From assembly GCA_963557965.1 (NCBI GenBank), contig CAUWEX010000004.1, forward strand, positions 649 through 64,648: DNA of 64,000 nt, in the 5' to 3' direction. The position numbers were made by a program, and so were the translations under genes. Positions within the stretch are counted from its first letter, which is position 1. Each line of letters begins with the position of its first letter. Positions 1 through 64,000 of the stretch are shown here, one piece after another. The DNA is from an uncultured Clostridia bacterium. GTDB lineage: Bacteria > Bacillota > Clostridia > TANB77 > CAG-508. The notes beneath the pieces were generated by a model that saw only the letters and a program-made list of their open reading frames with translations, did not search any database and was not told the DNA's origin.

Positions 1-161
1 AATGTATAATAAAAATAATAACTACTCAGTAAAATGGGTGGTTATTATTTTTGTTATGTGGAATGATTATATTGGAGTAAAGAAATAAAAATTGTACTTT
101 TTATAAAAATATGCTAAAATATCAGTAGAGTTTTAAGAGAAAGTATAAATGGAGGATTGAA

Positions 162-1152
162 ATGGAAATAAATTACCCACCATACACAATTACTGATAAA
201 ATGTTAAATTATGTGTCTGATATAATGAAGAAAATAGGAGAAGCAAATTATTTTGAAAATTTAAATAAATATCCAGAATTAAGAAGAAAATCGAGAATAA
301 GGTCAATACATTCATCATTAGCAATTGAAAATAACCAATTATCATTATTTCAAGTTGAAGATGTAATAAATGAAAAACCTGTAATTCGGAGAACAAAAAG
401 ATATTCAAGAAGTAAAAAATGCCTATAATGCTTATGAACAAATTGATAAAGTAAATCCATATTCTGTGGAAGATTTAAAGAAAATACACGGAATACTAAC
501 ATTTCTAATTGAAAAAGATGCTGGCAAATTTAGAAATCATGGTGAAGGTGTTTACGATGGGAATGTATGTATTTTTACTTGTCCACCACATAGATTAGTA
601 CCGAGTTTGATGGATAATTTATTTAATTGGATGAACGAAGTAAAAGGTAAAATAAACCCTTTGATTTTATCCTCTATATTTCATTATGAGTTTGTATTTA
701 TACATCCATTTCATGATGGAAATGGAAGGACGGCAAGATTATGGCAAACCGTATTGCTTTCACATTGGGAAAAAGCATTTACGTATTTACCAATCGAAAG
801 TATGATAAAGAAAAATCAAGAAGAATATTATACCGCTATTCAAAATTCTAATAGTGCTGGAAACTCAACAGAATTTATAGAATTTATGCTAAAAATGATA
901 GATAAGACAATAAATGAAATGTCTTTAAAACAACAAGAGACTACACAAGAAACTACACAAGAAACTACACAAGAAAAGATAATAAATTTAATTAAAAAAA
1001 AGCCAGCTATTACACAAGTTGAAATGGCAAAAGAGCTTAATCTAACAAGAGATGGTATATCATACAACATAAAAGCTCTAAAAGAAAAAGGTGTGATTGA
1101 AAGAATAGGGGCCACCAAAAAGGGAATTTGGAAAATAAATTTAGTAGAATAA
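162..1152 (+). pseudogene. Fic/DOC-family protein with C-terminal winged-helix domain, split by a 1-nt frameshift near 387
   Basis: ORFs 162-428 and 466-1152 are halves of one protein. It has the Fic motif HPFHDGNGRTARL and a C-terminal wHTH (ITQVEMAKELNLTRDGISYNIKALKEKGVIERIG). Reading from 388 in the downstream frame gives GEQKDIQEVKNAYNAYEQ, continuous with ORF2, so one extra C in gtaattCgga breaks the frame. Confidence 0.8.
934..975 (+). repeat. 12-bp tandem repeat x3.5 (caagaaactaca) encoding QETT repeats in the Fic linker
   Basis: Direct reading: caagagactaca caagaaactaca caagaaactaca caagaa. Translation is QETTQETTQETTQE. Confidence 0.95.
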
Positions 1153-1173
1153 TAATAAATAAGATAATTGAAA

Positions 1174-1250
1174 CTTTTGGTACGAAGGAATATGAAAATA
1201 ATGTAAAAGCAGCAAATAAGAAATAATTTTTTCCTCCGACCCTAAAATCA
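1174..1250. repeat. REP-like motif, inverted pair, locus A (between fic and prmC)
   Basis: cttttggtacgaaggaa (1174-1190) faces ttttttcctccgaccctaaaatca (1227-1250), whose reverse complement is tgattttagggtcggaggaaaaaa. Confidence 0.6.
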
Positions 1251-1265
1251 TGGGAGGTTTAGTAT

Positions 1266-2111
1266 ATGACAATAAAAGAAACAATGAGAAAAGGTATGAT
1301 TAAACTAAAAACAGGGAATGTAACAGAACCAAATTTAAAATCAAGATTACTTATGCAATATATATTAAATAAACCTCGACAATATTTAATAGTTTATGAT
1401 GACCAGATATTAACACTAAGACAAGAAGTAGATTATTTTAAATCAATAAAAAGACTTATCGAAGGAGAGCCAATTCAACATATAACACATCAACAAGAAT
1501 TTATGAAATTAAATTTCTTTGTAGATGAAAATGTCTTAATACCACGCCCAGATACAGAAATTTTGGTAGAGGAAGTAATTAAAATTGCTAAAAAGACTAA
1601 AGCAAAAAAAATATTAGATTTATGTACTGGAAGTGGTGCGATTGCAGTTTCTTTGGCAAAATATTTAGGCGATGTAGAAATAACCGCAATCGATATATCA
1701 AGTAAATCATTACAAATTGCTATCAAAAATGCAAAGTCAAATCAAGTAGAAGATAAAATAACATTCATAGAATCTGATTTGTTTTCTAATATCACAGACG
1801 ATAAATATGATATTATTGTATCAAACCCACCATATATAAGAAAAGATGTGATAAACACATTAACTAAAGAAGTGCAAAAAGAGCCCAAAATAGCATTAGA
1901 TGGAGGAGAAGATGGACTGGAATTTTACAGAAAAATAGTATGTGAAAGTGATAAATATTTAAAATTTAGAGGATATTTATGTTTAGAAATTGGATTTGAT
2001 CAAAAAAATGATGTAATAAACATAATAAATAATGAAAGAAAATATGTAGGAACATATTGTAAGAAAGACTTATATGATAATGACAGAATAGTAGTAACGG
2101 TACTAGATTAA
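1266..2111 (+). CDS. prmC: Release factor glutamine N5-methyltransferase PrmC/HemK
   Basis: SAM-binding motif ILDLCTGSGAI and the NPPY catalytic motif (SNPPYI); length is typical at 281 aa. Confidence 0.9.
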   Translation: MTIKETMRKGMIKLKTGNVTEPNLKSRLLMQYILNKPRQYLIVYDDQILTLRQEVDYFKSIKRLIEGEPIQHITHQQEFMKLNFFVDENVLIPRPDTEILVEEVIKIAKKTKAKKILDLCTGSGAIAVSLAKYLGDVEITAIDISSKSLQIAIKNAKSNQVEDKITFIESDLFSNITDDKYDIIVSNPPYIRKDVINTLTKEVQKEPKIALDGGEDGLEFYRKIVCESDKYLKFRGYLCLEIGFDQKNDVINIINNERKYVGTYCKKDLYDNDRIVVTVLD

Positions 2112-2133
2112 AATATAAATAGGAGATATAAAG

Positions 2134-3012
2134 ATGTCGTTTTCTTCAGATATAAAACAAGAGTTAAATAAAAACAATAAATTAGCAAACAAAAAATTAG
2201 TAAAATATGAATTAATAGGATACCTAATATCAGGAAATATAGATATGTTGGAAAGAAATATGGTTAGATTTTCAACAGGAAGTGATTATAATATAAATAG
2301 ATTTTCGAAATTATTAACTAACTTAGATATTAACCATAAAATCGATATATTAGGTAAAAACTTTAGTATAACATTTAAAGCTACTAAAGTAGAGGACTTT
2401 GTAGACATCAATGCAAAAAAAATTAGAATAAAAGAAGAAATAAAATATGATAAAAATGAAGAAGAACTTAAAGCTATTATAATAGGTGTATTTATGGGGT
2501 CAGGGTCTGTGAATAACCCAGAAAAAAAATATCATTTAGAAATTGATTTTAAGGAAGAAGTAAATTTAAGAGAAGTAAAAAAAATTTTAGAAAACTTTGG
2601 AATAGAAGTAAAAACAATGAATACAGAAAACAAAAAATCTTTATATCTAAAAGATGGAGAAGATATATCAAAACTATTAGCCCTAATTGGTGCTAATAAA
2701 GCAGTTATGCAATTTGAAGACATTAGAATTCAAAAAGAAATGAGAGGCAAAGTAAATAGGCTAGTGAATTGTAAATCAGCCAATCTGAATAAAACAATAA
2801 ATGCTTCAATTGAACAAATTGCAGCAATAAAAAAGCTAAAAGATAGCGGAAAATTTAGCAGATTAAGTGATAACCTAAAGGAAATTGCAGAATTAAGAGT
2901 TGAAAATCCTGATATGTCATTGTTAGAGCTTGGTAAAAAACTCAGTGAACCCGTGGGGAAGTCTGGTGTAAATTATAGATTAAAGAAGATAATGGAGATA
3001 GCTAATGAATAA
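2134..3012 (+). CDS. whiA: DNA-binding sporulation/cell-division regulator WhiA
   Basis: N-terminus MSFSSDIKQEL and a C-terminal HTH (MSLLELGKKLSEPVGKSGVNYRLKKI) are typical of WhiA. Confidence 0.85.
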   Translation: MSFSSDIKQELNKNNKLANKKLVKYELIGYLISGNIDMLERNMVRFSTGSDYNINRFSKLLTNLDINHKIDILGKNFSITFKATKVEDFVDINAKKIRIKEEIKYDKNEEELKAIIIGVFMGSGSVNNPEKKYHLEIDFKEEVNLREVKKILENFGIEVKTMNTENKKSLYLKDGEDISKLLALIGANKAVMQFEDIRIQKEMRGKVNRLVNCKSANLNKTINASIEQIAAIKKLKDSGKFSRLSDNLKEIAELRVENPDMSLLELGKKLSEPVGKSGVNYRLKKIMEIANE

Positions 3013-4156
3013 AAAAGAATTAGGTATATATATACATGTTCCATTTTGTAAAAGTAAATGCTATTATTGTGATTTTGTATCATTTCCGAATAAAATAAAC
3101 GCGGTTAATGCGTATATAAATGCATTAAAGAAAGATATGGAACAATTTGATGTATCAAATTATAATGTTACAACAATATATATTGGAGGAGGAACTCCAT
3201 CATATATTGATGAAGAAAACATAAAACAAATCTTTGAAATTCTAAATAAAAAATTAGAAAACAATGATACTAGAATTCAAGATATGGAAATAACCATAGA
3301 AATAAATCCAGGAACAGCAACAATAGAAAAATTAAAAACATATAAAAACTTAGGAATAAACAGAATAAGTATAGGGCTACAAAGTACACAAGATAGATTA
3401 TTAAAAGAAATTGGCAGAATTCACACATATCAAGAATTTTTAAGTACATATAAAATGGCAAGAAAAGTTGGTTTTAATAATATTAATGTAGATTTAATGA
3501 TAGGACTTCCTACACAAAATATAGAAGATATCAAACAAAGTTTAGAAGAAGTGGTAAAGCTACAACCAGAGCATATTAGTGTATATTCATTAATTGTGGA
3601 AGAGGGGACTGTAATTGAAAAAAGATTAAATAATGAAGAAATTGAATTACCACAAGAATATGTTGAAAGAAGAATGTATTGGTACGTTAAAAACTACTTA
3701 GAATTACAAGGATATTTACAATACGAAATATCTAATTTTGCCAAAAAAGGATATAGTTCAAAACATAATTTAAATTGCTGGAGACAGAAAGAATATATTG
3801 GTTTTGGAGTTGCAGCGCATTCATATATAGAAGATACAAGGTTTGGCAATATAGATAATTTAGAGGAATATATAAAAAATATAGAAGAAAATCATTTAGA
3901 AAAAAATAGAATAATAGAAGAAAAACAAACTAAAGAAGATAAAGAAAAAGAATTTATGATGTTAGGTTTTAGAAAAACTGAAGGAATAAGTATTTCAGAA
4001 TTTAAAGAAAAATTTATAGATAATCCATTGTTTGTGTATCATAAAGAATTAGAAAAGTTGGTTAGGCAAAAGTTAATAGAAATAGACCTTGACAATATTC
4101 GATTAACTAGCAAAGGACTAGATTTTGCAAATCTTGTTTTTGAAGAATTTATATAA
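3005..4156 (+). CDS. hemW: Radical SAM heme chaperone HemW (HemN-like)
   Basis: CxxxCxxC radical-SAM cluster (CKSKCYYCDF), GGGTPS motif and HemN C-terminal-like domain. Confidence 0.85.
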   Translation: MNKKELGIYIHVPFCKSKCYYCDFVSFPNKINAVNAYINALKKDMEQFDVSNYNVTTIYIGGGTPSYIDEENIKQIFEILNKKLENNDTRIQDMEITIEINPGTATIEKLKTYKNLGINRISIGLQSTQDRLLKEIGRIHTYQEFLSTYKMARKVGFNNINVDLMIGLPTQNIEDIKQSLEEVVKLQPEHISVYSLIVEEGTVIEKRLNNEEIELPQEYVERRMYWYVKNYLELQGYLQYEISNFAKKGYSSKHNLNCWRQKEYIGFGVAAHSYIEDTRFGNIDNLEEYIKNIEENHLEKNRIIEEKQTKEDKEKEFMMLGFRKTEGISISEFKEKFIDNPLFVYHKELEKLVRQKLIEIDLDNIRLTSKGLDFANLVFEEFI

Positions 4157-4157
4157 A

Positions 4158-4227
4158 CAAAAAAATGTTCGTAAAAAGTATTGACAATATTACAAATTGG
4201 AGATACAATAAAAACGAACATTTTTTC
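4158..4227 (+). promoter_or_regulatory. recN promoter (TTGACA-17-TACAAT) flanked by two inverted LexA/Cheo-like half-degenerate boxes
   Basis: TTGACA 4181-4186 and TACAAT 4204-4209. The 13-nt inverted repeat aaaaaatgttcgt (4160-4172) / acgaacatttttt (4213-4225) gives CGAACATTTTTTTG (reverse complement, 4158-4171) and CGAACATTTTTTCT (4214-4227), i.e. GAAC-N4-TTTY. Confidence 0.5.
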
Positions 4228-4259
4228 TGTAAAAATATATAAATTTTAGGAGGGAAATT

Positions 4260-5888
4260 ATGATAACAAATTTACACATAAAAAACATTGGAATAATTGA
4301 AGATGTTAATATAGATTTAAGCAAAGGCTTAAATGTTTTAACAGGAGAAACAGGAGCTGGAAAAACACTTATAATAGATTCTTTAGAGATAATTTCAGGA
4401 GGAAGATTTTCAAAAGAAATGATAAGAAAGGGAGAAAATAATTCATTTGTAGAATTATGCATGTATATGCCAAATTCTCCTAAATCAGAAGATGGAAATA
4501 TTATTGTATCACGTGAAATACATACCAATGGAAAAAATATGTGTAAAATTAATGGAAGAATGGTAACAGTAAGTGAGTTAAAAGAATTTATGTCAGAATT
4601 ACTTGAAATCCATGGACAAAACGATACACAGAGCTTATTAGATAATAGAAAACATCTTATGTATTTAGACGGATTTGCAGGGAAAGAATTAGAAAAAATA
4701 AAAGGAAAATACCAAAAGTTATACGAAGAATACATAAAAATTCAAAGTGAATTAAAGGAAAACTATGGAGATGAAAAAGAAAAACAAAGAAAGATAGATC
4801 TTTTAAAATATCAGATAAGTGAAATAGAGGAAGCCGGACTAAAGCAAAATGAAGATGAAATATTAGAAGAACAGAGAAAGAAAATGATGAATTCTGCTAA
4901 AATATCAGAAAATTTACAAAATGCTAATAGTTTAATAGAAGATGGTGGAATAGACAATATAAGTATGGCTATTAGAGCGTTAGAAAAAATAGAAGACATA
5001 GATAAAAAATATGAGACAACAGCAATAAACTTGAAAAACTTATACTATGAATTACAAGAAATTTCAAGGGATATAAGTAGTTATAAGGAGGATGTTTATT
5101 TTGATGAAATCGAAAGAAATGAAATTGAAGAAAGATTGGATTTAATTCGTACATTAAAAAGAAAATATGGAAATACAATAAAAGAAATACTTAAGTATAA
5201 GGCAGAAATTAGCCAAGAATTAGTTAAAATAGAAAACGCAGAAGAATACAACAAAGTTTTAAAAGAAAAAATAAAAAGTTTGGAAGAACAAATGGAACTA
5301 TTAGCTAGTCAAATGCATTCTATTAGAAAATTAGAAGGAAATAGGTTAAGTGTAGAAATAAATAAAGAACTTCAAGAACTAGAAATGAAAAATGCTAAAA
5401 TTACTGTAAAAGTTAAATATATAGAAGAATATCATCAAACAGGAAAAGATGATGTGAAATTTTATATATCAACTAATATTGGAGAAGAAGAAAAAGAACT
5501 TTCTAAGATAGCATCTGGAGGAGAAATGTCAAGAATAATGCTTGCCATAAAAAAAGTATTAGCTGAATCTGATAATATGCCAGTATTAGTCTTTGATGAA
5601 ATTGATACAGGAATTAGTGGAAAAGCTGCTAACAGTGTAGGAAATAAATTAAAAGTAATAGCTAAATCACATCAAGTAATTTGTATTTCACATTTGCCAA
5701 ATGTTGTTGCAAAAGCAGACAACAACTACTTTATAAGTAAAAATGTAGTGAAAGATAGAACTAGAACACACATACGCTTATTACAAGAAAATGAAGTAAT
5801 AGAAGAAATTGCTAGAATTTCATCAGGAGAAATAAATGAAATAACCTTAAAATATGCTTCAGAATTACGAAATAGAAAAGCGTCATAA
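4260..5888 (+). CDS. recN: DNA repair protein RecN
   Basis: N-terminal Walker A (GETGAGKT), long coiled coil, and C-terminal SMC signature/Walker B (ASGGEMSRIMLAIK, LVFDEIDTGISG). Confidence 0.93.
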   Translation: MITNLHIKNIGIIEDVNIDLSKGLNVLTGETGAGKTLIIDSLEIISGGRFSKEMIRKGENNSFVELCMYMPNSPKSEDGNIIVSREIHTNGKNMCKINGRMVTVSELKEFMSELLEIHGQNDTQSLLDNRKHLMYLDGFAGKELEKIKGKYQKLYEEYIKIQSELKENYGDEKEKQRKIDLLKYQISEIEEAGLKQNEDEILEEQRKKMMNSAKISENLQNANSLIEDGGIDNISMAIRALEKIEDIDKKYETTAINLKNLYYELQEISRDISSYKEDVYFDEIERNEIEERLDLIRTLKRKYGNTIKEILKYKAEISQELVKIENAEEYNKVLKEKIKSLEEQMELLASQMHSIRKLEGNRLSVEINKELQELEMKNAKITVKVKYIEEYHQTGKDDVKFYISTNIGEEEKELSKIASGGEMSRIMLAIKKVLAESDNMPVLVFDEIDTGISGKAANSVGNKLKVIAKSHQVICISHLPNVVAKADNNYFISKNVVKDRTRTHIRLLQENEVIEEIARISSGEINEITLKYASELRNRKAS

Positions 5889-5946
5889 AATATAAGTTGT
5901 AATAAAAAATGCATAAATAATACCAATATAGGATAAGATATAGTGA

Positions 5947-7242
<1,296 letters not shown>

Positions 7243-7249
7243 AGAAAAT

Positions 7250-7292
7250 AACAAGAAAAAAGATGATAATTTATTACCATCTTTTTTCTTGT
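7250..7292. terminator. Bidirectional rho-independent terminator between eno and the vWA gene
   Basis: aacaagaaaaaagatgataa / ttaccatcttttttcttgtt form ~20-nt arms with one mismatch, flanked by A and T runs. Confidence 0.8.
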
Positions 7293-7301
7293 TACAAAAT
7301 A

Positions 7302-8675
7302 TTAATGTTTCATATTTTTATTTAAAATAGTTAATTTTACAAAAGCAAATATTGCAAATCCTGAAGCAATTAATGTTCCTGTGATTAATAATGTTGTAAG
7401 TCCTGCTTTTGGTAGTTCTACAGGAGGTTCAACAAGTTTTAATTTTGGAGTTACTTCAGTTGTGTCTTGTTTAGAGTTTCCTTCAAAATCTGTATAACCA
7501 ATATCAACTTTTTCATTTGTATCTAATATTTTATCAACAATATTGTTATTAAAGTTTTGTTTTAATTTTAATTTATATTGAACAGTAGCAGTTTCACCAC
7601 TAGCAAGTTCGGGAATTGTCCATGTAATAGAGTTATTAGTAGTATCAACTTTAGCAGATATATTTCCAATATTAGCTTCTGTAACATATGCAAAATCAAA
7701 ATTATCTATGATTTCTTTTGGAAAATAATCGACTATAGTTATATCCTTATATGATTGAGCAAGTGGAACTAAAGTATCATATATGGTTTGAACAGTTTCA
7801 TTAATTTTATCATCTGTAACATAATAGAATGTTCCATAAGTAGGTTTTTCAACGGTTCCAAAAATTTCCTTTATAATTTCTCCATATGTTTTAGAAGTAG
7901 CAGGAGGCACATGGCTTTCATCTTCTATTCCAGTTAACATAGTAAAAAGAGTAATGTTGTCTTTTTCAAGAGACTGTAATTTTGCTTTTGTAGCATTTAT
8001 TACATCATCTGAGTAGTAAGGGTTATTGTGTTCTAATGCGATATTAGGTACACCATCTGTTAAAACTATCATATATTTATTTGTAGCTTTTGATGAAAAT
8101 TGCTTACTAGCTAATGTTAAACCAGCGTCTAAATCTGTTCTAGGTCCGTTTGCTTCTGTATTGGAAATAGCAGTAGACAAAGCTTTGGCATCATTTGTTA
8201 ATTTTGAAACTAAATGTGCATCTTCTAAAGTACCTTCTTTAGATACGTCAACATTACTAGAAAAACTTACAACACCTATTTGTAAATCTTTGTTGTCTTT
8301 TAATAAATCAGTTACTAATTTTTGAGCAGAAGAAAAAACTAAATCTTTTCTTGTGATAGTTTCGCCTGTTTTAGTATTTTTAGTTATTTCAGTATTCATA
8401 CTATCAGAATTATCTAATACCAACACGATTTCTCCAGTTGGTTTTTTACGCTCTTCTCCGTTAGTAACTTGTAATTGTAAAGTAACTTCTTTATTAGTTA
8501 AATCTTTACTAATTAATTTTTTCTCGAATTTTGAATTGGTTCCAAATTGAATAGTGGCAACAGGTTCTTCTACAACAGTCATTTGGACAGTTGAGTAAGA
8601 AGCAAAAGATAAGTTAGCCAATAAAATTAAAACCAAAAACAAAACGGCAAATGTTTTCTTTTTAATACTTGTCAT
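7302..8675 (-). CDS. Secreted von Willebrand factor A (vWA) domain surface protein with sortase-like C-terminal anchor
   Basis: Signal peptide; MIDAS motif VLVLDNSDSM; C-terminus is LPKAG followed by a hydrophobic helix and a basic tail (KNMKH). Confidence 0.75.
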   Translation of the reverse strand: MTSIKKKTFAVLFLVLILLANLSFASYSTVQMTVVEEPVATIQFGTNSKFEKKLISKDLTNKEVTLQLQVTNGEERKKPTGEIVLVLDNSDSMNTEITKNTKTGETITRKDLVFSSAQKLVTDLLKDNKDLQIGVVSFSSNVDVSKEGTLEDAHLVSKLTNDAKALSTAISNTEANGPRTDLDAGLTLASKQFSSKATNKYMIVLTDGVPNIALEHNNPYYSDDVINATKAKLQSLEKDNITLFTMLTGIEDESHVPPATSKTYGEIIKEIFGTVEKPTYGTFYYVTDDKINETVQTIYDTLVPLAQSYKDITIVDYFPKEIIDNFDFAYVTEANIGNISAKVDTTNNSITWTIPELASGETATVQYKLKLKQNFNNNIVDKILDTNEKVDIGYTDFEGNSKQDTTEVTPKLKLVEPPVELPKAGLTTLLITGTLIASGFAIFAFVKLTILNKNMKH

Positions 8676-8816
8676 AAAATCCTCTCCTTTAAAATAATAT
8701 ATACAATTTATATTGTAACATAAGGAAGAAAATATACAATAGTTTTTAAGAAAGAAAATGAAATGTAATAATTCTGTAATCTAAAAAAAATAAAATTAAA
8801 TAAAAAATGTTAAAGT

Positions 8817-9092
8817 CTTGAACTTGTAACTAATACGTGCTATAATAAAAAACGTAAGTTAAGAGAAAACCAATTAGAAAGCAAAGTATATATATTAGAA
8901 GAAAAAAGAGAAAATGGTCGTGGCTGAAAACCATTTAAATAATATATAGAAATTTCACTTTTTAGGTCCTTTTTTGAAATCATAGTAGAAAAGGGCGGTT
9001 GTACCGTTAAAACTATAATGAGGTTAGTGCAAGCTAATAAAATTAGGTGGTACCACGGAAAAAAAGCCATTTCGTCCTAAGTTGAGGATGAG
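8817..9092 (+). promoter_or_regulatory. Phe-specific T-box leader with promoter and terminator, controlling pheST
   Basis: Promoter TTGAAC-17-TATAAT (8817-8845). AGAGA motif is present; candidate specifier UUC at 8944-8946 is followed by A. T-box sequence AATTAGGTGGTACCACGG at 9031-9048. Terminator aaagccatttcgtcc...ggatgagtggcttttt ends ~9092. Confidence 0.85.
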
Positions 9093-9135
9093 TGGCTTTT
9101 TAGTTTTATATAAAGAGATAGAGAGGAGAAGAAAG

Positions 9136-10155
9136 ATGGAAGAAAAAATATCAGAAATAAGAACACATTCTATTGAAGAAATAGAAAAATGTAAAACACA
9201 AAAAGAGTTAAACGATTTAAAAGTAAAATATTTAGGAAAAAAAGGAGAATTAACAGCTGTATTAAGAGGAATGGGATCCGTAAGCCCAGAAGAAAGACCA
9301 GTGATAGGTAGTTTAGTTAATAAACTACGAGATGAATTAAATGAGCTAATTGAAAACAAAGATAAGGAATTTAAAAAACAAGAACTTCAAGAAAAGCTAT
9401 TAACAGAAAATATAGATATTACAGAACCAAGCAAAAAGATACAATTAGGTTCATTACATCCAATAACACAAGTTATTAAAGAAATAGAAGACATATTTCT
9501 AGGAATGGGATATAAAATAGCTGACGGACCAGAAGTAGAAAAAGCAATATATAATTTTGATAAATTAAACACACCAATAGATCATCCAGCAAGGGATATA
9601 CAAGATACATTTTATATAAATGATGATATAGTTTTAAGAAGTCAAACTTCAACTATACAAGCTAGAGTTATGGAAGAACAAAAACCACCAATAAAAATCA
9701 TCTGTCCAGGAACAGTATACCGCTCAGATAGTGTTGATGCTACACATTCACCAGTGTTCCACCAAATAGAAGGATTAGTAGTAGATAAAAATGTTTCAAT
9801 GTCAGATTTAAAAGGAACATTAGAAATGTTTGCTAAAAAATGTTTAGGTGAAAATACAAAGATAAGATTTAGACCACATCATTTTCCATTTACAGAACCA
9901 AGTGCAGAAGCTGATGTATCATGCTTTGTATGTGGTGGAAAAGGATGCAGAGTATGTAAGCAAGAAGGTTGGATAGAATTACTAGGATGTGGTATGGTAC
10001 ATCCTAATGTATTTAAAAATTGTGGAATTGACCCAGAAGAATATTCAGGATTTGCCTTTGGATTTGGTGTAGAAAGAATTGCAATGGCGAAATTTGGAAT
10101 AGAAGATATGAGATTGTTGTATGAAAATGATGCAAGATTTTTAAAACAATTTTAA
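9136..10155 (+). CDS. pheS: Phenylalanine--tRNA ligase alpha subunit
   Basis: Class II aaRS motifs (FRPHHFPFTEPSAE, GFAFGFGVERIAM). ATG 9136 lies downstream of the T-box terminator; the ORF-track start at 9082 lies inside the terminator. Confidence 0.95.
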   Translation: MEEKISEIRTHSIEEIEKCKTQKELNDLKVKYLGKKGELTAVLRGMGSVSPEERPVIGSLVNKLRDELNELIENKDKEFKKQELQEKLLTENIDITEPSKKIQLGSLHPITQVIKEIEDIFLGMGYKIADGPEVEKAIYNFDKLNTPIDHPARDIQDTFYINDDIVLRSQTSTIQARVMEEQKPPIKIICPGTVYRSDSVDATHSPVFHQIEGLVVDKNVSMSDLKGTLEMFAKKCLGENTKIRFRPHHFPFTEPSAEADVSCFVCGGKGCRVCKQEGWIELLGCGMVHPNVFKNCGIDPEEYSGFAFGFGVERIAMAKFGIEDMRLLYENDARFLKQF

Positions 10156-10229
10156 AAAGTAAAACATACTCAATTAAATTTTAAGAAAAACGATAATTTA
10201 AAAGTGAAAAGGTAAGAAGGGAGAATATA

Positions 10230-12650
10230 ATGAAAGCAAGTATTGAATGGTTAGAAGAATATAGCGATATTGATGTAGATGCAGTAGAATTAGGAAATAT
10301 TTTAACAATGACAGGTTCAAAAGTAGAAGAAGTAGCTCAAACAGGAAATGATATTAAAAACGTTGTTATTGGAAAAATACTAGAAATAAACAAACATCCA
10401 GATGCAGATAAATTAGTAGTAACTAAAGTGGATGTGGGAGACGAAGTGTTACAAATAGTAACAGGAGCAAAAAATATAAAAGAAAACGATATAGTTCCGA
10501 TTGCCAAAGATGGAGCAGAACTTCCAGGGGGAGTAAAAATAAAAACTGGAAAACTAAGAGGAATTGAATCATGTGGAATGATGTGTTCTGTAGGGGAATT
10601 AAATCTTAATATAAATGATTATCCAGACCAAATAGAAGACGGTATAATGATATTAGATAAAAAATATGAGAAAGATTTAGGAAAAGACGTTGTAGAAATT
10701 TTGGACTTGAAAGAAGAGATTATAGAATTCGAAATTACTCCAAATCGTCCTGATTGTTTATCGATAGAAGGAATAGGAAGAGAAACCGCGGTATCATTAA
10801 ATAAAACATTTAAAAATCCAAGAAAAGATATAGATAATATACAAGTTCAAGATAAAAGCGATATTGAAGGCTTGACTGCAGAAATAACAGAACCATCACT
10901 ATGTTATAGATATATTGCAAGAATGGTGAAAAATGTAAAAGTAGGACCTTCGCCAGAATGGATGAGAAAAAGATTAAAAGCATGTGGAATGAGGAGCATA
11001 AATAATATAGTAGATATAACAAATTATGTTATGCTCGAAATGGGGCAACCAATGCATGCATTTGATATCAATTCAATAGAAGGAAAACATATTACTGTAA
11101 GACGTGCTAAAAATGGAGAAAAAATAACAACATTAGATGAAGAAGAAAGAATATTAGACGAAAATGACTTGGTAATAGCAGATATAAATAAGCCAGTTGC
11201 TATAGCAGGTGTAATGGGTGGAATGAATTCAGAAATAGAACAAAACACAGACACAGTTGTATTTGAAGCCGCAATGTTTTACGGAGGAAATGTAAGAAAA
11301 ACGGCCAAAAAGTTAGGACTAAGAACAGAAAGCTCATCAAGATTTGAAAAAGGATTATCTGCTGAAAATACTTTAAGAGCCATAAATAGAGCAGTGCAAT
11401 TAGTAGAAGAATTAGGAGTGGGAGAACCAGTAGATGGAAAAATTGATATATATCCAAGTAAGCAAAAAATAAACAAAATAAAATTAGATGTAGAAAAAAT
11501 TAATAGCCTAATAGGTACAAATCTAAGTAAAGAAGAAATGATAGATATTTTGGAAAAATTAGGAATAAATGTGGAAAATGATATGGCAATAGCTCCATAT
11601 TTTAGAATGGATTTAGAATTTGTAGCAGATTTGGCAGAAGAAATTGCAAGATTTTATGGATATGACAAATTAGAGACAACATTAATTAGAGCAGAAACAA
11701 CGATGGGAATAAAAAATAAAGAGCAAAAAATAGAGGATATAATTCAAAACATATTAGTTACAAATGGACTTTCAGAAATCTATACATACGGATTTTTAAG
11801 CGAAAAAGATTTAGAAAAATCAAAGATAAAGAAAGAAATAATAGATAATGCAATTACTATTATAAATCCATTAGGAGACGAATTTAAACTTATGAGACCA
11901 ACTACAATTCCAAGTATGATGCAAATTTTAGCTGGAAACAATAACAAGAAAAACCAAAATGTAAAACTATTTGATATTTCTAAAAATTACAAAAACACAG
12001 ACGGTCAAATTGAAGCAGGGGAAGTTCCCGTACAAGAAAACATATTAACAATTGGAATGTATGGAGATGTTGTAGACTTCTATACATTAAAAGGACTTGT
12101 AGAAAATATTTTAGAAGCAACAAATGTAAATAGGTATGATATAGAAAAAGAAAGAGAAAATGAATCATATCATCCAGGAAGGTGTGCAAACTTTAAAGTC
12201 GGAATAGATACCATTGCAACATTTGGAGAAGTGCACCCTGAAGTATTAGCAAATTATGATATAAATAAAAGAGTGTATTTAGCTGAAGTAAATATCACAA
12301 AAATCACAAAATATTCTAAACCTGATAAAAAATATACAGAAGTACCAAAATTTCCAGCCATAGAAAGAGACATAGCTATTATTGTTGATGAAGATGTACA
12401 AGTAGGAGACATCGAAAAAGCAATCATAAATAAAAGTAAAAAGATGTTAAAAGGAAAAAAAGGTTTAGAAGAATTACAATTATTTGATATTTATAGAGAT
12501 GCCAAGATAGGAGAAAACAAAAAAAGTATTGCATACAGTTTGATTTTTAGAGATATGACAACAAGCCTATCAGATGAAGAAATAAACCCAGTTATGGAAG
12601 AAATAACACGAGAATTGTCTAAACAATTTGGAGCAGAACTTAGAAAATAA
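10230..12650 (+). CDS. pheT: Phenylalanine--tRNA ligase beta subunit
   Basis: N-terminal tRNA-binding domain, B3/4, B5 and FDX-ACB domains; 806 aa; follows pheS. Confidence 0.95.
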   Translation: MKASIEWLEEYSDIDVDAVELGNILTMTGSKVEEVAQTGNDIKNVVIGKILEINKHPDADKLVVTKVDVGDEVLQIVTGAKNIKENDIVPIAKDGAELPGGVKIKTGKLRGIESCGMMCSVGELNLNINDYPDQIEDGIMILDKKYEKDLGKDVVEILDLKEEIIEFEITPNRPDCLSIEGIGRETAVSLNKTFKNPRKDIDNIQVQDKSDIEGLTAEITEPSLCYRYIARMVKNVKVGPSPEWMRKRLKACGMRSINNIVDITNYVMLEMGQPMHAFDINSIEGKHITVRRAKNGEKITTLDEEERILDENDLVIADINKPVAIAGVMGGMNSEIEQNTDTVVFEAAMFYGGNVRKTAKKLGLRTESSSRFEKGLSAENTLRAINRAVQLVEELGVGEPVDGKIDIYPSKQKINKIKLDVEKINSLIGTNLSKEEMIDILEKLGINVENDMAIAPYFRMDLEFVADLAEEIARFYGYDKLETTLIRAETTMGIKNKEQKIEDIIQNILVTNGLSEIYTYGFLSEKDLEKSKIKKEIIDNAITIINPLGDEFKLMRPTTIPSMMQILAGNNNKKNQNVKLFDISKNYKNTDGQIEAGEVPVQENILTIGMYGDVVDFYTLKGLVENILEATNVNRYDIEKERENESYHPGRCANFKVGIDTIATFGEVHPEVLANYDINKRVYLAEVNITKITKYSKPDKKYTEVPKFPAIERDIAIIVDEDVQVGDIEKAIINKSKKMLKGKKGLEELQLFDIYRDAKIGENKKSIAYSLIFRDMTTSLSDEEINPVMEEITRELSKQFGAELRK

Positions 12651-12721
12651 TATAAAACTATAGACAAAACAAATGAAATATAATACAATAATGTAAAAAT
12701 TAAAACAAAGGAGAAACAGAT

Positions 12722-12895
12722 ATGGAAGAAACAGTAAAAGAAGAAGTTAAAAAAGATGAATTCAAAGAAGTAAAGAAAAAATCAGGAAAACATTCTAAAT
12801 TAAGTCCTGCAGCGACAGTTTTATTAACTATTGCAGCAGCATTAGGAGCTTTAGTAGTGGTAGCAGCTGTTTATGGAATATTTACTTTAATATAA
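12722..12895 (+). CDS. Small tail-anchored membrane protein (57 aa), below the ORF-track cutoff
   Basis: GGAGAAAC RBS 7 nt upstream of the ATG. Lys/Glu-rich N-terminus then a single TM (AATVLLTIAAALGALVVVAAVYGIFTL), followed by a terminator. Confidence 0.55.
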   Translation: MEETVKEEVKKDEFKEVKKKSGKHSKLSPAATVLLTIAAALGALVVVAAVYGIFTLI

Positions 12896-12924
12896 GACTG
12901 TATTATGAAATTAGGTAAGTATTA

Positions 12925-12970
12925 ACAAAAAACTAGAGAATACATTATGAAAATGTTCTCTAGTTTTTTT
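12925..12970 (+). terminator. Rho-independent terminator after the pheST/small-ORF unit
   Basis: aactagagaa ... ttctctagtt stem followed by a T run. Confidence 0.8.
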
Positions 12971-13073
12971 GTTATATAATTATATTTCAAAAAATGTAAA
13001 TATAGACTATATTAAGTGGACAAATACTAATAAATGTGCTAAAATGTAGAAACGACCTAAGGGGGGAGCAACT

Positions 13074-13736
13074 ATGGAAATGACTACTGTTTTTGAATTA
13101 CGAGATAAGTTTGGAGGCAAGAAAGAAACCGGATATGACATCGACGAAGAAACTGGAAACATCATTGTATACGCGTTAAATGCCATTTACAATGATGGAC
13201 TGTACTATTCGATGACTGATGGACATGTTATCAGTTTTGATAATTATGTCAAAACTATTCGCGCCTATGTAGAGCAACAGCCCATACATGTTCCTGGCAC
13301 AGGAGTAGTTGTTTATCGGAAATGCAAAGATGGTCAAACTTTGATTTTGCTTCAACTACGACAAGACTTTGGACAATATGGACTTCCGGGCGGCGGAATA
13401 GAAGCGGGCGAGACGTATCAAGAATGTGCGGCTAATGAACTTTTACAAGAAACTGCACTGATAGTTCCAAAAAAAGAACTAGAACTTGCTAGTGTATATG
13501 CCGGCCCCAAGCATATTACCAAATATCCTAATGGGGACATTGTGTTTCACACAGTTGTGGTGTTTAAAATTGCATATTCTAAATGCAAAAAAGCAGCACA
13601 TGACGTAGATAAGGTTGAAACCAAAAGGCTCGATTGGGTTTCTCTTGATAAAATTCAAGAGCTAATTAAGGAAGGTAGGGTGTTTCCAAACAATATCCCC
13701 ATATTAGAGGATGTTGTTAAGATGTCTTTTGATTAA
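13074..13736 (+). CDS. NUDIX-family hydrolase with degenerate Nudix box, compositionally foreign
   Basis: Nudix-box-like GGIEAGETYQECAANELLQETAL (REUXEE reads NELLQE). Locally much higher GC (e.g. ccgggcggcggaatagaagcgggcgagacg) than the neighbouring genes. Confidence 0.75.
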   Translation: MEMTTVFELRDKFGGKKETGYDIDEETGNIIVYALNAIYNDGLYYSMTDGHVISFDNYVKTIRAYVEQQPIHVPGTGVVVYRKCKDGQTLILLQLRQDFGQYGLPGGGIEAGETYQECAANELLQETALIVPKKELELASVYAGPKHITKYPNGDIVFHTVVVFKIAYSKCKKAAHDVDKVETKRLDWVSLDKIQELIKEGRVFPNNIPILEDVVKMSFD

Positions 13737-13909
13737 AAGACAGGAGAAGTTACTAAATGCGGTGGCTTCTCTTTTTTTGTTGTATAGGAAAAAATCATTT
13801 TTTATATAATAAATAGGAAAAAATATGTAAATTTCAAGAAAATAGCTTGACAAATTTTAAAAAATGGTGTAAAGTATATTAGCATTACAAACAGAAAAGA
13901 GGTAATCAT

Positions 13910-14257
13910 ATGGATAAAAATGTTGAAATTAGTATCTTATGCCAATTATATGGAAAGTTATTAAGCAAAAAACAATTAGAATTCATAGAAGATTACTACA
14001 ACAATGATCTATCTCTATCAGAAATAGCAGAAAATCATGGGATAACAAGACAAGCTGTTAGAGATGTGATAAAGAAGGGGGAAAAGAAACTTTTCGAATA
14101 CGAAGAAAAGCTATTGTTTATGAAAAGGATGTCAAATCAAGAAAGAAGAATAGAAAGAATTTTATTGAAATTAACAAAAATACAAAAAGATTATACAGAC
14201 AATGAAATAGCAAGTGTTTTGGAAAATGTAAAAAAAGAATTAAACTGTTTGGTATAG
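13910..14257 (+). CDS. ylxM: YlxM/UPF0122 putative HTH protein upstream of ffh
   Basis: Sigma-70 region-4-like HTH (LSLSEIAENHGITRQAVRDVIKKG) and conserved position before ffh. Confidence 0.85.
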   Translation: MDKNVEISILCQLYGKLLSKKQLEFIEDYYNNDLSLSEIAENHGITRQAVRDVIKKGEKKLFEYEEKLLFMKRMSNQERRIERILLKLTKIQKDYTDNEIASVLENVKKELNCLV

Positions 14258-14300
14258 TAAACAAAAGAACCTTAAAACAAATAAAAAAGGAGAGAAAGAT

Positions 14301-15653
14301 ATGGCTTTTGAAGGATTATCTTCTAGATTACAAGAAATAACAAGAAAAATCAGAGGAAAAGCGAGGATAACAGAATCTGACTTAAAAGAAATGTTAAGAG
14401 AAGTTAAACTTGCACTTTTGGAAGCGGATGTAAACTATAAAATAGTAAAAGAATTTACAGAAACAATAAAAGAAAAAGCACTTGGGCAAGATGTGTTGAA
14501 ATCTTTAACACCAGGTCAACAAGTAATTAAAATAGTAAAAGATGAATTAGTGGAATTACTTGGAGGAACAGAAAGTAGAGTAAACTTTAGCCCAAATCCA
14601 CCAACTGTAATAATGCTTGTAGGTTTGCAGGGCTCAGGAAAAACAACGACAGCAGGAAAACTTGCAAATTTATTTAGAAAACAAGGTAAGAAACCATTAT
14701 TGGTTGCATGTGATATTTATAGACCAGCTGCTATACAACAGTTACAAGTAGTTGGAAAACAACTAAATATTCCTGTATACAGTAATGAAAATTCAAAAGA
14801 TGTAGTGCATATAGCAAAACAAGCGATGTCAATAGCAATGTCGAAGTTAAACGACGTAGTGATTTTAGATACAGCAGGTAGATTACATATTGATGAAGCT
14901 CTGATGGATGAGTTAAAAAATGTAAAATCAGGAGTAAAACCACATGAGATATTACTTGTAGTAGATGCTATGACAGGTCAAGATGCTGTAAATGTAGCTT
15001 ATAAGTTTAATGAAGCATTAGGAATTGATGGAGTAGTATTGACAAAATTAGATGGAGATACACGTGGTGGTAGTGCATTATCAGTAAAAAAAATCACGGG
15101 AAAACCTATCAAATTTGCGGCAACAGGTGAGAAACTAAATGATATAGAAGTATTTCACCCAGATAGAATGGCAAGCAGAATATTAGGTATGGGAGATATT
15201 TTATCAGTTATAGAAAAAGCAGAAGAAACTTTCGATATGGAGCAAGCAGAAAAGCTTGAAAAACAACTAAGAAAAAGTGAATTTGATTTAGATGATTACC
15301 TAACACAAATAAGACAAATAAAAAAAATGGGTTCATTTTCATCATTGTTAAAAATGATACCAGGAATGAATCAATTAAAAGATGTTAAAATCGATGATAA
15401 AGAATTTGTAAGAATAGAAGCTATAATTTGTTCAATGACAAAAGCGGAAAAAAGAGATGTTAGACTTTTAAATGCAAGTCGTAGACAACGTATAGCCAAA
15501 GGAAGTGGAACATCAGTACAAGAAATAAACAAATTCATAAAATCATTTGAAATGACACAAAAAATGATGAAGCAAATGAAGAGTAATAAAGGTGGAATGA
15601 AAAAGCTTATGAAAGGAATAGACGAAAACACCTTAAAAAACTTCAAATTTTAA
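14301..15653 (+). CDS. ffh: Signal recognition particle protein Ffh
   Basis: NG domain (GLQGSGKTTTAGKLA, DTAGR, TKLDGD) and a Met-rich M domain. Confidence 0.97.
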   Translation: MAFEGLSSRLQEITRKIRGKARITESDLKEMLREVKLALLEADVNYKIVKEFTETIKEKALGQDVLKSLTPGQQVIKIVKDELVELLGGTESRVNFSPNPPTVIMLVGLQGSGKTTTAGKLANLFRKQGKKPLLVACDIYRPAAIQQLQVVGKQLNIPVYSNENSKDVVHIAKQAMSIAMSKLNDVVILDTAGRLHIDEALMDELKNVKSGVKPHEILLVVDAMTGQDAVNVAYKFNEALGIDGVVLTKLDGDTRGGSALSVKKITGKPIKFAATGEKLNDIEVFHPDRMASRILGMGDILSVIEKAEETFDMEQAEKLEKQLRKSEFDLDDYLTQIRQIKKMGSFSSLLKMIPGMNQLKDVKIDDKEFVRIEAIICSMTKAEKRDVRLLNASRRQRIAKGSGTSVQEINKFIKSFEMTQKMMKQMKSNKGGMKKLMKGIDENTLKNFKF

Positions 15654-15708
15654 ATAGTTATTAAATTTTTAAATTTTATATATAATAAAAATTTCGGAGG
15701 TGAATTAA

Positions 15709-15942
15709 ATGGTAAAAATAAGATTACAAAGACAAGGAAAGAAAAGAGCTCCTTTTTATCACATTGTAGTAGCTGATTCTAAATCTCCAAGAGATGGAAA
15801 AATCATTGAGCAAATTGGAACATATGATCCAATGACAAAACCATCAACAATAGTTTTAGATAAAGCAAAAGTTGAACAATGGATAAAAAATGGTGCACAA
15901 CCAACACCAACAGTTAAAAACTTAATTGAAAAAGCACAATAA
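15709..15942 (+). CDS. rpsP: 30S ribosomal protein S16
   Basis: [24 protein letters not shown] is typical of S16. Confidence 0.95.
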
Positions 15943-15965
15943 TATAAGTTGAACTGGAGGAAAAA

Positions 15966-16196
15966 ATGGAAAAGTTTTTAGAGACAATGATTTTGAATTT
16001 AGTAGAAAATAAAGAAGCTGTTGAAATAAACAAAGTAGACAACGAACATTCTACAACATTTGAAGTTAAAGTTGCACAAGAGGACATGGGAAAAGTAATT
16101 GGAAAGCAAGGTAGACTTGCAAAATCAATTCGTACAATCATGAAATCTGTAGCAGCAAAAGAGCACAAAAAAGTGCAAATTGAATTTATAGGATAA
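15966..16196 (+). CDS. khpA: KH-domain RNA-binding protein KhpA (YlqC)
   Basis: 76 aa with the GxxG KH motif (VIGKQGRLAKSIRTI); conserved position between rpsP and rimM. Confidence 0.85.
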   Translation: MEKFLETMILNLVENKEAVEINKVDNEHSTTFEVKVAQEDMGKVIGKQGRLAKSIRTIMKSVAAKEHKKVQIEFIG

Positions 16197-16211
16197 TTGG
16201 AGTATGAAAGT

Positions 16212-16742
16212 ATGACAAAATATCTTGAAATTGGTCAAATTGTAAATACTTTTGGTATTAAAGGAATGGTAAAAATAAAACCATTTTCAGATAATATAGA
16301 AAGATTTAACAATATGGAAACAATATATATCAAAAATAAATCAGGTATAAATGAATACAATGTTCAAGAAGTGAAATATCATAAAAACATGATATTAATG
16401 AAATTGGAAGGTATAGAAAATCCTGAACAAGCAGATTTACTAAGAAATAGCTATCTTATAGTAGATAGAGACAAAGAAGAACCTTTGGAAGAAGGAACTT
16501 ATTATGTAGTAGATATGTTAGGTTTGGAAGTATATACTGATGAAAATGAATTACTGGGAACTTTAGATGACATTTATAATACTGGTAGTAACGATATATA
16601 TGTAGTAAAAAACGAATTGGGAAAAACGGTTCTTTTACCAGCGATAAAAAAGGTTATAAAAGAAGTAGACATGGAAAACAAAAAGCTTATAGTACATATA
16701 ATACCTCGGACTAATGTAAAAGGAGAAAACAATGAAATTTGA
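16212..16742 (+). CDS. rimM: 16S rRNA processing protein RimM
   Basis: RimM/PRC barrel pattern (GQIVNTFGIKGMVKIKPFSD). ATG 16212 follows GGAG; the track start at 16197 is a TTG. Confidence 0.88.
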   Translation: MTKYLEIGQIVNTFGIKGMVKIKPFSDNIERFNNMETIYIKNKSGINEYNVQEVKYHKNMILMKLEGIENPEQADLLRNSYLIVDRDKEEPLEEGTYYVVDMLGLEVYTDENELLGTLDDIYNTGSNDIYVVKNELGKTVLLPAIKKVIKEVDMENKKLIVHIIPRTNVKGENNEI

Positions 16743-17415
16743 TGTTTTAACACTTTTTCCGGAAATGTTTAATTGTTTAAATGAAAGCATAACAGGAAGA
16801 GCGATAAAAAATGGAAAAATTGATATTAATTTAGTAAATATCAGAGATTTTTCCAATAATAAACATAAAAAAGTTGATGATACTCCATATGGTGGTGGAG
16901 CTGGAATGGTAATGATGCCAGATGTTGTATATAGAGCGTATCAATCTGTTAAAGATACAAATGCAAAAGTTATATACATGACCCCACAAGGAAGAACATT
17001 AGATCAGAGAAAAGTTGAAAAACTATCTAAAGAAGAACATCTTATAATACTTTGTGGTCATTATGAAGGTATAGACCAAAGGGTAATTGACAAGATTGTT
17101 GATGAGGAAATATCTATAGGAGATTACGTACTAACAGGTGGAGAAATCCCAGCAGTAGTACTAATTGATAGTGTAAGTAGGTATGTGGATGGAGTTGTAA
17201 AAAAAGATTCTATAAAAGAAGAAAGTTTTTCAAATGGATTACTTGAATATCCTCAATATACAAGACCAGAAGTTTTTGAAGGAGAAAAAGTACCTGAAAT
17301 ATTACTATCTGGAAATCATCAAGAAATTAATAAATGGAGAAAAGAACAGTCTTTTGAAATAACAAAGAAAAAAAGGCCTGATTTGTTACAAAATCAGATA
17401 CTAATTGTAGATTAG
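16732..17415 (+). CDS. trmD: tRNA (guanine37-N1)-methyltransferase TrmD
   Basis: MKFDVLTLFPEMF, GHYEGIDQRV and SIGDYVLTGGE are hallmark TrmD motifs. Confidence 0.95.
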   Translation: MKFDVLTLFPEMFNCLNESITGRAIKNGKIDINLVNIRDFSNNKHKKVDDTPYGGGAGMVMMPDVVYRAYQSVKDTNAKVIYMTPQGRTLDQRKVEKLSKEEHLIILCGHYEGIDQRVIDKIVDEEISIGDYVLTGGEIPAVVLIDSVSRYVDGVVKKDSIKEESFSNGLLEYPQYTRPEVFEGEKVPEILLSGNHQEINKWRKEQSFEITKKKRPDLLQNQILIVD

Positions 17416-17487
17416 AAAAAAACAGGTTAGACGTACTTGAAATAGAGTACCGCTATAATCAATATAAGGAAAAGGAGGAAGTTCTAA

Positions 17488-17979
17488 ATGGATATAATAA
17501 AATCTATTGAACATGAGCAATTAAAAAACAAAATACCAGAATTAAAAGTTGGTAATACAGTAAGAGTACACGTAAGAATCAAAGAAGGAAACAAAGAAAG
17601 AATTCAAGTATTCGAAGGTACTATAATAAAAGTACAAGGTGGAGGAGTAAATAAATCTTTCACAGTTAGAAAAATATCTTATGGTGTAGGTGTTGAAAAA
17701 ACATTTTTAGTACATTCACCATTAGTAGAAAAAGTAGAATTAGTAAGAGTTGGTAAAGCAAGACGTGCTAGATTATTCTACTTAAGAGACAGAGTTGGTA
17801 AAGCTGCTAAAACTAAAGAACAAATTGGGGCTAGAATTGAAAATAGAGAAATCACAATTAAAGAAGATTTAGTAGAAGAACCAGTAGTTGAAGAAGTTGC
17901 AGAAACTGTAGAAACACCAGCTGCAGAACCAGCTAAAGAAGTAGTAACAGAAGCTGCAGAAGAACCAAAAGCTGAATAA
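17488..17979 (+). CDS. rplS: 50S ribosomal protein L19 with ~45-aa acidic Pro/Ala/Glu C-terminal extension
   Basis: The L19 core ([33 protein letters not shown]...[24 protein letters not shown]) is followed by [34 protein letters not shown]. Confidence 0.93.
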
Positions 17980-18375
17980 TATATAATAAAAGGACTCTAA
18001 AGGGAAACCGTAGGAGTTCTTTTTTTTGTATAATAGGAAAGTTATGCTGACTTTCCTATTATACAAAACCTTATTGTACACAATTTTACGTTAGTAAAAT
18101 TGGTACACGAACAAATTACTGGAAAGCCTAAGAGAAAGATTAAAATTATGCTAATTTAATAGCTTTTCGATTTGTTCCAAATTTTAATGCAAATCATATT
18201 TTAAAAAAATTATAAGGTGAATTTATTGGTAATAAAGGGATACAGAAAAAGGCGAACAAACTTTTTGAAAAAATCATAAAAAAGTATTGACAAAATGAAA
18301 AATGAAATGTAAAATGTATTCAACAAAAGCGAACAATAATTTGCAAAACATAATTTTGAATAGGAGTGATATGTT

Positions 18376-18897
18376 ATGAGTATGGTAAAAATGAGAATAA
18401 GTGCAAAAACAACTGTAAATACAAGTGTTGAGAGACATCCTGTACCAATATTGGGAATAGACTATAAAGTTAGGATTACATATAAAAGTGTTAAATTCGT
18501 TCAATTAGATGTAGAAGAAAAACTAATAAATATATCACTACCAAATAGGTATAAAAAAGTATCAAATGTAGAGATATTAGATTTAGCAATAGACAAATTA
18601 TATGAACAAGTAGCCAATACAGAAATAGAAAGGGCAATGGAGAAAACAAGAATAATGCTAGGATTTGCTCCGGAAGAATACGAAATTGCTAAAATGAAAG
18701 TTTTAGGAAAATGTGAAGAGGGAAAAATAACAATAAACCCTGAGATTGTAAAATATGGCAGAAGATTAATCGATTACGTGGTATTACATCAATATTGCCA
18801 CCTAAAATTTAAAACACATGCAAAAGGATTTTATGAATTACTAAAAAAATATGAGCCACGTTATAGAGAATACGAAAGAATATTAAAAGAAATATAA
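18376..18897 (+). CDS. DUF45/YgjP-like (WLM/SprT-type) metallopeptidase-fold protein with HQxxH instead of HExxH
   Basis: C-terminal IDYVVLHQYCHLKFKTHAKGFYELLKKYEP aligns to the YgjP HELCHLxxxNH...F motif. AGGAG RBS at 18362-18366. Confidence 0.65.
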   Translation: MSMVKMRISAKTTVNTSVERHPVPILGIDYKVRITYKSVKFVQLDVEEKLINISLPNRYKKVSNVEILDLAIDKLYEQVANTEIERAMEKTRIMLGFAPEEYEIAKMKVLGKCEEGKITINPEIVKYGRRLIDYVVLHQYCHLKFKTHAKGFYELLKKYEPRYREYERILKEI

Positions 18898-19029
18898 ACG
18901 AAAGATACTAAGTTATTAAATGATAAATAATATAAATAGCTTAGTATTTTTTGTATATATATAAAATTTATAAAAAAAGTGAAAAACTATTTATAAAATG
19001 AAAAATATCTGATATAATGAAGGCAACAT

Positions 19030-19104
19030 TGGGGTATCGCCAAGTGGTAAGGCATCGGACTCTGACTCCGACATTCCTGTGTTCGAATCACAGTACCCCA
19101 GCCA
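19030..19104 (+). tRNA. tRNA-Gln (anticodon CUG)
   Basis: Acceptor TGGGGTA/TACCCCA, anticodon stem TCGGA/TCCGA with loop CTCTGAC, T-loop TTCGAAT, encoded CCA. Confidence 0.9.
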
Positions 19105-19136
19105 AGTTTATTATATAACCAATGGAGGAAAAACAA

Positions 19137-20819
19137 ATGAAGAAAAATAGGGGAATAACATTAATTAGTTTAGTAATTACCATAATAGTATTATTGATAT
19201 TGGCGTCTATAGCAACATACGCTGGTATTAACGTAATTAGGGATACCCATTTTACAAGATTTGCAACAGCATTAAAAATTACGCAAACAAAAGTTAATGA
19301 AATGTATGAAAGTTATACTAATAATAAAACAATAGAAGTTAATGGGCAAAAATATACAGGAAATGAGATTTTAAATATAGGAAAAGATATATCGACTGTT
19401 CAAGAACAAGCCAATAAAGTTTTTACTGCAAGTGAATCAGGAATAACAGATACTACAGGATACAAATATTATGATAAATTTCTTGTAGAGGAACTTAATA
19501 TAGAAGGCGCAAAAGACGAGGAATTTTTTATAAATATAGAAAAAAGAAGTGTAGTAAGTTATGATGGAATGTCGTATGAAGGAAAAAATTATTATACTTT
19601 AGCACAAATTCCAGATGGATTATATAATGTTGAATATGAGGATAAAAACACGGGAAAACCAACATTTGATGCAAGTGCTGGAAAAAATCAAAAAGGAAGT
19701 TATACCATTACAATATCTAATATACAATTTAGTGGATATATAGATAAATGGCAAGTAAAATATCAAAAAGAAGGCCAAGATTTTTGGTCAACATCAGATG
19801 AACTTAAATTTGATGTAAATGAAAGTGGAAGATATTTAATATATATTGAAAATGGCAATGTAAAATCGGATATAAACAATGTAAATACAGATAAGAAATT
19901 AAGTTCAATAACAGGAAATGAGACTAATAATAGTGTGGCGCAAGACAGTTTGGGAAATCAAGTGGTAGTACCACCAGGGTTTATAGTACAAAATCCTAAC
20001 GATAACGTAACAGATGGAATAATAATACAAGACGTTGATAAAAACAGACCAACATATGGAAGTGAATTTGTTTGGATACCAGTAGGTACGGTAAATAAAC
20101 CTGATGGTGGGATAGAGACAATTAAGTTGAGTAGGTACAAATTCGGAAATTCAAATCAAAGCTTTCAAGAATACGGTGAAGAAGTGATAGACAACCAATA
20201 TGTAGAACAAGAAATGTCAAATTTAGGAAATACAACAGCAAAAAATCTCACAGACTTCAAGACAAGCGTTAGTAAAAATAAGGGATATTATATAGGAAGA
20301 TATGAAGCACGAGACGCTTGGGCTAGTGGACCACGTTGGGGCGGAAGCGGAACTTCAAGTCCTGTAACGTGTACAGCCAACAATTATATATACACATATG
20401 TTACACAACCAAAAGCTGCACAATTATCAAGAAATATGTACAAAGATGAAGTAGTACATAGTGATCTACTGAATAGTTATGCATGGGATACGTCTTTAGT
20501 GTTTATACAGAAATTTGGAAAAAATAAAGGATATTTACAGAGCACGGGATCTATAGCGGCAAAACTTGACAAAGGAACAGTGAATACATCTTATGAAGAT
20601 GTTGAATGCCATATATATGATTTAGCAGGAAACGAAATGGAATGGACAACAGAAACAATTATTAATAATGGAAATTACTGTTGCCTTGCAAGAGGAGGAT
20701 ATTATTTTAATAGTGGAAGTTTTGCGGCAGTTGGAGTAAGAATGCATGAAAGCAATTCAACGGGAGATATTAATAGTGGTTATTACTCGTTCAGACCAAT
20801 TTTATATATAAACTCATAA
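19137..20819 (+). CDS. Pilin-like (class III signal-like N-terminus) protein with C-terminal FGE-sulfatase/C-type-lectin-fold domain
   Basis: MKKNRG-ITLISLVITIIVLLILA N-terminus. C-terminal GYYIGRYEA ... LARGGYYFNSGSFAAVGVRMHES...YYSFRPILY resembles SUMF1/FGE-type CLec domains. ATG 19137 follows GGAGG. Confidence 0.65.
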   Translation: MKKNRGITLISLVITIIVLLILASIATYAGINVIRDTHFTRFATALKITQTKVNEMYESYTNNKTIEVNGQKYTGNEILNIGKDISTVQEQANKVFTASESGITDTTGYKYYDKFLVEELNIEGAKDEEFFINIEKRSVVSYDGMSYEGKNYYTLAQIPDGLYNVEYEDKNTGKPTFDASAGKNQKGSYTITISNIQFSGYIDKWQVKYQKEGQDFWSTSDELKFDVNESGRYLIYIENGNVKSDINNVNTDKKLSSITGNETNNSVAQDSLGNQVVVPPGFIVQNPNDNVTDGIIIQDVDKNRPTYGSEFVWIPVGTVNKPDGGIETIKLSRYKFGNSNQSFQEYGEEVIDNQYVEQEMSNLGNTTAKNLTDFKTSVSKNKGYYIGRYEARDAWASGPRWGGSGTSSPVTCTANNYIYTYVTQPKAAQLSRNMYKDEVVHSDLLNSYAWDTSLVFIQKFGKNKGYLQSTGSIAAKLDKGTVNTSYEDVECHIYDLAGNEMEWTTETIINNGNYCCLARGGYYFNSGSFAAVGVRMHESNSTGDINSGYYSFRPILYINS

Positions 20820-20895
20820 TCAACATGCGAAACCTTTACATCTCAAGCAATTTAAGGTATAATATAATACGAATAAATAAAAAGGAGAGATAATA

Positions 20896-22824
20896 ATGTC
20901 AGAAAACAAAAATCAAGAAGTAGAAGAATTAGACATTAATCATTTAATGCAAATAAGAAGAGACAAGTTAAAAGAATTACAAGAAGCAGGAAAAGATCCA
21001 TACGAAATCACAAAATTTAATAGAACAGTAACAGCAGGAAAAATCAAAGCAAACTATGATAAATTTGAACAAAAAGATGTAACAGTAGCAGGAAGAATAA
21101 TAGCAAAAAGAATAATGGGTAAAGCATCATTTTGTACTATTCAAGATAGTGATGAAAAAATCCAAAGTTATGTAAGCATAAATGACTTAGGAGAAGAAAA
21201 TTACAAAGCATTTAAAACATGGGATATCGGAGATATTATAGGTATTACAGGATTTGTATTTAAAACAAGAACAGAAGAAATCTCTGTACATGCTAAAGAG
21301 GTAACATTACTTTCTAAATCATTAAGGCCATTACCTGAAAAATATCACGGATTAAAAGATACAGACTTGAGATATCGTCAAAGATATGTAGACCTAATCA
21401 TGAACCCTGAAGTAAAAAAGACTTTTGAAATGAGAAGTAGAATAATTACAGAAATAAGAAATATCTTAGATGCAAAAGGATACTTAGAAGTTGAAACACC
21501 AATGTTAAATACAATTTCAGGTGGAGCAACAGCAAAACCATTTATAACACATCACAATGCTTTAAATATTGATATGTATTTAAGAATTGCAACAGAATTA
21601 AACTTAAAAAGATTAATTGTTGGTGGATATGACAAAGTCTATGAAATAGGTAGAATATTTAGAAATGAAGGTATGGATGTTAGACATAACCCTGAATTTA
21701 CATCAATTGAATTATATGAAGCATATAGCGATTACAATGATATGATGGATATAGTAGAAGAATTATTTTCTAAAGTAGCTATGAAAGTATTAGGAACAAC
21801 AAAAGTAACTTATCAAGGAAAAGAAATAGACTTAGCACCAGGCTGGAAAAGAATCACAATGATAGATTCTATAAAAGAAGTAACAGGAATTGATTTTAAT
21901 GAGATAAATACTGACGAAGAAGCTGTTGCTTTAGCAAAAGAAAGAGGAATAGAAATACCTGATAAAACAAAAGAAACTAGAGGAGATGTAATTAGCTTAT
22001 TCTTCGACGAATATGTAGAAGAAACTTTAGTACAGCCAACTTTTATATATGATTATCCAATAGAAATATCACCACTTGCTAAAAAGAAAAAAGAAGATCC
22101 ACGTTTAACAGAAAGATTTGAAGCTTTTATAGATGGTAGAGAATATGGAAATGCATTTTCTGAGTTAAATGACCCAATAGACCAATATGAAAGATTTAAA
22201 AAACAAGTAGAGGCAAGGGAAGCAGGAGACGAAGAAGCTGGAATGATGGATGACGACTTTATTCAAGCTCTTGAAATTGGATTGCCTCCAACAGGTGGTT
22301 TAGGTATTGGAATAGACAGAATGGTAATGTTATTAACAGATAGTGAGTCAATAAGAGATGTATTATTATTCCCAACAATGAAGCCTTTAGATGGTGGAAA
22401 TAAGAAAAATGATGTAAAGGAACAGCATTTTGAAACACCTGAAAAGATTGATTTTTCTAAAGTAAAGGTTGAACCAATCTTTGAGGAAATGGTTGATTTT
22501 GATACATTTGCAAAGTCTGACTATCGTGCAGTGAAGATTTTAGCTTGCGAAGCTGTACCAAAGTCAAAGAAACTTCTTAAATTCACATTAGATGATGGAG
22601 AACGCAAAGATCGTGTGATTTTAAGCGGAATTCATGAGTATTATGAGCCAGAAGAACTTGTTGGAAAGACAGCTATTGCAATTGTTAATTTGCCACCAAG
22701 AAAGATGATGGGAATTGATTCTGAGGGAATGTTGATTTCAGCGGTACATGAAGAAGATGGACATGAAGGTTTAAATCTTCTTATGGTAAATGACAGAATT
22801 CCAGCAGGTGCAAAGCTTTATTAA
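20896..22824 (+). CDS. lysS: Lysine--tRNA ligase (class II) fused to a C-terminal Trbp111/MetRS-type tRNA-binding domain
   Basis: The canonical LysRS ends near LLFPTMKP (~aa 497). ~145 further residues ([32 protein letters not shown]...[21 protein letters not shown]) match the OB-fold tRNA-binding domain. Confidence 0.9.
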
Positions 22825-22936
22825 AATAATAGACAAAGAATTATATCAACTTTATAAAATTGTTAAAAAAAACCTTGATACTAAAATGTAAAATAGTTTT
22901 ACCAAAGAAAATAAAAGAGGGAAAAAAGGAGATAAT

Positions 22937-23671
22937 ATGTTTAACTTTTCTTTAGATAAAAGAGTTCTTTATATAGTTATAGCTATAATGGTATTAATGA
23001 CATTAGTTAATTTGGTAACCGAACCAGGAGCATTATTTGCATTGCTTGCAAGTGCTCCAGCGGTATTAATTGCAATAACATTTCATGAATTTGCGCATGG
23101 ATATGTAGCATACAAACTAGGAGATAATACAGCAAAAAATGAAGGTAGACTTAGTCTAAACCCATTTGCACATTTAGATCCAATAGGAACCTTAATGTTG
23201 TTGTTTGCTGGATTTGGTTGGGGAAAACCTGTACATGTAAATCCACTAAATTATACACGAAAATTCTCAATGGAAAAAGGAGAAGCACTTGTATCAGCAG
23301 CAGGACCTATAATGAACTTTATATTAGCATTTATATTCACGCTAATATATTGTGCTGTAAAAGCTTTTGCAGGAACAGCATTTTTGTCATCAACAATAGG
23401 TGGAATAATTATACTAATGTTAACTTATGCTATAAGCATTAATGTAGGTTTAGGAGTGTTTAACTTATTACCATTACCACCATTAGATGGTTCAAAAATA
23501 ATAATGCCATTTTTACCATATAAAGCAAAACAATGGTTTAATAATAATGAACAAATATTTTATCTAGTATTCGTAGTATTATGGATAACAGGAATAGCAG
23601 GAATGATAATTTCACCAGCTATTTCATGGATAACAAATGGATTTTTAAATATAGGAAATTTAATTTTTTAG
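22937..23671 (+). CDS. Site-2 protease family (M50) membrane zinc metalloprotease
   Basis: HEFAHG zinc motif and LNLLPLPPLDG motif in a multi-TM protein. Confidence 0.85.
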   Translation: MFNFSLDKRVLYIVIAIMVLMTLVNLVTEPGALFALLASAPAVLIAITFHEFAHGYVAYKLGDNTAKNEGRLSLNPFAHLDPIGTLMLLFAGFGWGKPVHVNPLNYTRKFSMEKGEALVSAAGPIMNFILAFIFTLIYCAVKAFAGTAFLSSTIGGIIILMLTYAISINVGLGVFNLLPLPPLDGSKIIMPFLPYKAKQWFNNNEQIFYLVFVVLWITGIAGMIISPAISWITNGFLNIGNLIF

Positions 23672-23763
23672 AGTATTGTCAGGTTTCAGATTGTCTAACT
23701 AAAAGGCAGTATGAAACCTGAAATTGTTTTAAGCTAAGACAATAAAAAAGAAAGGACAGAATA

Positions 23764-24756
23764 ATGCAAGATATATTAACATGTGGAATAGAAAGTAGTT
23801 GCGATGAAACATCAGTATCAATCGTAAAAAATGGAAGAGAAATTTTGTCAAATGTAATAGATACACAAATACCAATACATGAAAAATATGGTGGAGTTGT
23901 ACCAGAAATTGCTTCAAGAAATCATATAGAAGCGATTTCGAGGGTAATGAAAAAAGCATTAAAAGAAGCCGATGTAAAAATAGAGGACATTGATGCAATA
24001 GCACCTACATATGGACCTGGTCTAGTAGGGGCTTTATTGGTGGGACTTTCTTATGCAAAAGCTGTTGCGTATGCCAATAATATTCCGTTGGTGGGAGTAA
24101 ACCATGTTGCTGGTCATATTGCTGCAAATTATATTACATATACAGAATTAGAACCACCATTTATATGTGTTATGATGTCAGGTGGAAATACACAGATAAT
24201 AAATGTAAAAAGTTATACGAAATTTGAAGTTCTAGGAAAGACAAGAGATGATGCAATAGGTGAAGCGTTTGATAAAGTTGCTAGAGTAGTAGGTCTTGGG
24301 TACCCAGGAGGACCTAAAGTAGACAATTTAGCACAACAAGGAGAACCTAATATAGAACTACCCAAAACGCATTTTGACACAGAAACACTAGATTTTAGTT
24401 TTAGTGGAATAAAGACAGCAGTAATAAATTTACATCACAAAAAGCCTGATATAAACAAAGCTGACCTATGTGCTAGCTTTGAGAAAAATATTACAGAGAC
24501 ATTGTTAGATAATGTCAAAAAAGCAATAAAACAGACGGGGATACAAACAATAGCCTTAGCAGGAGGAGTTTCAGCTAACTCATATATTCGAAAAGAATTT
24601 AAAAAATTGGAAGAAAGTGGCGTAAAAGTATATATGCCAGATTTAAAATTATGCACAGATAATGCAGCAATGATAGCATCAGCGGGATATTATAATTTTA
24701 TAGAAGGATATAGAGCAGATATAAACTTAAATGCAGTCCCAAATTTGAAATTATAA
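23764..24756 (+). CDS. tsaD: tRNA N6-adenosine threonylcarbamoyltransferase TsaD
   Basis: [25 protein letters not shown] and VNHVAGH are Kae1/TsaD hallmarks. Confidence 0.93.
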
Positions 24757-24801
24757 TAATGAAAAATAATTAATATGTTAAACGTCTCAAAGGAGGAGAA
24801 A

Positions 24802-25509
24802 ATGTCAATTTTTACAATAGGAGATTTGCATTTGTCTTTTAAGGAAAATAAGCCAATGAATATATTCGGAGAAAATTGGGATAATCACGAAGAAAAAATA
24901 GCAAAAGACTGGAAAAGTAAAGTAAAAGATAATGACCTTGTAATTTTGCCAGGAGATTTTTCGTGGGCAATGTATTTAAAAGACTCAGATGAAGATTTTA
25001 AATATTTAAATAAATTACCAGGTAAAAAGCTATTGTTAAAAGGAAATCATGACTATTGGTGGACTACAGTAAGAAAAATGAGAGAGTTCATAGAAGAAAA
25101 TAAATTTAAAAATATAGATTTTATATATAACAATTCATATGAATTTGAAAATACTATTATTGTAGGAACACGTGGCTGGAGTCAGTCAGAAGACACTGAA
25201 GATATACGATTATTTAAAAGAGAAGCATTACGATTAGAGCTTTCGATAAAAGAAGGAATAGCAAAATACGGAGATGATAAAAAAATAATAGCATTTACAC
25301 ATTATCCTCCAATAAATAGATCATCTATAGAGAAAAATGAATTAAATGAAATACTAAAAGTTCTAAAAAAATATGACATATGCACATGTTATTATGGACA
25401 CTTACATAGTAATTCAATACTAGAAGCAGTAGAAGGGGAACACTTTGGAATTAATTTTAAATTGGTAAGTGCAGATGCTTTAGATTTTAAATTATTAAAG
25501 GTAAAATAG
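24802..25509 (+). CDS. Metallophosphoesterase family protein
   Basis: GDLHL, PGDFSW and GNHDYWW motifs. ATG 24802 follows AGGAGG. Confidence 0.8.
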   Translation: MSIFTIGDLHLSFKENKPMNIFGENWDNHEEKIAKDWKSKVKDNDLVILPGDFSWAMYLKDSDEDFKYLNKLPGKKLLLKGNHDYWWTTVRKMREFIEENKFKNIDFIYNNSYEFENTIIVGTRGWSQSEDTEDIRLFKREALRLELSIKEGIAKYGDDKKIIAFTHYPPINRSSIEKNELNEILKVLKKYDICTCYYGHLHSNSILEAVEGEHFGINFKLVSADALDFKLLKVK

Positions 25510-25529
25510 TGAGTTTGCAGGAGAAATAT

Positions 25530-27575
25530 ATGATAAATTTAGAAGAAGATGTAAAATATATAAAAGGGGTAGGTCCTAAAAAAGTAGTATTACTTAATAA
25601 ATTAGGAATTTATACTGTAAAAGATTTAATTACATACTATCCTAGAGCGTATGAAGATAGAAGTAAACCCAAATTTTTATATGAATGTGAAGATGGAGAA
25701 GAGGCTTTAGTAGAAGTAATTGCATGCAGTAGAGCAACAAATGTTAGACTAAAAGGAAAAACAATGCAAAGATTGATTGTAAGAGATGAAACAGCCTCTG
25801 CAACAATAACATGGTTTAATCAACCATATTTAAAAGATAAATTTTCCATAGGAGAAAAATATAAAATATTTGGAAAAGTAAGTAAAAAAGCTGGAAAAAT
25901 TAGTTTTAATTCGCCAACTTTTGATATAGGAGAAGCCCAAAAAAATACAGGAAGAATAATACCTATATATCCCTTAACATATAGTTTATCTCAAAATACA
26001 TTACGAAAAATAATGGAGGGGGCAATAGAAAAAGTATATGGAAATTTAGAAGAAACTTTGCCACAATATTTATTACAAGAATATAAACTAAAAAATATAA
26101 ATGATGCAACAAGGGACATACATTTTCCAAACGAATTTAAAGATTTTAACATAGCAAGGAATAGATTAGTATTCGAAGAATTATTATCAGTTCAATTAGC
26201 ATTATTAGAATTAAAAAACAATTACATGTCAGATAAGAATGGTATACAATTTAGTAAAGAAGCTAAAATGTCAGATGTAATAAATTCGTTACCATTTAAG
26301 TTGACAAAAGCTCAATTAAGAGTAATAGAAGAAATTGACCAGGATATGGAAGATAGCAAAAATATGAATAGATTACTACAAGGAGATGTTGGTTCAGGGA
26401 AAACAGTTGTAGCAATGTGTGCTGCATATAAAGCGGTAAAATCGGGATATCAAGCTGCAATAATGGCTCCAACTGCAATTCTGGCAACACAGCATCTGGA
26501 AAACTTTAAAAATATATTAGAAAAATTAGATATTAAATGTGAACTTTTAATATCTGGAATAACTAAAAAACAAAAAGAGGGAATCCTAGAAAGATTGGAA
26601 AATGGAGAAATAGACATATTAATTGGAACACATGCTATTATAGAAGAAAACGTAAAATTTAAAAATTTAGGACTAGTCGTAACAGATGAGCAACATAGAT
26701 TTGGAGTAAAACAAAGAACAAAAATAGCCGAAAAAGGAGAAAATCCGGATGTGTTAGTAATGACGGCAACTCCTATACCACGTACATTGGCTCTTATTTT
26801 ATATGGAGATTTAGATATATCTATAATAGATGAATTACCACCTAATAGAAAGAAAATAGAAACATATGCTGTAAATAAAAACATGACTGAAAGAGTAAAT
26901 AAGTTTATAGAAAAGCAACTTAAAGAAGGAAGGCAGGCATATATTGTGTGTCCATTAGTAGAAGAAAACGAAGAAATGGATTTACAATCAGTAGAAAAAT
27001 TATACGAACTATACAGCCAAGAAATTTTTCCACAATATAAGGTAGCATATATACATGGTAAAATGAAGCCAAAAGAAAAGGACGAAATAATGGGAAAATT
27101 TAAGTCAGGTGCAATAGATATACTAATATCTACAACTGTAATTGAAGTCGGAGTTGATGTACCCAATAGTAATATAATGGTAGTAGAAAATGCAGAACGA
27201 TTTGGGTTGGCACAATTACATCAATTACGCGGAAGAGTTGGTAGAGGAGAATATAAATCATATTGTATATTAAAATTTGAAGGAAAAAGCGACAATATAA
27301 GAAAAAGAATGAAAGTTATGACTGAAACTAATGATGGATTTATAATATCAGAAAAGGATTTAGAGTTAAGGGGTTCAGGAGACTTTTTTGGAACAATGCA
27401 ACATGGTCTGCCAGAGTTTAAAATTGCTAATTTATTCGAAGATATAGAGATGTTAAAAAAGGTGCAAGTGGTTGCATATAAAATATTAGAAGCGGACCCT
27501 AAATTGGAAAAAGAAGAAAACAAATTATTAAAAGAACTTATAAAAGATAAATTTAGAAACAGAATTGAAATATAG
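25530..27575 (+). CDS. recG: ATP-dependent DNA helicase RecG
   Basis: Wedge/OB domain then SF2 helicase motifs (GDVGSGKTVVA, DEQHRFG, MTATPIPRT, QLHQLRGRVGRG). ATG 25530 follows AGGAG; the track start at 25509 is a GTG. Confidence 0.93.
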   Translation: MINLEEDVKYIKGVGPKKVVLLNKLGIYTVKDLITYYPRAYEDRSKPKFLYECEDGEEALVEVIACSRATNVRLKGKTMQRLIVRDETASATITWFNQPYLKDKFSIGEKYKIFGKVSKKAGKISFNSPTFDIGEAQKNTGRIIPIYPLTYSLSQNTLRKIMEGAIEKVYGNLEETLPQYLLQEYKLKNINDATRDIHFPNEFKDFNIARNRLVFEELLSVQLALLELKNNYMSDKNGIQFSKEAKMSDVINSLPFKLTKAQLRVIEEIDQDMEDSKNMNRLLQGDVGSGKTVVAMCAAYKAVKSGYQAAIMAPTAILATQHLENFKNILEKLDIKCELLISGITKKQKEGILERLENGEIDILIGTHAIIEENVKFKNLGLVVTDEQHRFGVKQRTKIAEKGENPDVLVMTATPIPRTLALILYGDLDISIIDELPPNRKKIETYAVNKNMTERVNKFIEKQLKEGRQAYIVCPLVEENEEMDLQSVEKLYELYSQEIFPQYKVAYIHGKMKPKEKDEIMGKFKSGAIDILISTTVIEVGVDVPNSNIMVVENAERFGLAQLHQLRGRVGRGEYKSYCILKFEGKSDNIRKRMKVMTETNDGFIISEKDLELRGSGDFFGTMQHGLPEFKIANLFEDIEMLKKVQVVAYKILEADPKLEKEENKLLKELIKDKFRNRIEI

Positions 27576-27668
27576 TAAAAATTCCTACAAAAAGATAGTG
27601 TTATAAACATTGACTTTTTGTAGGAAAAATAGTATATTTATAGCAGTTGATAAAAGGATGTTGATGAA

Positions 27669-27863
27669 ATGTTTAAAATAATAATTAGCTTACTTGCAAG
27701 CTTGATGATGCTAGCAGGTGTAATACTAATATATGACGCACGTATTATTACGAAAAAGTTTTTTGGTTTTGGAGACCAAAATGAGGCATCTACAGGGCTT
27801 AAAATGCTGGGTTTTTTATTGCTTATGATAGGTGGATTAATTTTGTATTTTAATTACAGATAA
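27669..27863 (+). CDS. Small two-TM membrane protein (64 aa)
   Basis: Two hydrophobic helices and its own RBS region. No recognisable family. Confidence 0.5.
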   Translation: MFKIIISLLASLMMLAGVILIYDARIITKKFFGFGDQNEASTGLKMLGFLLLMIGGLILYFNYR

Positions 27864-27917
27864 ACTCTTGACAAATGATATAAATATGTGCTAATATTAA
27901 TACTGTCATTGAGATAT

Positions 27918-28001
27918 GCGGATGTGGCGGAATTGGTAGACGCGCTGGTCTTAGGAACCAGTGCCAACGGCGTGGGGGTTCAAGTCCCTTCATCCGCACC
28001 A
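27918..28001 (+). tRNA. tRNA-Leu (anticodon UAG), class II with long variable arm; integration target of the island
   Basis: Acceptor GCGGATG/CATCCGC, anticodon stem CTGGT/ACCAG with loop CTTAGGA, long variable arm, T-loop TTCAAGT, encoded CCA. Promoter TTGACA...TGcTAATAT lies upstream. Confidence 0.9.
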
Positions 28002-28181
28002 TAAGAAAAATCGATGTAAGTAGCTTGTATCTGAGGATACAGGCTACTTTAACGTTTGGTAACTAATAAATTTATTGTATAATTTCTAATATTTATTTTT
28101 CACTAGAGCCACAAGGGATTTCACGATTTTTAATTTTTATTAATTTTTTGTAGTAAAAACTGTTCACTCAACAAAAATTGA
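27989..28181 (+). repeat. attL-side direct repeat (tRNA 3' end plus ~180 bp downstream)
   Basis: ttcatccgcaccataagaaaaatcgatgtaa...cactcaacaaaaattga recurs at 41625-41817 with only a handful of substitutions. Confidence 0.9.
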
Positions 28182-28311
28182 CTATTTTGTACATGTAAAC
28201 TACAGAGTATAGTTGTTTGAAAAAACGTTGAGTGAAATCTCTGAAGTGCAGTAGAATAAATGATTTTAGCGGTTGGAGTTGTTGAGTGAACGTGTAATAT
28301 TATTTAATTTT

Positions 28312-29526
28312 TTATAATTCTTTTTCACTTTCTGCTAATTGTTTTGGCTGATTTAAAGCTAAATTTTCTCTTAAATAATATTGATTTACTTTATCAATTT
28401 CATTTTCCTTAAATTTATCAAAAACAGAAGTATATGTATTTAAAGTAATACTAATATCTTTATGCCCCATAAGTCTTTGAACTACAACGGGAGCCATACC
28501 GCTTTCAATACATCTTGTTCCGAAAGTATGTCTTAAACTATGAGTAGAAATATCAGTAATATTAAACTCTTTTTTCAATATTCTTTTTAGCTCATTATTA
28601 ACATTAGAACGTCTAACATATTTACAATTTAGAGGCTTAAATAACAACTTTTCATCATTGTTTATTTGGGTATTGGCAATTTGCATTTGCTCAACAATAT
28701 ATGGGTATAAAAAATCAGGAATAGGCAATATTCTTTTTCCAGCATATGTTTTAGTTTTATTACCCATTATAACATTTCCGATTTCATCGATTGATAAAGT
28801 TCTATGAACATTGATCTTTTTATGTTGCAAATCAATATCATGAGTAGATAGGGCAAGAGCTTCACCGACACGCAACCCCATATACATTTGAATTAAAAAT
28901 ACATTTCTGTATTTATATTTATCTACAGGCTTATTAATTAACCAATGTGTGAAGTTTTGTTGTTCTTCTACTGTGAGTGCTCGAACAATTTTATCTTCCT
29001 TACTACTTTGAGGTCTAATAACATTAAGCATAGGATTTCTCATTATATAACCTTTATCCATTGCTATTTTAAAAGCTTGGTTTAATTGTTGATAAGCTTT
29101 TTTTATCATAGAATTACTTAGGTTATCTTTTAGAGAAGTTAGGTATGCTTGTAATTCTTCTGAAGTGATATCAGATATATTTTTATTACCAAAAGATGTT
29201 TTTTCTAAATTTTGAATTGTAATAAGAACCCTACCGTATTGAGAAGCAGATATTTGATTAGTATCTCTTTTTAAGTTTAAATTTTGTTTAAGAAGTTCAC
29301 ACATAGGTATTCCATGGTGTTCGATATATAATGCGTTTCCTTTTTGATACATAATTGTACTTAAATATTTTTTTGCTTCTTCCTCTGTTTTAAAACTTTT
29401 GGTTCGTCTTACGGTTTTTCCTTTGTTTACATCATATTCATAAAATTGTGCTAACCAATTTTTTCTTTGCTTATTAAAATATATAGAACCTTCACTACTT
29501 CCTTTAATAGGCATATTATACACCAC
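28312..29526 (-). CDS. int: Tyrosine-type site-specific recombinase/integrase
   Basis: C-terminal catalytic region LRVGEALAL, HSLRHTFGTRCIESG and LMGHKDISITLNTYTS (R..HxxR..Y). Confidence 0.92.
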   Translation of the reverse strand: MVYNMPIKGSSEGSIYFNKQRKNWLAQFYEYDVNKGKTVRRTKSFKTEEEAKKYLSTIMYQKGNALYIEHHGIPMCELLKQNLNLKRDTNQISASQYGRVLITIQNLEKTSFGNKNISDITSEELQAYLTSLKDNLSNSMIKKAYQQLNQAFKIAMDKGYIMRNPMLNVIRPQSSKEDKIVRALTVEEQQNFTHWLINKPVDKYKYRNVFLIQMYMGLRVGEALALSTHDIDLQHKKINVHRTLSIDEIGNVIMGNKTKTYAGKRILPIPDFLYPYIVEQMQIANTQINNDEKLLFKPLNCKYVRRSNVNNELKRILKKEFNITDISTHSLRHTFGTRCIESGMAPVVVQRLMGHKDISITLNTYTSVFDKFKENEIDKVNQYYLRENLALNQPKQLAESEKEL

Positions 29527-29785
29527 CTTTTCTATTCATTTTCCAAAGTAGATATGCTGCTAAAGTTATAGTTTTTCTTTTGCCAATATTAATACTTGGA
29601 AAATCTTGTTGTTTAAATAAGTCGTATGCCTGGTTTATTCCAATATGTAAATCTTTTGAAACATCTTGAACAGATAACATAGCAAAAGGGTTAGTTACTT
29701 TACTTAAATAATTTATAATAATTTGCTTACTTAAATTTGTATTATCTTGTGTATCAATTATATTTAAATTGTGTGTATTATTCAT
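29516..29785 (-). CDS. xis: Excisionase-type HTH DNA-binding protein (Xis-like)
   Basis: MLSVQDVSKDLHIGINQAYDLFKQQDFPSINIGKRKTITLAAYLLW fits the excisionase/HTH_17 pattern. The gene overlaps the int start. Confidence 0.7.
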   Translation of the reverse strand: MNNTHNLNIIDTQDNTNLSKQIIINYLSKVTNPFAMLSVQDVSKDLHIGINQAYDLFKQQDFPSINIGKRKTITLAAYLLWKMNRKGGV

Positions 29786-30359
29786 TTCTATTATCTCCGT
29801 TTCTATTAGATTTTAATAAATTAGCTAATATTAGTTCCAAATTAGAAAGAACATTAATTAGGCTTATTTCAAAATTATGATTATTAATATTTTTAAAATA
29901 ATTTTCTCTACTTCGACTTTCTTCAAAATCTCTTTCATATACTGATGAGACTTTTTGATTATTAGCTTGAGAAATATACAAAGTAGCTGAAGGGGGAAGA
30001 GGACTTTTATTTATTAAGTCTTTAGTAAACCATATAATATCTTCTTGTGATAACGAATTAAATTCACGTTCTTGAGGGTCAATATTTACGAGTATGAGAT
30101 CTCCTCTAATACTTCTAAAAGGCAGCACAATATTAGCTTTTCTATATTTCATTAATTTACTGTTATTACAAATTATATAAGAACCTTCATAAGGGATAAT
30201 ATCAAGATTTCTTTTTACAATTGCTTTTTTTAGAGTAGATATATTTTTTATAATTTTTACATGTGGAGTTTGACCAACTTTTTTATATATAACTCTAACA
30301 GGAAAGCTATTACGCGATTTATTAAGAAGTCGTGTAGATATTTCTTTTTTATTCATCAC
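29778..30359 (-). CDS. Hypothetical protein, DUF3846-like N-terminal domain
   Basis: VRVIYKKVGQTPHVKII...IICNNSKLMKYRKANIVLP...IRGDLILVNID...SLSQEDI resembles the DUF3846 pattern seen on conjugative/mobilizable elements. This is recalled from memory, not searched. Confidence 0.4.
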   Translation of the reverse strand: MMNKKEISTRLLNKSRNSFPVRVIYKKVGQTPHVKIIKNISTLKKAIVKRNLDIIPYEGSYIICNNSKLMKYRKANIVLPFRSIRGDLILVNIDPQEREFNSLSQEDIIWFTKDLINKSPLPPSATLYISQANNQKVSSVYERDFEESRSRENYFKNINNHNFEISLINVLSNLELILANLLKSNRNGDNRNE

Positions 30360-30763
30360 ATTTTACCACCTTGTTGTATTTTATTAGCTTTATATAAAAG
30401 TTCTAAGTTATGTTTAAAATGAGCTATACCTTTTGAACGTAATTTGATAACTTGGTTTTTAGATAATTGTAAGTTTTTACATATATCATTTAGCCTAAGA
30501 TTTTCTATATAAGAGAGATATAGTACTTTTCTTTCGATAAGTGGAACGATTTTCATTGCTAAATAATAAGTTTCATTTGTAAAGATATTTTCTAAATGAT
30601 TGATATTAACATCTGCATTATTTACTTTTTCCATTGAATTTTTATAATAGTTATTTTCTATCATCTGTACAATTGCTTCTGTTTCGAGAACTGTTTCAAC
30701 AATTGAATTAAATTCTTTTCTATCTTTTGTTGGTTGTACGTTTTTACTTTTTTGATTTTTCAT
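30356..30763 (-). CDS. Sigma-70 region-4-like small regulator (Tn916 Orf7-like)
   Basis: LSYIENLRLNDICKNLQLSKNQVIKLRSKGIAHFK is a region-4 HTH. The position upstream of xis-int matches Tn916-family regulatory modules. Confidence 0.6.
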   Translation of the reverse strand: MKNQKSKNVQPTKDRKEFNSIVETVLETEAIVQMIENNYYKNSMEKVNNADVNINHLENIFTNETYYLAMKIVPLIERKVLYLSYIENLRLNDICKNLQLSKNQVIKLRSKGIAHFKHNLELLYKANKIQQGGKM

Positions 30764-31102
30764 TTTCTAAAACCTCTTTTCTAAAATTTAGATTTCTAGA
30801 AATCTTTTTGTTGTTCGAACTGGCTATATAATAAACTAAATAACTGCTAAAATGTATTTTTGTAAGGTTTTTCACTAAAATGTATGAATTTGTAAGGAGA
30901 AGTAAGAGTTTGTAAGAACATGTAAGAAAACAAAGAAAATGTAAAGACTGGAAAGGTGCTAAAACAAGCATGGTGCAGCGATTTTTTTTAATGTTTTACG
31001 ACAAAAAATAAAAAATGCCTAAAACCTAGTCTATAACTAAGTTCTAAGCATTTTGGCTGTTAATGATATTATATAAATATTTGAAAGTATTATTGATATA
31101 TT

Positions 31103-31822
31103 TTATATATTTTCAAAATCATATGTATCTGTAATATCAAGATACAATATATTAGTTTTATTTAAGGTTTCTTTTTCTACATCAGTAATTTTTAGTTTTT
31201 CTAATAATTCGTCTGTAAATGCTATATCATCTTTTGATAGAATACATTTTCTAATACTAGGCACATATTCGCCATTGGTACAATGGAAAGTTCCTAACAT
31301 TAATTTATTAGTACCATCAACTATATTTACTATAAGATGTGAAAGTTCAAAACGTAAGTTGTTTTCTTTGTGATTTTCAAAAACAAATGTTGCTATGTGG
31401 TGGTCCGCTTGTAAGTATCCTGATAGATAAATGAAGTCTGTTTTATAGTCTAAAAAATCTACTTTGCACATATCAGGCTTTTGTGTGAGTTTTAATTTGA
31501 AGCGTGCTTTTGCATATTTCTTTGATTTTGGGTAATATGCGATATAGTATAAATAAAGCATATCAGTTTCAAATGGGTTTATACTAGTTTCACTATTATT
31601 AATTTTTCTTTGACTATTAAAAAGTTCATATTCATAAATTCCTAATGTATCACATATTAGAGAAATGTGTTCAGCATTTGGAATAATTTCGCCATTTTCA
31701 TATCTAGCAATTGTAGCTGTAGTTTTTCCAATAGCCATTGCTAGATTTTCTTGACTAAGCCCTTTGAGCTTTCGATACTTTTTAATATTTTGACCAAAAT
31801 CTTTACTATTAAAACAAGACAT
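31103..31822 (-). CDS. XRE-family HTH transcriptional regulator with C-terminal uncharacterised domain
   Basis: N-terminal IKKYRKLKGLSQENLAMAIGKTTATIARYENGEIIP is a Cro/C1-type HTH. Confidence 0.85.
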   Translation of the reverse strand: MSCFNSKDFGQNIKKYRKLKGLSQENLAMAIGKTTATIARYENGEIIPNAEHISLICDTLGIYEYELFNSQRKINNSETSINPFETDMLYLYYIAYYPKSKKYAKARFKLKLTQKPDMCKVDFLDYKTDFIYLSGYLQADHHIATFVFENHKENNLRFELSHLIVNIVDGTNKLMLGTFHCTNGEYVPSIRKCILSKDDIAFTDELLEKLKITDVEKETLNKTNILYLDITDTYDFENI

Positions 31823-31888
31823 AAGATCACCTCATAAATAAGTTATAATAATATTATAACACAGGTAGACATAACATTACAATAAAAA

Positions 31889-31917
31889 TTGAAATATTTA
31901 CCATAATATGGTATAAT
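31889..31917 (+). promoter_or_regulatory. Near-consensus sigma-A promoter with extended -10 (TTGAAA-17-TGgTATAAT), divergent from the XRE regulator
   Basis: TTGAAA 31889-31894, 17-nt spacer ending in TGG, TATAAT 31912-31917. A hairpin terminator GGGAGAAA/TTTCTCCC at 32167-32186 lies ~255 nt downstream. Confidence 0.6.
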
Positions 31918-32323
31918 TAAATTACTATATAGTAAAAGGAATGGCAAAAGCTGTTTTACAAGTTGCAATACTTGTGTTCAATAATGATTTGAAGTTCAAG
32001 AATTGCAACTGCTCGTACACCTCGAGATATGCTAAACTTTGTTATCTTCTCTTAATCATAATTGGATTTTTGCTTATAGAATATAAGAGAGAGGAGAGTA
32101 ACAGATGGAACATGAATTTTGTATTGGTGGACGGAAGCCCAGGAGCTTAAGCCGTTCGACAGTAAAGGGAGAAATAATTTTCTCCCAATATTTTTGTGAT
32201 AAGTAATTAGATAAAATTTAATCAATTACTTGTTTTTTAGTAGGATATATAGTATAGTAGAATTTATAGGAAATGAGAATAAGCAGATGTGGTTTGCCTC
32301 CTACATAAGAGGAGGTGAGGCGT

Positions 32324-32446
32324 ATGGTAGAAGTACAAGTATTATTATTAATAATTAAATTACTTTTTGCTGGTCTAGTATCAGTAACTATCATTGCGTT
32401 TGCCTTGATTATAGCAATAGTTGTAATTATTAGCAAACAAAAATAA
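32324..32446 (+). CDS. Type I toxin-like hydrophobic peptide (40 aa), not in the ORF track
   Basis: MVEVQVLLLIIKLLFAGLVSVTIIAFALIIAIVVIISKQK. Strong SD AGGAGG (32310-32315) is paired with upstream CCTCCT (32297-32302) in a 6-bp hairpin. Promoter TTGTTT-17-TATAGT at 32230-32258. Confidence 0.5.
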   Translation: MVEVQVLLLIIKLLFAGLVSVTIIAFALIIAIVVIISKQK

Positions 32447-32524
32447 CCAATAAAAAAACACATCTGTAACTTGTGAAGTGCACCCAAAAAATTAGACAAA
32501 AAATCTAATTTTGGAGGTGCATTT

Positions 32525-33052
32525 TTGATGTCAAAAAAAATATATACAACAGACATTAAATTACAAGTAGTAAAATATGTCGTTGATGAGAAACATTCAA
32601 TAGGTGAAGCAGTTGAACATTTTAAAATTCCTTATCAATCAATGAGAATGTGGATAAAACACTACGAGCATATTGGTATAACGGGATTATCCATAAAAAA
32701 TGAAAAATATACTGGTGCTTTTAAGGTTTCTGTAGTAAAATATATGTATGAAAATAAATTATCTTTAGTTGCAACAGCAGTACATTTTTCAATACCAGAC
32801 CATACTATTGTAAGAGCTTGGAAAAAAATATATGATAATAAGGGACCTATGTATCTACTGCAAGAGCAACGAGGAAGGTCTAAAAAAAGTAAAATGAAAT
32901 CAAAAAAAGTGAAGAAGATTAAAGAGGAAAATAACTTAACAGAAAAAGAATTATTGAAAAGAATACAATATTTAGAAACGGAGAATGCTTACTTAAAAAA
33001 ATTGAATGCCTTAATTCAAGAGAAGGAAAAATCAAAGAAAGAGATAAAGTAA
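32525..33052 (+). CDS. IS3-family transposase OrfA (HTH plus leucine zipper)
   Basis: HTH N-terminus and a C-terminal heptad region LLKRIQYLETENAYLKKLNALIQEKE. Slippery heptamer A AAA AAA at 32995-33001. Confidence 0.9.
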   Translation: MMSKKIYTTDIKLQVVKYVVDEKHSIGEAVEHFKIPYQSMRMWIKHYEHIGITGLSIKNEKYTGAFKVSVVKYMYENKLSLVATAVHFSIPDHTIVRAWKKIYDNKGPMYLLQEQRGRSKKSKMKSKKVKKIKEENNLTEKELLKRIQYLETENAYLKKLNALIQEKEKSKKEIK

Positions 33053-33084
33053 AGACCATCAATGAATTAAGGCAAAAATATAAT

Positions 33085-33906
33085 TTGATGGTATTATTAA
33101 AAATTGCTGGAGTAACTAGAAGTACATTCTATTATCATTTGAATCGAATGAAAGAACCGGATAAATATAAAGAAATTAAAGAAGAAATAAAAACAATATT
33201 TTTCGAGAATAAAGGAAGATATGGATATAGAAGAATATTATTAGAATTAAGAAATAGAGGATTTAATATAAATCATAAAACAGTATTAAGGTTGATGAAA
33301 GAATTAGGTTTAAAGAGTATTCAAAGACCTAAAAGGAGATATAATTCATATAAAGGAACCATAGGAAAAATAGCTGACAATATTCTAAATAGGAATTTTA
33401 ATGCAGAAAAGCCTAATGAAAAATGGGTTACTGATGTAACAGAGTTTAAGATAAATAATGAAAAACTTTATTTATCACCTATTATTGATTTATTTAATGG
33501 AGAGGTAATAAGTTATAATCTTTCACGACATCCTGTATTTCAACAAGTAGTTGATATGATAGAAAAGGCATTTAAAAAAATACCTGACAATACAAACCTA
33601 ATCCTACATTCAGACCAAGGTTGGCAATATCAAATGAAACAATATCAGAATATGCTTCAAGAAAAAGGTGTTAGACAAAGTATGTCAAGAAAAGGAACTT
33701 GTTTAGATAATAGCTTAGCAGAGAATTTTTTTGGAATATTAAAATCAGAATTGTACTATGTTAAAGAAAAAGAGTACAATAGTGTAGAAGAATTAGAAAA
33801 AGATATAATAGAATATATAGAGTATTATAATAATAGGAGAATAAAGAGTAAACTAAAAGGAATGACTCCTGTTCAATACAGAATTCATTCCCAAAATGTT
33901 GCTTAA
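33085..33906 (+). CDS. IS3-family transposase OrfB (DDE/rve catalytic domain), expressed as an OrfAB -1 frameshift fusion
   Basis: WVTDVTEF...HSDQGWQY...DNSLAENFFGILKSE is the DDE(K) pattern. The -1 frame is open from the slippery site (KKIECLNSREGKIKERDKVKTINELRQKYNL) into this ORF. Confidence 0.9.
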   Translation: MMVLLKIAGVTRSTFYYHLNRMKEPDKYKEIKEEIKTIFFENKGRYGYRRILLELRNRGFNINHKTVLRLMKELGLKSIQRPKRRYNSYKGTIGKIADNILNRNFNAEKPNEKWVTDVTEFKINNEKLYLSPIIDLFNGEVISYNLSRHPVFQQVVDMIEKAFKKIPDNTNLILHSDQGWQYQMKQYQNMLQEKGVRQSMSRKGTCLDNSLAENFFGILKSELYYVKEKEYNSVEELEKDIIEYIEYYNNRRIKSKLKGMTPVQYRIHSQNVA

Positions 33907-33947
33907 TACTAAATCAAAAAAATGTCCAATTTTTTGGGTTCAGTACA

Positions 33948-34012
33948 CTTGGCGGTTCAATGTGTTTTTTTAACATATAACTGGCAAACCACTTTGTGGT
34001 TTCTCCATTTCC
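33948..34012 (-). ncRNA. Candidate antitoxin sRNA, convergent to the type I toxin, driven by a perfect consensus promoter
   Basis: Minus-strand TTGACA (34043-34048), 17-nt spacer, TATAAT (34020-34025). The predicted RNA ggaaauggagAAACCACaaaGUGGUUUgcc... runs toward the split terminator. GGAG-AAACCAC is complementary to GUGGUUUgcCUCC in the toxin 5' UTR (32288-32300). Confidence 0.35.
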
Positions 34013-34281
34013 TATCTTTATTATATACAACTTTTTTATTATTGTCAAATAATATTCAAATTATATTTTTGTGTTACGTAAAACGTAATATTTTGTAATT
34101 TTAATATATTGTTATGGTATTTTAACTAAATTATAAAAAATAATATAAAAATGAACCTAAAAATTTGCACAAGAGGCAAAAACTATTGCATCTTATGCAA
34201 ATTTATTAATTTTGAAAAATATATGTAAACCTGTTATATTCATAATACTAAAATATAGGTAAATTGAATATACTATAGGGG

Positions 34282-34638
34282 ATGTTAAAATTGGAAACAA
34301 CAATAGTAATTTATAATATAATAAGAAAACTAGGAATAATACCTACACTAAAGGGGAGTAAGTTATTAGTAAAAGCAATTGAAATTCTAATAGCTAATGA
34401 AAATGAATTTATTGTTTTTGAGGATTTATATAAAATAATAGCCATGCATTATAGCCACTCTAATAGTGTACAAATTAGAAATGCAATTAAATATGCAATA
34501 GATAATAGAGATGAAAACAAAGCGATTACAAATTTTGAAAAGATTTTTGGTTATGAATATAGCCCATATTATTTTACTAATAAAACTATAATAGAAGAAA
34601 TTGCAAGAATAATAAGAATAGGGGATATTCTTACTTAG
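34282..34638 (+). CDS. Stand-alone Spo0A C-terminal (DNA-binding effector) domain protein, no receiver domain
   Basis: IIRKLGIIPTLKGSKLLVKAIEILI...LYKIIAMHY...VQIRNAIKYAI...FEKIFGY...TNKTIIEEIARII follows the Spo0A_C pattern (GVP.HlKGy.YL..AI, LY..IA, RAIRHAI, LFGY, TNSEFIA). Confidence 0.7.
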   Translation: MLKLETTIVIYNIIRKLGIIPTLKGSKLLVKAIEILIANENEFIVFEDLYKIIAMHYSHSNSVQIRNAIKYAIDNRDENKAITNFEKIFGYEYSPYYFTNKTIIEEIARIIRIGDILT

Positions 34639-34751
34639 AATTTTTTATATAATGTACTAAAAAAGAAATAATCGAAAAATGTTGACAAATTTGAAAGGCT
34701 TGTATAAAATAAATATGTAAAAAAAAAGAAACAAAAGAGGATGAATAAAAA

Positions 34752-34880
34752 ATGAAAGAAACAACTGATGCAAGCCTTGTGGCTGTAAGAGAGAGAGAGA
34801 GAGAGAGCTATACTTTACTAAATCAAAGAATAGCTTTAAAAATAGATGTTTTAAAAAGGATAGCAATAGAACCTGAATAA
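34752..34880 (+). CDS. Hypothetical 42-aa ORF containing an (AG)10 microsatellite, with its own promoter and terminator
   Basis: Promoter TTGACA 34682-34687, 17-nt spacer, TAAAAT 34705-34710. RBS AGAGGA. MKETTDASLVAVRERERESYTLLNQRIALKIDVLKRIAIEPE. Terminator aacctgaataaatcaggttttt. Coding status is uncertain. Confidence 0.3.
   Translation: MKETTDASLVAVRERERESYTLLNQRIALKIDVLKRIAIEPE
34788..34807 (+). repeat. (AG)10 dinucleotide microsatellite
   Basis: agagagagagagagagagag read directly. It is the only long dinucleotide tract I noticed in the window. Confidence 0.95.
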
Positions 34881-35035
34881 ATCAGGTTTTTGTTGCTGTC
34901 TTTTTTCGTGAGAAAAAACAAGTTAGTGAGTAGCAATGCTAAAAAGTAGAGTTCAAGCTAAAACTTATTTTCTCATATAAAATAGTTATTAAATTTTTAA
35001 ATTTTAAAATATAAAAAAATAAAGGAGGAAAAAAC

Positions 35036-36265
35036 ATGAAAGAAAAATTAAAAGGAAGGAAAGGTATTACACTAATTGCGTTAGTAATAACACTAATCGT
35101 GTTATTAATTTTAGCGGGTGTATCTATAGCAATGCTAACAGGAGAAAATGGAATATTAACACAAGCAACAAGTGCAAAAGAAAAAACAGAAAAGGCGGGA
35201 ATAATAGAAAGGGCACAAACAGACTTATTAGGACAACAAGTAAAAACAACAGATGGACAAGTAACTAAACCAATGTTAAAGGCAGTACTGGATACATATT
35301 TTAGTGATGTACCTGAAGCAGATGCAATAGAGTTAAGTACAGAACTAACATCTAAAGAAGGAAATTATAAAATACAAGTATCAGAAATTTATAATGGAAC
35401 ATTTGGAACAGGGGAAAAGCCAACAGGAGGAATATCAAGTTCAGAAATAGCAAATGCAGCAGATAAAAGCGAATATTATGGAGCGATAGTAAATGGGTAT
35501 GAACTACCAAGTGGAACAAATACAGATGTAAAATGGAAAATATTTTACGCAGATGAAAGTAATATTTATTTAATAGCAGATAATTATGTAGAAAAAGTAA
35601 ATTTACCAAATAGTACAACAGAAGCAGGGGTAACGATAGAGGGAGCAAACCACAAGCCAAATGATGGAAATAGCAGTTATCCGAGAGCAGCATATTTTAG
35701 TAATATACTAGGAGATTATGCCGGTTCAGCAAGGATAACAGACAGAAAATTAAAAGCATTAAATAATAGCTATTTTAATGAAAATAATTTTACAAGTACA
35801 AATAATAATATGAAATCAGTAGCATATATGATGGATACAAACGCTTGGAACAGTAAATTTAAAGATGTAAATAATAAGGCAGAATATGTAATTGGTGGAC
35901 CAACAGTAGAAATGTTAATGAAATCATATAGTCAAAAACATGGAGTAGATTATCAAGCAAGGGCAGAAAATGCTACAGGATATAAAATAAGTAACGATGG
36001 AGGAACAAGCTGGGAATATTATTATTCAGGAATGTTAGATACAAGTGATAGCTTATATGTAATAAGCTCACAGAGCGATGCTTATGGAATGTGGGTGGCT
36101 AGTCCCTCTGCCGATGGCGCTGCCTATGTAATGAGTGTGCGCTGCAGCGGCGGTGTGATCTATAGCAGCTATATCAATGACTACTATGGGTTCCGTCCGC
36201 TAGTTTCTCTAAAATCTGATGTCCAACTTCAAAAAAATGAAGACGGAACATATACAATACTATAA
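35036..36265 (+). CDS. DGR target protein: pilin-like N-terminus plus C-terminal C-type-lectin-fold (DUF1566/FGE-like) variable domain
   Basis: MKEKLKGRKG-ITLIALVITLIVLLILAGVSIAML N-terminus. C-terminus WVASPSADGAAYVMSVRCSGGVIYSSYINDYYGFRPLVSL is encoded by the VR, which matches the TR. Confidence 0.9.
   Translation: MKEKLKGRKGITLIALVITLIVLLILAGVSIAMLTGENGILTQATSAKEKTEKAGIIERAQTDLLGQQVKTTDGQVTKPMLKAVLDTYFSDVPEADAIELSTELTSKEGNYKIQVSEIYNGTFGTGEKPTGGISSSEIANAADKSEYYGAIVNGYELPSGTNTDVKWKIFYADESNIYLIADNYVEKVNLPNSTTEAGVTIEGANHKPNDGNSSYPRAAYFSNILGDYAGSARITDRKLKALNNSYFNENNFTSTNNNMKSVAYMMDTNAWNSKFKDVNNKAEYVIGGPTVEMLMKSYSQKHGVDYQARAENATGYKISNDGGTSWEYYYSGMLDTSDSLYVISSQSDAYGMWVASPSADGAAYVMSVRCSGGVIYSSYINDYYGFRPLVSLKSDVQLQKNEDGTYTIL
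36092..36208 (+). other. DGR variable region (VR)
   Basis: 117 nt colinear with TR 37167-37283. There are 22 differences, every one at a TR adenine, plus one C/T difference near the 3' edge after the GC-rich gggttccgtccgctag block. Confidence 0.93.
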
Positions 36266-36338
36266 GATGGGCGAAAAAATAAAAAATAAAGAATAGTGGG
36301 AACAGGCCTAGTGTCTGTTGCCACTAAAGGGGTTATAA

Positions 36339-36788
36339 ATGAGTGTTATAAGTATGGCAAGAGATATAAAAAAGGTTCATCCAAATGATACTGTAATGTA
36401 TAAGGTGGGAAACTTTGTACAAGCATTTGGAAAGGATGCATATGTATTATCTTATATATTCGACTATAAATTGAGAAATACCAAAGATAATATCCAAACA
36501 TGCGGATTTCCTAAAAATGCTATACCAAAAGTTATGAGCAAATTAGAACAAAAGAAGGTTAATTATATCATTATAGATACAAGGAATAATTATGAAGTTG
36601 ATGAAACTTTTGACAATAAAAATTTAAATAGTTATGAAGAAACAAGTAAAAAAGCTCAAAAGTATATAAAAATAAAGAAAAGAATTCAAAAAATAGAAGA
36701 AGAGCTGGTTGCTAATATGGATAGTATAAAAATAATGGATAAGATAAGAAAGATAGAAGAAATCGTATATGAAAACAGAAAAGTTTAA
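36339..36788 (+). CDS. DGR accessory protein with MutS domain-I-like (mismatch-binding-like) fold, MSL type
   Basis: YKVGNFVQAFGKDAYVLSYIFDYKL...TCGFPKNAIPKVMSKLEQKKVNYIIID parallels MutS domain I (GDFYELFxxDA...GVP...Y...L...GxKVAIcEQ). The Phe-x-Glu motif reads F-V-Q. Coiled-coil tail. Confidence 0.6.
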   Translation: MSVISMARDIKKVHPNDTVMYKVGNFVQAFGKDAYVLSYIFDYKLRNTKDNIQTCGFPKNAIPKVMSKLEQKKVNYIIIDTRNNYEVDETFDNKNLNSYEETSKKAQKYIKIKKRIQKIEEELVANMDSIKIMDKIRKIEEIVYENRKV

Positions 36789-37116
36789 AGTAATCCAATT
36801 TATTAGGGAATTATTAATTATTATAGATAAAAACATGGATAATTTTCCTAAAAAAGATATCGAATTAAAAAATCGAATAAGAAGTAACACATATGACCTA
36901 TTAGAGATTGCATATGAAGCTAATAGCATAGAAGATGTTAATATAAAAAATCAGCTATTAAATAAAATGATAGCAAAAATAAAAGTAATAGATTTCTTAC
37001 TAAATTTAACATATGACAAACAAATTATAACGGAAAAGAAATATTATAAACTTGGAAACAAACTTGATGATATAATAAAATATATCACTGGCTGGAAAAA
37101 TGCACTTAAAAAATAG
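36769..37116 (+). CDS. avd: DGR accessory variability determinant (Avd; four-helix bundle, 23S rRNA IVS protein family)
   Basis: 115 aa; NMDNFPKKDIELKNRIRSNTYDLLEIAYEAN...KYYKLGNKLDDIIKYITGWKNAL fits the Avd pattern. Lies immediately upstream of the TR. Confidence 0.8.
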   Translation: MKTEKFKVIQFIRELLIIIDKNMDNFPKKDIELKNRIRSNTYDLLEIAYEANSIEDVNIKNQLLNKMIAKIKVIDFLLNLTYDKQIITEKKYYKLGNKLDDIIKYITGWKNALKK

Positions 37117-37166
37117 GGTATGGTTGAATGCGTGAAAGCTCATTGCGTTTGAGGTTCGTTTTTGTT

Positions 37167-37283
37167 TGGGTGGCTAGTCCCTCTGCCAATAACACTAACA
37201 ATGTAATGAATGTGAACTACAACGGCAATGTGAACAATAACAACTATAACAATAACAACAATGGGTTCCGTCCGCTAGCTTCT
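37167..37283 (+). other. DGR template region (TR), AAY-codon rich
   Basis: tgggtggctagtccctctgcc aat aac act aac aat gta atg aat gtg aac tac aac ggc aat gtg aac aat aac aac tat aac aat aac aac aat gggttccgtccgctagcttct. Same strand as the VR. Confidence 0.93.
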
Positions 37284-37446
37284 AAAAAACTGTGGTTATA
37301 TCTACTATGGTAGAATAAGAGAAGGTTTAGATAGAAACAAACCATGTCCATTAGTTAAGACATTAACTATAAAATATAAAATAGATAATTAAATTTGTTA
37401 GTAGGTATTATTATATTCGAAAGGGAACTTAATTTAGAACTGTTTT

Positions 37447-37476
37447 AAGTAGTACATTTGATTGTACTACTTTTTT
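37447..37476. terminator. Bidirectional hairpin terminator shared by the TR transcript (+) and the RT gene (-)
   Basis: aagtagtaca tttgat tgtactactt is a perfect 10-bp stem followed by a T run. The RT stop codon (37467-37469) lies inside the stem. Confidence 0.75.
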
Positions 37477-38432
37477 AACGTAAATAAATTATTTCTATTG
37501 GATAAACTTTGATAACACCTTAAGCTAGAAATAAAACTTCCAAGAGGAATTTTATTACTTTTATATAATTTATATCTACTCTTTAATTTTCGTTTGACAT
37601 TTCTATATCTAGCATATTGAAAATTAGAATTTCGACCTAAAAATAAAAAATTATTAGTATTTTTATATATCCTGGTTTTTATATTTAATTCTAGTTTTTC
37701 TTTTTCTAAAAAATTTGTGATTTCAGATAAGCAATATTTCAAATAGTCTTTTGAAGGATGAAACAACAAAAAATCGTCTTGGTAACGCACATAATATTTA
37801 ATCTTTAGAGTTTCTTTTATAAAATGGTCTAAATCGTTCAAATAAAATATAGCTAAAATTTGACTAGTCATAGAACCAATAAATAGACCTTCAGTATTGC
37901 TATCAATAATATCAAATACAATTTTGATTGCATCTTTATCTTTTATTCTTCTTAATAGTTTTTTCTTTAAAATATCATGATTAATATTAGAAAAAAATTT
38001 ACTAATATCACATTTTAGAATATAGTATGAACCATATTTAATTTTACATTTTTTATGAAAAGAAGCTGCTAATTCTAGGCCCTTACTAGTTCCCATATCT
38101 TTTCTACTAGCTACATTAACGTCAAGTAAACAAGGTAAAATTGCAGGATATAAAATGTATCTTGCTACTAAGTGATTAACAATTTTATCTTGTACATTTT
38201 GACTTACAATTAATCTTTTTTTGGGTTCGTAAATAATGAATTTATTATATGGTCCTATTTTATATTGTTTGTTTTTTAATATTTCATGAATTCGTGAGAT
38301 ATAAATTGATTTATATTCTTTTAAATTTTCTACTCTTCTTTCATTGCGTGTATTTTTGCAAACTTCATTATAAGCAGAAATAATATTATTAAAATTATAG
38401 ATATTAGAATATAAATTTCCTTTTCTTTTCAT
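37467..38432 (-). CDS. DGR reverse transcriptase
   Basis: RT motifs including LFIGSMTSQILAIFYLN (DGR-type [I/L]GxxxSQ) and YVRYQDDFLLF (YxDD). 321 aa. Adjacent to the TR but on the opposite strand. Confidence 0.9.
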   Translation of the reverse strand: MKRKGNLYSNIYNFNNIISAYNEVCKNTRNERRVENLKEYKSIYISRIHEILKNKQYKIGPYNKFIIYEPKKRLIVSQNVQDKIVNHLVARYILYPAILPCLLDVNVASRKDMGTSKGLELAASFHKKCKIKYGSYYILKCDISKFFSNINHDILKKKLLRRIKDKDAIKIVFDIIDSNTEGLFIGSMTSQILAIFYLNDLDHFIKETLKIKYYVRYQDDFLLFHPSKDYLKYCLSEITNFLEKEKLELNIKTRIYKNTNNFLFLGRNSNFQYARYRNVKRKLKSRYKLYKSNKIPLGSFISSLRCYQSLSNRNNLFTLKK

Positions 38433-38505
38433 ATGTAACTCCTATAGAACTAATTTACAACTTTAAATATATAACATTATATGTAAGATATTAACAGCTA
38501 ATATC

Positions 38506-38534
38506 ATTATAAGATAGTTAGATATAATATGCAA
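38506..38534 (-). promoter_or_regulatory. Sigma-A promoter for the RT gene (TTGCAT-17-TATAAT on the minus strand)
   Basis: Reverse complement reads cTTGCATattatatctaactatctTATAATg. AGGAG RBS precedes the RT ATG. Confidence 0.6.
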
Positions 38535-38641
38535 GACAAATGGCAAAAATTGTTAAACAATAAATTTACGATAATTAAAGAATGTTAAATAATTAATAAA
38601 ATTATAGTAATTTAACGTAAAAATGTGTTATAATAGTAGAA

Positions 38642-38734
38642 CCACATCCAATAACAAAAGCAGATTATGAGAATAATTCGAACCCTTTTGTACAAGAAGT
38701 AATGAATACGGGAATTGAACTAAAAGTAGCATGA
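38642..38734 (+). pseudogene. 3'-terminal remnant (31 codons) of a second MNT-type nucleotidyltransferase gene
   Basis: PHPITKADYENNSNPFVQEVMNTGIELKVA* parallels the C-terminus of the MNT at 41190-41516 (LPFSIEEYNEPKGIMEEILNTGIELKVA*). It is preceded directly by a copy of the promoter repeat (aaaatgtgttataat). Confidence 0.7.
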
Positions 38735-38775
38735 GAAACAAAAAAGACGACTAGCAATGCTAGCCATCTTTTTTG

Positions 38776-39705
38776 TTATCTATCGAAAGTTTTTATAAAA
38801 TTATCAACTAAAGATTTAAAAGTATGTATAGGAAAATTAAATAGGTGTTTTATAACTTCGAAAGTTTTATCAATATAATTCTTTAGGTTATGATTTTCCT
38901 GTTTTAAAGTAATATTTTCTTTTTGTAGATTTTCTACTTTATTTATAGCAAAATAGGCTTTGCTTAGTTGTAATTTTAATTTATTATTATTTTCAATTAA
39001 AGTTTGATTTTGCTTAAGTAATAAATGTGTATCTTGTGTAGGAATACATTGTTCTTGTTTATTTTGTAGTTCATATTTTATATTATCATAATTAGTAACT
39101 TGTTTTAATGTTTTTATTGGGATATGGACATTATCTTTAGTATTGCCGCGTTCTAAATCAAAACCATGTTCAATCATATAAGTATAAAAACTGTCTTGTA
39201 ATTTCCTATAACTGTCTTTGCCTTTCCAATATTGACTACAAGCAATTTTTTTAATAGGATTACCATTTTTATCTTTTGTATGAACAACTGGAACAAAAAC
39301 CAAGTGTAAATGTGGAGTGGTTTCATCCATGTGAACTTTGCTAGATAAAATATATTTTTCACCTAAATTTTTATAATTTGCAACAAAGTTATGAGCAGTT
39401 TGAAAATATCTTTTTGTTTCTTCTTCTCCAATACTTTTGAAAAAGTCGTTATCAGAAGTAATTATAAATTCACATACTACGTTTGTTGTTTTTATTATTC
39501 TTCCTTGTAAGTTATTTTCCTGTATTAATTTTTTTAGTGCATTTGAATATGTAGTGTTACACTGTTTAATTGAATAATTTTTTATTAAATTATTTTTACT
39601 AATATCTTTGTTTGAGTAATTAGTATTTTTTCTTTCGTTATGTTTATATAATCCTGCTAAATTATCTTTCTTATAATTAGCATTTCTAATAATAGCATAA
39701 CTCAT
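38776..39705 (-). CDS. mob: MobV-family (Pre/Mob) relaxase
   Basis: N-terminal MSYAIIRNANYKKDNLAGLYKHNERK and the HxDE...PHxH motif (VHMDETTPHLHLVFVPV). C-terminal coiled coil. Confidence 0.88.
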   Translation of the reverse strand: MSYAIIRNANYKKDNLAGLYKHNERKNTNYSNKDISKNNLIKNYSIKQCNTTYSNALKKLIQENNLQGRIIKTTNVVCEFIITSDNDFFKSIGEEETKRYFQTAHNFVANYKNLGEKYILSSKVHMDETTPHLHLVFVPVVHTKDKNGNPIKKIACSQYWKGKDSYRKLQDSFYTYMIEHGFDLERGNTKDNVHIPIKTLKQVTNYDNIKYELQNKQEQCIPTQDTHLLLKQNQTLIENNNKLKLQLSKAYFAINKVENLQKENITLKQENHNLKNYIDKTFEVIKHLFNFPIHTFKSLVDNFIKTFDR

Positions 39706-39808
39706 TTTTTTATTTTTCCTTTTCTATAGATTGCCTTCGAAGGCTTACTTAAATTAAAATACCCCATTTGATTTTCTTGAATAAACTTTTTTTAGTTTCT
39801 AACATACT

Positions 39809-39853
39809 AGAACGTCGCGGACGTTCTGTATGGTCAGGGAAAATACTTTTCCC
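39809..39853. promoter_or_regulatory. Candidate oriT: two adjacent GC-containing hairpins upstream of the relaxase gene
   Basis: AGAACGTC gcg GACGTTCT (39809-39827) and AGGGAAAA tac TTTTCCCT (39835-39853), in otherwise AT-rich DNA ~100 bp upstream of mob. Confidence 0.45.
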
Positions 39854-40007
39854 TAACAACCCTTTTTAGAAAGATAAATAATAAAATTCTTACGAAGTTT
39901 ATCAATTATCTTTCTTTGCACGATTAATATTTAATTTATTTCGCTTACGCTACATAAATAAAATATTTTAATCGTGTTATAAAAATATTCGCTTTTAAGC
40001 TCATATT

Positions 40008-40114
40008 TTTATAATTGATTTTGCAAGCTAAAGCTAGCAAAATTTGATAAGCATTTTCTTTGTGGTACGTAATTATTAATAATTTTTAGTAATTTATTTT
40101 AATTTTTTATAATT
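40008..40114 (+). repeat. Cassette-flanking repeat, copy R1 (longest), upstream of the ParE module
   Basis: tttataattgattttgcaagc...tttctttgtgg...attaataatttttagtaatttattttaattttttataatt. Shared with 40828-40903, partly with 41521-41565 and degenerately with 38586-38636. Confidence 0.8.
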
Positions 40115-40201
40115 ATTATTAATTTTTCAATAATAATAAAAAAATATGGCAATTTAAAATAAAAATGTGATATAATATATAACATAGGAGATGATGTTAT
40201 T

Positions 40202-40453
40202 ATGACAATGAAACAACAAGAATTGTATGATGTTATTGAAAGTTTACCAGAAGAACTTTCAATAAAAGCAATTGATTATATAGAATACCTAAAATTTACT
40301 TATTCATTTATTAAAGCTCCAAGCGACCTAATTGTAAAAGATGAAAAAGACTTATTAGTAAAACTACAAAAAGGTATAAAAGATACTGAAGAAGGGAAAG
40401 TATGTTCTGTTGAAGAAGCTTTTGCAGAAGTTAATGAAATCTTATTAGGTTAA
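40202..40453 (+). CDS. Type II antitoxin partner of ParE (family not assigned)
   Basis: 83-aa acidic protein immediately upstream of, and translationally adjacent to, the ParE-like toxin. Confidence 0.6.
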   Translation: MTMKQQELYDVIESLPEELSIKAIDYIEYLKFTYSFIKAPSDLIVKDEKDLLVKLQKGIKDTEEGKVCSVEEAFAEVNEILLG

Positions 40454-40470
40454 GATAGGAGGTTTTTATA

Positions 40471-40785
40471 TTGGACAAGTATAAAGTAGAATTATCAATA
40501 CAAGCAAAAAATGATTATAAAAGTATTATTCATTATATAAAGTATGAATTATTAGAACCTACTATTGCAGAAAAATATGCTAATCTAATAAGAAATGAGC
40601 TTACTTCTTTAGAATATCAACCTAGTAAATTTTCTATTATTGACCATAATGAGATTAAAAAATATCAGTTTAGAAAATTAGTTATGAAAAATTATATTGC
40701 GTTTTATCGTATTAATGATAAAGATAAGATAGTGAATGTTGAGAGAATTTTATATAATGCTAGTAATTGGATGGATAAATTATAA
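40471..40785 (+). CDS. parE: Type II toxin, ParE/RelE superfamily
   Basis: 104 aa; YKVELSIQAKNDYKSIIHYI...FRKLVMKNYIAFYRINDKDKIVNVERILYNASNW fits the ParE pattern. TTG start after AGGAGG. Confidence 0.75.
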   Translation: MDKYKVELSIQAKNDYKSIIHYIKYELLEPTIAEKYANLIRNELTSLEYQPSKFSIIDHNEIKKYQFRKLVMKNYIAFYRINDKDKIVNVERILYNASNWMDKL

Positions 40786-40827
40786 AAAATTTATGTTAAT
40801 TTTATAAAACTAAACAGTTAATTTAGC

Positions 40828-40903
40828 TTTATAATTGATTTTGCAAGCAATTTCTTTGTAGTTATTAATAATTTTTAGCAATTTATTTTAATTTTTTATA
40901 ATT
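40828..40903 (+). repeat. Cassette-flanking repeat, copy R2, abutting the truncated HEPN ORF
   Basis: tttataattgattttgcaagcaatttctttgtagttattaataatttttagcaatttattttaattttttataatt. It lacks the internal hairpin segment of R1. Confidence 0.8.
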
Positions 40904-40917
40904 TTTATCAATTTTTT

Positions 40918-41214
40918 ATGTGCCAACAAGCTATAGAAAAGTTAAGCAAAGGTATATACGTATATACTTTCGATAAAGAAGCACCATTTACTCATAATAT
41001 TAACGTTATTTTAAAAGATATCGATAAAGTTATAAATTCGATTGAGTATAAAAAATTTGAATCTTTATTTGCAACTTTAACATCATTTTATATAATAGGT
41101 AGATATGATGTATATAAACAAAAAATTTCAAAAGATTTAGATAATAAATCTAGCAAAGAATTATTAAATAAATCAAAGGAGGCGTTTGTATGGTTAAAGT
41201 CCCTTCAAACATAA
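40918..41214 (+). pseudogene. HEPN-domain protein (toxin of a HEPN/MNT pair), apparently N-terminally truncated at repeat R2 and lacking an RBS
   Basis: Begins CQQAIEKLSKGIYVY...THNINVIL...IIGRYDVY, i.e. mid-way through the usual first HEPN helices. No SD precedes the ATG (atcaattttttATG). Overlaps the MNT start. Confidence 0.55.
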
Positions 41215-41516
41215 TTAAATTAATTGAAAAATTTATTAAATTACTAAAAGAAGAAAATATAGTGGTTGAAAAAGTAATTCTATTTGGTTCTTATGCTAAG
41301 GGAACATATAGAGCAGATAGTGATATTGACTTGGCAATTGTCTCTCCTAACTTTAAGGAAGAAGATTGTATTGAAAATATGACATTTCTATTATGTAAGG
41401 CTAACATACTAAAGGCAGATATTCAAACTTTGCCTTTTAGTATAGAAGAATACAACGAACCTAAAGGGATAATGGAAGAAATTTTGAATACTGGAATAGA
41501 ACTTAAAGTTGCATAA
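41190..41516 (+). CDS. MNT-type nucleotidyltransferase (antitoxin of the HEPN/MNT type VII module)
   Basis: VILFGSYAKGTYRADSDIDLAIV is the GSxxxGxxxxxSDxD Pol-beta NTase motif. Confidence 0.85.
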   Translation: MVKVPSNIIKLIEKFIKLLKEENIVVEKVILFGSYAKGTYRADSDIDLAIVSPNFKEEDCIENMTFLLCKANILKADIQTLPFSIEEYNEPKGIMEEILNTGIELKVA

Positions 41517-41520
41517 GGCA

Positions 41521-41565
41521 ATATTAATTAGTATTAATTTTTAGTAATTTATTTTAACTTTTTTC
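41521..41565 (+). repeat. Cassette-flanking repeat, partial copy R3
   Basis: atattaattagtattaatttttagtaatttattttaactttttt matches the core of R1/R2. Confidence 0.7.
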
Positions 41566-41624
41566 GACAAAACGCTTAACTTAACAAGAATAGCTGAAAG
41601 TGTTAGAATAGGCGATATAGTTCA

Positions 41625-41817
41625 TTCATCCGCACCATAAGAAAAATCGATGTAAATAGCTTGTATCTAAGGATACAGGCTATTTTAACGTTTGGTAACT
41701 AATAAATTTATTATATAATTTAAAATATTTATTTTTCACTAGAGCCACAAAGGGTTTCACGATTTTTAATTTTTATTAATTTTTTGTAGTAAAAACTGTT
41801 CACTCAACAAAAATTGA
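41625..41817 (+). repeat. attR-side direct repeat (copy of the tRNA-Leu 3' end plus downstream 180 bp)
   Basis: Matches 27989-28181. Differences include a compensatory pair in the hairpin (aGtagc..gctaCt vs aAtagc..gctaTt). Confidence 0.9.
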
Positions 41818-41922
41818 TCCATTTACGTACATAAAAAATAATAATTTAAAATTAAGAAAAAATAAATAGACTATTCATAAAAATAGTGTATAATATAAAG
41901 AAGGGGTAAAAAGGAGCGTAAA

Positions 41923-42651
41923 ATGAAAAAAGAACAGAAAAACAAAATTATAAAAATCATCATATTTATATTAGTCATAGCACTTTTAGTAGGATTTACA
42001 ATATACTTATATCCTATAATAAAAGACCTATTCAATCCAGAAGGAAGAGAAAACTTTAAAACAAAAATTCAAAGTTCTGGTATAGCAGGAGGGTTAATGC
42101 TTTTTGGGCTAGAAGTAGCACAGATTTTAATGCCAATATTACCAGGAGAACCAATAGAAATATTGGCGGGAATGTGTTATGGAACTGTTGGAGGATTTTT
42201 CTTTATTTTGATATCAGCAATGTTGATTACAACATTTATATTTTTTGTCGTTAGAAAATTTGGTAGAGACTTTTTATATACTATGATAGGGAAAGAAAAA
42301 ATAGATAAAATTGAAAATAGCAAACTATTTAAAAATTCTAAAAAAATAGAATATATAATGTTAATACTATTTTTTATACCAGGAACCCCAAAAGATTTAT
42401 TAGTATATATAGCAGGAATATTGCCAATAAATCCATTAAGATTTATAATAATATCAACATTAGCAAGAATTCCATCAATAATTTCATCAACAGTTGCAGG
42501 ATCAACTTTTGTAGAAGGAAATTTGCATATTGGATTAATAATGTATGCGGTTATTTTTGTTATAGTAGGAATTATTTTATTATTAGCGAAAAAATTTGAT
42601 AAATCAAATATAACTCAAGAAATATTAGAAGAAAGCAAAAAAGTAAAATAG
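41923..42651 (+). CDS. TVP38/TMEM64 (DedA-related, SNARE-associated) family membrane protein
   Basis: Multi-TM protein with LPGEPIEILAGMCYG and FIPGTPKDLLVYIAG motifs. Confidence 0.8.
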   Translation: MKKEQKNKIIKIIIFILVIALLVGFTIYLYPIIKDLFNPEGRENFKTKIQSSGIAGGLMLFGLEVAQILMPILPGEPIEILAGMCYGTVGGFFFILISAMLITTFIFFVVRKFGRDFLYTMIGKEKIDKIENSKLFKNSKKIEYIMLILFFIPGTPKDLLVYIAGILPINPLRFIIISTLARIPSIISSTVAGSTFVEGNLHIGLIMYAVIFVIVGIILLLAKKFDKSNITQEILEESKKVK

Positions 42652-42662
42652 GAGAAATTAAA

Positions 42663-44027
42663 ATGCCAGTAGAAAAAAACAAAGAATATATTGTAGACAT
42701 AATAGACAATGGATTCGAAGGAGAAGGAATTGCAAAAATAGAAGGATATACAATATTTATTCCAAATGCAATAAAAGGAGAACGAATAAAAATTTTAATC
42801 GTAAAAGTGTTGAAATCACATGCATTTGGAAAAATAGTAGAAATTATATCACCATCAAAAAACAGAATAAAAGAAGATTGTACAACATATAAACGTTGTG
42901 GAGGGTGTGATTTAAGACATATAGAATATAAAGAAACATTAAAAATGAAACAAAACGCAGTGCAAAGCTTAGTTAATAAAACTTTGAAAAACACAATACA
43001 AGTACAAGAAACTTTAGGAATGAAAAATCCGTTATATTACAGAAACAAAGCACAATATCCTGTTGGCATAGATAAAAATGGAAATGCTACTATCGGAGTT
43101 TTTGCCAATAGAACACATGAAATCATACCAATAGAAACGTGTTTAATTCAAAATAAAACAAGTCAGGAACTTGCAAAATTTATAATAAATTTTATTAATG
43201 AAAATAAAATCAGTATATACAATGAGCATAAACAAAAAGGACTAATAAGACATATTGTAACAAAAGTAGGCATGCGTACAGGTGAAGTAATGTGTATCTT
43301 AGTTATAAATGGAAAAAATATACCTAAAGAAAAAGAACTTGTACATACTATCATAAACAATTTTCCACAAGTAAAAACAATTGTAAAAAACATCAACATG
43401 AAAAATACAAATGTGATATTAGGAAATAAAAATATTAATTTATATGGAGATGGATATATTACAGATGTTTTGGGGGAATATACTTTTAAAATTTCTCCAC
43501 ATTCATTTTACCAAGTTAATCCTATACAAGCAGAAAAGTTATATAAAATTGGAGTTGAAGCAGCTAATATAACTAATAATGATATTGTTTTTGACTTATA
43601 CTGTGGAATTGGAACTATATCGCTATTTATGGCCCAATATGCAAAAAAAGTTTATGGAATTGAGATTGTAGAAGAAGCCATAAAAGATGCCAAGGAGAAT
43701 GCTAAACTTAATAACATTAAAAATGCTGAATTTATAGCAGGAGACGTTGAAAAAATTTTAGACAAGTTAATTAATAAAGATAAAATTATACCAGATATTG
43801 TTATGATAGACCCACCAAGAAAAGGAATGGATACACAAAGTGTTGAAAACATATTAAAAATTGAGCCTAAAAAACTAGTGTATATTAGTTGTAATCCAGC
43901 AACACTAATTAGAGATTTACAAAAGCTAGAAGAAAAATATGAAATCAAAATGATAAAACCTGTAGATATGTTCCCTTTTAGTAAACATATAGAGTGCATA
44001 GCAGTTTTAGAATTATTGAAAATTTAA
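42663..44027 (+). CDS. rlmD: 23S rRNA (uracil-C5)-methyltransferase, RumA/RlmD family (TRAM, 4Fe-4S and SAM MTase domains)
   Basis: TRAM domain, Cys cluster (CTTYKRCGGCDLRH), DLYCGIGTISL SAM motif and a C-terminal ISCNPATL catalytic Cys motif. Confidence 0.88.
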   Translation: MPVEKNKEYIVDIIDNGFEGEGIAKIEGYTIFIPNAIKGERIKILIVKVLKSHAFGKIVEIISPSKNRIKEDCTTYKRCGGCDLRHIEYKETLKMKQNAVQSLVNKTLKNTIQVQETLGMKNPLYYRNKAQYPVGIDKNGNATIGVFANRTHEIIPIETCLIQNKTSQELAKFIINFINENKISIYNEHKQKGLIRHIVTKVGMRTGEVMCILVINGKNIPKEKELVHTIINNFPQVKTIVKNINMKNTNVILGNKNINLYGDGYITDVLGEYTFKISPHSFYQVNPIQAEKLYKIGVEAANITNNDIVFDLYCGIGTISLFMAQYAKKVYGIEIVEEAIKDAKENAKLNNIKNAEFIAGDVEKILDKLINKDKIIPDIVMIDPPRKGMDTQSVENILKIEPKKLVYISCNPATLIRDLQKLEEKYEIKMIKPVDMFPFSKHIECIAVLELLKI

Positions 44028-44122
44028 AAATATATCGAAAATATAAGAAAGTGAAGTAAAAAGATACTTTCTTTTTTTCTATTTTTATGGTAGAATTGTA
44101 AAAAATAAAAGAAGGGAATAAA

Positions 44123-45064
44123 ATGATAAAAAGAGAAAAAATATATAATTTATATTGGTATTTTGCAGCAGAAAGACAAAACATTTTTTATAAAAAGCTA
44201 AATGGTGAAGAAGCTCCTTGGACAAAAGATTTAATATTGCAAGAATACAAATTTTGTAATAGCTACAGAGCTAGTGATAGAGTATCACAATACTTAATAA
44301 AAAACGTAATATATAATGGTAAAAAATATAGCAATCAAGATATGATTTTTAGAATTATATTATTTAAACTTTTTAACAAAGAACGTACATGGGAAATATT
44401 ATGTAACAAACTAGGAGACATCGTATTAGAAAACTTTGGCTTTAATGAATATTGTAAAATTTTAGAAGAAGCGAAAGAAAAAGGAGAAAAAATATATACA
44501 GATGCATATATGTCATGTGCCAATAAAGCCTATGGTTATGATAAAAAACACGAAAATCATATAGCTTTAATAGAGCAAATGTTCATAAAGGATAAAATGC
44601 AAAATAAAATATTAAATGCTAAAAACATGGAAGAAGCGTTTAACATAATAAAACAATACCCATTAATAGGAGATTTTATGGCATATCAACTAATAACAGA
44701 TATAAATTATAGTGAAGCAACAAACTTTAGTGAAAGAGAATTTACTGTAGCAGGACCAGGTTCTGAAAGAGGAATAAAAAAATGTTTTATCGACAGAGAG
44801 GGCATGACAAAAGAAGATATAATAAAATGGATGTGTAATCATCAAGAAGAAGAATTTGAAAGACTCGGAATTCAATTTAAAAGATTAGGAGAACGACCAC
44901 TACAATATATAGATTGTCAAAATCTATTTTGTGAATTAGATAAATATTGTAGACAAGCTGTACCAGAATTAAAAAGCAATAGGACAAAAATTAAAAAGAA
45001 ATATGTACCAAAAGCTGATAAGATAGAATATAAATATCCACCAAAATGGAACATAGAAATATAA
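44123..45064 (+). CDS. Conserved hypothetical protein; possibly aGPT-Pplase-like (DNA base hypermodification-associated) family
   Basis: The N-terminal pattern IYNLYWYFAAERQNIFYKKL...APWTKDLILQEYKFCNSYRASDRVSQYL resembles, from memory only, the alpha-glutamyl/putrescinyl thymine pyrophosphorylase family. Not verified. Confidence 0.3.
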   Translation: MIKREKIYNLYWYFAAERQNIFYKKLNGEEAPWTKDLILQEYKFCNSYRASDRVSQYLIKNVIYNGKKYSNQDMIFRIILFKLFNKERTWEILCNKLGDIVLENFGFNEYCKILEEAKEKGEKIYTDAYMSCANKAYGYDKKHENHIALIEQMFIKDKMQNKILNAKNMEEAFNIIKQYPLIGDFMAYQLITDINYSEATNFSEREFTVAGPGSERGIKKCFIDREGMTKEDIIKWMCNHQEEEFERLGIQFKRLGERPLQYIDCQNLFCELDKYCRQAVPELKSNRTKIKKKYVPKADKIEYKYPPKWNIEI

Positions 45065-45144
45065 AATATTTTGATAGCAACGAGACTAGTTTCTACAAAT
45101 TTAGCAATAAAAAGTTGTATAATAAATAAAAAGGAGCAAACAAA

Positions 45145-46056
45145 ATGAAACAAGAAGATCAAGAATTTAAATCAGGATTTGTAACACTAATAGGAAGAAC
45201 GAATGTTGGAAAATCAACATTACTAAATTTATTAGTAGGAGAAAAAGTAGCTGCAATAGCCAATAAGGTACAAACAACGAGAACAGCCATAAGAGGAATT
45301 GTAAACAGACAAAACTCACAAATTATATTTACAGATACTCCAGGAATTCATAAACCTAAAACAAAATTAAATGAAACAATGATAGAAACATCTTTTACAA
45401 GTCTTGCAGATGCAGATGTGGTTTTGTTTTTAATAGAAGCAACAAGTGATGAGATAGGAAGAGGAGACAGTAGAATTTTAGAAAAAATAAAAGAAGCACA
45501 CGCCAAAACAATTTTGATTATTAATAAAATTGATTTGGTAAAAAGAGAAAAACTTTTAAAGCTAATAGATATATACCGCAAAGAATATAATTTTGAAGCG
45601 GTTATACCAATTTCTGCAACAGATAGCAAGTCAAGAGAAGTGGTATTAAAAGAAATTGAGAAGAACTTAAAACCAGGTCCTGCATATTATGATAAAGAGG
45701 AATATACAGATCAAACCTTAAGACAATTGGCAGAAGAAACAATAAGAGAAAAAGCACTTAAATTATTACAAGATGAAGTGCCACATGGCATTTATGTTGA
45801 AGTGGAAAAAATGAGAGAAAGAAAAAATAAAAATGGAGAAGAAATATACGATATTGAAGCTACAATTTATTGTCTAAGAAATTCACATAAAGGGATTATT
45901 ATTGGCAAAAATGGAGAAATGTTAAAAAGAATTGGAAGAGCAGCAAGGATAGACATGGAAAATAATTTTGGATTTAAAGTAAATTTAAAAACATGGGTAA
46001 AAGTTAAAGAGGACTGGCAAGATAATAACTCAATAGTAAATAAATTTAAATTATAA
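45145..46056 (+). CDS. era: GTPase Era
   Basis: G motifs (GRTNVGKSTLLN, DTPG, NKID) and a C-terminal KH domain (IIGKNGEMLKRIG). Confidence 0.95.
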   Translation: MKQEDQEFKSGFVTLIGRTNVGKSTLLNLLVGEKVAAIANKVQTTRTAIRGIVNRQNSQIIFTDTPGIHKPKTKLNETMIETSFTSLADADVVLFLIEATSDEIGRGDSRILEKIKEAHAKTILIINKIDLVKREKLLKLIDIYRKEYNFEAVIPISATDSKSREVVLKEIEKNLKPGPAYYDKEEYTDQTLRQLAEETIREKALKLLQDEVPHGIYVEVEKMRERKNKNGEEIYDIEATIYCLRNSHKGIIIGKNGEMLKRIGRAARIDMENNFGFKVNLKTWVKVKEDWQDNNSIVNKFKL

Positions 46057-46121
46057 GTATAAAAAATAAAAAAACGCAAAAGATAAATTAAAGGTAAAAC
46101 TTTAAAAAGGAAGGGACGTTT

Positions 46122-46280
46122 ATGATTAAGGAAATCGCATGGGATGCTTTTAAAAATACTGGTGATATCAATGCATTTTTAGAACTAAAAGAAATTGAAA
46201 ATTTAGAAAGAAAATTAAAAGAAGAAAAGGACATAGAAATAGATGGCAAGTATGAAACTAACGGGAATAATATTATCTGA
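46122..46280 (+). CDS. yqzL: YqzL-family small protein (52 aa), below the ORF-track cutoff
   Basis: MIKEIAWDAFKNTGDINAFLELKEIENLERKL. Conserved era-yqzL-recO position in Firmicutes. Confidence 0.7.
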   Translation: MIKEIAWDAFKNTGDINAFLELKEIENLERKLKEEKDIEIDGKYETNGNNII

Positions 46281-46972
46281 AAGTAATGTGGGAGACTTTG
46301 ATAAGATGCTGACTATGTTAACACCAGGATTGCGGGAAAATATCTTGTGTTGCTAAAGGGGCTAGAAGACCTAAAAGTGCCCTTTTAGCAGGAACACAGA
46401 TGTTTTGCTTTGGCGAATATTTAGTATACAAAGGAACAAACACATTCCACATAAATTCAGTAGAGCCAATTGAAATTTTTTATAAATTGCGAACAGATTT
46501 GGACAAGTTAAAATATGCAGTACATATTAATAAAATAGTACAAGATGTAACACATGAAAATCAAAATAGTTATTATATTTTACAACTATTATTAAATACG
46601 TTATACACAATATCAGAAACAGATAAAAATTTGGATTTAATACTTAGCATATTTAAATTACGATTGTTGTGCATTTTAGGATTTAGTCCAAAAATACATT
46701 CATGTGTAAATTGTAAAGAAAAGGAAAATATACAGTACTTTAGCATAAAAGACGACGGAATAAAATGCGGAGCTTGTGGCAAACAAGATAAATCAGCAAT
46801 TACAATTAATGAAAGCACCAAAAATGCTATAATATATACAATCACAGCACCTGCTAAGAAGTTATATTCTTTTACTATTAAAGATGAAGCGTTGGAAGAA
46901 TTTAATTTAGTAGCAAAATTATATTTTAATCAAAAACTTGAAAAAGAATATAAATTGGAAAATCTATTTTAA
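46243..46972 (+). pseudogene. recO: DNA repair protein RecO, interrupted by a 1-nt frameshift at ~46333
   Basis: Frame 1 reads M(AS)MKLTGIILSESNVGDFDKMLTMLTPGL then stops. Frame 2 continues GKISCVAKGARRPKSALLAGTQMFCFGEYLVY... with the zinc-finger CVNC...CGAC. An extra C in ttgCggg separates the two. Confidence 0.8.
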
Positions 46973-47141
46973 GAATTAAGTTATTAGCAATCAGAAACTA
47001 ATGGCTTAATTTTTTTGTTTAAATTGAACATTAAATTTACATGTTTGTTAAATTTTAGACAAAAGGCTTGAAAAAAATAAGAATAAAATATATAATAAAG
47101 ATATCAGCAAGACAAACTAAAAAGAGAAGGGAGCGATTTTT

Positions 47142-47678
47142 ATGAAAATAAAAATAACAGGAAAGGAACTAAAGATAACAGAAGCAATAAATGATTATGT
47201 TGAAAGAAAAATGGAGAGAATTGATAAATATTTCAAAGACGTAGACAATGCTGAAGCTGAAGTAACATTAAGAACAGAAAGAGAAACACAAATAGCTGAG
47301 GTGTCTCTAGTAGTTAATGGAGAAAAATATAGAGCATTAACAGAAGATAAAGACATGTATGCTTCTATAGACAAAGATATGGATATATTAGAAGGACAAA
47401 TTAGAAAGGCAAAAACTAAAAAAGAAAAAATGATGAGAGACGCATCATTAAAAAATGTAGAAGTAGAAACATCTAAAACAGCAGAAGTTGAAAATGAAAT
47501 AATAAAAACATCATACTATAGTATAAAACCAATGTTACCAGAAGATGCAGTTATGGTATTACAAGAAAAACCAACACATAATTTTTTAGCATTTATAAAT
47601 GTTGAAACAGGAAAAGTAAATGTAGTTCATAAATTAAAAGATGGAAAGAACTATGGTTTAGTAGAACCTGAAGCTTAA
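47142..47678 (+). CDS. hpf: Ribosome hibernation promoting factor (long HPF)
   Basis: N-terminal S30AE/RaiA domain (MKIKITGKELKITEAINDYVERKMERIDKYF) and a C-terminal dimerisation domain. Promoter TTGAAA-17-TATAAT upstream. Confidence 0.92.
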   Translation: MKIKITGKELKITEAINDYVERKMERIDKYFKDVDNAEAEVTLRTERETQIAEVSLVVNGEKYRALTEDKDMYASIDKDMDILEGQIRKAKTKKEKMMRDASLKNVEVETSKTAEVENEIIKTSYYSIKPMLPEDAVMVLQEKPTHNFLAFINVETGKVNVVHKLKDGKNYGLVEPEA

Positions 47679-47787
47679 TGATTTTGGGGTCGAAGGAAAA
47701 AAATATGTCCACTTAGGATTCAAGTCCAAAGTGGGCATTTTTATATTTCTTAAATAGTTTTAAAATGATTTTTTTCTCCGATTTTCA
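47679..47787. repeat. REP-like motif, inverted pair, locus B (between hpf and the SASP gene)
   Basis: tgattttggggtcgaaggaaaaaaat (47679-47704, right after the hpf TAA) faces aaaatgatttttttctccgattttca (47762-47787). The pair flanks the hpf terminator hairpin. Confidence 0.65.
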
Positions 47788-47928
47788 AAAAAACATTTTT
47801 AAAGGCAGGAAATCAAGTCCTGCCTTTATGTATTTTAAAATATATAAAAGCAAAAGTTAACTTCCTACCTTAAATAATTAATAATGACTTTTGGTTATAC
47901 GATAGTTATTTAGAATCTAAAAGTTATA

Positions 47929-48126
47929 CTATTTCATATTTCTTTCAGCTTGTTCTATCATTTTCTTAACCATTTGTCCACCTATTTTACCAGCATCTCT
48001 AGCTGAGATGTCTCCGTTGTAACCGTCTTTTAAATTAACACCAACTTCACTTGCTACTTCATATTTGAATTTGTCTAAAGCATCCATAGCTTCTGGTACT
48101 AATTTTTTATTACTTGAGTTTGCCAT
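47929..48126 (-). CDS. Alpha/beta-type small acid-soluble spore protein
   Basis: LVPEAMDALDKFKYEVASEVGV...GYNGDISARDAGKIGGQMVKKMIE is a hallmark SASP sequence. Confidence 0.93.
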   Translation of the reverse strand: MANSSNKKLVPEAMDALDKFKYEVASEVGVNLKDGYNGDISARDAGKIGGQMVKKMIEQAERNMK

Positions 48127-48409
48127 TGTTTTTTCACCTCCTGTAAGTTACGACTAGAAAAAACTTTTGCTTTTTCTAATACTATCATTTGCAAAATTCA
48201 GAAAAATAAACAGGAAATTTTTAGAAAAATTGTTGCAATTAAAAAAATATATTATATAATAAAGTCTACACAAATGAAAAACATATAAATTAAAAAATAA
48301 CGATATTAGAAACAAAACAATATAAAACTACAAAAGAATATATCAAGTTCATAAAAGTATGAAAATGATAAGAAAGGAGAAAAGGTACAATAAAGTATCT
48401 TTATGAAAT

Positions 48410-49294
48410 ATGTATAAATTAGTAGCGATAGATTTAGATGGAACATTATTAAATAGTCATGGAACTATAAGTGAAGAAACTAAAAGAACATTGGTAGAAG
48501 TACAAAAGCAAGAAGTAAACATTGTTCTTGCATCAGGAAGACCAATTGATTCAATAAAGGCAATTGCAAAAGAAATAGGAGGGCAAAAATATTTCATAGC
48601 TGGAAATGGAGCAATTGTATATGATATTGAAAATGAAAAAATAATATACGAAAAATGTTTACCAAAAGAAAAACTTTTGAAAATTATAAAAATATGTGAG
48701 GAAAATAGTATTGGATATAGTGTATATACAGAAAATGAGATTTTAACATCTGCATTAAAATATAATGTGTTGTACTATCATAAAGAAAATGCTAAAAAAC
48801 CAGAAAACCAAAGAACAAAAATAAATCTGATTAGTAATATGTACGAACATATAAAAAATGATGAAAATTCGCGATTTTTAAAAGTAACAATATGTGATGA
48901 GGATAAAGCGATTTTTAATTCTATTATAAGAAAAGTGAGAGAAATAAGTGATATAGAAGTTTTAGATGTAGCACATATGGCAAGAAAAATAATAAAACAA
49001 GGAACTGATGAGATACCAGTAGAATATTATTATACAGAAGTTTCTCAGTCTAATGTAGATAAATGGTATGCAATAGAATTTTTGGCTCAAAAATTAGAAA
49101 TAAAAACAGAAGAAATTATGGCAATTGGAGACAACATCAATGATAAAATAATGATTGAAAAAGCTGGGTTAGGAGTAGCAATGGAGCAAAGCACGCCAAT
49201 TATTTTAAATATTGCAAACGAAGTAACTAAGAGCAACAATGAAGAAGGTGTGGCAAAAATATTACAAAAATATTACAAAAATATTAACTTTTAA
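48410..49294 (+). CDS. Cof-type HAD-IIB family phosphatase
   Basis: AIDLDGTLLN, SGRP and GDNINDKIMIEKAGLGVAM motifs. Confidence 0.88.
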   Translation: MYKLVAIDLDGTLLNSHGTISEETKRTLVEVQKQEVNIVLASGRPIDSIKAIAKEIGGQKYFIAGNGAIVYDIENEKIIYEKCLPKEKLLKIIKICEENSIGYSVYTENEILTSALKYNVLYYHKENAKKPENQRTKINLISNMYEHIKNDENSRFLKVTICDEDKAIFNSIIRKVREISDIEVLDVAHMARKIIKQGTDEIPVEYYYTEVSQSNVDKWYAIEFLAQKLEIKTEEIMAIGDNINDKIMIEKAGLGVAMEQSTPIILNIANEVTKSNNEEGVAKILQKYYKNINF

Positions 49295-49402
49295 TAACAC
49301 CTATATTTTTCGTTGATTTTATACACCATTTGCGTTAAAATTAAATAGATGATTATTTTGTAAAAAAATATATAAAAATAAATTTAAAGGGAGGAATTTG
49401 TC

Positions 49403-50503
49403 ATGGCTACAAATCCAATGCAAAGAAAAGCAAGAAACTCATTTTTACTAGGAATGCTAGTAATGCTATTGATATCAGGGGTGATTATAGCATTATTATT
49501 TATGCAATTGATGGGGAAAATGAAAGAAGAAAAAGAAGAATTAGCAAACAGCTATACAGCATATGTATTAAATCAAGATGTTAAAGCAGGGCAAACTATA
49601 ACTGAAGATATGTATGTTACTAAAACTGTAAATAAAGCATTAGTACCAAGTAATGCAACTAGTGATTTAAGCATTATTCAAAATTATGCATTAAAAGATA
49701 AAGAAGGAAATGCAGTAACTACAGAATATCGTACAGCAAATGGAGAAACTGTTGCAACAATGTATATTACATTAAATAATACAAAATATGAAGTTAAAAA
49801 AGAAGAAGAAACAGACAGCTATTATATAACAAGAAATGGGCAAAAAGAATATTTAGATCTAGTATCAGCACCATTAATAGCAAAAGTAAACATGAAAAAA
49901 AATACACTAATAACAACAGATTTACTTTCACAAGGTACAGTTAAAGATGATATTAGAAGACAAGAATATAATGTTGTAATAATGCCACTTGATTTATCTA
50001 CAGGAGATTATATTGATATAAGACTTATGTTACCAAATGGACAAGATTTTGTAGTAGTTTCTAAAAAAGAAGTAGAAATTCCTAGTGTAGGAGGAGTAGA
50101 TTCATCAGATACAATGTGGGTTAACTTATCAGAAGATGAAATTTTACATATGAGTTCTGCAATAGTTGATGCAGCTAGCTTAAATGGAGCAAAAATTTAC
50201 GCAACTAAATATACAGATCCAGGAATACAAAATGCATCTACGCCAAACTATGTAGTAAGAGATGCAGTATCTAAAGAATTACAAGCAGATCCAAATATAT
50301 TAGCAAGCGCTATGGAAACATTAAGAGCAAGATATAACGCAATAGATACAGGAACAATGAATGCATATAGAGAAAATGCTCTTAATAGCCAAGGAGATCA
50401 AATACAAACAAACTTAGAAACTAAAATGGAAGAAAGTATAACAAATTCAAAAACTACAAGAAAAGACTACTTAGAAGGATTAACAGGAGCAACAACAGAG
50501 TAA
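49403..50503 (+). CDS. Tad-like locus: CpaB/RcpC-like protein (N-terminal TM, SAF-like domain)
   Basis: TM anchor, then YVLNQDVKAGQTITEDMYVTKTV..LVPSNA (SAF-like) and TGDYIDIRLMLPNGQD (CpaB beta-clip-like). Confidence 0.6.
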   Translation: MATNPMQRKARNSFLLGMLVMLLISGVIIALLFMQLMGKMKEEKEELANSYTAYVLNQDVKAGQTITEDMYVTKTVNKALVPSNATSDLSIIQNYALKDKEGNAVTTEYRTANGETVATMYITLNNTKYEVKKEEETDSYYITRNGQKEYLDLVSAPLIAKVNMKKNTLITTDLLSQGTVKDDIRRQEYNVVIMPLDLSTGDYIDIRLMLPNGQDFVVVSKKEVEIPSVGGVDSSDTMWVNLSEDEILHMSSAIVDAASLNGAKIYATKYTDPGIQNASTPNYVVRDAVSKELQADPNILASAMETLRARYNAIDTGTMNAYRENALNSQGDQIQTNLETKMEESITNSKTTRKDYLEGLTGATTE

Positions 50504-50515
50504 AGGAGAAGAAAC

Positions 50516-51214
50516 ATGAAAAAAATAGGGTTTATAGGGGCTTATGATAAAACAGATTTAATTATAAATATAGCAAAAATATTAACAGTGTTAAATCAAA
50601 AAGTACTAGTAATTGATGCTACAACAAATCAAAAAGCTAGATATGTGGTGCCTGTTATAAACCCTACAACAGCATATGTAACAGACTTTGAAGATATGGA
50701 CATTGCTGTGGGGTTTTCAGGCACAGAAGAAATAAAAAGATATCTTGGTGTTGCAGATGATCAAGATATGGAATATGACGTTATGCTTGTAGATACAGAT
50801 AACTACAAAGGATTTGAAGATTTTAAATTAACAGAAGCACAGAAAAACTACTTTGTGACTTCTTTTGATGTATATTCATTAAAAAAAGGGCTTGAAATAT
50901 TAAGCGGTCTATCTGAACCAATAAGTATAACAAAAATTTTATTTTCTAAAGAAATGCTAAAAGAAGAAGACGATTACTTGAACTTTTTATCACTTGGATA
51001 TAAAACGATATGGGATGAATATAGAATTTATTTTCCAATCGAAAATGGCGATTTAAGTGTTATTTATGAAAATCAAAGAGTTGCAAAAATAAAGTTTAAG
51101 AAATTAAGTGTTCAGTATAAAGATGGACTAGCATATATATCAGAAGAAATACTAGGGGACGCAAATGAGGCGAGAGTTAGACGAGCCATAAAAACAATAG
51201 AAAAAGGAGTATAG
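50516..51214 (+). CDS. Tad-like locus: TadZ/CpaE-like ParA/MinD-fold protein with degenerate P-loop
   Basis: IGFIGAYDKTDLIINIAKILTVLNQKVLVIDAT has the ParA/MinD layout but no GKT/S Walker A lysine motif. Confidence 0.5.
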   Translation: MKKIGFIGAYDKTDLIINIAKILTVLNQKVLVIDATTNQKARYVVPVINPTTAYVTDFEDMDIAVGFSGTEEIKRYLGVADDQDMEYDVMLVDTDNYKGFEDFKLTEAQKNYFVTSFDVYSLKKGLEILSGLSEPISITKILFSKEMLKEEDDYLNFLSLGYKTIWDEYRIYFPIENGDLSVIYENQRVAKIKFKKLSVQYKDGLAYISEEILGDANEARVRRAIKTIEKGV

Positions 51215-51216
51215 AA

Positions 51217-52056
51217 ATGTCAATTATTACATTTTGGAATGATGGTAAAGAGCAAACAGGCAAAACACTATCAATGGCTGCAATTGCAACATATATGGCT
51301 ATTGAACATAATTACAAGATTTTGGTGATTTCTACAGGACATAAAGATGAAGTATTAGAACGTTGCTTCTGGGAAGAAAAGAAAAAAAGAAGAAATCTTG
51401 GTTTGTTTGGACCTAACACTAATACTGGAATTGAAGATGGAATAGTTGGGATTGAAACTGTTATGAGAAGTAACAGATTACAACCTGAAAATATTACCAA
51501 TTATACGAAAATTATATTTAAAGACAGATTAGAAGTGCTACCATCATTTAAAGGTGAAAAGATAGAATATGAAGAAATAAAAAGAAATTATCCAGATTTA
51601 ATAAATTTGGCTAATAAATACTATGATATGGTTTTTGTGGATTTGGATGCAGAGCTTGGACCTGAAATAGCAGACGCTATTATACAAAGTTCTAATCTTA
51701 TAGTTGCAAATCTAAGCCAAAGACTATCTAGTATAAATAAATTTATGAAGCTAAGAGAAGAAAATCCGATATTAAATTCAAAAAAATCATTAATATTGAT
51801 AAATAGATATGACAAATTTTCTAAATACACTATAAAAAATATGACAAGATATATGGGTGAAAAAAATAAATTATTAACAATACCATACAATACATTATTT
51901 TTTGAAGCATGTGAAGAAGCAAAACTTCCAGACTTATTTTTAAGGTTTAGAAGAGGTATTGATGAAGAAGATAGAAACTATATCTTTACAACAGAAGTAA
52001 AAAGAGCTTCGGATGCAATTGTGTATAGAATACAAGATTTAGCAATGAAAATTTAG
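51217..52056 (+). CDS. Tad-like locus: TadZ/CpaE-like ParA/MinD-family ATPase
   Basis: ITFWNDGKEQTGKTLSMAAIATYMA (Walker A-like) and MVFVDLDAE (Walker B-like). Confidence 0.6.
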   Translation: MSIITFWNDGKEQTGKTLSMAAIATYMAIEHNYKILVISTGHKDEVLERCFWEEKKKRRNLGLFGPNTNTGIEDGIVGIETVMRSNRLQPENITNYTKIIFKDRLEVLPSFKGEKIEYEEIKRNYPDLINLANKYYDMVFVDLDAELGPEIADAIIQSSNLIVANLSQRLSSINKFMKLREENPILNSKKSLILINRYDKFSKYTIKNMTRYMGEKNKLLTIPYNTLFFEACEEAKLPDLFLRFRRGIDEEDRNYIFTTEVKRASDAIVYRIQDLAMKI

Positions 52057-52081
52057 CAAGTAAGGAGGGTGGACTAGAACC

Positions 52082-54061
52082 ATGACAATAACCAATATTG
52101 TTTTAATACTAGTTGTTATAGCTGTTGCAGGATATGTAATATACTATAGCATTAAAAAGAAAAAAGAAGCACCAGTTGAAACAGCAGTAAATGTTGATGA
52201 TAAAACTTATACAATCGATATGATGATGAATTTTGTCAAAAGAAGATTAGATGAAATTACAAAAATCAACTTATATGATATAGGTCTTTCAGAAGAAGAA
52301 TTAAAAAGAAGAAAAAATAAAAAGTATGAATTGAAAAAAGCATTAAAAGGCTGTACATATGGTGATGTAAATGACAAAAAATATGTTAAAGAATTAATTT
52401 TTGACTTATTAGAAAAAGAATATGGGGTTACAGAAGCCAATATATCAAAAGCAATTCCTTTTGATATTCCATCTTTACTTACAGCACAAGACAAATTCGA
52501 TATTTTGATTTATGCATATAAAAAAGAATTTGGATATGAAGCTTTAACAGAATTAATAAAAAAATACAGCTTAGCTGAATTAAAATATGTAGAAGGAGAG
52601 ACAAAACCTTCTTATGTTATAACACCAGAAGAAATTGAAGATATTTACGAAAAAGAAAAAATAGTATTATCATTTGCTGATAAATTAAGTGTAGTTGTAC
52701 AAAGGATATATCAACGTTACAAAGGATATAGTGCTATAGATGAAGTAAGAGACATGAATATAGACGGTGTATCTGGAGGTGTATCTGGTTTACCTGAAAG
52801 CTTTTTAAGCCAAGTTGCACAAACAGATGGAGATTATTTAAACCAAGTAACAGAACATAAAGTTCCGAGAGCATGTGATAGTATCTGGATATTTTTCCAA
52901 GGTAAATCAATACGTTTAGCATTTTTATCATTTGGTACAGAATCAGAATTAAAAAGGGTATGTCAAAACATTTATAAATACAATAATCCAGGACAATTAT
53001 CAGATACAAATGGTTATAAAATTAACGAAATGAAAGATGGTTCTCGTGTTGTTGTTGTAAGACCAAGTTTCTCTGAGACATGGGCATTCTTTGTAAGAAA
53101 ATTTGACGTTAAAAGAGCAACATTAGAGCAATTGGTAAGAGATCCGGGAAAAGATGATGCAATAGAATTGTTAAAATATTTAGTAAAAGGAGCAAGAATT
53201 ACAGCAATTACTGGAGAGCAAGGATCTGGTAAAACAACATTGCTTATGGGTATGATAGAAAATATCTACGAAACAATGAACATAAGGGTTCAAGAAACAG
53301 CATTCGAGCTTCACTTAAGAAAAATATATCCAACAAGAAATATTTTAACTTTCCGTGAAACAGATACAATTTCTGGACAAGAAGGTCTGGATGTTCAAAA
53401 GAAAACTGACGGTTCTGTTAACATCATAGGTGAGGTTGCAACAGACCCCGTAGCATCTTGGATGATACAAGCAGCTCAAGTTGCATCTAAATTTACATTA
53501 TTTACTCACCATGCTAAAACATTCCCTAACTTAGTAACTGCATTAAGAAACTCAATGTTAAGAACAGGGGTGTTTACAGACGAAAAAACAGCAGAAGAAC
53601 AAGTTGTACAAGTTTTAAACTTTGATATACACCAAGTAAAAGACTTTAGAGGAAAAAGATATATAGAAAGAATTACAGAATGTATTCCAATAGAAAGTAA
53701 AAGCGAATACAATTTTGATCACAGAAAAGAAAAGACGTTAGAAGGAAAATTTGATAAATTTTTTGATAATGCTACAAGATTTTTTGAAAAATCAACAGAT
53801 AAGCAGTTATATACATATAGAAACATAATGGAATATATTGATGGGGAATATGTAATAACAAACCCAATATCAGATCAAAACTTAAGAGATATGAGAAACA
53901 ACATGGATGCTGCAGATGTAGAGCAGTTTGATAAATTCGTTGAAAAACATTGGGGAAAACAATTAAACAAAACAGCGATGGAAAAAGAAACAGTAACAGT
54001 ATCAGCAGAAGCAGAAGAAAAGCCAAAAAGAAGAGGAAGAAAAAAGAAAACAGAAGTTTAA
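52082..54061 (+). CDS. Tad-like locus: CpaF/TadA-family secretion ATPase with N-terminal TM anchor and basic C-terminal tail
   Basis: Walker A ITGEQGSGKTTLLMGM, Asp/Walker B region SVNIIGEVATD, His box LFTHHAKT. The N-terminus MTITNIVLILVVIAVAGYVIYYSIKKKKE is a predicted TM helix. The tail is KPKRRGRKKKTEV. Confidence 0.8.
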   Translation: MTITNIVLILVVIAVAGYVIYYSIKKKKEAPVETAVNVDDKTYTIDMMMNFVKRRLDEITKINLYDIGLSEEELKRRKNKKYELKKALKGCTYGDVNDKKYVKELIFDLLEKEYGVTEANISKAIPFDIPSLLTAQDKFDILIYAYKKEFGYEALTELIKKYSLAELKYVEGETKPSYVITPEEIEDIYEKEKIVLSFADKLSVVVQRIYQRYKGYSAIDEVRDMNIDGVSGGVSGLPESFLSQVAQTDGDYLNQVTEHKVPRACDSIWIFFQGKSIRLAFLSFGTESELKRVCQNIYKYNNPGQLSDTNGYKINEMKDGSRVVVVRPSFSETWAFFVRKFDVKRATLEQLVRDPGKDDAIELLKYLVKGARITAITGEQGSGKTTLLMGMIENIYETMNIRVQETAFELHLRKIYPTRNILTFRETDTISGQEGLDVQKKTDGSVNIIGEVATDPVASWMIQAAQVASKFTLFTHHAKTFPNLVTALRNSMLRTGVFTDEKTAEEQVVQVLNFDIHQVKDFRGKRYIERITECIPIESKSEYNFDHRKEKTLEGKFDKFFDNATRFFEKSTDKQLYTYRNIMEYIDGEYVITNPISDQNLRDMRNNMDAADVEQFDKFVEKHWGKQLNKTAMEKETVTVSAEAEEKPKRRGRKKKTEV

Positions 54062-54094
54062 GTACTAAATATAAAAAGGAGGTGCTAATTAAAA

Positions 54095-56185
54095 TTGGAC
54101 AATACATTTATATACTATATAATGGGTGGGGCAGCAGGAGCCTTTGTAATTATCATACTTTTATATTACGTACTATCTAAAAAGATGCAAACTTCTGAAT
54201 ATAAAAAGATTCAAAGATTACAACAAGGAACAAAAGAAAAGAAATTTTCAACAGAAGTATTATTTCAAAAATTATACTTAACTTATATAAAAATACCTTT
54301 TATAAAAAGATATGCTTTAAAGATTAGAAGAAGGCTAGAAATTATCAATATAGATGATGAATACAACACAAGAAAAGGAACAGCAAAAATATTGACAAAA
54401 TCACTTTTAATAGTAATCCCAATAATGGTAATTACTATTATGATTACAATGCAAAACTTTTTGCTAATGAGCATATTACTATTGTTTGAATTATTTATGA
54501 TTGATACTTTTATAGATGGTTCAGTTGATAAAATAGATAATAATATATTAAAAGAACAAATAGACTTCTTTTCTGAAATAAGACATGCATATCATGAATA
54601 TAACATGGTTGAAGAAGCGATATATCAAGTATCGCAAGATGATGAAAAAGATATTTCACGTCAAGGTGAAAAAATATATGAAATCTTAATATCTGATGAC
54701 CCTGAAACAGAATTAGAAAAATATTATGATATAGCACCTAATAATTTCTTAAAAGAATTTGCAGGGGTATCATATTTAACAAAAGAGTTTGGTGATAGAA
54801 AAGTTGATGGAGCATCATTATATTTAAAAAATGTAAACAACATTACACAGGAAATGCAGCTAGAAATATTAAAAAGGGACAAATTAAACTATGTATTTCA
54901 AAGTTTATCAGTAATATCAATTGCGCCGGTATTATTGTTAGAACCCCTAAAAAACTGGGCAATATCAAACTTTTCATTTACAGCGAGCTGGTATAATGGA
55001 AAAGCTGGTATGATAGTACAAATTTTAATATTATTAATTACATTTGTATCTTATATTTTAGTAAGAAAACTAAAAGATAATGGTTCAACTGCTATGAATA
55101 CTAAAAATACAGAGAACCCATGGCAAGCAAGAATATATAGAAAAAAACCGATAAAGAAAATAGTTGACTTATTTATTCCTAAAAAAGGAACAAAAGAATA
55201 TAGAAAAGTACAACAAATGTTGAAAGATGCCGCATCACCACAAAAAATGGAGTGGCTATACATAAATAGAATATGTATTGCAATAGTTACATTTTTTGCT
55301 TCGGTTATTCTATTTACACAGTTACATCAAGTTGCGATAAACTATATTTATACTGAGCCGACCACAGAATATGACATAATGGGAGGCTTGTCGGATAAAG
55401 ACGAACAGAAAGCTTTAGAATTAACAAAACAAGATAATATTATACTTGATAAATTTAGAGGAAAAACTAAAACGACACAGCAGCAAATAGAAAAAGCAGT
55501 TGCAAAAGAAAAATTTTACGAAGAAGCAAGCGATGAAGAAATAGTTGCAGCAGCAGAAAGAATTTATGGGAAATTACAAGTTATAAATACAGAATATATG
55601 AAATGGTTTGAATTACTACTGGCATTTGTTTTCTCAATACTTGGCTATATGGCACCACTTGGAATTTTATTCTTCCAAGTTAAAATGAGACAATTGGAAA
55701 TGGAAGATGAAGTAATGCAATTCCAAACAATAATCTTAATGCTTATGCGAATTGAGAGAGTAAATGTTGAAATCATATTAGAATGGTTAGAAAGATATTC
55801 CGATATATTTAAACCATCAATCACAAAATGTGTTAATAACTATGAAGCTGGAGCTTGGGAAGCTCTAGAAGCTATGAAAGACGAAATAACGTATTTACCA
55901 TTGATTAGAATTGTAGAAAGCTTACAAGCAGCAGTAGAAAAAATACCAATAAAAGATGCGTTTGATGAATTAGATTCAGAAAGAGATTATTACCAAGAAA
56001 AGAGAAAAGAATCAAATGACAGACTTATAAAAAGAAAAGGAATGATAGGAAAAGCTATAGGTTTTGCACCAATGGTTACATTGTTTGTAGGATATTTAAT
56101 TATTCCATTGGTATTTATAGGACTAACAAGTATGTCAACATCATTTACAAAAATGACTGCAACAGGTGGCGCTGGAATTAAATAA
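54095..56185 (+). CDS. Tad-like locus: large polytopic platform protein, TadB/TadC (T2SS-F)-like
   Basis: 696 aa with several TM segments. C-terminal region IILEWLERYSDIFKPSITKCVNNYEAGAWEALEAMKDEI...LIRIVESLQAA...ESNDRLIKRKGMIGKAIGFAPMVTLFVGYLIIPL has the T2SS-F layout. Confidence 0.6.
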   Translation: MDNTFIYYIMGGAAGAFVIIILLYYVLSKKMQTSEYKKIQRLQQGTKEKKFSTEVLFQKLYLTYIKIPFIKRYALKIRRRLEIINIDDEYNTRKGTAKILTKSLLIVIPIMVITIMITMQNFLLMSILLLFELFMIDTFIDGSVDKIDNNILKEQIDFFSEIRHAYHEYNMVEEAIYQVSQDDEKDISRQGEKIYEILISDDPETELEKYYDIAPNNFLKEFAGVSYLTKEFGDRKVDGASLYLKNVNNITQEMQLEILKRDKLNYVFQSLSVISIAPVLLLEPLKNWAISNFSFTASWYNGKAGMIVQILILLITFVSYILVRKLKDNGSTAMNTKNTENPWQARIYRKKPIKKIVDLFIPKKGTKEYRKVQQMLKDAASPQKMEWLYINRICIAIVTFFASVILFTQLHQVAINYIYTEPTTEYDIMGGLSDKDEQKALELTKQDNIILDKFRGKTKTTQQQIEKAVAKEKFYEEASDEEIVAAAERIYGKLQVINTEYMKWFELLLAFVFSILGYMAPLGILFFQVKMRQLEMEDEVMQFQTIILMLMRIERVNVEIILEWLERYSDIFKPSITKCVNNYEAGAWEALEAMKDEITYLPLIRIVESLQAAVEKIPIKDAFDELDSERDYYQEKRKESNDRLIKRKGMIGKAIGFAPMVTLFVGYLIIPLVFIGLTSMSTSFTKMTATGGAGIK

Positions 56186-56203
56186 ATTTAAGGAGGATAA
56201 CAC

Positions 56204-56950
56204 ATGGAAAATGCATCAAAGGCTTTGATTATAGCTGGAAGTGTATTAATAGCGTTAATGATAATAGGTGCATTAGTATTGATGTTTAGCAATTTAACAA
56301 ATTACCAGAACACTAATATAGATACAACTAGAACAGCTCAAATTGCACAATTTAATAGCAAATATGAAACTTATAATAGACAAGATGTGCGAGGAAGTGA
56401 GTTATACTCCTTATTAAATAAAGTTATAGATTACAATAGGAGAGAGTCTGTAGAAGGAACGGGATGGTCTGATAAAGGTCAAACCGTTTCGTATGAACAA
56501 ATGAAAATAATATTTAATATAGATAGAACTAAATTAAGTGCAGATGGAAAGAATAGATTATTTAAAAGTAGTAGTTATACAATAGAGAGAAACACAAATG
56601 CATTTGAAGTTGAAATTAAGGAAACAGTTGACGGCTTAGAAAAAAAATATGGCCAAAATTCTTTAACAAACTTAACAACTGGACTGACTTCAATATTTAT
56701 AGATGATACGAAAGATAAAGATGAACAACAAATGGCTTTAAACAAATTTAAATCTGCTATAAAGTCAAATAGAATAAATGCAACTTGGGACGACATAAAG
56801 CCAGGTGGAAAAATTAGAGAAGATGTATATAAATATTATGAGTATATTCAATTTAAAAGGGCATATTTTAAATGTACAGGTACAGAATATAATCAAAATA
56901 CAGGAAGAATTATAAAACTAAACTTTGAATTTACTGGAAAATTTAATTAA
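56204..56950 (+). CDS. Tad-like locus: pilin-like paralogue 1 (MENASKAL N-terminus, 248 aa)
   Basis: MENASKALIIAGSVLIALMIIGALVLMF followed by the shared FNSKYETYNRQDVRGSELYSLLNKVIDYN motif. Strong RBS AAGGAGG. Confidence 0.6.
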   Translation: MENASKALIIAGSVLIALMIIGALVLMFSNLTNYQNTNIDTTRTAQIAQFNSKYETYNRQDVRGSELYSLLNKVIDYNRRESVEGTGWSDKGQTVSYEQMKIIFNIDRTKLSADGKNRLFKSSSYTIERNTNAFEVEIKETVDGLEKKYGQNSLTNLTTGLTSIFIDDTKDKDEQQMALNKFKSAIKSNRINATWDDIKPGGKIREDVYKYYEYIQFKRAYFKCTGTEYNQNTGRIIKLNFEFTGKFN

Positions 56951-56964
56951 TAGGAGTATAAAAT

Positions 56965-57414
56965 ATGGAAAATGCATCAAAAGCATTGCTTATGGCTGCT
57001 GGGGTGCTAATAGGGATATTAATATTATCATTAGCAGTATTCTTATTTACAAACTTTGGCTCAGCATCAGCTGAAATTAACAAACAAAATGAAATAAAAA
57101 GAATAAATGAATTTAATGTACAATTTACTGTATATGAAGGAAAAGAATGTACAATACATGATATAGTTTCGGTTGCAAATTTAGCTATGAATAATAATTC
57201 TAATTATTCTTTAACTGCACAAGCAGACAACAATTATTATATTTCTGTTAATATAAAATCAGGACAAGCTGATTTACAAGAAATTTTAAAAGAAAATGAT
57301 AAAGTAAATGAGTTAATAATAGATGAAACTAATAAAAAATATAGATGTAATGTCGAGATAAGTGAGAATACTAAAAGAGTAAAAACAGTAAATTTTATAG
57401 AAATTAAACAATAG
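56965..57414 (+). CDS. Tad-like locus: pilin-like paralogue 2 (149 aa)
   Basis: MENASKALLMAAGVLIGILILSLAVFLF followed by FNVQFTVYEGKECTIHDIVSVANLAMNNN. Confidence 0.6.
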   Translation: MENASKALLMAAGVLIGILILSLAVFLFTNFGSASAEINKQNEIKRINEFNVQFTVYEGKECTIHDIVSVANLAMNNNSNYSLTAQADNNYYISVNIKSGQADLQEILKENDKVNELIIDETNKKYRCNVEISENTKRVKTVNFIEIKQ

Positions 57415-57423
57415 AGGATTTAT

Positions 57424-57855
57424 ATGAAAAAAATAGCAATATTTTTCTTATGTGTAATTATTATTATAGTAGGGATGTCGTATATGTACTTAAACTACAA
57501 AGCTAATTATCACGAAGCTAAAAGAGAAAATGAACAATTTTCAAGCTACTACAATAAAGAGTTTAAAGGAACAGTAGTTGCAACTTTAATAAATAAAGCA
57601 TATGACAATAATTTAACACAGAATGTATCAAAAAACACAAAAGGAAAATTTATAGAAAATGACAATAACTCAATAAAAATAGAAGTGAAAATGTTAGATA
57701 TAGATAAAACATATGATATGGAAACTTTATATTCAGGAGGAATTGATAATTTTGTAAAATATTATGGACAAATAACTTTTAAATGTACAAAAATAGAATA
57801 TCATCAAAAAACTGGAAAAGTTAAATATATGTTAATCGAACAAATTACGCAATAA
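57424..57855 (+). CDS. Tad-like locus: related small membrane-anchored protein with a different N-terminus (143 aa)
   Basis: MKKIAIFFLCVIIIIVG anchor, but the same downstream motif FSSYYNKEFKGTVVATLINKAYDNN. Confidence 0.5.
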   Translation: MKKIAIFFLCVIIIIVGMSYMYLNYKANYHEAKRENEQFSSYYNKEFKGTVVATLINKAYDNNLTQNVSKNTKGKFIENDNNSIKIEVKMLDIDKTYDMETLYSGGIDNFVKYYGQITFKCTKIEYHQKTGKVKYMLIEQITQ

Positions 57856-57938
57856 ATTTTAAATAGTTATTAACATTACCAATTGAAAAATATTGGTGGG
57901 AAAATATAAACAAAAGTAAAAAAAGGGAGGAATTTATT

Positions 57939-58367
57939 ATGGAGAATGCATCAAAAGCATTAATTATCGCAGGTGCAATATTACTTGCAATTTTAATTAT
58001 TTCATTAGGAATAATGATTTACCAACAAGCAGCAGGAGTTGTAAACAGCAATGCTATGAGTGGTGTGGAGATACAACAATTTAACAGTCAATTCACACAA
58101 TATGAAGGAACTAATGTAAGAGGTGCTCAAGTTAATGCACTATTACAATTAATTCAACAAAATAATGTGCAATATCAGGATGATACAACAAAGCAAATTA
58201 CTGTAAAGGTTAATGCTACACAATGGCAAACAGGTAACAAACCAAGTGGAACAATAACACAAAGTGGATATGCCAAGGCAAATACAGGAGCTACATATAA
58301 TGTAACTTCAAAGACAAATGAAAAAACAGGATTAATTAATGAAATAACAATTACAAATGCAAAATAG
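57939..58367 (+). CDS. Tad-like locus: pilin-like paralogue 3, candidate major subunit (142 aa)
   Basis: MENASKALIIAGAILLAILIISLGIMIY followed by FNSQFTQYEGTNVRGAQVNALLQLIQQNN. It is the only member preceded by an 83-bp spacer. Strong RBS GGGAGG. Confidence 0.6.
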   Translation: MENASKALIIAGAILLAILIISLGIMIYQQAAGVVNSNAMSGVEIQQFNSQFTQYEGTNVRGAQVNALLQLIQQNNVQYQDDTTKQITVKVNATQWQTGNKPSGTITQSGYAKANTGATYNVTSKTNEKTGLINEITITNAK

Positions 58368-58387
58368 TCTAGTAAGGAGGGGATATT

Positions 58388-59032
58388 ATGGAAAATGCAG
58401 CAGAAGCATTAAAAATGGCAGCAGCCGTATTAATATTTGTGTTAGCACTATCTATAACTATCAACTCCTTTACTGAAACCAGAATTGCAGCAACAACAAT
58501 TTTAGAATACAAGGATAGAGAGTATAATTTTGATTATGTAGAAGATAATGGTACTACAGCAAGGATAGTAGGATTAGAAAGTATAGTTCCAACAATTTAT
58601 AAAGCATATAAAGAAAACTATAAAATTGTATTTGATAGCAGTGTACTAGAAGATGGCGTTTATCAAAAAATTGATGAAACAGGAAAACCGCAACCTATAA
58701 ATTACATAGATTTACAAAAAGAAGTATTAGGCAGCGATACACAAAAAGAACAATTTATTAAGGCATTATTATATGGAAAGAAATACAAATCATCTAAAGA
58801 TGACCCTTCAAATTTTAAGATAGTGAAAGATACATTTGAAAAAAATTTTAAAATTATATTGAACGAAATAGGATTATATGATAGAATAAGAAATATAAAG
58901 CTCAAAGAAAGTATAGGTATATACTACCTAGAAGAAGTAAACGATACTCAAGAAAATGATACAAACTCAAATGTACCAGATGCCAATAAAACAGAAAAAA
59001 GGGTAATAACTTATACAAAACCAAAACCATAA
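58388..59032 (+). CDS. Tad-like locus: pilin-like paralogue 4 (214 aa)
   Basis: MENAAEALKMAAAVLIFVLALSITINSF N-terminus with a divergent C-terminal domain. Confidence 0.55.
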   Translation: MENAAEALKMAAAVLIFVLALSITINSFTETRIAATTILEYKDREYNFDYVEDNGTTARIVGLESIVPTIYKAYKENYKIVFDSSVLEDGVYQKIDETGKPQPINYIDLQKEVLGSDTQKEQFIKALLYGKKYKSSKDDPSNFKIVKDTFEKNFKIILNEIGLYDRIRNIKLKESIGIYYLEEVNDTQENDTNSNVPDANKTEKRVITYTKPKP

Positions 59033-59066
59033 ATGATACTAGTTAAAGTATCTAAAGGAGGAAAAA

Positions 59067-59606
59067 ATGGGAGATACATTAATTACTGTAATAGCAATAG
59101 TACTAGCTGCTATATTAATGTTTGTGTTTCCGCTAATGACAATGTCAGATAGGACGGATGATGTATCACAATTAGCGGTAGAAACAGCAACAACAGATTT
59201 TGTGGATGATGTAAGGACAACAGGAAGATTATCAATGGACAAGTATAGTAAATTTGTTGAAACTATTTCAGCAACAGGAAATAGTTATGATGTAGAAATG
59301 GAACTCAATGTTTTAGATGAAAATCCAGGAAAGAAAACAACTCAAGCTGAAACAACTAAAATCGGAGAAAATGTATATTATACGATGTATACATCTCAAA
59401 TCTTAGATAAAATTAATCCATCTAATGGAGTAACAAAGATATTAGCGTTAAAAGAAGGGGATTTGTTTTCTGCTAGTGTAAAAAATAGCAATACAACATT
59501 ATCACAACAATTAAAGAATTTCTTTTACTCTGTAACAGGAAATGATACATATACAATTGCAGCAGAACATGGTGGAATAGTTACAGCAAATGGAAGTGGA
59601 AATTAA
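59067..59606 (+). CDS. Tad-like locus: membrane-anchored minor-pilin/TadE-like candidate (179 aa)
   Basis: MGDTLITVIAIVLAAILMFVFPLMTM hydrophobic N-terminus. No recognisable catalytic motifs. Confidence 0.4.
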   Translation: MGDTLITVIAIVLAAILMFVFPLMTMSDRTDDVSQLAVETATTDFVDDVRTTGRLSMDKYSKFVETISATGNSYDVEMELNVLDENPGKKTTQAETTKIGENVYYTMYTSQILDKINPSNGVTKILALKEGDLFSASVKNSNTTLSQQLKNFFYSVTGNDTYTIAAEHGGIVTANGSGN

Positions 59607-59673
59607 GATAGTAAAACTTATTAGCTTGTAATATGTATATTACAAGCTTTTATAATACAAAGGAAAGTGAAAT

Positions 59674-61293
59674 ATGAAAATTCAAAATTTAGCCGTAATA
59701 TTTATAATAATAATATTACCAATTTCATTAATATTAACTGCATATGTGCAAAATCAGGTAAAAACACTTGAATTACAAATGAATTATGATTTTAAATTGA
59801 CACAAGCGACCTATGATGCTGTAAAGGCTTTTCAACTAAATACAGTAAATAGTAGTACGTCTGATTTGGCCAATTCTAAATTACGAGATATTAAAGCGTC
59901 TGTAAATACATTTTTTAATTCAGTTGCAACTCAATTTAATTTATCCGGATATAATAAAGATATTTTAAAGACCTATGTGCCAGCACTTGTATATACGATG
60001 TATGATGGATATTATATTTATTCTCCATTTACAAACACTATACAAGGGGAGGATGAAGGTTCTACATATAAAAACGGAGATAAAATATCAGATTTGAAAC
60101 CATACATTCATTATAGTACGAGATATGTAAAAGGAGGAATAGATGTAGTTATAACATATTCATTAGATAACTATATAACAGTAAAAGGATTAATTAATGG
60201 CACTGCTGTCAACAAGGCAGGATATTTATTAAATAATATAGATGATAATGGCAATATAATAAAATATAGAGGAATAGAGATACCTACAGAAATACTAACA
60301 GAAACGAATGCTAAATTCAGCAACGATGACGGACTTACAGCAACAGGAGAGAATACTACATATATTTACAATAAAATAAATGGTGTTAAATATTACAAAG
60401 ATAATAATAGTGATGAATGGTTTTCAATAATAAATGGAACTAAATATAAACAAAATACCCAATATAGAAATGAAAATAATGCGGGACAATTGTATTATAG
60501 AGAAGCTAGAGAATTTACAGATTGGATAAATAAAAATCTAAGTTCATTAACATCTCAAGATGCAATTGATGAAGAAGGAAACAAATTAGCGGAAAATTCT
60601 AAATTATTTAATAATAGCGATAAGATTTTTGAACTACAAAGAGGGGATATTTCTATAGAAGACCCAAATTCGAATTTTAATCAGCATAGGTCAGCCGTAA
60701 TACGTTACTCAATAGAAAAGAATTTATCTATAGCAATAGCAAATTACAATAACTACTCTAATGTAACAACCAATTTTCAGATGCCAACTTTAACAGAAGA
60801 AGATTGGGAAAAGATTTTAAATAATGTGTCTGTAATAAGTTTTTTACAAGGCCTAAGTATTGGTGGAAAGGTTTATAATGGATATTCAATTGTTACGAAT
60901 ACGAAAACAGAAGAAGTGGTAAATACAGATTCAATATATATTATAGCAGATGGAGAATATCATAGAGCAACTGAAAATGGCTTGAAAAGTAAAAATATAG
61001 AAAAAGCGTTTATGAATGTTGATTTTGAAAGAAAATCTGTAACGAATAATGATAAAACATCTTATTTTTATCCACATTGGGAAACAGGCTGTTATAATTC
61101 AATAGTTACCCAAAATGATGTTAATGATTTAACTGATGATAAATACAAAGGAAGCATTTATAAATATATGCAAGATCAAGGAGGAAGCTTAGCTCAAGTA
61201 TATTATACAGCCTTAGGAAGAGAAAGATATACCATGTATAGAACGAATAATAATGTAGAAGAAGAAAACAAAAAATTCCAAAAAAACGAATAA
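59674..61293 (+). CDS. Tad-like locus: large membrane-anchored protein (539 aa), TadG/tip-adhesin-like candidate
   Basis: MKIQNLAVIFIIIILPISLILTAYV anchor then a large Asn/Tyr-rich extracellular domain. A palindromic hairpin (agcttgtaatat/atattacaagct, 59623-59648) precedes it. Confidence 0.4.
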   Translation: MKIQNLAVIFIIIILPISLILTAYVQNQVKTLELQMNYDFKLTQATYDAVKAFQLNTVNSSTSDLANSKLRDIKASVNTFFNSVATQFNLSGYNKDILKTYVPALVYTMYDGYYIYSPFTNTIQGEDEGSTYKNGDKISDLKPYIHYSTRYVKGGIDVVITYSLDNYITVKGLINGTAVNKAGYLLNNIDDNGNIIKYRGIEIPTEILTETNAKFSNDDGLTATGENTTYIYNKINGVKYYKDNNSDEWFSIINGTKYKQNTQYRNENNAGQLYYREAREFTDWINKNLSSLTSQDAIDEEGNKLAENSKLFNNSDKIFELQRGDISIEDPNSNFNQHRSAVIRYSIEKNLSIAIANYNNYSNVTTNFQMPTLTEEDWEKILNNVSVISFLQGLSIGGKVYNGYSIVTNTKTEEVVNTDSIYIIADGEYHRATENGLKSKNIEKAFMNVDFERKSVTNNDKTSYFYPHWETGCYNSIVTQNDVNDLTDDKYKGSIYKYMQDQGGSLAQVYYTALGRERYTMYRTNNNVEEENKKFQKNE

Positions 61294-61405
61294 AAATAAG
61301 AAATTTTTAACAAATTAAAATTTTAAAAAATATGTCATAAATTTTAAAGTATATAAATACAAAAAAAGTAAATACTAATATTAGCAAATTTAAAGGAGAC
61401 TTAGA

Positions 61406-62611
61406 ATGAAAAGAACTTTTAAAATGCTAGTATTAGTATTTTTTTTAATAATTATATATAGTTATATATTAATAATAGAAAAAATTCCTGACAAAATAAC
61501 ATTATTTGAAGGAGAAGAGATTAATTTAAAATCAATAATGGGAATCGAGATAGAAGATAATGAACCAGCAATTGAAACATCATCAAATCAAGGTGGAAGA
61601 AAAAGCGTGGAAGTTAATTTTTTTAATAATATACCGATAAAGAATATAGATGTAAATATATTACCAAAAACTAAAGTGATACCAGTAGGAAACATAGCCG
61701 GAGTTAAATTATATACCAATGGAGTACTAGTTGTTGGAATGTCAGAAATAGAAGGAAAAAACAATGAAAAATATAAACCCTATGAAAATACAGGAATAGA
61801 AGAAGGAGATACAATATTAAAAATAAATGATATTCTAATAAATTCTACGGATGAATTGGTACACAATGTTAACAAATCTAATGGAGAAGATATAAAAATA
61901 GACTATATACATGATGATGAATCAAAAGAATGTAGTATCACACCAGTAAAAACAGCGGATGATGAATATAAAATAGGGTTATGGGTACGAGATAGCGCAG
62001 CAGGAGTTGGAACGGTTACTTTTTATGAGCCATCAACAAAAACATTTGGGGCTTTAGGTCATGGAATAATAGATATAGATACAAATGAATTAATTAACAT
62101 ATCTTCAGGAGAGTTCATAACTACTAGAATTCTAAATATAGAAAAAGGAGAAAGAGGAAATCCAGGAAAAATACAAGGAACTATAGAAAATCAAAAAGGT
62201 ATAGGCGTAATTGGAAAAAATACTAAGTTTGGAATTTATGGAAAAGTAGATAATATCTCTGGACTAAATTTAGATGCTTCAAAAGAAATGGAAGTTGCAT
62301 TAAGAGATGAAATAAAAACAGGAAAAGCAACAATATTATGTAGTTTGGACAATGATAGTCCACAAGAATATGAAATAGAAATTGAAAAAATATTTAAAGA
62401 AAACAATTATGATAATAAAAGTATGCAAATTAAAGTTACAGATAATAGGCTAATAGAAAAGACAGGAGGTATAATTCAAGGCATGTCAGGTTCTCCAATT
62501 ATACAAAATGGAAAATTCGTAGGGGCAGTAACACATGTTCTTGTAAATAATCCTCAAGAAGGTTATGGGGTATTTGCCGATATTATGATAAAGAAATCTA
62601 AAGAACCATGA
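61406..62611 (+). CDS. spoIVB: SpoIVB peptidase (S55), sporulation signalling protease
   Basis: N-terminal TM, PDZ domain (GIEEGDTILKINDILI), GALGHGI and catalytic-Ser region IQGMSGSPII. Confidence 0.92.
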   Translation: MKRTFKMLVLVFFLIIIYSYILIIEKIPDKITLFEGEEINLKSIMGIEIEDNEPAIETSSNQGGRKSVEVNFFNNIPIKNIDVNILPKTKVIPVGNIAGVKLYTNGVLVVGMSEIEGKNNEKYKPYENTGIEEGDTILKINDILINSTDELVHNVNKSNGEDIKIDYIHDDESKECSITPVKTADDEYKIGLWVRDSAAGVGTVTFYEPSTKTFGALGHGIIDIDTNELINISSGEFITTRILNIEKGERGNPGKIQGTIENQKGIGVIGKNTKFGIYGKVDNISGLNLDASKEMEVALRDEIKTGKATILCSLDNDSPQEYEIEIEKIFKENNYDNKSMQIKVTDNRLIEKTGGIIQGMSGSPIIQNGKFVGAVTHVLVNNPQEGYGVFADIMIKKSKEP

Positions 62612-62770
62612 TTTTTGGGAGCAAAGGAAAAAATCATTTTATATTGATAGACTATATTAAAAGCTAGTAAATAATCTTTACTAGCTTATGATATATGAAT
62701 ATACTAAATTTTTATTTTATGCCTGATTTGAATTTAAAATGATTTTTTCCTTCGACACAAAAATCATTTT
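62609..62770. repeat. REP-like motif, inverted pair, locus C (between convergent spoIVB and murC)
   Basis: tgatttttgggagcaaaggaaaaaatcatttt (62609-62640) faces aaaatgattttttccttcgacacaaaaatcatttt (62736-62770). Each copy starts with the TGA stop codon of the adjacent gene. A central bidirectional terminator agctagtaaa/tttactagct lies between them. Confidence 0.7.
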
Positions 62771-64000
62771 AAAAGCATAGGACCGATATTAGTAACAGTT
62801 CCTGCTCCTACAGTAATAACAATATCATTTTTTTGTACATGAGATTTGATATAATCAACACACTCATCAAAATCAGGAATATATAAAACATCTTTTGCTA
62901 AAGGAGATAATTTATCTGCTAAATCTTTTGAAGAAATATTGTAAGTATTAGTTTCTCTAGCTGCATATATATCTAATATAATAACATGGTCAAAATCTTT
63001 TAAAGAATCAGCAAAATCATCTAACAATAATTTTGTTCTACTATAAGTATGAGGTTGGAAGATTGCCCATGACTCATTATACTTTTTATTTTTAAGTGAA
63101 TTGTAAGTTGCTTTAATTTCTGTTGGATGGTGTGCATAGTCGTCATATACACTAACTTGGTTATTTAGTAATTTTCCTTTAAATTCAAATCTTCTATGAG
63201 CACCTGTAAATTTGATTAATGAATTTTGAATATCTTTTTTCTCGATACCATATTCTGTGCAGATTGCAACACAAGATAGTGAATTTAAAATATTGTGAAT
63301 GCCAGGAACTGATAGAGTAAGAGTCATAAAGAACTCTCCACGATAGAACACGTCAAATTCAGGAAATCCATCGTTGTCAAATACAATATTTTTGGCAACA
63401 AAATCAGCATTTTCGTTTTCAATTCCGTATGTAACTATTTTAGCATTTGTATGTTCTTTTAAATCTAAGCAGTTTTGATCATCTGCATTTAAAATTAATA
63501 AACCATCATCAGGCAATAATTTGACATACTTAATAAAAGCACTTTTTATATTGTCAAAACTTTTAAAATAATCCAAATGATCATTATCAATATCAAGGAT
63601 AATTTCTGCTTTTGGACTAAATTTTAAAAAGCTTTCAACATATTCACATGCTTCAATTATAAAATGTTCACTATTTCCAACACGATAATTTCCATTTAAT
63701 TGTTTTAACATAGCTCCAACTTGAATGCTTGGATCTGTTAATGCATCCATAAAACAAAGTGAAACCATGGATGTTGTAGTAGTTTTTCCATGTGTTCCTG
63801 AAATACAGATAGTATCTTTATAACAACGAGTAATTTCTCCTAAAAAATCAGCTCTTTCAATTGTAGGAATATTAAGCCTTTTAGCTTCTAACATTTCTGG
63901 GTCAGTTGATTTTATAGCTGCTGAATAAACAACTACATCAGAATTTGCTACATCTTCTAAACTATGACCTATAACAACTTTAATTCCTTTAGTTCTTAAT
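62764..64000 (-). CDS. murC: UDP-N-acetylmuramate--L-alanine ligase MurC (5' end beyond the window)
   Basis: ISGTHGKTTTTSM Mur ligase P-loop and DDYAHHPTEI. The reading frame stays open upstream of the track start (…IKVVIGHSLEDVANSDVVVYSAAIKSTDPEMLEAKR) to the window edge. Confidence 0.92.
   Translation of the reverse strand, partial: LRTKGIKVVIGHSLEDVANSDVVVYSAAIKSTDPEMLEAKRLNIPTIERADFLGEITRCYKDTICISGTHGKTTTTSMVSLCFMDALTDPSIQVGAMLKQLNGNYRVGNSEHFIIEACEYVESFLKFSPKAEIILDIDNDHLDYFKSFDNIKSAFIKYVKLLPDDGLLILNADDQNCLDLKEHTNAKIVTYGIENENADFVAKNIVFDNDGFPEFDVFYRGEFFMTLTLSVPGIHNILNSLSCVAICTEYGIEKKDIQNSLIKFTGAHRRFEFKGKLLNNQVSVYDDYAHHPTEIKATYNSLKNKKYNESWAIFQPHTYSRTKLLLDDFADSLKDFDHVIILDIYAARETNTYNISSKDLADKLSPLAKDVLYIPDFDECVDYIKSHVQKNDIVITVGAGTVTNIGPMLLK

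Follow-up and report, generated by a model that had tools for sequence, protein, structure and literature searches.

Positions 27989–41637 of the window, the 64,000-nt stretch of DNA analyzed here, are a 13.6-kb integrative mobilizable element (IME) in tRNA-Leu(UAG). The element is bounded by a direct repeat of 193 bp, and we consider it very likely that this repeat is made up of a short recombination core and the relic arm of an earlier tandem element, here called E0, and hence that it arose through accretion and decay at a single tRNA gene. The repeat would be 193 bp long, rather than the 8–60 bp usual for such elements (PMC5704250), because the chromosomal site already held the relic arm.

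The tRNA gene and the direct repeat

The integration target, tRNA-Leu(UAG), lies at 27918–28001 on the + strand (ARAGORN, tag anticodon; Rfam tRNA, 59 bits). A repeat search of the window returned a single direct-repeat pair, 27983–28181 and 41619–41817, of 199 nt with 95% identity and a spacing of 13,636 nt. Pairwise comparison of 27989–28181 with 41625–41817 revealed 8 substitutions in 193 nt, which bears out the few substitutions reported in the first-pass annotation of this DNA. The differences (left/right copy) are 28020 G/A, 28033 G/A, 28047 C/T, 28077 G/A, 28086-7 CT/AA, 28115 G/A and 28118 A/G, and the copies have identical runs of 31 and 63 nt. The left copy (27989–28181, +) starts with the last 13 nt of the tRNA gene and, from 28020 on, is the start of the present element's integrase-proximal (P′) arm. 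The right copy comprises the attR core (41625–41637, +), which is the chromosome's own tRNA 3′ end, displaced by the insertion, and the resident relic arm (41638–41817, +), which would be the first 180 nt of the E0 P′ arm. Weak similarity may reach ~41847, and a contig from run X1 and the stretch homologous to G007 each start at ~41840–41848.

The 13-nt tRNA end has two occurrences in the whole 64-kb window, as has the 193-nt repeat in the 1.34-Mb genome, and the repeat pair is well beyond chance expectation. Over 28020–28181 the two copies diverge by 5%, in comparison to 0.2% for the chromosomal flanks of the strains, which shows that the relic arm was not recently copied from the present element.

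The empty site and the position of the crossover

The first-pass annotation had proposed a comparison with related genomes lacking the island, and this could be made with L109, a conspecific strain whose 202-kb contig matches 9.9 kb of the window at 99.77% identity. The order in L109 is a 64-aa ORF, tRNA-Leu, a single 180-nt arm and a VTT gene; that is, one repeat copy is followed by 41818 onward, and what the occupied site has in addition to the empty one is precisely the element and one copy of the repeat. At all 8 polymorphic positions, from 28020 on, L109 has the attR state, its alleles being identical to those of the relic arm. Therefore, attB already contained the arm, and the crossover occurred to the left of 28020.

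The crossover interval is the attL core (27989–28019, +), 31 nt over which attL, attR and the empty site show no difference. The attL of run X16 lacks 1 nt at 28005 that its attR retains, and in that variant the crossover is thereby narrowed to 27989–28004 (16 nt). The working core is ≤31 nt and probably ≤16 nt, with the crossover most likely within the 13-nt acceptor-strand/CCA segment.

These positions bear on how the element came to be where it is. Even with a relic of the origin proposed above, RecA-dependent homologous recombination across the shared 193 bp, and not the integrase acting at the core, might have brought the element in or back in; a stretch of this length, with 96% identity and unbroken matches of 31 and 63 nt, would suffice for such an exchange. 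We find this very unlikely, as the exchange falls within the first 31 of the 193 nt (the first 16 in X16), exactly where all the repeats of the family start, the integrase gene is intact, and members of the family with short repeats (28–61 nt) integrate at the same position. An origin of the repeat apart from site-specific integration, be it local segmental duplication, gene conversion or an error of assembly, is exceedingly improbable. The host assembly is MAG-like, with 42 contigs, and might be suspected of such errors, but the same junctions were observed in independent assemblies and runs (L111, L117, L118 and run X16) and in 23 of the 24 contigs with the last gene of the element, and an empty site that differs in so exact a manner contradicts this explanation.

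Some contigs from runs X1 and X2 have another flank (AATGTAGTAATATC...) after the P arm and core, which our reading does not account for; the X1 flank had no match at ≤3 mismatches in 200 genomes of the genus. We left out L110, where the tRNA is followed at once by higher-GC DNA, as a contig that is probably chimeric or holds an unrelated island.

The arm in other members of the family

The arm was also observed between a tRNA gene and a related integrase in ~28 other loci, where it is 70–82% conserved and the integrases are 65–83% identical to the present one. These loci sit at tRNA-Gln, tRNA-Tyr, two tRNA-Met genes and tRNA-Leu. The IME family, which has not been described before and whose hosts are small-genome uncultured gut Clostridia, targets at least five to seven tRNA genes with a conserved hairpin-bearing arm in common; its integrase clades track the tRNA target, and the arm and hairpin are common to all clades. 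Downstream of tRNA-Leu in congeneric genomes the 180-nt block is absent, the match ending at the tRNA end, and G007 and G034 have other sequence at this position.

Repeat lengths in the family are 28, 53, 61, 61, 87, 193 and ~380 nt, and all of these repeats begin inside the tRNA 3′ end. A variable length with a constant start fits random deletion end points. The ~380-nt repeat is that of the sibling locus L035 at tRNA-Gln, whose distal copy has the last 5 integrase codons and the stop codon. Family repeats often keep at least the hairpin (49–72 nt in L062, L096, L106 and L057), and the genome of the window has hairpin-only stubs after tRNA-Gln and after a tRNA-Met fragment.

Remnants of an earlier element

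One contig, L119, shares the IME right end and core with the window, and 148 nt of resident arm, attR-type in its alleles, come next. Beyond the arm, and in the same orientation, its sequence is 89% identical to 30732–31015 and then to 34640–34839 of the present element. L119 thus captures the tandem state, in which the resident arm runs into what by their similarity are remnants of a second, related element. The L119 contig ends within E0, and its host species is possibly other than that of the window. Decay at the same site was seen in L112, in which the integrase is shortened and rearranged.

In the window itself, the relic has no integrase remnant and there is no third core copy beyond it, so that its origin from an element rests on comparison and not on its own content. 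This, together with the presence of the block in the empty site L109 and the coincidence of its end with the end of family-wide arm conservation, is what would be expected if the 180 nt were native to the DNA downstream of tRNA-Leu and had been captured by an ancestor of the element (e.g., by imprecise excision), with a single 193-bp attP/attB identity and no earlier element. However, other species have the same block next to related integrases at four further tRNA genes, the block is missing from the tRNA-Leu loci of congeners, the resident copy in L119 runs on into element-like DNA, and the equivalent copy in L035 has integrase codons. We therefore judge native DNA to be quite unlikely and the chromosomal copy to be, very probably, the E0 relic. 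The first-pass annotation had read the long repeat as a full replacement copy of the tRNA 3′ end plus the terminator and flanking DNA; the tRNA 3′ end, hairpin and arm are indeed part of the element, but the 180 nt would not be chromosomal flank and there is no very long att core. As the relic end at 41817 is close to where family-wide arm conservation fades, and the last 63 nt of the relic are identical to the element's arm, the end could reflect a functional boundary or gene conversion instead of a random deletion end.

The hairpin at the start of the arm

The arm starts with a conserved 14-bp hairpin at 28018–28049 (+), terminator-like on the tRNA-sense strand, with a second copy at 41654–41685. 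Its arms are 28018–28031 and 28036–28049, so that 28033 is in the loop. The first-pass annotation had noted two compensatory changes in this hairpin, and we found these to be a true compensatory change: 28020 and 28047 are partners in the same stem, and their pair is G-C in the left repeat copy and A-T in the right. The folding energy is −22 kcal/mol for the + strand (z −6.3) and −16 kcal/mol for the − strand. Among 27 copies from the family, pairing holds in 97.9% of cells, two-sided changes occur at 2 pairs, and U.G pairs are confined to the tRNA-sense (+) strand. The hairpin therefore behaves like a terminator-type RNA structure and likely functions as a terminator. A simple terminator scan missed this copy of the hairpin, owing to a weak T-tract (TTTAACGT); in most family members the T-tract is TTTTATTG. 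All other tRNA terminators of this genome differ from the hairpin, and an Rfam search of the arms returned nothing besides tRNA.

We also considered the hairpin, an inverted repeat around a 4–8-nt spacer, as the crossover site itself, and dropped this possibility. This is because the loop is unlike in attL and attR, the empty-site alleles put the exchange leftward, and the U.G pairs point to an RNA-level constraint on one strand.

Content of the element

The P′ arm (28002–28311, +) extends from the tRNA end to the integrase stop codon and includes, besides the hairpin, three occurrences of the motif TCACTCAACAA, which a motif scan placed at 28164 (+), 28225 (−, degenerate) and 28279 (−). These copies are candidate arm-type integrase sites. 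The tyrosine integrase gene (28312–29526, −; PF00589, 6e-27) adjoins attL, and its family has one copy in the whole genome. R219, H329-x-x-R332, H355 and Y365 are invariant in pairwise alignment, and by these catalytic residues the protein is predicted to be an active tyrosine recombinase of the lambda-integrase type. An N-terminal arm-DNA-binding domain is only suggested by an Arm-DNA-bind_4 match (3.7e-4, 20.5 bits) that is under the cut-off of 22.3. Of the int-xis pair that had been claimed beside the tRNA, the integrase was thus recovered, whereas the excisionase is a candidate by position: an 89-aa ORF (29516–29785, −) that overlaps the integrase start and is without a match in Pfam, PHROGs and NCBIfam.

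A regulatory module at 29778–31822 (−) comprises a DUF3846-like gene, a small sigma region-4-like gene, a 75-aa ORF and an XRE-type HTH gene. The regulators had been described as Tn916-like; the XRE protein matches HTH_3 at 4e-15, while the sigma region-4 matches of the small protein are weak and every one is under its curated cut-off. Resemblance to Tn916 is limited to this regulatory pair, and a Tn916-like element was rejected, as conjugation genes are absent and the Xis candidate is unlike Tn916-Xis.

An IS3-family insertion sequence occupies approximately 32474–33939 (+; orfA 32525–33052, orfB 33085–33906; HTH_Tnp_1 and rve). It is a recent arrival inside the element, and joins without it were found in L112 and in Logan contigs of runs X1, X2 and X16. 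The cargo includes a diversity-generating retroelement (DGR) at 35036–38432, with a target gene (35036–36265; VR 36092–36214), a MutS_I-like gene, bAvd (36769–37116; Pfam bAvd 4e-9, below its cut-off), TR (37167–37289) and RT (37467–38432, −; RVT_1, 6e-16). All 25 of the 25 TR/VR core mismatches are at TR adenines. With an RT, an Avd-like gene and a TR/VR pair that differs at TR adenines only, the DGR is complete. Its target protein is pilin-like.

The MobV relaxase gene (38776–39705, −) matches Mob_Pre at 2e-40 and NCBIfam MobV NF041497 at 122 bits (cut-off 100). Several inverted repeats upstream of mob, at 39830–40045, mark a candidate oriT region, and the earlier description of a MobV relaxase with a hairpin-rich upstream region was accurate. 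Next, at 40202–41516 (+), come two pairs of toxin-antitoxin type, one of ParE and an 83-aa ORF and the other of HEPN and a nucleotidyltransferase. The P arm (41517–41624, +) fills the interval from the last element gene to the core; it has a degenerate arm motif at 41577 and is identical across L117, L118 and L119.

Classification and mobility

The first-pass annotation had called the island an IME in tRNA-Leu(UAG) bounded by 193-bp repeats, and our data agree. The element has its own site-specific recombinase at one end (the integrase beside attL), att direct repeats with an empty site in a related strain (L109) and, as the relaxase and/or oriT of such elements, a MobV relaxase. A Pfam search of the 22 non-nested ORFs of ≥58 aa in 28312–41516 returned no T4SS, VirB4 or coupling-protein families, and in these ORFs the element is without a complete mating-pore (T4SS) gene set. 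Mobility of the element is visible in the data as presence/absence polymorphism alone. An attR/attP junction was not found in two scans of JGI metagenome contigs, nor an attP circular junction in Logan contigs of eight public runs, which are too short to span the circle or the empty site.

A proposed course of events

We hypothesize that E0, a related element, occupied tRNA-Leu(UAG) first and then decayed by deletion, and that in this lineage only the initial 180 nt of its P′ arm were left, immediately downstream of the tRNA. The present element would then have integrated at the intact core via tyrosine-integrase recombination at the extreme tRNA 3′ end. Its attP likely consisted of a short core matching the tRNA, flanked by a P arm of ~110 nt and a P′ arm of 310 nt; in the latter, the terminator-like hairpin comes first and the three TCACTCAACAA motifs are also found. 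Integration would restore the tRNA with the element's copy of the last 13 nt and place the element's hairpin behind it, where it probably halts tRNA transcription antisense into the convergent integrase gene. The element arm on the attL side and the relic arm on the attR side would together give the long, 96%-identical direct repeat. Transfer would likely depend on the MobV relaxase and oriT, with the mating pore borrowed from a co-resident conjugative element.

A more speculative idea, and one that we hold to be rather doubtful, is that the relic arm is more than debris, namely, a portable cassette of tRNA-matching core, terminator hairpin and first arm-type site, the stub of which would be a higher-affinity landing pad (B-core-P′). 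If this were true, retargeting to a new tRNA would involve changing ~11–13 nt only, and a decay stub would pre-format a naive tRNA site and favor recolonization by relatives. It would also account for the hairpin being kept in family repeats and for the hairpin-only stubs in this genome.

Comparison with known systems

Overall, the case appears to be an ordinary process that is documented unusually clearly, with the empty, occupied, decaying and tandem stages at one site all visible in public data. An unusually long att repeat may be explained without unusual recombination chemistry. For annotation, the lesson is that repeat length is not core length, and short element-arm stubs after tRNA genes may be read as marks of past occupancy.

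The closest comparison is with tyrosine-integrase MobV-type IMEs of Firmicutes in tRNA 3′ ends, known from streptococci (reviewed in PMC5704250 and PMC5357655). In those elements, as in the present one with its candidate excisionase and candidate oriT, an integrase/excisionase module lies at one end beside the tRNA, the repeat includes the tRNA 3′ end so that the gene stays intact, and a MobV relaxase and oriT are combined with toxin-antitoxin cargo while mating-pore genes are absent. The present element differs in its host, an uncultured gut Clostridia, in its 193-bp repeat and DGR cargo, and in that its family has a common, conserved arm with a hairpin at five or more tRNA targets.

Tandem accretion and decay is described by the CIME model for ICESt1/ICESt3 of Streptococcus thermophilus, and IME_Sag2603_tRNAlys lies beside a decayed ICE (PMC5704250, section 2.3). 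Integration, decay of the resident and a second integration at the surviving att of the same tRNA would be common to that model and the present site, with L119 as an example of the tandem state. Unlike in a CIME, the older element in the window has also lost its distal att, and 180 nt of one arm are left. We therefore rejected a CIME for the relic arm, given also that the window has just two copies of the core and that chromosomal DNA follows the relic; the relic would not be cis-mobilizable and merely lengthens the repeat.

In Haemophilus phage HP1, a block of attP/attB identity of ~180 bp covers tRNA genes. HP1 and the present IME are both tyrosine-integrase elements in which att identity extends far past the crossover region, around the 3′ part of a tRNA. 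What HP1 carries in this block is sequence of the host's tRNA operon, whereas the block beyond the tRNA in the present case is, very likely, element DNA left in the host.

Organization of the tRNA-Leu Element and Its Terminal Repeats

A repeat search of the window returned one long direct-repeat pair, 27983–28181 and 41619–41817 (199 nt, 95% identity), at the tRNA-Leu(tag) gene that ARAGORN placed at 27918–28001 on the forward strand. Alignment and position-by-position comparison of 27989–28181 with 41625–41817 confirmed the repeat reported in the first-pass annotation and located eight substitutions between the copies (28020, 28033, 28047, 28077, 28086-7, 28115, and 28118), with the first 31 nt and last 63 nt identical. 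The compensatory pair noted in that annotation was also correct, as 28020 (G/A) pairs with 28047 (C/T) in a hairpin formed by 28018–28031 and 28036–28049, with 28033 within its loop. The window contains two copies of the 13-nt tRNA end, and the genome (1.34 Mb, 28.5% G+C) two of the full repeat.

The gene content of the element was determined with Pfam, PHROGs, and NCBIfam scans. A tyrosine integrase gene (28312–29526, reverse strand) is convergent with the tRNA and is overlapped by an 89-aa ORF, a candidate excisionase by position only, which had no family match in the three databases. Regulatory genes encode a DUF3846-like protein, a small sigma region-4-like protein, and an XRE protein, and the element also carries a gene for a 118-aa protein consisting only of a Spo0A C-terminal DNA-binding domain (34282–34638; PF08769, 3e-11). 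A MobV relaxase gene (38776–39705; 122 bits vs. a cut-off of 100) is preceded by several inverted repeats, and there are a ParE-type toxin–antitoxin pair and a HEPN/nucleotidyltransferase pair. No type IV secretion system or coupling-protein family was matched among the 22 long non-nested ORFs scanned, and the earlier designation of the element as an integrative mobilizable element (IME) rather than an ICE is therefore justified. An IS3-family insertion sequence (~32474–33939) is polymorphic: IS-free joins were found in another strain with an element at this site (L112) and among Logan contigs from the sequencing runs X1, X2, and X16 (32455 joined to 33993), and the break of the contig L111 falls within the IS.

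The cargo includes a complete diversity-generating retroelement (DGR; 35036–38432). Its template repeat (37167–37289) and variable repeat (36092–36214) differ at 25 positions, all 25 of them template adenines. The target protein is prepilin-like at its N-terminus, and paralogues of its 5′ region are numerous in the genome. The reverse transcriptase is encoded on the opposite strand and converges with the template repeat, and a MutS-domain-I-like ORF lies between the target gene and avd.

Housekeeping genes flank the element: to its left lie recG and an ORF for a 64-aa membrane protein, and to its right the genes of a VTT-domain protein and a TrmA-like methyltransferase. One gene set among the housekeeping genes (44123–45064) matches PF18723 (E 9e-109), the 5-hmdU DNA kinase helical domain, of a family associated with the hypermodification of phage DNA; this gene is also present in the empty-site strain described below.

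The Empty Site and the Position of the Crossover

Independent same-species assemblies were found via exact-protein look-ups of the two flanking genes. One 202-kb contig (L109), 99.77% identical to the window across 9.9 kb, has the order 64-aa ORF, tRNA-Leu, 285 nt, VTT gene. In alignment it has a single repeat copy followed by 41818 onward, which is the empty site that the first-pass annotation had predicted. At all eight polymorphic positions, L109 carries the state found at the right end of the element (attR). The element is therefore a discrete insertion, present in some members of the population and absent from others, and the attB of the species already holds the 180 nt (41638–41817 in the window) after the tRNA. 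The same element is present at 99.98–100% identity in other contigs (L111 and L117/L118), and 23 of the 24 contigs containing the last element gene share the junction of attR with the VTT region. In another assembly (L110), the DNA that follows tRNA-Leu (7138 onward) has a higher GC content and carries a strong terminator, a fragment of rve, and genes for a sugar ABC transporter. Either this DNA is an unrelated island, or the contig is a chimera whose parts meet at the conserved tRNA.

From 28020 on, the copy at the left end (attL) is the one that the element brought in, and attR holds the resident copy; the exchange therefore took place within 27989–28019. A variant element in run X16 narrows this to 27989–28004, the last 13 nt of the tRNA plus 3 nt, because its 1-nt deletion at 28005 is present in attL but absent from attR.

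Origin of the 180-nt Block

When 60 relatives were searched, matches to the tRNA-Leu locus in congeners ended at the end of the tRNA, and the 180-nt block was matched elsewhere, on G007 contig 54 and G026 contig 171. In G007 the block separates tRNA-Gln(ttg) from an integrase that shares 79% identity with that of the window, and the same gene order follows. The tRNA-Leu genes of G007 itself and of G034 have different terminators and other downstream genes. A survey with the window's integrase returned 80 loci from metagenome-assembled genomes (MAGs) of uncultured gut Clostridia, and in ~28 of them the 310-nt tRNA–integrase spacer was 70–82% conserved, always with the stop of the integrase gene on one side and the 3′ end of a tRNA on the other. 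The tRNAs at these loci were Gln(ttg), Tyr(gta), two different tRNA-Met genes, and Leu(tag); the integrases at Pro, Arg, and Ser tRNAs were more distant. On a maximum-likelihood integrase tree the target tRNA is clade-specific. The window's integrase groups with L056 in a Leu clade, to which the Tyr and Gln clades are sister (99/100 support). Integrase clades with different targets have the arm and its hairpin in common, and the family hairpin was not found as the terminator of any other tRNA in the window's own genome. The occurrence of the block beside related integrases at other tRNAs, and its absence from tRNA-Leu in congeners, identify it as the integrase-proximal (P′) arm of the family and not as native tRNA-Leu flank.

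Remnants of an Earlier Element

Four lines of evidence point to an earlier element at the site, the first being a 68-kb contig from another sample (L119; ENA ERZ27097578). It contains the same IME right end (98.97% identical), then the core and 148 nt of the resident arm, with all alleles attR-type. Beyond the arm, in the same orientation, there is 89% identity to 30732–31015 and then 89.6% to 34640–34839 of the present element, until the contig ends. This region is a second, decayed, related element (E0) in tandem on the far side of attR. In a sibling element at tRNA-Gln (L035) the repeat is ~380 nt, and its distal copy retains the last five codons and stop of the integrase, with no integrase after it. 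In L112 the integrase is reduced to its C-terminal part and rearranged, and decay of the element is under way.

Repeat lengths across the family are 28, 53, 61, 61, 87, 193, and ~380 nt, and the repeats start 9–13 nt inside the tRNA 3′ end (once 53 nt). A fixed left and variable right boundary is what is expected from a fixed crossover combined with random deletion end points. Entry by homologous recombination across the 193 bp is disfavoured, as the exchange is located where all of the family repeats begin. The repeat copies differ by 5% over 28020–28181 whereas the chromosomal flanks of strains differ by 0.2%, and the relic therefore derives from another family lineage rather than from the present copy. 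We consider it probable that the long repeat is a short core plus the relic arm of an earlier tandem element, and this replaces the giant att core of captured flanking DNA implied in the first-pass annotation, whose IME, integration site, and empty-site prediction all stand.

Other family fragments were noted. Where the end of C36 joins the end of C17 (C17:31550–31598, reverse strand) in the same genome, tRNA-Gln(ttg) is followed by a hairpin-only family copy, AATAGCTTGTATC-taag-AATACAAGCTATT, with no integrase nearby; it is probably another, more eroded stub. After it lies a paralogue (80% identical) of the region upstream of the DGR target gene. At C10:3672–4835 a tRNA-Met (3′ end CTTCGCTACCA) adjoins an unrelated integrase, 26% identical to the window's, and at C6:27005–27062 a 16-nt fragment of that 3′ end precedes the family hairpin, an arrangement resembling the distal end of another island superimposed on an old stub of the IME family. 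In a rabbit-gut MAG (L048, ~5044–5100) the arm and integrase adjoin only a 9-nt tRNA-Met end fragment, with non-tRNA DNA before it; this P-core-P′ arrangement represents an assembled circular form or, alternatively, a tandem array. Logan contigs of X1 and X2 have a P arm and core identical to 41532–41637, with different cargo to the left of 41532 and, in place of the relic arm, AATGTAGTAATATCAAGGCCC..., a flank not found in 200 genomes of the genus. They are possibly the element in another host or site.

The attP Layout and the Conserved Hairpin

The attP consists of a P arm (41517–41624), a core corresponding to the tRNA 3′ end, and a P′ arm (28002–28311) that contains the hairpin and three TCACTCAACAA motifs, at 28164 (forward), 28225 (reverse, degenerate), and 28279 (reverse). 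A degenerate TCACTCAACAA copy is present in the P arm at 41577. The same arrangement of motifs was seen in L035 and G007, and the motifs are candidate arm-type sites for the integrase N-terminal domain. On integration, the tRNA would be rebuilt from its chromosomal 5′ part and the 3′ part of the element. As a truncated P′ arm, the resident stub makes the attB of the species formally B-core-P′* and attR an almost complete attP.

In an alignment of 27 family copies of the hairpin, 97.9% of all cells of the 14-bp stem were paired. Two-sided changes occurred at two pairs (A-U/G-C/U-A at the stem base, and U-A to C-G in three sequences). U·G and G·U pairs were common and are tolerated on the tRNA-sense strand only, with folding energies of −22 kcal/mol for that strand vs. 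−16 kcal/mol for the other. A T-rich tract follows the stem in most family members and is weaker in the window copy, which a simple terminator scan did not call. The hairpin is best read as an element-borne intrinsic terminator of the tRNA transcript that also shields the convergent integrase gene. It may have a second role, e.g., protein binding, since the conservation of its stem sequence exceeds what a terminator needs. Rfam returned no known family at the hairpin. Directly past the hairpin, the arm holds a promoter-like site, TTGGTA-16-TATAAT (28056–28083 and 41692–41719), which at attR and at the empty site is oriented toward the VTT gene.

Comparison with Known Systems

Phage HP1 is a precedent for att identity of ~180 bp, and the shared block there is host tRNA DNA. 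The value of the present locus is that it provides a clean series of population snapshots of one site, and that it defines, for an uncultured gut lineage, an IME family carrying a DGR as cargo. The window element is a tyrosine-integrase, MobV-type IME in a tRNA 3′ end, as such elements are defined (PMC5704250, PMC5357655), and the direct repeats of IMEs are usually 8–60 bp (PMC5704250). There is no third core in the window, and the relic is not a cis-mobilizable element (CIME) by definition. A three-step route of integration, decay to a CIME, and accretion of a second element has been described (PMC5704250). That route appears to have been followed here with one further step, in which the distal att site of the older element was also lost, so that its stub alone remains.

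Follow-up and report, generated by a model that had tools for sequence, protein, structure and literature searches.

What is the 40-codon reading frame that stands beside an IS3-family element in the genome of an uncultured Clostridia bacterium, and what did this locus look like before the element arrived? An earlier note, made from the sequence alone, read the locus as a par/Fst-style type I toxin-antitoxin (TA) module split by the element exactly in its shared terminator, and I will argue that this picture stands, because homologous loci keep the reconstructed junction, the convergent promoter, the terminator hairpin and the pairing of the hairpin that buries the SD sequence. Within the window, by which I mean the whole 64,000-nt stretch of DNA analysed, the locus is probably one copy of a ~400-bp promoter-to-promoter type I TA-like module, its terminator loop split by an IS3 element, that resides on a mobilizable element (Table 1).

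Table 1. Features of the split module and its surroundings, in window positions.
Feature	Position	Strand	Details
Integrative mobilizable element carrying the module	27989..41655	.	13.6 kb; bounded by att-like 31-bp direct repeat
31-bp direct repeat	27989-28019 and 41625-41655		first copy at 3' end of tRNA-Leu
Tyrosine integrase	28312-29526		within mobilizable element
Predicted toxin promoter	32230..32258	+	TTGTTT (32230-32235)-17 nt-TATAGT (32253-32258); read from sequence
Toxin mRNA leader	32266..32323	+	begins ATAGGAAATGAG; near-invariant in 45 distinct leaders (alignment A3)
Leader strand L	32283-32302	+	GCAGATGTGGTTTGCCTCCT
Leader repeat copy	32289-32301		GTGGTTTGCCTCC
SD-burying hairpin	32290..32323	+	core CCTCCT (32297-32302) with AGGAGG (32310-32315), 7 nt apart
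ORF, putative toxin	32324-32446	+	40 codons; encodes MVEVQVLLLIIKLLFAGLVSVTIIAFALIIAIVVIISKQK; single-helix hydrophobic peptide ending SKQK
Terminator left half	32452..32473	.	5' arm AAAAAAACACAT (32452-32463) and half-loop, ending CTTG
Terminator 5' arm region	32459-32467		CACATCTGT; complementary to leader GCAGATGTG (32283-32291)
Target-site duplication CTTG	32470-32473 and 33948-33951		left and right copies
IS3-family element	32474..33947	+	1,474 bp; TG...CA inverted-repeat ends
OrfA	32525-33052		Pfam HTH_28, HTH_Tnp_1
A7 run	32995-33001		within IS
OrfB	33085-33906		-1 frame; Pfam rve, rve_2, HTH_21
Terminator right half	33952..33971	.	rest of loop and 3' arm ATGTGTTTTTTT (33960-33971)
sRNA gene, promoter-proximal part	33952..34015	-	5' AUAGGAAAUGGAGAAACCACAAAGUGGUUUGCC...
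sRNA stem-loop 1	33983..34006	-	5' arm GGAGAAACCAC and 3' arm GUGGUUUGCC
Partial direct repeat	33996-34006		GTGGTTTCTCC; partner of GTGGTTTGCCTCC
sRNA promoter	34020..34048	-	TTGACA (34048-34043)-17-TATAAT (34025-34020), aimed back at terminator
Mob_Pre/MobV relaxase	38776-39705		within mobilizable element

The intervening element has the features of an IS3 insertion, namely two ORFs (an HTH OrfA and an rve OrfB in the -1 frame), TG...CA ends and a target duplication in the 3-4-bp range, and OrfB scores 336.6 bits against the IS3-family model NF033516 (cut-off 160). There is no second copy of it in the window, and it is absent from all of the homologous loci fetched. Taking out the element together with one CTTG copy joins AAAAAAACACAT to ATGTGTTTTTTT, exact reverse complements that make up the 12-nt perfect inverted repeat proposed earlier, and the reconstructed terminator (32452-32473 joined to 33952-33971), its hairpin flanked by A and T runs, folds stably at -14.2 kcal/mol (z -3.83). 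A search for the uninterrupted locus, which the earlier note had suggested, found it in other gut metagenomes: four loci (L005, L006, L077 and L092) are identical to the reconstructed junction, L092 and L077 align across it free of gaps, and a single CTTG occupies the insertion point, so that the homologues carry the empty site. In addition, a metagenome scan with the exact reconstructed terminator returned 11 more uninterrupted modules; none of these lies in the window's genomic context, and therefore no same-site empty allele was found.

The reading frame is present as the earlier note had listed it, and ~30 consecutive residues of its 40-aa product are hydrophobic, followed by a polar tail of four residues, as befits the small (<60 aa) membrane-type peptides of type I TA systems. 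Gene callers recovered 75 related protein clusters, and 124 genomic loci of the family were confirmed in species-representative genomes, of which 80, from 68 gut Clostridia MAGs, were kept; the architecture was surveyed over ~88 distinct loci. Eleven MAGs hold at least two module loci, tandem copies occur at L009, L012, L050, L051 and L065, and the window holds no second copy. The ORF spans 111-123 nt across loci, its indels are in-frame only, conservation peaks at codon position 2, and the ORF frame has the highest synonymous fraction. A uORF-like ATG in the leader (MRISRCGLPPT) was set aside as its frame is not kept across loci; it accounts for N-terminally extended gene calls. One could still ask whether a family with many copies per genome in unrelated contexts, whose two RNAs open with ~35-nt blocks that are homologous and inverted relative to each other, might be a MITE-like mobile element or a repeat without coding function, its inverted ends (ATAGGAAATG(G)AGAA...GTGGTTTGCC) serving as transposase sites and its ORF and promoters being incidental. 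I find this hardly credible, since the reading frame survives every indel with a coding-type substitution pattern, the peptide was recovered in those 75 clusters, conservation runs out through both promoters to stop at the -35 boxes, and terminal repeats or target duplications are absent at these true conservation boundaries.

What kind of peptide is it? A Pfam search with the peptide returned 0 families, and 26 members searched at E up to 10 matched no toxin family; similarly, NCBIfam gave no type I toxin family and a PDB sequence search with the peptide profile no match. The PXXXG motif (as defined in PMC7472228) is absent from the peptide, which has no proline at all. The "Fst-style" label of the earlier note thus fits the architecture but not the peptide, which is not detectably of the Fst family by any Pfam or NCBIfam Fst model. 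A literature search for the conserved peptide motifs found no paper printing them and, judging from sequence, the family is unnamed and undescribed and occurs in gut Clostridia. Neither the PLSDB plasmids nor the INPHARED phages matched either flank in megablast, or the peptide in tblastn, where the low-complexity filter may hide weak matches, and an IMG/VR scan with the peptide alignment yielded nothing confirmed.

These blanks, together with a very short charged tail and the tolerance of an IS-disrupted copy that keeps its ORF and promoter, lend something to the view that the ORF encodes a common small membrane protein whose expression a cis-antisense RNA adjusts, with no toxin and no addiction or stress module involved. 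I consider that unlikely, as the module is amplified in multiple and tandem copies, forms a self-contained promoter-to-promoter unit in unrelated genomic contexts, sequesters its SD and AUG, drives its antisense RNA from a stronger promoter than its message and, in the window, sits on a mobilizable element, all of which are recognised hallmarks of type I TA loci (PMC2887945, PMC6563280).

The sense half of the putative type I module begins with a predicted promoter weaker than that of the sRNA, and many homologous loci have a TTGTTT/TAGACA-17-TATAGT/TAAAAT arrangement 61-65 nt before the ATG. The first ~15 nt of the leader are the same as the start of the sRNA. As claimed earlier, AGGAGG is sequestered by a CCTCCT 7 nt upstream; in the 64-kb window the combination CCTCCT-N7-AGGAGG is found a single time, where shuffles give an expectation of 0.00, and its helix is predicted to extend outward to take in the AU of the start codon (fold z -2.43, P(unpaired) of the SD 0.005). 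Across 45 leaders, 99.2% of cells are paired, with invariant stems around a variable loop of 5-13 nt, and double-sided covariation is sparse because the stems hardly vary. The divergent subfamily sequesters its SD and AUG too, by other sequences (ACCACUUU:GAGGUGGU). An intramolecular 5' stem-loop that closes the SD, one of the marks of par, is therefore in place.

Facing this leader is the opposite-strand promoter that the earlier note had called a perfect consensus, and it is indeed the sole 12/12 consensus promoter (TTGACA-17-TATAAT) in the window, against 0.07 expected. Homologues lacking the convergent promoter and the complementarity would have spoken against the module; instead, 87 of 88 distinct loci have a convergent promoter with at most two mismatches (a perfect one in 29 of them) 88-104 nt beyond the stop codon, closer to consensus across loci than the sense promoter, and the complementarity is kept. 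The convergent promoters typical of par are thus predicted here as well. Another antisense promoter-like site, within the ORF (32436-32408, 10/12), was rejected as the antitoxin promoter, reaching 10/12 in only 17 of 76 distinct ORFs.

Before the insertion, the sRNA gene continued through 32473 to ~32449, giving a predicted length of ~85-90 nt rather than the ~75 nt first proposed. When reconstructed, the sRNA is predicted to form two hairpins (-23.6 kcal/mol, z -3.24), a stability reached by 0 of 200 shuffles, and it is conserved in 81 distinct sequences (alignment A2). RNAalifold on the MAFFT alignment of these sRNAs gave no consensus structure because of loop-length variation and subfamily misalignment, and the structure was scored instead by a hand-specified structure and by folding individual sequences. 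Rfam held no match at gathering score in the window and only noise for the intact locus L077 (E at least 0.48), which includes a trace of BsrG with 12 bits and an E of 1.6 against a gathering score of 55.

Would both RNAs have ended in the same terminator? A hairpin lies 3' of the stop codon in all 85 scored loci, with compensatory AU to GC variants in nine sequences and a different stem in the subfamily. The minus-strand U-tract is present in at least 70 of the 85 loci and the plus-strand one in 59, so the earlier claim of a bidirectional terminator holds for the hairpin, but the terminator is clearly bidirectional in only ~70%; in the ~30% of loci without a plus-strand U-tract, the toxin mRNA may often read through. 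With this reservation, the locus shows the shared intrinsic terminator with complementary 3' stem-loops of par, and the antisense RNA predicted from its promoter and terminator has the extended complementarity of a type I TA system.

From this anatomy I infer transcription, toxicity, antitoxin action and each pairing step in the following scheme. The weak promoter would yield an mRNA of ~230 nt that encodes the putative toxin, a membrane peptide of 40 aa with a single helix, and this message would be made in closed form, since its leader folds back on the SD and start codon. The consensus-strength convergent promoter would yield the sRNA, ending in the same hairpin terminator, and two RNAs that end in one terminator must share perfect 3'-end complementarity over ~40-50 nt; the predicted perfect duplex over the terminator region is 52 bp (-81.8 kcal/mol). 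The sRNA would pair with the terminator region of the mRNA, perhaps starting loop-to-loop at the conserved CUUG/CAAG, and through this 3' pairing the message could be cleaved, could decay, or could be tied up in a stable, inert complex. The 5' hairpin arm of the sRNA may also make a second and weaker contact, with the leader strand beside the SD hairpin.

How much weight can this second contact bear? The earlier note had GGAG-AAACCAC of the sRNA pair with GUGGUUUgcCUCC in the leader, and on the par model this pairing would block translation and be the main silencing step. The 5' arm of stem-loop 1 (complement of plus-strand 33996-34006) is complementary to leader 32289-32301, and the 3' arm (complement of 33983-33992) repeats the leader strand. 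The earlier note gave the leader position as 32288-32300, one base off; this is its one slip, and all the sequence features that it listed are present. The complementarity does exist and is conserved in sequence: RNAduplex lengthens it to 8+2+5 bp (-19.8 kcal/mol), and AAACCAC of the sRNA 5' arm (61 of 70 main-family sRNAs) and the leader repeat (60 of 67) are kept more often than GUGGUUU, the arm's own intramolecular partner (48 of 70). Also, par itself needs its 5' repeats for regulation (PMC7472228). However, 20 of the 70 sRNAs have another sequence in place of GGAG with the leader CUCC unchanged, the duplex energy is unexceptional against shuffles (z -1.5 in the main family, no signal in the divergent subfamily), and both partners are locked in stable hairpins. 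With intramolecular structure taken into account, cofolding gains only -0.7 kcal/mol for the window and no more than -4.8 for other loci, at predicted sites that shift between loci. Furthermore, the sRNA arm would meet the anti-SD strand 8-20 nt upstream of the SD instead of the SD or AUG themselves; this gives no ground for an occlusion of the ribosome-binding site as in par, and pairing there would tend to free the site, not cover it. Silencing mainly through the 5' contact is, for these reasons, rather doubtful.

The same geometry could be turned around to make the sRNA an activator whose pairing with the anti-SD strand would open the SD hairpin and so turn on synthesis of the peptide (an anti-antisense mechanism), given that its 5' arm competes for the strand sequestering the SD and AUG and would replace G-U-rich pairs with Watson-Crick ones. 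This seems to me highly improbable: the net predicted gain is negligible once both hairpins are counted, the perfect 3' duplex would dominate, and I know of no precedent for an activating sRNA among type I loci.

Returning to the scheme led by 3' pairing, the leader strand has one further partner, since it could pair alternatively with the terminator 5' arm as a 5'-3' fold-back. Leader/terminator-arm complementarity of at least 8 nt is found in 71 of 86 scored loci (~73 main-family) against 2.7% of shuffles, and it co-varies in L023; the fold-back is predicted to compete with the terminator hairpin (-57.7 against -60.0 kcal/mol). When the IS3 element transposed into the terminator loop, duplicating CTTG, both transcripts would have lost their terminator and their 3' complementarity, and for the IS-disrupted transcript the prediction is a fold-back of the orphaned 5' arm onto the leader with the SD still buried, which could explain how an intact toxin gene is tolerated. 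The host does tolerate an intact toxin gene with a broken antitoxin overlap, and a harmless peptide would give the same picture. A tentative extension, which I would sooner bet against than for, is that the module joins a par-like convergent sRNA with shared terminator to a hok/AapA1-like fold-back switch, two logics not seen together before. Here the leader strand GCAGAUGUGGUUUGCCUCCU may consist of copies of the sRNA's two 3' arms, and may pair alternately with the SD/AUG region, the terminator 5' arm and the sRNA 5' arm. If so, whether the toxin can be translated would depend on the mRNA 3' end, be it intact, processed, bound by the sRNA or, as in the window, truncated by the IS, and the insertion would have left a natural mutant caught in its folded-back form.

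Small genes of this size are routinely missed by annotation in uncultured gut Clostridia, and the present family, both widespread and amplified, occurs in such hosts, namely uncultured low-GC Clostridia from the guts of humans, mice, rabbits and ruminants. Should the peptide prove toxic, this is a further type I TA family, one absent from Pfam, NCBIfam and Rfam. The par-type layout of convergent sRNA, shared terminator and buried SD would then extend beyond Fst toxins, which bears on the question of whether this layout has evolved repeatedly. In addition, the ~90 natural variants, including the divergent subfamily and a terminator knock-out made by the IS with the toxin gene intact, amount to a mutational series suited to testing how 3'-end structure, leader folding and antisense pairing cooperate. 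On the practical side, the module could be made into a cassette for counter-selection or stabilisation in Clostridia, a use to which C. difficile modules have already been put.

How does the module compare with known systems? In hok/sok and aapA1/IsoA1, the toxin mRNA is locked by a 5'-3' fold-back, and the conserved leader/3'-end complementarity described here could likewise lock the message closed; however, this fold-back is only predicted, competes with a terminator hairpin, and the gene layout and host phylum differ. The type I loci of Clostridioides difficile (CD2517.1-RCd8, CD0956.2-RCd10 and others) share clostridial hosts, convergent overlapping genes, mobile-element location and multi-copy occurrence (PMC6563280, PMC7699646), whereas their toxins are described as 50-53 aa with lysine-rich tails and long RNA overlaps, and the present family is absent from the plasmid, phage and viral collections searched. 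The bsrG/SR4 and txpA/RatA loci of Bacillus subtilis are also Firmicute type I systems with a convergent 3'-overlapping antisense RNA, a single-helix toxin of ~38-59 aa, prophage-like or mobile DNA and an SD partly buried in the mRNA (PMC3834814); their antisense RNA, in contrast, overlaps the 3' end of the ORF over ~75-120 nt, and the overlap here does not go beyond the terminator except where the mRNA reads through.

The closest likeness is to par, that is, Fst RNA I/RNA II of Enterococcus faecalis pAD1 and the chromosomal par-like loci, in the convergent promoters, a small antisense RNA without ORF overlap, the shared intrinsic terminator with the complementary 3' stem-loops that it gives, a CUUG of YUNR type in the terminator loop of the toxin mRNA, a short direct repeat in the DNA that is read in opposite directions (here GTGGTTT..CTCC), the leader hairpin sequestering the SD and the mobile-element location (PMC7472228). 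The differences are that the 40-aa peptide has no PXXXG and matches no Fst or other curated toxin model, that the repeat-derived 5' complementarity falls on the anti-SD strand upstream of the SD and not over the initiation region, which the DRa/DRb repeats of par do cover, that the sRNA is longer than the ~40-65-nt RNA II and carries a 5' hairpin whose 3' arm copies the leader, that the leader is complementary to the terminator 5' arm as well, and that ~30% of loci have no plus-strand U-tract. In Staphylococcus aureus, SprA1AS pairs directly with the ribosome-binding site and start codon of its target, whereas the candidate contact here is the anti-SD strand, and there is no sequence or Rfam relationship to SprA1/SprA1AS (PepA1). 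Nevertheless, that pair too has its antisense RNA on the 3' side, overlapping only the 3' UTR, with a separate 5' domain available for a second contact outside the overlap (PMC8594479), and Fst/RNA II and SprA1/SprA1AS together form one organisational class, which the layout of the present module matches (PMC8594479).

The module, a putative toxin ORF of 40 amino acids facing a convergent sRNA as its putative antitoxin, is split in this genome by an insertion, and the ORF, the CCTCCT/AGGAGG pair, the terminator arms, the CTTG pair and the convergent promoter that an earlier note had described are all found in the sequence; its leader motif is likewise present, although it had been placed one base too far left. 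Both the CCTCCT-N7-AGGAGG arrangement (0.00 expected) and the 12/12 consensus promoter (0.07 expected) occur a single time in the 64-kb window. The insertion is a genuine member of the IS3 family: OrfA has HTH_28 and HTH_Tnp_1 domains, and OrfB, in the -1 frame, has an rve domain and reaches 336.6 bits with NF033516, where the cut-off is 160; an A7 run is found at 32995-33001. Taking out the element and one CTTG gives the junction ...AAAAAAACACATCTGTAACTTGGCGGTTCAATGTGTTTTTTT..., and the proposal that this rebuilds the original locus is borne out by the identical, unbroken 42 nt in three loci from other gut metagenomes/MAGs (L005, L006 and L077) and in 11 additional metagenome contigs. The reconstructed module also aligns gap-free over the junction with a further homologous locus, L092 (91.5% identity, 366 nt), and likewise with L077. 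The window's flanks were found beside none of the uninterrupted copies with this junction, and these loci are unbroken module copies, not the same-site empty allele.

Coordinates of the split module, its carrier element and other features of the window
Feature	Position	Remarks
40-codon ORF, putative toxin	32324-32446	read from sequence
CCTCCT	32297-32302	upstream of AGGAGG, 7-nt spacing
AGGAGG	32310-32315	
Leader motif GTGGTTTGCCTCC	32289-32301	
Terminator arm AAAAAAACACAT	32452-32463	12 nt
Terminator arm ATGTGTTTTTTT	33960-33971	12 nt, exact reverse complement of AAAAAAACACAT
Inserted element	32474-33947	TG...CA ends, CTTG on either side
Convergent sRNA promoter TTGACA-17-TATAAT	34048-34020	minus strand
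Integrative mobilizable element	27989-41655	13.6 kb, module inside
31-bp att-like direct repeats	27989-28019; 41625-41655	tRNA-Leu 3' end
Tyrosine integrase	28312-29526	in mobilizable element
MobV relaxase	38776-39705	in mobilizable element
Diversity-generating retroelement	35036-38432	in mobilizable element
Candidate variable region	36092-36214	3' end of gene for 409-aa protein
bAvd gene	36769-37116	retroelement
Template repeat	37167-37289	80% identity
Reverse transcriptase	37467-38432	opposite strand
GC-rich 8-bp hairpin (GGGAGAAATAATTTTCTCCC)	32167-32186	T-rich tails on both strands
T-box leader	8864-9082	Rfam RF00230, 112.5 bits; 5' of ORF 9082-10155

Scanning a single genome for each species confirmed 124 loci, 80 of which were kept; these come from 68 MAGs, every one labelled as uncultured Clostridia, Clostridium or Clostridiaceae, out of gut samples of human, mouse, rabbit and goat. 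Eleven MAGs hold two or three loci each, and five loci have tandem copies spaced 520-560 bp apart. These arrays of two or three modules (L009, L012, L050, L051 and L065) frequently combine peptides of two subtypes (…KLLFAGLVS…SKQ and …IYILYYSLIG…LLCKSK) and have identical terminator stems with differing loops, differences that may set sRNA specificity. Contig ends often adjoin the module, as is expected of a repeat; no copies were found in plasmid, phage or IMG/VR collections, and family members appear mostly chromosomal. Some copies are degenerate or rearranged: L020 (3001-3330) has an opposite-strand tRNA gene in place of the sRNA promoter and no leader, while L005 (1-147) and L030 (about 2890-3000) retain the ORF, terminator and sRNA gene with unrelated sequence in the leader position.

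In the protein collection, 75 clusters are related to the peptide (65-95% identity), none of which bears a functional name. Among about 88 distinct loci the ORF measures 111, 114, 117, 120 or 123 nt, its indels being in frame only and falling between conserved termini, M-[IV]-E at the start and SKQK at the end; the minority fraction is lowest at codon position 2 (0.18, 0.09 and 0.13 for positions 1-3), and 29% of codon differences are synonymous in the ORF frame as opposed to 19.5% and 5.9% in the others, a pattern that fits selection for a hydrophobic peptide. An antisense promoter-like site inside the ORF (TTGCTA-17-TATAAT with an upstream TG, 32408-32436, minus strand) was also considered, but a score of 10/12 is attained in just 17 of the family's 76 distinct ORFs, and the site probably does no more than reflect AT-rich codons.

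The rest of the anatomy is conserved on the same basis of about 88 loci. The sense promoter (TTGTTT or TAGACA, 17 nt, TATAGT or TAAAAT) lies 61-65 nt 5' of the ATG, and the convergent promoter is near consensus in 87/88 loci (at most two mismatches; perfect in 29), the end of its -10 box standing 88-104 nt past the stop codon; the sole exception is the degenerate copy L020. Since conservation ends directly beyond both -35 boxes, the unit spans about 400 bp and is delimited by its two promoters. The leader starts with ATAGGAAATGAG and is near-invariant through CAGATGTGGTTTGCCTCC and AGGAGGTGAGGCGTATG, variation being confined to the loop of 5 to 13 nt between these blocks. The proposed sequestration of the SD by CCTCCT is upheld by a hairpin in which 99.2% of cells are paired and all one-sided changes preserve pairing (G-U to A-U or G-C, C-G to U-G), with a predicted helix that reaches the AU of the start codon, and by a divergent subfamily (11-12 loci) that buries SD and AUG with other sequences, ACCACUUU/GAGGUGGU and GUGUG/UAUAU. 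Across all homologous loci the two RNAs (toxin mRNA 32266-32280; sRNA 34015-34001, minus strand) share their first ~15 nt, AUAGGAAAUG(G)AGAA, which places homologous ~35-nt blocks in inverted orientation at either end of the module; a 5' stability or RNase determinant common to both RNAs and a duplication origin are among the possibilities. Three leaders from different MAGs (L013, L031 and L062) carry what looks like a small mobile insert of ~60 nt (…TAGATATAACGCTTACCTGAATAATA[CT]ACAAATTGCTTCGCAATTTGG[CT]AGCGTTA…) between GAAATGAGAATA and TAAGCAGATG, in the 5' UTR, some 40-100 nt before the ATG. Just 5' of the window's toxin promoter, the GC-rich hairpin may serve as a bidirectional terminator that shields the module from the XRE-gene region on its upstream side.

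A hairpin follows the stop codon in 85/85 loci, with compensatory variants in nine sequences (GACACATC/GATGTGTC), in locus L073 (ACGCATCT/AGATGCG) and in the divergent subfamily, whose stem is another one, GCACCACAT/ATGTGGTG. A U-tract follows it on the minus strand in at least 70/85 loci, by a criterion that undercounts the subfamily, and on the plus strand in only 59/85. The mRNA-strand loop retains CUUG or UUUG at its centre, opposite two A's that are >90% conserved in the sRNA loop, and the tetranucleotide duplicated by the IS is this CUUG. The sRNA is predicted to fold into a 5' hairpin (AAACCAC/GUGGUUU) and the terminator; for the reconstructed window this gives -23.6 kcal/mol (z -3.24), with 0/200 shuffles as stable.

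Two contacts between the sRNA and its target are candidates. The 5' complementarity in the earlier note is real, slightly longer than described and conserved: mRNA UGUGGUUU-G-CC-UCCUA is predicted to pair with sRNA UAGGA-aau-GG-ag-AAACCACA at -19.8 kcal/mol, and in the main family AAACCAC is retained in 61/70 sequences and leader GTGGTTTGCCTCC in 60/67 but the arm's intramolecular partner GUGGUUU in only 48/70, which argues for a constraint on the arm beyond the sRNA hairpin. The energy, however, is modest (mean -20.1 vs -15.4 kcal/mol in shuffles, z -1.5, with at most one of 100 shuffles better in only 8/68 loci), and the subfamily shows no signal over shuffles. Once the RNAs' own hairpins are allowed, the predicted gain amounts to -0.7 kcal/mol for the window and does not exceed -4.8 in other loci, with contacts that differ in position from locus to locus, and the sRNA GGAG is substituted in 20/70. 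The 5' contact is possibly a docking or strand-swap step, and the main interaction is more probably the predicted 3' duplex, which is perfect over 40-50 nt (-81.8 kcal/mol) and resembles the 3' overlap of Firmicute antitoxins such as SR4 (PMC3834814).

The leader strand contains copies of both sRNA 3' arms, CAGAUGUG matching that of the terminator and GUGGUUUGCC that of stem-loop 1, and consequently can pair within the mRNA, where GCAGATGTG (32283-32291) is complementary to CACATCTGT (32459-32467) in the 5' arm of the terminator. Of the 86 loci scored, about 73 of them main-family, 71 have an exact complement of 8 nt or more, vs 2.7% of shuffled controls, and in locus L023 a one-base insertion is matched on both sides (GCAGAATGTG and CACATTCTGC). 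In the intact mRNA the terminator and fold-back states are predicted to be nearly isoenergetic (-60.0 vs -57.7 kcal/mol), while the minimum-energy fold of the IS-disrupted transcript pairs the leader with the orphaned terminator 5' arm, whose 3' arm is gone, and keeps the SD buried (P unpaired 0.005) for any appended IS length. This predicted fold-back offers one reason why an intact putative toxin gene might be tolerated without antisense overlap; under this model, loss of the 3' arm would leave the mRNA closed unless CACAUCUG, the partner of CAGAUGUG, were mutated. The hok and aapA1 mRNAs have 5'-3' fold-back locks, which the predicted leader/terminator pairing recalls.

The carrier is an integrative mobilizable element bounded by att-like repeats, on which a stabilising or addiction role for the module would be plausible; it also encodes DUF3846, a sigma-70 region 4-like protein, an XRE regulator and a Spo0A_C-like protein, and housekeeping genes (TrmA-like, Era, RecO) restart past 41.9 kb. 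Its diversity-generating retroelement has mismatches solely at template adenines, a candidate target protein with an N-terminal methylation (pilin-like) motif and an unusual arrangement in the opposite orientation of its reverse transcriptase. The T-box leader listed in the table has no relation to the module.

From anatomy and family-wide conservation I strongly infer a toxin-antitoxin function. Specialists would see in the module a well-founded and testable family that is new but not surprising; most original about it are the fold-back of leader on terminator and this natural 'mutant' made by an IS. The peptide, queried alone or as 26 members, matched neither Fst nor any other toxin model of Pfam or NCBIfam, no relatives were found in PDB, no Rfam family matched the RNAs, the conserved peptide motifs are printed in no paper of the literature searched, and no such family is listed in reviews of clostridial type I systems or in T1TAdb (PMC6563280, PMC8594479). 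The 5' pairing target is the strand that buries SD and AUG and not the ribosome-binding site, so the mechanism of par, where RNA II covers the initiation region (PMC7472228), is not directly transferable. The layout has four of the features that define par (PMC7472228): promoters that converge, a terminator used by both RNAs, a leader hairpin sequestering the SD, and an oppositely transcribed direct repeat, which here sits on the anti-SD strand 5' of the SD. Of the par/Fst-style reading, the architecture and the IS event are supported, while the 5' pairing and the 'Fst' label are qualified, the peptide having no PXXXG motif; this is a par-type module outside the Fst family, and it fits best as a new family of the known kind 'type I TA with convergent sRNA and shared terminator'.

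Follow-up and report, generated by a model that had tools for sequence, protein, structure and literature searches.

A DGR on a mobile element of gut Clostridia targets a probable modular type IV pilin with a lectin-like module

Introduction

The locus analysed here raises the question of how the variable protein of a DGR is brought to the surface of a gut Clostridia cell. DGRs reach their greatest abundance in the human gut, and to our knowledge the route by which the DGR variable proteins of Firmicutes reach the cell surface is mostly unknown. In the window, by which we mean the whole 64,000-nucleotide stretch that was analysed, a DGR target begins with a pilin-like N-terminal segment, which we call the head (Table 1). 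Our literature search found no paper in which DGRs and type IV pilins are connected; the single hint came from a survey that lists "GspG-type pilin" among the rare domains that hold a variable repeat (VR); no source searched gave a name to the head-bearing proteins, and a literal search for the head motif in papers returned no match. Modular pilins have been described in other bacteria (PMC8179133, PMC9934059), and Raynaud et al. (2021) define a modular type IV pilin by an N-terminal pilin motif joined to a non-pilus C-terminal domain.

Table 1. Positions of the features discussed, numbered within the window
Feature	Position	Strand	Basis or remark
Core pilin-headed protein, 560 aa	19137..20819	+	alpha1, alpha/beta, Ig/FN3-like and FGE/CLec-like C-terminal domains; without TR
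Left direct repeat (att), 63 bp	28119..28181	.	Downstream of tRNA-Leu (27918-28001)
Tyrosine integrase of the element	28312..29526	-	PF00589, E 6e-27
Shine-Dalgarno AGGAGG	35023..35028	+	7 bases 5' of the target ATG; strong ribosome-binding site, read from sequence
DGR target gene, modular pilin-like protein, 409 aa	35036..36265	+	ORF; >7360 homologues; AF2 pLDDT 79
Leader peptide MKEKLKGRKG, predicted prepilin-peptidase site after Gly10	35036..35065	+	Register as in PDB pilins and relatives' operon pilins; cleavage predicted
Target alpha-1 helix	35066..35242	+	Residues 11-34 are the hydrophobic alpha1-N (ITLIALVITLIVLLILAGVSIAML); AF2 helix 13-69
DUF6273-type (C-lectin-like) predicted ligand-binding module, ~residues 135-409	35438..36262	+	Family PF19789 matches; Foldseek
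Variable repeat (VR), residues 353-393, diversified codons 356-384	36092..36214	+	VR/TR comparison
MutS domain I-like DGR accessory gene	36339..36788	+	PF01624, E 4.8e-9; conserved in related cassettes
Avd accessory gene	36769..37116	+	bAvd (PF22296) E 4e-9; DivGenRetAVD (NF033474) E 4e-10; both below curated cut-offs
Template repeat (TR), 47 adenines, 17 AAY codons	37167..37289	+	VR/TR comparison
DGR reverse transcriptase (RT)	37467..38432	-	RVT_1, E 5.7e-16; convergent with TR; 90% identical to the RT of locus L023
Mob_Pre relaxase of the element	38776..39705	-	PF01076, E 2e-40
Right direct repeat (att), 63 bp	41755..41817	.	

Results

The N-terminus of the target is exactly as a sequence-only reading of this DNA had quoted it: a basic leader, 10 residues long and ending in Gly, comes before ITLIALVITLIVLLILAGVSIAML, where Ala occupies +5. 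The leader is short and hydrophilic with Gly at -1, as in a class III signal, and this Gly aligns with the pilin cleavage site in our profile matches to the PDB. Heads of this type occur in just two ORFs of the window, the target and the ORF at 19137-20819 (the paralogue), and AF2 predicted the anticipated N-terminal helix in both, 57 residues long in each (target residues 13-69, paralogue residues 5-61); in the target, the hydrophobic residues 11-34 open this long alpha-1. At +5, where Glu is a near-universal hallmark of pilins, the target has Ala and the paralogue Ser. The N_methyl scores of the two (IPR012902 / PF07963; 13.8 and 19.9 bits, respectively) are below the curated threshold of 21.2 bits, and TIGR02532 matched neither. 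When head profiles were compared with the PDB, type IV pilins ranked first and in the correct register, leader Gly included, with best E-values of 8.6e-5 for the paralogue-type and 0.002 for the target-type profile; therefore, the likeness of the head exceeds generic hydrophobic similarity. With the full-length family profile the best PDB match, a weak one (E 0.013), was Streptococcus sanguinis PilE1 over residues 12-111. Beyond the helix, both AF2 models have a small alpha/beta sub-domain (target residues 78-114, paralogue residues 62-155), and in a Foldseek search of the PDB with both models no pilin was matched.

The remainder of the target resembles a different kind of domain. PF19789 (DUF6273) matches 32 of the 53 family members, the window protein itself not being among them, and the sole PDB match of the target model in Foldseek was the T. 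ramosa IgA peptidase, which contains DUF6273 (E 8.6e-4). DUF6273 has been described as C-lectin-like (PMC10743442). The target family, in which a pilin head is joined to a DUF6273-type module, falls within the definition of Raynaud et al. That this ORF is under DGR control, as had been claimed, is borne out by the cassette: VR and TR are 80% identical, 24 of their 25 mismatches are at TR adenines and 1 is at another base, and the RT, Avd and MutS_I-like genes all lie within 2.2 kb, with RT and Avd adjacent. The 17 AAY codons fall in residues 360-384, and no stop codon can be reached from any mutable VR codon (residues 356-384). Within the window, the TR matches this one VR only. Counting the window, there are 9 loci at which A-specific VR/TR pairs adjoin head-bearing ORFs. 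The proposal that the target lies on a mobile element likewise holds, as shown by the 63-bp direct repeats, the tyrosine integrase and the Mob_Pre relaxase; the DGR cassette is carried on what these features mark as a 13.6 kb integrative mobilizable element, and a near-identical element is present at L023.

The paralogue head, MKKNRG followed by ITLISLVITIIVLLILASIA, had been said to resemble that of the target, and BLASTP aligns the two with 23/36 identities (E 9e-8). The paralogue had also been taken for a non-diversified gene of the core genome. Its core location is confirmed by other contigs of the same species, in which it lies between rplS/YgjP-like and lysS, and an orthologue is found directly upstream of lysS in a relative. 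Again as claimed, no TR-like sequence matching its 3' end was found in the window; for this reason, we rejected the possibility that the TR acts on the paralogue from a distance. It is non-diversified in that it lacks a TR, but it has nothing except the pilin N-terminus in common with the target, and it is not static, since between strains with identical LysS its C-terminal domains are only ~45-55% identical. We regard its product as a predicted second pilin-headed adhesin that varies by replacement of the whole C-terminal domain between strains. The FGE-sulfatase/CLec label that had been given to its C-terminus holds weakly for this sequence: PF03781 matches 3 of 32 family members, PDB profile matches to pFGE and PvdO have E-values of 0.2-0.4, and Foldseek of the model against the PDB returned FN3/Ig domains only. 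With its pilin head, Ig/FN3-like domain and FGE-like domain, the paralogue also fits the modular pilin definition.

Among species-representative genomes, the head is found at a minimum of 464 loci, joined to varied C-terminal modules. The genes are mostly orphans, standing apart from pilus machinery genes. We rejected the idea of a mainly phage-borne family: on viral contigs a single-protein scan found nothing, and an alignment scan found 6 head-only matches, which were on other architectures. At seven loci of related low-GC uncultured gut Clostridia (L068, L097, L084, L072, L059, L067 and L105), small head-bearing ORFs (127-169 aa, 1-3 in tandem) lie inside a type IV pilus operon, directly 5' of a prepilin-peptidase-like gene. 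The gene order is PilM/N, pilins, PilD-like, two minor pilins, PilB, PilT, PilC. The PilM/N fusion upstream of the pilins was recognised by PF05137 and weakly by TIGR01175, PilB by T2SSE (310 bits), MshEN and TIGR02538 (354-408 bits), PilT by TIGR01420 (317 bits), and PilC by T2SSF (91 bits). Downstream of the pilins, the 270-aa PilD-like protein scores 101-108 bits with A24_N_bact; it gave no Peptidase_A24 (PF01478) match even at E<=1 and no NCBIfam match. Judged by sequence, its peptidase domain is divergent, the sole pointer to putative peptidase activity being two invariant Asp residues (D126, D176) in the membrane part. The operon was found by listing the ORFs around small head-bearing genes. 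A regex scan that covered 1.44 Mb of flanking sequence and looked for canonical prepilins (GFTLxE), A24 motifs and the Walker boxes of T2SSE yielded almost nothing and missed it, because the pilins and PilD of this lineage are non-canonical.

Within its first 60-63 residues the target is 67-68% identical to the operon pilins (E 5e-22 to 5e-23), and the L105 operon pilin equals it at 34 of the first 35 mature residues. One relative's operon pilin passes the N_methyl threshold with 22.9 bits. The sequence-only reading had inferred a class III prepilin signal on a group of lectin-headed pilin-like adhesins, one of them DGR-controlled on a mobile element, and these same-head pilins within PilM/N-PilD-PilB-PilT-PilC operons of relatives support it. 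The homology of the target to the operon pilins stops at ~residue 65, and any globular pilin head of the target is thus putative. In two cases the operon and large head-bearing proteins are in the same MAG: BRZ_HK__bin22 (L068 with L074 and L080) and ERS329807__bin34 (L084 with L057).

The large head-bearing proteins can also be read in terms of a structure other than a long pilus. In Sulfolobus, sugar-binding proteins have class III signals, and their surface display in a short pseudopilus or oligomeric array, the bindosome, has been proposed. A bindosome-like arrangement would keep a true class III signal cut by the PilD-like peptidase, with the large proteins held in such an array. It would suit the presence of several head-bearing proteins per genome, including tandem arrays of ~430-aa proteins (four in L096, three in L033, and two full-length with a short fragment in L035), the usual lack of linkage to machinery, and the end of homology to the operon pilins after alpha-1. 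Against it, the operon encodes the PilT retraction ATPase and tandem small pilins, which are hallmarks of a dynamic pilus, and the large proteins and the small pilins have nearly the same alpha1-N, in keeping with co-polymerisation. We therefore judge bindosome-like display to be unlikely and favour pili as the structure into which the target would be built.

Conservation of the head bears on another reading, that the N-terminus is an uncleaved signal anchor. The DGR-diversified lectin domain would then be held by a type II membrane anchor, its pilin resemblance being ancestral or convergent, with no current role in assembly. The missing Glu5, the subthreshold N_methyl scores, the lack of a fold match to pilins, the lack of a peptidase in the window and the failure of Pfam to recognise a peptidase domain in the PilD-like protein of relatives are all in line with this. 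However, across 97 distinct DNA sequences with heavy, saturated synonymous variation, helix positions 10-17 are at least 95% conserved. This points to selection on residue identity, as expected of a filament-core helix, whereas a simple anchor needs no conservation at the level of residues. The conserved segment MLTGxNGIL, just outside the membrane, is common to the operon pilins as well, in every case the last leader residue is a Gly that aligns with the pilin cleavage site, and the same head is present on proteins encoded beside the peptidase gene. An uncleaved anchor is quite improbable in our estimation, and cleavage as in a pilin remains the reading that we prefer.

The missing Glu5 might be thought an oddity of the two window proteins, an idea that does not hold: all 117 head ORFs examined have Ala (109), Ser (7) or Val (1) at +5. 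Since the operon pilins share the head, Ala/Ser at +5 is lineage-wide and no mark of a tip pilin. It is accordingly very unlikely that the target-like proteins are first (capping) subunits of the GspK/PilA type, marked as such by the missing Glu5: known capping subunits do lack it (PMC9934059) and the bulky module favours the tip, but the presumed major pilins of the operon also lack Glu5, so that its loss singles out no cap subunit in this lineage, and one operon minor pilin has Asp at +5 (GFTGID, GIVGAD, GIAGID, GYTGID).

For the window organism itself, the earlier statement that no canonical PilD/PilB/PilC set is in the window stands, as PilB, PilC and PilD were found neither in the window nor in the 10 kb that flank each of its ends. 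In a PilC profile search, the best 120 of 5974 matches were all >=81% identical to one relative, so that the window species could not be made out among them; a single PilC look-up and a tblastx comparison of type IV pilus loci with window-species contigs gave no link to the operon. No shared housekeeping genes linking the MAGs with type IV pili to the window organism were found; what ties them is low GC content, gut origin and the shared head family. The Tad-like locus at 49403-61293, to which attention had been drawn as filament machinery, was rejected as the assembly machinery, given that its pilin-like ORFs have a different N-terminus (they start MENASKAL... and share nothing with the head) and that it has no A24 peptidase.

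Discussion

Based on these findings, we propose that the target is probably a modular type IV pilin, in which ~70 N-terminal residues provide a class III signal and the alpha-1 of the lineage, and ~275 C-terminal residues form a DUF6273-type C-lectin-like module with a surface loop rewritten by the DGR. For such a protein, the most likely role is that of an adhesin that type IV pili display and whose binding site can be programmed. In a plausible mechanism, the basic leader and alpha1-N would place the protein in the membrane N-in/C-out, and a PilD-like peptidase of the lineage would cut after Gly10. The PilB/PilC/PilM-N machinery could then build the target into pili made of small pilins with the same alpha1-N, as may be supposed by analogy with S. 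sanguinis PilB and PilC; its place would most likely be at or near the tip because the module is bulky. The RT, Avd and the MutS_I-like protein would copy TR RNA with adenine-specific errors and replace the VR. While the anatomy of the element and the A-specific mismatches are observed directly, ongoing VR replacement is predicted, and it would give up to ~1e22-1e23 variants across residues 356-384. Since alpha1-N hardly differs from one species to the next, an adhesin brought by the element and open to diversification could fit whatever pilus a new host already has.

The layout is known from another monoderm. S. sanguinis PilB, with its vWA module, and PilC, with its lectin module, likewise start with a class III signal and alpha-1 and continue with a short pilin moiety and a grafted adhesive or lectin module at the C-terminus (PMC8179133, PMC9934059), and the S. 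sanguinis operon similarly has tandem major pilins, PilD, PilB, PilT and PilC. The target differs from these in having Ala instead of Glu at +5 and Ile instead of Phe at +1, in its DUF6273/C-lectin-like module hypermutated by a DGR, and in the location of its gene, which is carried by a mobile element and has no linkage to the pilus operon, with many such pilins per genome. GspK and S. sanguinis PilA also have no acidic residue at mature +5; in those systems, however, only the cap subunit lacks Glu5, whereas here all head-bearing proteins examined do, small operon pilins included, and a GspK-type alpha-domain is absent. As for the module, comparable DGR targets are the DUF6273/C-lectin proteins known from Faecalibacterium phages (tentaclins, Tgt2; PMC10743442) as well as Mtd and TvpA, the classical CLec examples. 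In common with them, the target has an AAY-rich TR, adjacent Avd and RT, and a VR predicted to lie within a C-lectin-like domain that closes with a GFRP-type motif. Those are phage tail proteins or lipoproteins, while here a module of the same predicted type is on a pilin N-terminus and is cellular, borne by the integrative mobilizable element; the RT on the opposite strand and the MutS_I-like accessory gene are further differences.

A broader picture, which we offer tentatively and rate a little short of an even chance, concerns a large uncultured clade of gut Clostridia. Its type IV pili would lack Glu5 (Ile1/Ala5) and depend on a divergent PilD, with the almost invariant alpha1-N serving as a universal plug by which dozens of modular adhesin pilins could be interchanged. 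Mobile elements with a DGR and a pilin-headed lectin would move a hypermutable adhesin between species, and the resident machinery would assemble it.

The locus thus offers a concrete route for DGR proteins of Firmicutes to the surface, namely type IV pilus display via a pilin N-terminus. A parallel is the recent discovery in Bacteroides of DGRs that diversify adhesins of type V pili, where a gut commensal also varies the binding part of a pilus-displayed adhesin by a DGR; display on a pilus is what we infer here. Type V pili use lipoprotein precursors and strand exchange assembly, unlike the alpha-helix of a type IV pilin that would be the carrier in this Clostridia-class host, and the paper on the Bacteroides system makes no mention of type IV pili or Firmicutes. 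A widespread pilus lineage with Glu5-less pilins and a divergent peptidase also bears on the long-standing question of what Glu5 is needed for in filament assembly. If true, a mobile hypermutable adhesin on a conserved pilus chassis would give gut bacteria a new means of trading binding specificities and of evolving them.

A type IV pilin-like N-terminus and the pilus operon of relatives

The target starts with MKEKLKGRKG followed by ITLIALVITLIVLLILAGVSIAML, and Ala stands at +5 after the Gly, as the sequence-only reading gave; the second protein starts MKKNRG and then ITLISLVITIIVLLILASIA. Their heads (a short basic leader ending in Gly, then a hydrophobic helix) share 23/36 identities (E 9e-8) and are the only two of this type in the window. 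Both score under the Pfam N_methyl threshold of 21.2 bits (target 13.8, second protein 19.9). When profiles built from diverse heads were searched against PDB sequences, almost all top matches were type IV pilins (Geobacter PilA-N, PilA, MshA, PilE, PpdD); basic leader, Gly and the start of the helix all line up in register. The lowest E-values were 8.6e-5 for the paralogue-type head, where the alignment extends through the alpha1-C segment, and 0.002 for the target-type head; a full-length target-family profile best matched S. sanguinis PilE1 (residues 12-111, E 0.013). AF2 models both proteins with an N-terminal helix of 57 residues; Foldseek matched neither model to a pilin.

Small head-bearing ORFs of 127-169 aa, one to three in tandem, occur in six fetched loci from related uncultured gut Clostridia MAGs (L068, L097, L084, L072, L059 and L067). 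The neighbour listing gives a conserved operon in the order PilM/N fusion (539 aa), two small membrane proteins, head-bearing pilins, a 270-aa A24-type protein, two more pilin-like ORFs, PilB, PilT and PilC, with rsmB upstream and a ROK kinase downstream; L105, found via a PilC homologue, is a seventh instance with the same order. The assignments come from T2SSE (310 bits), MshEN and TIGR02538 (354-408 bits) for PilB, TIGR01420 (317 bits) for PilT, and T2SSF (91 bits) and GspF (171 bits) for PilC; those of PilN and PilM are weak matches. Against the operon pilins, the first 60-63 residues of the target show 67-68% identity (E 5e-22 to 5e-23), with no similarity beyond, and the L105 pilins (GITLIALVITIIVLLILAGVSIAMLTGENGILTQA) differ from the target at one position in 35. 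The pilin-like character first suspected for the head is supported by small pilins inside PilM/N-PilB-PilT-PilC operons of relatives. From this sharing we conclude that the head is the N-terminus of the pilins of this lineage, and that the absence of Glu5 belongs to the whole pilus system, not to single proteins. The operon is unusual: in all seven loci the presumed major pilins begin with Ile and carry Ala at +5, counted from Ile as +1; one operon minor pilin has an acidic residue, Asp, at +5.

The 270-aa PilD-like protein has a bacterial A24 N-terminal domain (A24_N_bact 101-108 bits); the A24 peptidase domain model gave no match even at E<=1, and NCBIfam gave none. D126 and D176, the only two invariant Asp in the membrane part of these proteins, may be the catalytic pair. 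In two MAGs the operon and large head-bearing proteins occur together, and a DGR-targeted head protein (L058) lies in a MAG whose flanking proteins are ~90% identical to those of one operon-bearing MAG. As the sequence-only reading had it, no PilD/PilB/PilC set is in the window; nor, in further contigs of this species, was the operon found in the 10 kb that flank the window on each side. We also sought a link of any operon-bearing contig to the window species and found none. In housekeeping genes, the window organism has 70-85% protein identity to several head-bearing MAGs, those of L020, L047, L033 and L017-19, whose kept loci exclude the operon region.

Coordinates of the features (window positions unless a locus is named)
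Feature	Position	Strand	Remark
Core pilin-headed CDS	19137-20819		second protein
Direct repeats of element	28119-28181 and 41755-41817		63 bp
Shine-Dalgarno AGGAGG	35023-35028		precedes target ORF; read from sequence
Target ORF	35036-36265	+	409 aa
VR	36092-36214		
MutS domain I-like gene	36339-36788		DGR cassette
Avd	36769-37116		DGR cassette
TR	37167-37289		
RT	37467-38432	-	DGR cassette
Pilus operon of L068	L068:7118-17228		
Pilus operon of L105	L105:563-10347		

A widespread head with varied C-terminal modules

Homologues of the target (>7360) and of the second protein (>4774) are all of gut-metagenome origin and unnamed in the sources. The head GITLIALVITIIVLLILAGVSIAMLTGxNGILTQA hardly varies, even across homologues whose overall identity is just 48-60%. 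In a scan with one genome for each species, at least 464 head loci were confirmed; the best 80 are all from uncultured MAGs of the class Clostridia (one record bears just the title "Bacillota bacterium") of human, rabbit, chicken and mouse guts, with a median GC of 27.6%. Of 117 head ORFs in the fetched loci, 116 have Ile at +1; at +5, 109 have Ala, 7 Ser, 1 Val and none Glu. Helix positions 10-17, which lay outside the search pattern, are >=95% conserved over 97 distinct DNA sequences whose codons differ widely by synonymous change; these residues are therefore under selection. In L096:7255-12613, L033:2680-10843 and L035:2340-6425, two to four head-bearing proteins of ~335-540 aa are encoded in tandem, and these sets look like gene families expanded in place; their 3' ends are 70-76% identical to one another, with non-A-specific differences.

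DUF6273, described as C-lectin-like and as a DGR target in Faecalibacterium phages (PMC10743442), is matched by 32/53 target-family members. In the PDB the target model has one significant match (E 8.6e-4), the IgA peptidase of Thomasclavelia ramosa, which has DUF6273 as its N-terminal domain. In the model of the second protein, the helix is followed by an alpha/beta domain (62-155), an Ig/FN3-like domain (176-250) and, as the fourth part, a C-terminal domain. Its proposed FGE-sulfatase/CLec-type C-terminus is weakly supported: 3/32 relatives are FGE-sulfatase-like there, and the domain weakly resembles pFGE and PvdO. Further head-bearing proteins carry Big_2-like or other modules, and some join a target-type head to a paralogue-type C-terminus. 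Such a head with varied C-terminal modules agrees with the "modular pilin" concept, known from PilB and PilC of S. sanguinis (PMC8179133, PMC9934059).

The word "paralogue" holds for the N-terminal pilin segment; nothing else is common to the two proteins. The placement of the second protein in the core genome stands: its gene comes right after tRNA-Gln, ahead of lysS, and keeps this position in other contigs of the species, and an orthologue in a relative is directly upstream of lysS. It has no TR-like partner, the TR matching one VR only, and in that sense it is "non-diversified" as described; its C-terminal domain nevertheless varies between strains. In strains with identical LysS, residues 1-320 are 96-100% identical and the last 240 only 45-55% (window 20100-20819 against L003:2200-2908, a locus of one such strain); the predicted binding domain is therefore replaced as a whole allele, not mutated by a DGR.

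The DGR cassette and its mobile element

The DGR at the target is real, with an RT, an Avd and a VR/TR pair 80% identical over 123 nt, in which TR adenines account for 24/25 mismatches. The TR has 17 AAY codons within residues 360-384; the mutable VR codons are residues 356-384, none of which can reach a stop codon, and the computed theoretical diversity is ~1e22-1e23 variants. Several target homologues (P0037, P0040, P0043, P0046, P0059) stop early inside the VR with out-of-frame tails, e.g. ...VMFVFCFRQRRLFQRLH; either frameshifts or a faulty assembly of mixed VR populations could explain them. Between target and Avd lies a 149-aa MutS domain I-only protein, overlapping the Avd start by 20 nt and kept in related DGR cassettes at 39-95% identity. 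The RT is convergent with the TR (37167-38432 for the two together), on the strand opposite to TR, Avd and target, as in L023, L040 and L053; in L055 it is co-oriented.

The cassette is carried on a 13.6 kb element adjoining tRNA-Leu, whose direct repeats, tyrosine integrase and Mob_Pre relaxase confirm its mobile nature; an IS3 element and a ParE toxin are also present. L023 holds a near-identical element (MutS_I-like protein 95%, Avd 91%, RT 90% identity). In nine loci of different MAGs, A-specific VR/TR pairs adjoin head-bearing ORFs, and the order MutS_I-like, Avd, TR, RT is repeated in several of the DGR-bearing loci; many members of the family lie on the chromosome and lack an RT within 10 kb. 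Just upstream of the target, also on the element, a stand-alone Spo0A C-terminal (DNA-binding) domain protein (34282-34638; PF08769, E 3e-11) could regulate the cassette. The ParE-family toxin (40471-40785) is confirmed by Pfam, and the small ORF upstream of it (40202-40453) has no Pfam match. Two further small ORFs, which overlap each other (40918-41516), may form a HEPN/nucleotidyltransferase-like pair, judging by eye from the translation.

Other possible surface structures in the window

A divergent Tad-like locus (49403-61293) encodes an SAF/CpaB-like protein, ParA-like ATPases, a weak T2SSE ATPase and a 696-aa membrane protein, with no A24 peptidase. Four of its ORFs (56204, 56965, 57939, 58388) start MENA(S/A)(K/E)AL before a hydrophobic helix, and its first gene (49403-50503) has an 85%-identical homologue in L020, where the fetched stretch ends. 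On the minus strand, 7302-8675 encodes a secreted vWA protein that also has a GBS104-like tip-pilin Ig domain; at its C-terminus, an LPKAG motif is followed by a hydrophobic stretch and a basic tail. It resembles a tip adhesin of sortase-dependent pili, so the organism may make adhesive pili of a second kind.

Proposed nature of the target

We weighed four readings of the target. That the head-bearing proteins form a bindosome-like surface array seems unlikely, set beside their head being carried by pilins of a PilB-PilT-PilC operon. A plain uncleaved anchor, in favour of which the sub-threshold N_methyl scores speak, is slightly less probable still, the heads aligning with pilins through the Gly. 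A GspK-type cap subunit is very improbable. The best-supported reading, and in our judgment a likely one, is that the target is a modular type IV pilin with a DGR-diversified lectin-like module, delivered on a mobilizable element; the proposed family of lectin-headed pilin-like adhesins, one of them under DGR control on such an element, is supported. In our literature searches no paper connected DGRs with type IV pilins; a GspG-type pilin domain appears in one survey as one of the less common domains that carry a VR. DGR targets and modular pilins are already known separately. What had not been known is their combination, together with a Glu5-less pilus lineage and its divergent peptidase.

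Follow-up and report, generated by a model that had tools for sequence, protein, structure and literature searches.

The prototype DGR, that of Bordetella phage BPP-1, is organised as mtd-avd-TR-Sp-brt. It comprises a target gene with a VR at its 3' end, avd, and an adenine-specific transfer of information from TR, and it carries a structured spacer downstream of TR. In its RNA, a duplex between the 3' end of avd and the spacer brackets TR, whereas a second duplex, between the 3' end of TR and the spacer, lies next to an adenosine. Departures from this layout were published later. 'Inverted' DGRs, in which RT is found on one strand, whereas TR, VR and the target lie on the opposite one, were published in 2012 (Schillinger et al., PMC3521204). 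Their group 4 (Shewanella baltica OS155, Vibrio sp. RC586 and Photobacterium angustum S14) is gammaproteobacterial, and was judged to stem from one inversion that horizontal transfer had then spread. MSL accessory genes, together with split-strand TR/RT arrangements, were published in 2017 (Wu et al., 2017, PMC5758913); in Architecture D of that work, the neighbour of avd encodes a small protein resembling MutS. Likewise, Msl is encoded beside avd in the Bfr, Bth and Bun DGRs of Bacteroides (bioRxiv 10.1101/2024.11.15.621889).

The locus described here lies within a 64-kb window, i.e., the whole stretch of DNA that was analysed, from the low-GC genome of a gut Clostridia. While the BPP-1 DGR resides on a phage, the present cassette sits on a cellular, 13.6-kb integrative mobilizable island. 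Its best explanation, which we hold with good though not complete confidence, is a functional DGR of the 'inverted' type with an MSL accessory gene. The target gene with its VR, the MSL gene, avd and TR are on the + strand, whereas RT is on the - strand and convergent with TR, as an earlier note on this DNA had stated and as the coordinates of the ORF and of the TR/VR pair confirm; all other features listed in that note were also found where it had placed them (Table 1). The strand of RT opposite to TR, VR and target is shared with group 4, and the MutS-like protein of 149 aa, accompanied by avd, falls within the range of the MSL class (112-283 aa). HRDC was not seen. Like the prototype, the locus combines the elements enumerated above for BPP-1, avd being a very likely assignment and the two duplexes being predicted, and those of its RNA module correspond to the ones described by Handa et al. 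It differs from BPP-1 in the opposite strand of RT, in a terminator-like hairpin between the spacer and RT, and in the extra MSL gene. The architecture had been called unusual, and it is indeed rare, but it is not new considering the precedents of 2012 (PMC3521204) and 2017 (PMC5758913). The convergent layout is uncommon, yet previously described, and the locus is a well-documented further example, both the inverted RT and MSL having been catalogued earlier.

Table 1. Features of the DGR cassette (positions refer to the window)
Feature	Position	Strand	Remarks
Target (variable) protein gene	35036..36265	+	ORF, 409 aa; VR at 3' end
VR	36092..36208	+	ungapped match to TR
GC-rich hairpin between target stop and MSL start	36294..36327	+	-19.1 kcal/mol; ~86 nt after VR
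MSL gene	36339..36788	+	149 aa; MutS domain I, then two C-terminal helices; overlaps avd start by 20 nt
avd	36769..37116	+	bAvd 4e-9, NCBIfam DivGenRetAVD 4e-10, both below curated cut-offs
Upstream RNA element ATAGGGTATGGTTG	37113..37126	+	spans avd stop codon; conserved in all layouts
TR	37167-37283	+	ungapped match to VR
Spacer (Sp) RNA	37284..37446	+	~163 nt; 23-locus alignment, 39 invariant columns
Spacer hairpin 1	37296-37318	+	
Spacer invariant TAGAAACA	37332-37339	+	
Stop-duplex strand of spacer	37340-37349	+	
Spacer hairpin 2, then A-rich run	37352-37369	+	
Spacer long-range helix	37378-37384:37440-37446	+	
Intrinsic-terminator-like hairpin (37447-37472) and T-run	37447..37478	+	
DGR reverse transcriptase	37467..38432	-	321 aa; RVT_1 E=5.7e-16
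Candidate RT promoter TTGCAT-17-TATAAT	38506..38534	-	sequence present only

TR and VR differ by 23 mismatches, 22 of them at TR adenines and one a C>T at 37279, such that 75 of the 76 non-A positions are identical. Counted by + strand base, the substitutions are 22 of A-type and 0 of T-type; since they fall at + strand adenines, the template RNA is of + sense. Nearly all TR adenines (39/41) fall at the first or second position of codons in the target frame, TR contains 10 in-frame AAC codons, and the distance from the end of VR to the target stop is 57 nt. No second VR was found within the 64-kb window. The target protein begins with a pilin-like hydrophobic segment (weak N_methyl match). Its homologs number at least 4665 at E<=1e-10, and DUF6273 is present in some. 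It gave no Pfam domain even at E<=10, and its AF2 model (pLDDT 72) no significant PDB match; a C-type-lectin-like variable domain is presumed. No T-run follows the GC-rich hairpin located between the target and MSL genes. Most related loci possess a comparable hairpin with compensatory changes 75-125 nt after VR, and this structure may correspond to the inverted repeat that other DGRs carry downstream of the IMH.

The spacer, put forward by the earlier note as the candidate cis-priming RNA, proved to be conserved and to contain covarying helices. In the covariation test, 96% of cells were paired compared with 45-59% in slid controls, and 24 pairs exhibited double changes compared with 5-9; the observed value was reached in none of 500 shuffles. 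Two additional helices are predicted to connect the spacer with the borders of TR. Within the upstream element, GGGTATGGTT (37116-37125) pairs with AACCATGTCC of the spacer (37340-37349). This duplex is predicted in all 21 of 21 loci (-11 to -18 kcal/mol) with compensatory changes, and the element is kept even in a locus where TR follows RT. At the other border, the 3' end of TR, TTCTA (37280-37284), can pair with the invariant TAGAA of the spacer (37332-37336). The TTCT:AGAA core of this helix 2 is invariant, hence outside the reach of covariation, and the extra A:T pair was read from the sequence. The spacer has no sequence similarity to that of Bordetella BPP-1, and an Rfam search of positions 34600-38800 at a permissive threshold returned chance miRNA-type matches only, with no family for the spacer.

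Immediately downstream lies a perfect 10-bp hairpin, AAGTAGTACA-TTTGAT-TGTACTACTT (-15.4 kcal/mol with its flanks, z = -3.85 versus shuffles). The 3' arm covers, in antisense, the final codons of RT as well as its stop codon, TAG (reverse complement of 37467-37469), whose location inside the hairpin had been correctly recognised. The end of the RT ORF overlaps the terminator element in 10 of 13 convergent relatives. Nevertheless, the hairpin is not a product of convergence, as hairpin and T-run occur at the same position in co-directional and RT-TR loci. On the RT strand the hairpin is not followed by a U-tract and is thus not evidently a terminator in both directions. The spacer, the terminator and the upstream motif recur in conserved form in each of the three RT layouts; they form covarying helices and fit the blueprint of the Bordetella DGR RNA. 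From this we infer that the hairpin likely terminates a TR-spacer RNA that is autonomous and that RT and Avd would act upon in trans. The same conclusion, that the mRNA for RT and the RNA serving as template need not be one transcript, applies to group 4 (PMC3521204). No terminator was predicted downstream of the stop codon in the RT transcript, and read-through of RT, possibly antisense to the spacer and TR, could be imagined to supply a template RNA of - sense from a single transcription unit comprising TR and RT. This is at odds with the exclusive occurrence of the adenine-type substitutions at + strand adenines, with the placement of these adenines in the first two codon positions of the + strand target, and with a conserved RNA structure and T-run terminator that are read on the + strand. 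Such an origin of the template is thus virtually ruled out, and an autonomous + strand TR-spacer RNA is the reading that we retain.

DGR-type RTs typically display [LIV]GxxxSQ in motif 4 along with YxDD. The RT encoded here has IGSMTSQ at residue 185 and YQDD at residue 217, and no paralog of it was found in the window. The sequence proposed earlier as its promoter is present, but without statistical support above shuffles. Its -35 box agrees at 3 of 6 bases, and promoter-like sites are not enriched in this AT-rich region (27 found, 27.8 expected from shuffles); the candidate is indistinguishable from chance in such DNA. The assignment of Avd is very likely given the E-values, the full-length match and the conserved synteny (at least 30 related loci), despite scores of 37.4 bits for bAvd (cut-off 40) and 39.9 for DivGenRetAVD (cut-off 80).

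Forty-five related loci were found; TR/VR pairs were looked for with an adenine-tolerant diagonal scan. Classified by where the spacer lies and on which strand, 20 loci are convergent, 12 are co-directional and 2 are of the RT-TR type. The existence of co-directional relatives, together with frameshifted RTs in several others (L029, L034 and L038-L042), would be compatible with a recent and non-functional inversion of RT in a decaying DGR, a possibility that the earlier note had already considered. However, the closest relatives are convergent, this layout extends over loci with an RT identity of 54-90%, 14 of which also possess A-specific TR/VR pairs, and the RT ORF of the window is intact with its catalytic motifs. 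Moreover, near-identical contigs from other samples vary almost exclusively where an active DGR writes. A contig encoding an identical RT protein (L047) exhibits 21 differences from positions 35000-38600 of the window, all 21 in VR at TR-A positions. A second, near-identical contig (L048) exhibits 33 differences, of which 27 lie in VR at positions facing TR adenines; the remaining six include five that represent changes in TR and the copies of these in VR, the TR changes at 37261, 37262 and 37265 being copied to VR positions 36186, 36187 and 36190. Decay is refuted for practical purposes by this pattern, and these comparisons of contigs indicate that the DGR is currently active and that its VR is diversifying in nature.

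RT alone is inverted between L018 and L028, and between L010 and L014, with collinear flanks in both pairs. In distance-based trees, convergent loci were monophyletic in 0 of 200 bootstraps, and the bootstrap support for more than one flip was moderate (62-72%). The phylogeny therefore suggests that the orientation of RT has probably been flipped in situ more than once, a change that the autonomy of the RNA module and the action of RT and Avd in trans would have made possible. In these respects the lineage differs from group 4: it belongs to gut Clostridia, carries MSL, comprises convergent, co-directional and RT-TR layouts, and probably underwent more than one flip. The two inverted pairs and the lack of monophyly, as well as the tyrosine integrase encoded by the same island, could also be taken as signs of a programmed, recombinase-driven inverton acting as an on/off switch or as an antisense tuning device of the DGR. 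Yet the search for inverted repeats flanking RT yielded only weak AT-rich chance pairs, and the att repeats belonging to the integrase lie at the ends of the island. Furthermore, the 23 contigs with an identical RT protein, representing three places, are all convergent, and the flips separate RTs that are only 64-73% identical, hence are evolutionary rather than population-level events. We consider an inverton very improbable and favour occasional flipping in situ over evolutionary time. Megablast of the cassette against plasmids gave no match; the spacer signature pattern had no match in viral contigs, thus providing no sign of a phage-borne lineage.

The additional gene upstream of avd was described in the earlier note as resembling MutS domain I with F-x-Q in place of F-x-E, a description borne out by Pfam, the AF2 model, Foldseek and the motif alignment. 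Residues 9-79 match positions 9-83 of the domain I profile (MutS_I, E=4.8e-9, above the gathering score), with the rest of MutS unmatched. HMM and structure together support a confident domain I fold: the AF2 model has a pLDDT of 90, and its top Foldseek matches are all domain I of MutS/MSH (E ~1e-5). The similarity to domain I of E. coli MutS (1E3M; E38Q mutant, 1WBD) has a Foldseek probability of 1.00, with an rmsd of 1-2.5 A over ~80 residues, and the GxF...DA motif with its invariant Phe is shared. Unlike MutS, MSL lacks the connector, core, clamp and ABC ATPase domain V, has a Gln instead of the Glu (G-N-F-V-Q-A-F, that is F-V-Q rather than Phe-x-Glu), and has gained two C-terminal helices. 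The Phe is invariant in 208 of 208 MSL homologs, while a Glu is found at the Glu position in only 13 of them and Q, H, N, K, Y or R in 94%. The pI of MSL is 9.39, compared with 7.2 +/- 1.7 for the 16 proteins of Architecture D (PMC5758913), a value that describes that class but does not define it. Another difference from Architecture D and from the Bacteroides DGRs is the presence of two MSL paralogs in some relatives: MSL-B overlaps the start of RT in two of them (L010 and L018), and in L006, L011, L026 and L034 it is located directly upstream of RT, on the RT strand. The overlap between the MSL and avd genes is conserved in relatives. As the earlier note stated, MSL genes have been surveyed (catalogued in 2017, PMC5758913) without a described function, and our literature search found no paper on the function of MSL.

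These observations lead us to propose the following mechanism. The + strand RNA module, consisting of the upstream element, TR, the spacer of ~163 nt, and the hairpin with its T-run, would be transcribed and end at its own terminator. RT would be produced from a separate - strand transcript, and RT and Avd would bind the RNA in trans. As in the RNP of the Bordetella phage, the duplexes formed by the upstream element with the spacer and by TTCTA with TAGAA would bracket TR; an adenosine of the invariant GAAACA would thereby come to lie just 3' of template position 37279 and act as the cis-primer. The adenine-mutagenized cDNA would then replace VR. The orientation of RT would be selectively neutral and flipped in situ, as the RNA module is autonomous and is already separated from RT by a terminator in co-directional relatives.

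Within this scheme, MSL would most likely bind the densely mismatched cDNA:VR heteroduplex and shield it from the host MutS, because it keeps the DNA-wedging Phe without the Glu and the ATPase domain. Host MutS was reported to restrict retrohoming 5-10 fold in Bacteroides (bioRxiv 10.1101/2024.11.15.621889). That MSL is a retroelement-encoded mismatch binder, having kept the Phe and lost the Glu and the ATPase, which hides the heteroduplex from host MutS, is a tentative proposal. If true, it would explain the all-or-none restriction of retrohoming by mismatch repair in Bacteroides, and the RNP would deliver an asymmetric dimer, similar to that of MutS, made up of the paralogs coupled to avd and to RT. 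Alternatively, MSL could belong to the RT-Avd-RNA particle as a structural or loading subunit rather than act as a shield against mismatch repair, and might for instance recognise non-standard pairs within the TR:spacer duplex or within the nascent RNA:cDNA hybrid; we grant this role no more than a modest likelihood. The overlap of MSL with avd, the overlap or close proximity of MSL-B and RT in several relatives, and the basic pI would fit an RNP-associated role equally well, and non-standard pairs are present in the Bordetella primer duplex. Conversely, MSL is missing from most DGRs, which function nonetheless (Wu et al., 2017, PMC5758913), domain I of MutS serves as a module for DNA mismatches, and retrohoming has been shown to be hindered by host MutS.

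The known picture of DGRs is unchanged by these findings. The lineage nonetheless constitutes a natural experiment in which the same DGR RNA module is combined with RT in three positions or orientations, with at least the convergent form being active. As such, it provides strong comparative evidence that the TR-spacer RNA is an independent unit and that the capture of template RNA by RT and Avd takes place in trans. It also offers a compact, AT-rich DGR RNA from a Firmicute, with mapped helices, for comparison with the cryo-EM structure from Bordetella. Finally, the signature of a large MSL family, an invariant Phe next to a dispensable Glu, gives rise to a specific and testable hypothesis on the function of MSL.

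The window holds a complete DGR (see the table), and the components that the earlier note had read from the sequence were confirmed as ORFs, TR/VR alignment and profile matches; the note's interpretation is supported as well, except for the role it gave to the hairpin and for the RT promoter. Of 23 mismatches between TR and VR, 22 affect TR adenines and the remaining one is a C>T change (37279), so that the two are identical at 75 of 76 non-adenine positions; no second VR was found within the 64-kb window. TR adenines occupy codon positions 1-2 in 39 of 41 cases, with ten in-frame AAC codons. A DGR structural type in which RT occupies one strand and the other carries TR, VR and target was described in 2012, when separate transcription of RT and template was already concluded (PMC3521204). 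MSL (MutS-domain-I-like) accessory genes were subsequently defined as Architecture D in 16 DGRs by Wu et al. (2017), who also reported that TR and RT may occupy different strands (PMC5758913), an arrangement with which myDGR copes (PMC6602519). The window DGR is a well-supported further example of known DGR types, and its novelty is limited. In the DGR literature compared, we found neither a conserved spacer RNA with its own terminator, as in this lineage, nor an in-situ, probably repeated, inversion of RT only, nor an MSL-wide signature in which Phe is kept and Glu lost, nor a second MSL paralog.

Features of the DGR and of the island that carries it
Feature	Position	Strand	Remarks
Island	27918-41655		inserted at tRNA-Leu (27918-28001)
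31-bp direct repeat TTCATCCGCACCATAAGAAAAATCGATGTAA	27989-28019 and 41625-41655		island boundaries
Tyrosine integrase	28312-29526	-	on island
HTH regulator			on island
IS3 element	32525-33906		on island
Spo0A_C-like gene	34282-34638		on island
Target ORF	35036-36265		409 aa; VR at 3' end
VR	36092-36208		3' end of target ORF; aligns with TR without gaps
MSL ORF	36339-36788	+	between target and TR; Pfam MutS_I, E=4.8e-9, above gathering score
avd ORF	36769-37116		between target and TR; bAvd 4e-9 and NCBIfam DGR Avd 4e-10, both scoring below curated cut-offs
Upstream RNA motif ATAGGGTATGGTTG	37113-37126		14 nt; spans avd stop codon
TR	37167-37283		aligns with VR without gaps
Hairpin	37447-37472		perfect 10-bp stem, 6-nt loop; z = -3.85 with flanks
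RT	37467-38432	-	RVT_1 5.7e-16; motifs IGSMTSQ and YQDD
MobV relaxase	38776-39705	-	on island
Two toxin-antitoxin pairs			ParE; HEPN/nucleotidyltransferase; on island

A ~13.6-kb island inserted at tRNA-Leu carries the DGR and looks like an integrative mobilizable element; in other relatives, the DGR cassette lies in differing chromosomal neighbourhoods. The target belongs to a very large family, which at E<=1e-10 comprises at least 4665 proteins, many of them alone in their cluster. The invariant N-terminus of this family, GITLIALVIT...LILAG, resembles a prepilin signal but lacks Glu5; the protein body matched neither a Pfam domain nor a PDB fold. A GC-rich hairpin without T-run (36294-36327, -19.1 kcal/mol) lies past the target stop and ahead of the MSL start, ~86 nt 3' of VR, and most related loci have a similar one, with compensatory stem changes, 75-125 nt past VR. 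It may be the counterpart of an inverted repeat that other DGRs have downstream of the IMH as an aid to target recognition, although that repeat is far closer to VR. The target start is preceded, at a distance of ~325 nt, by the best sigma-70-like match of the region, TTGACA-17-TAAAAT (11/12, 34682-34710); past this match, at 34752-34915, comes a 42-codon ORF that has a GAGAGAGAGAGAGAGAG run together with a stem-loop region. Together they may form the leader of the + strand operon. The promoter proposed for RT in the earlier note is present as sequence, yet is indistinguishable from chance in this AT-rich DNA.

An RT-protein scan retaining one genome per species recovered 46 loci, nearly all in gut Clostridia MAGs, and layouts were assigned from where, and on which strand, the conserved spacer 3' of TR lies. 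In 20 loci, target-MSL-avd-TR-spacer faces the 3' end of RT (convergent), as in the window; 12 are co-directional, and in two the TR-spacer lies downstream of RT. Besides the window, 14 convergent relatives yielded adenine-specific TR/VR pairs. An RT protein identical to that of the window is also encoded on contigs from other samples, always in a convergent neighbourhood. One such contig (L047) differs from the window over 3601 bp at 21 positions, all 21 in VR opposite TR adenines. Another (L048) has 27 such VR differences, and its three TR substitutions (37261, 37262 and 37265) are mirrored at VR 36186, 36187 and 36190. These differences are direct evidence that, in the convergent layout, TR is transferred to VR with adenine mutagenesis. 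Co-directional relatives do exist, but a recent non-functional inversion, as the earlier note had envisaged, is practically ruled out by the 20 convergent loci, the adenine-specific pairs and the VR diversification of L047 and L048. The adenines at which TR and VR differ lie on the + strand (22 A, 0 T); the template RNA is therefore of + sense and cannot belong to the RT transcript.

All three layouts share ~163 nt past TR, the hairpin with its T-run and the 14-nt motif over the avd stop codon, which is kept even in L020, where TR follows RT instead of avd. Within this motif, GGGTATGGTT (37116-37125) and spacer AACCATGTCC (37340-37349) are predicted to pair in 21 of 21 loci tested (-11 to -18 kcal/mol), and their duplex shows compensatory changes. 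In a covariation count on a 21-locus alignment to whose spacer we had artificially joined the upstream element, and with a structure derived by RNAalifold from that very alignment, 96% of cells were paired vs 45-59% with partners slid, 24 pairs vs 5-9 had changed on both sides, and none of 500 shuffles attained the observed values. AGAA within the invariant spacer TAGAAACA (37332-37339) can pair with TTCT at the 3' end of TR, in a helix that shows no variation and hence no covariation. In Bordetella bRT-Avd-RNA, as resolved by cryo-EM (bioRxiv 10.1101/2023.10.23.563531), a stem-loop lies right past TR (here 37296-37318), a TR:spacer primer duplex ends at an adenosine and the avd 3' end pairs with the spacer (counterparts of both were mapped here), and a further stem-loop (here 37352-37369) precedes an A-rich run. 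The TR-spacer RNA matched no Rfam family. Near its 3' end, avd contains an extended -10-like TGaTATAAT (37068-37076), ~40 nt ahead of the upstream element, as a possible internal promoter for this RNA; it is partly kept in relatives, and the Avd coding sequence (LDDIIKY) alone may account for this conservation. One relative, L006, carries at least five spacer-like copies on both strands (9235-12378), 2-6 kb from RT (nine nhmmer matches, mostly half-length), alternating with ORFs that by eye resemble Rpn/PD-(D/E)XK-type putative transposases; either this DGR region was rearranged or the spacer was duplicated along with putative transposase elements.

The hairpin on which both transcription units were said to converge does contain the RT stop codon TAG in its 3' arm, but its role has to be reassigned. 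Because hairpin and T-run also separate spacer from RT in co-directional relatives, we interpret it as the terminator of the TR-spacer RNA and not as something that convergence brought about; AAAACAG comes next on the RT strand, so it is not an evident terminator of the RT mRNA. The last RT codons are antisense to the terminator in the window and in 10 of 13 convergent relatives.

RT orientation appears to have changed in situ, as tblastx comparisons of L018 with L028 and L010 with L014 show collinear flanks with RT alone inverted. In a neighbour-joining tree of RT proteins (200 bootstrap replicates), convergent loci were never monophyletic (0/200), L014/L015 were nested among convergent loci in 72% of replicates, and L018/L026 paired with co-directional L028/L032 in 62%; these groupings make more than one flip likely, with moderate support. 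A programmed switch of RT orientation is disfavoured, as no inverted repeats flanking RT were found and contigs that share the identical RT did not differ in its orientation. The flips would instead be evolutionary inversions, tolerated because the RNA module is autonomous.

The likeness of the accessory gene to MutS domain I was borne out. Its AlphaFold model (28 homologs, pLDDT 90) comprises a beta-alpha domain and, C-terminal to it, two helices (99-125 and 132-145); the best PDB matches by Foldseek all belong to MutS/MSH domain I (E about 1e-5; ~80 residues superposed at rmsd 1-2.5 A), and a profile search of PDB sequences returned solely MutS/MSH6 at E<=0.1, with 1WBD, the E38Q mutant of E. 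coli MutS, among the best. The family spans 1292 representative clusters at E<=1e-3, and MSL has no ATPase domain. In MutS, the Glu of the Phe-x-Glu motif discriminates mismatches and authorises repair. Among 208 MSL homologs with a locatable motif, Phe is invariant while the Glu position varies (Q 56, H 47, N 40, K 17, Y 16, E 13, R 12, S 4, D 2, L 1), so MSL retains the wedge residue but not the Glu.

Some relatives, unlike the window, encode a second MutS_I paralog, MSL-B (E=5e-13; ~140 aa, motif GIFFI/GIFYI, e.g. L010:5582-6004 and L018:1345-1776). It lies directly upstream of RT on the same strand in convergent L006, L010, L011, L018, L026 and L034, overlapping the RT start in L010 and L018, and downstream of RT on the opposite strand in co-directional L014, L028 and L032. 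Divergently upstream of MSL-B-RT is a conserved 114-120-aa ORF (L010:5055-5417, L018:850-1194 and L026:3628-3948, all on the - strand), absent from the window and without family match, which may regulate this operon.

Our literature search found no paper on MSL function. With the 20-nt overlap of MSL with avd, and that of MSL-B with the RT start, an RNP-associated role would agree almost as well as the shielding role that we prefer. In Bacteroides, host MutS cuts retrohoming 5-10 fold in an all-or-none manner (bioRxiv 10.1101/2024.11.15.621889). The reading that we prefer is that MSL would bind the mismatched cDNA:VR heteroduplex and thereby shield it from MutS.
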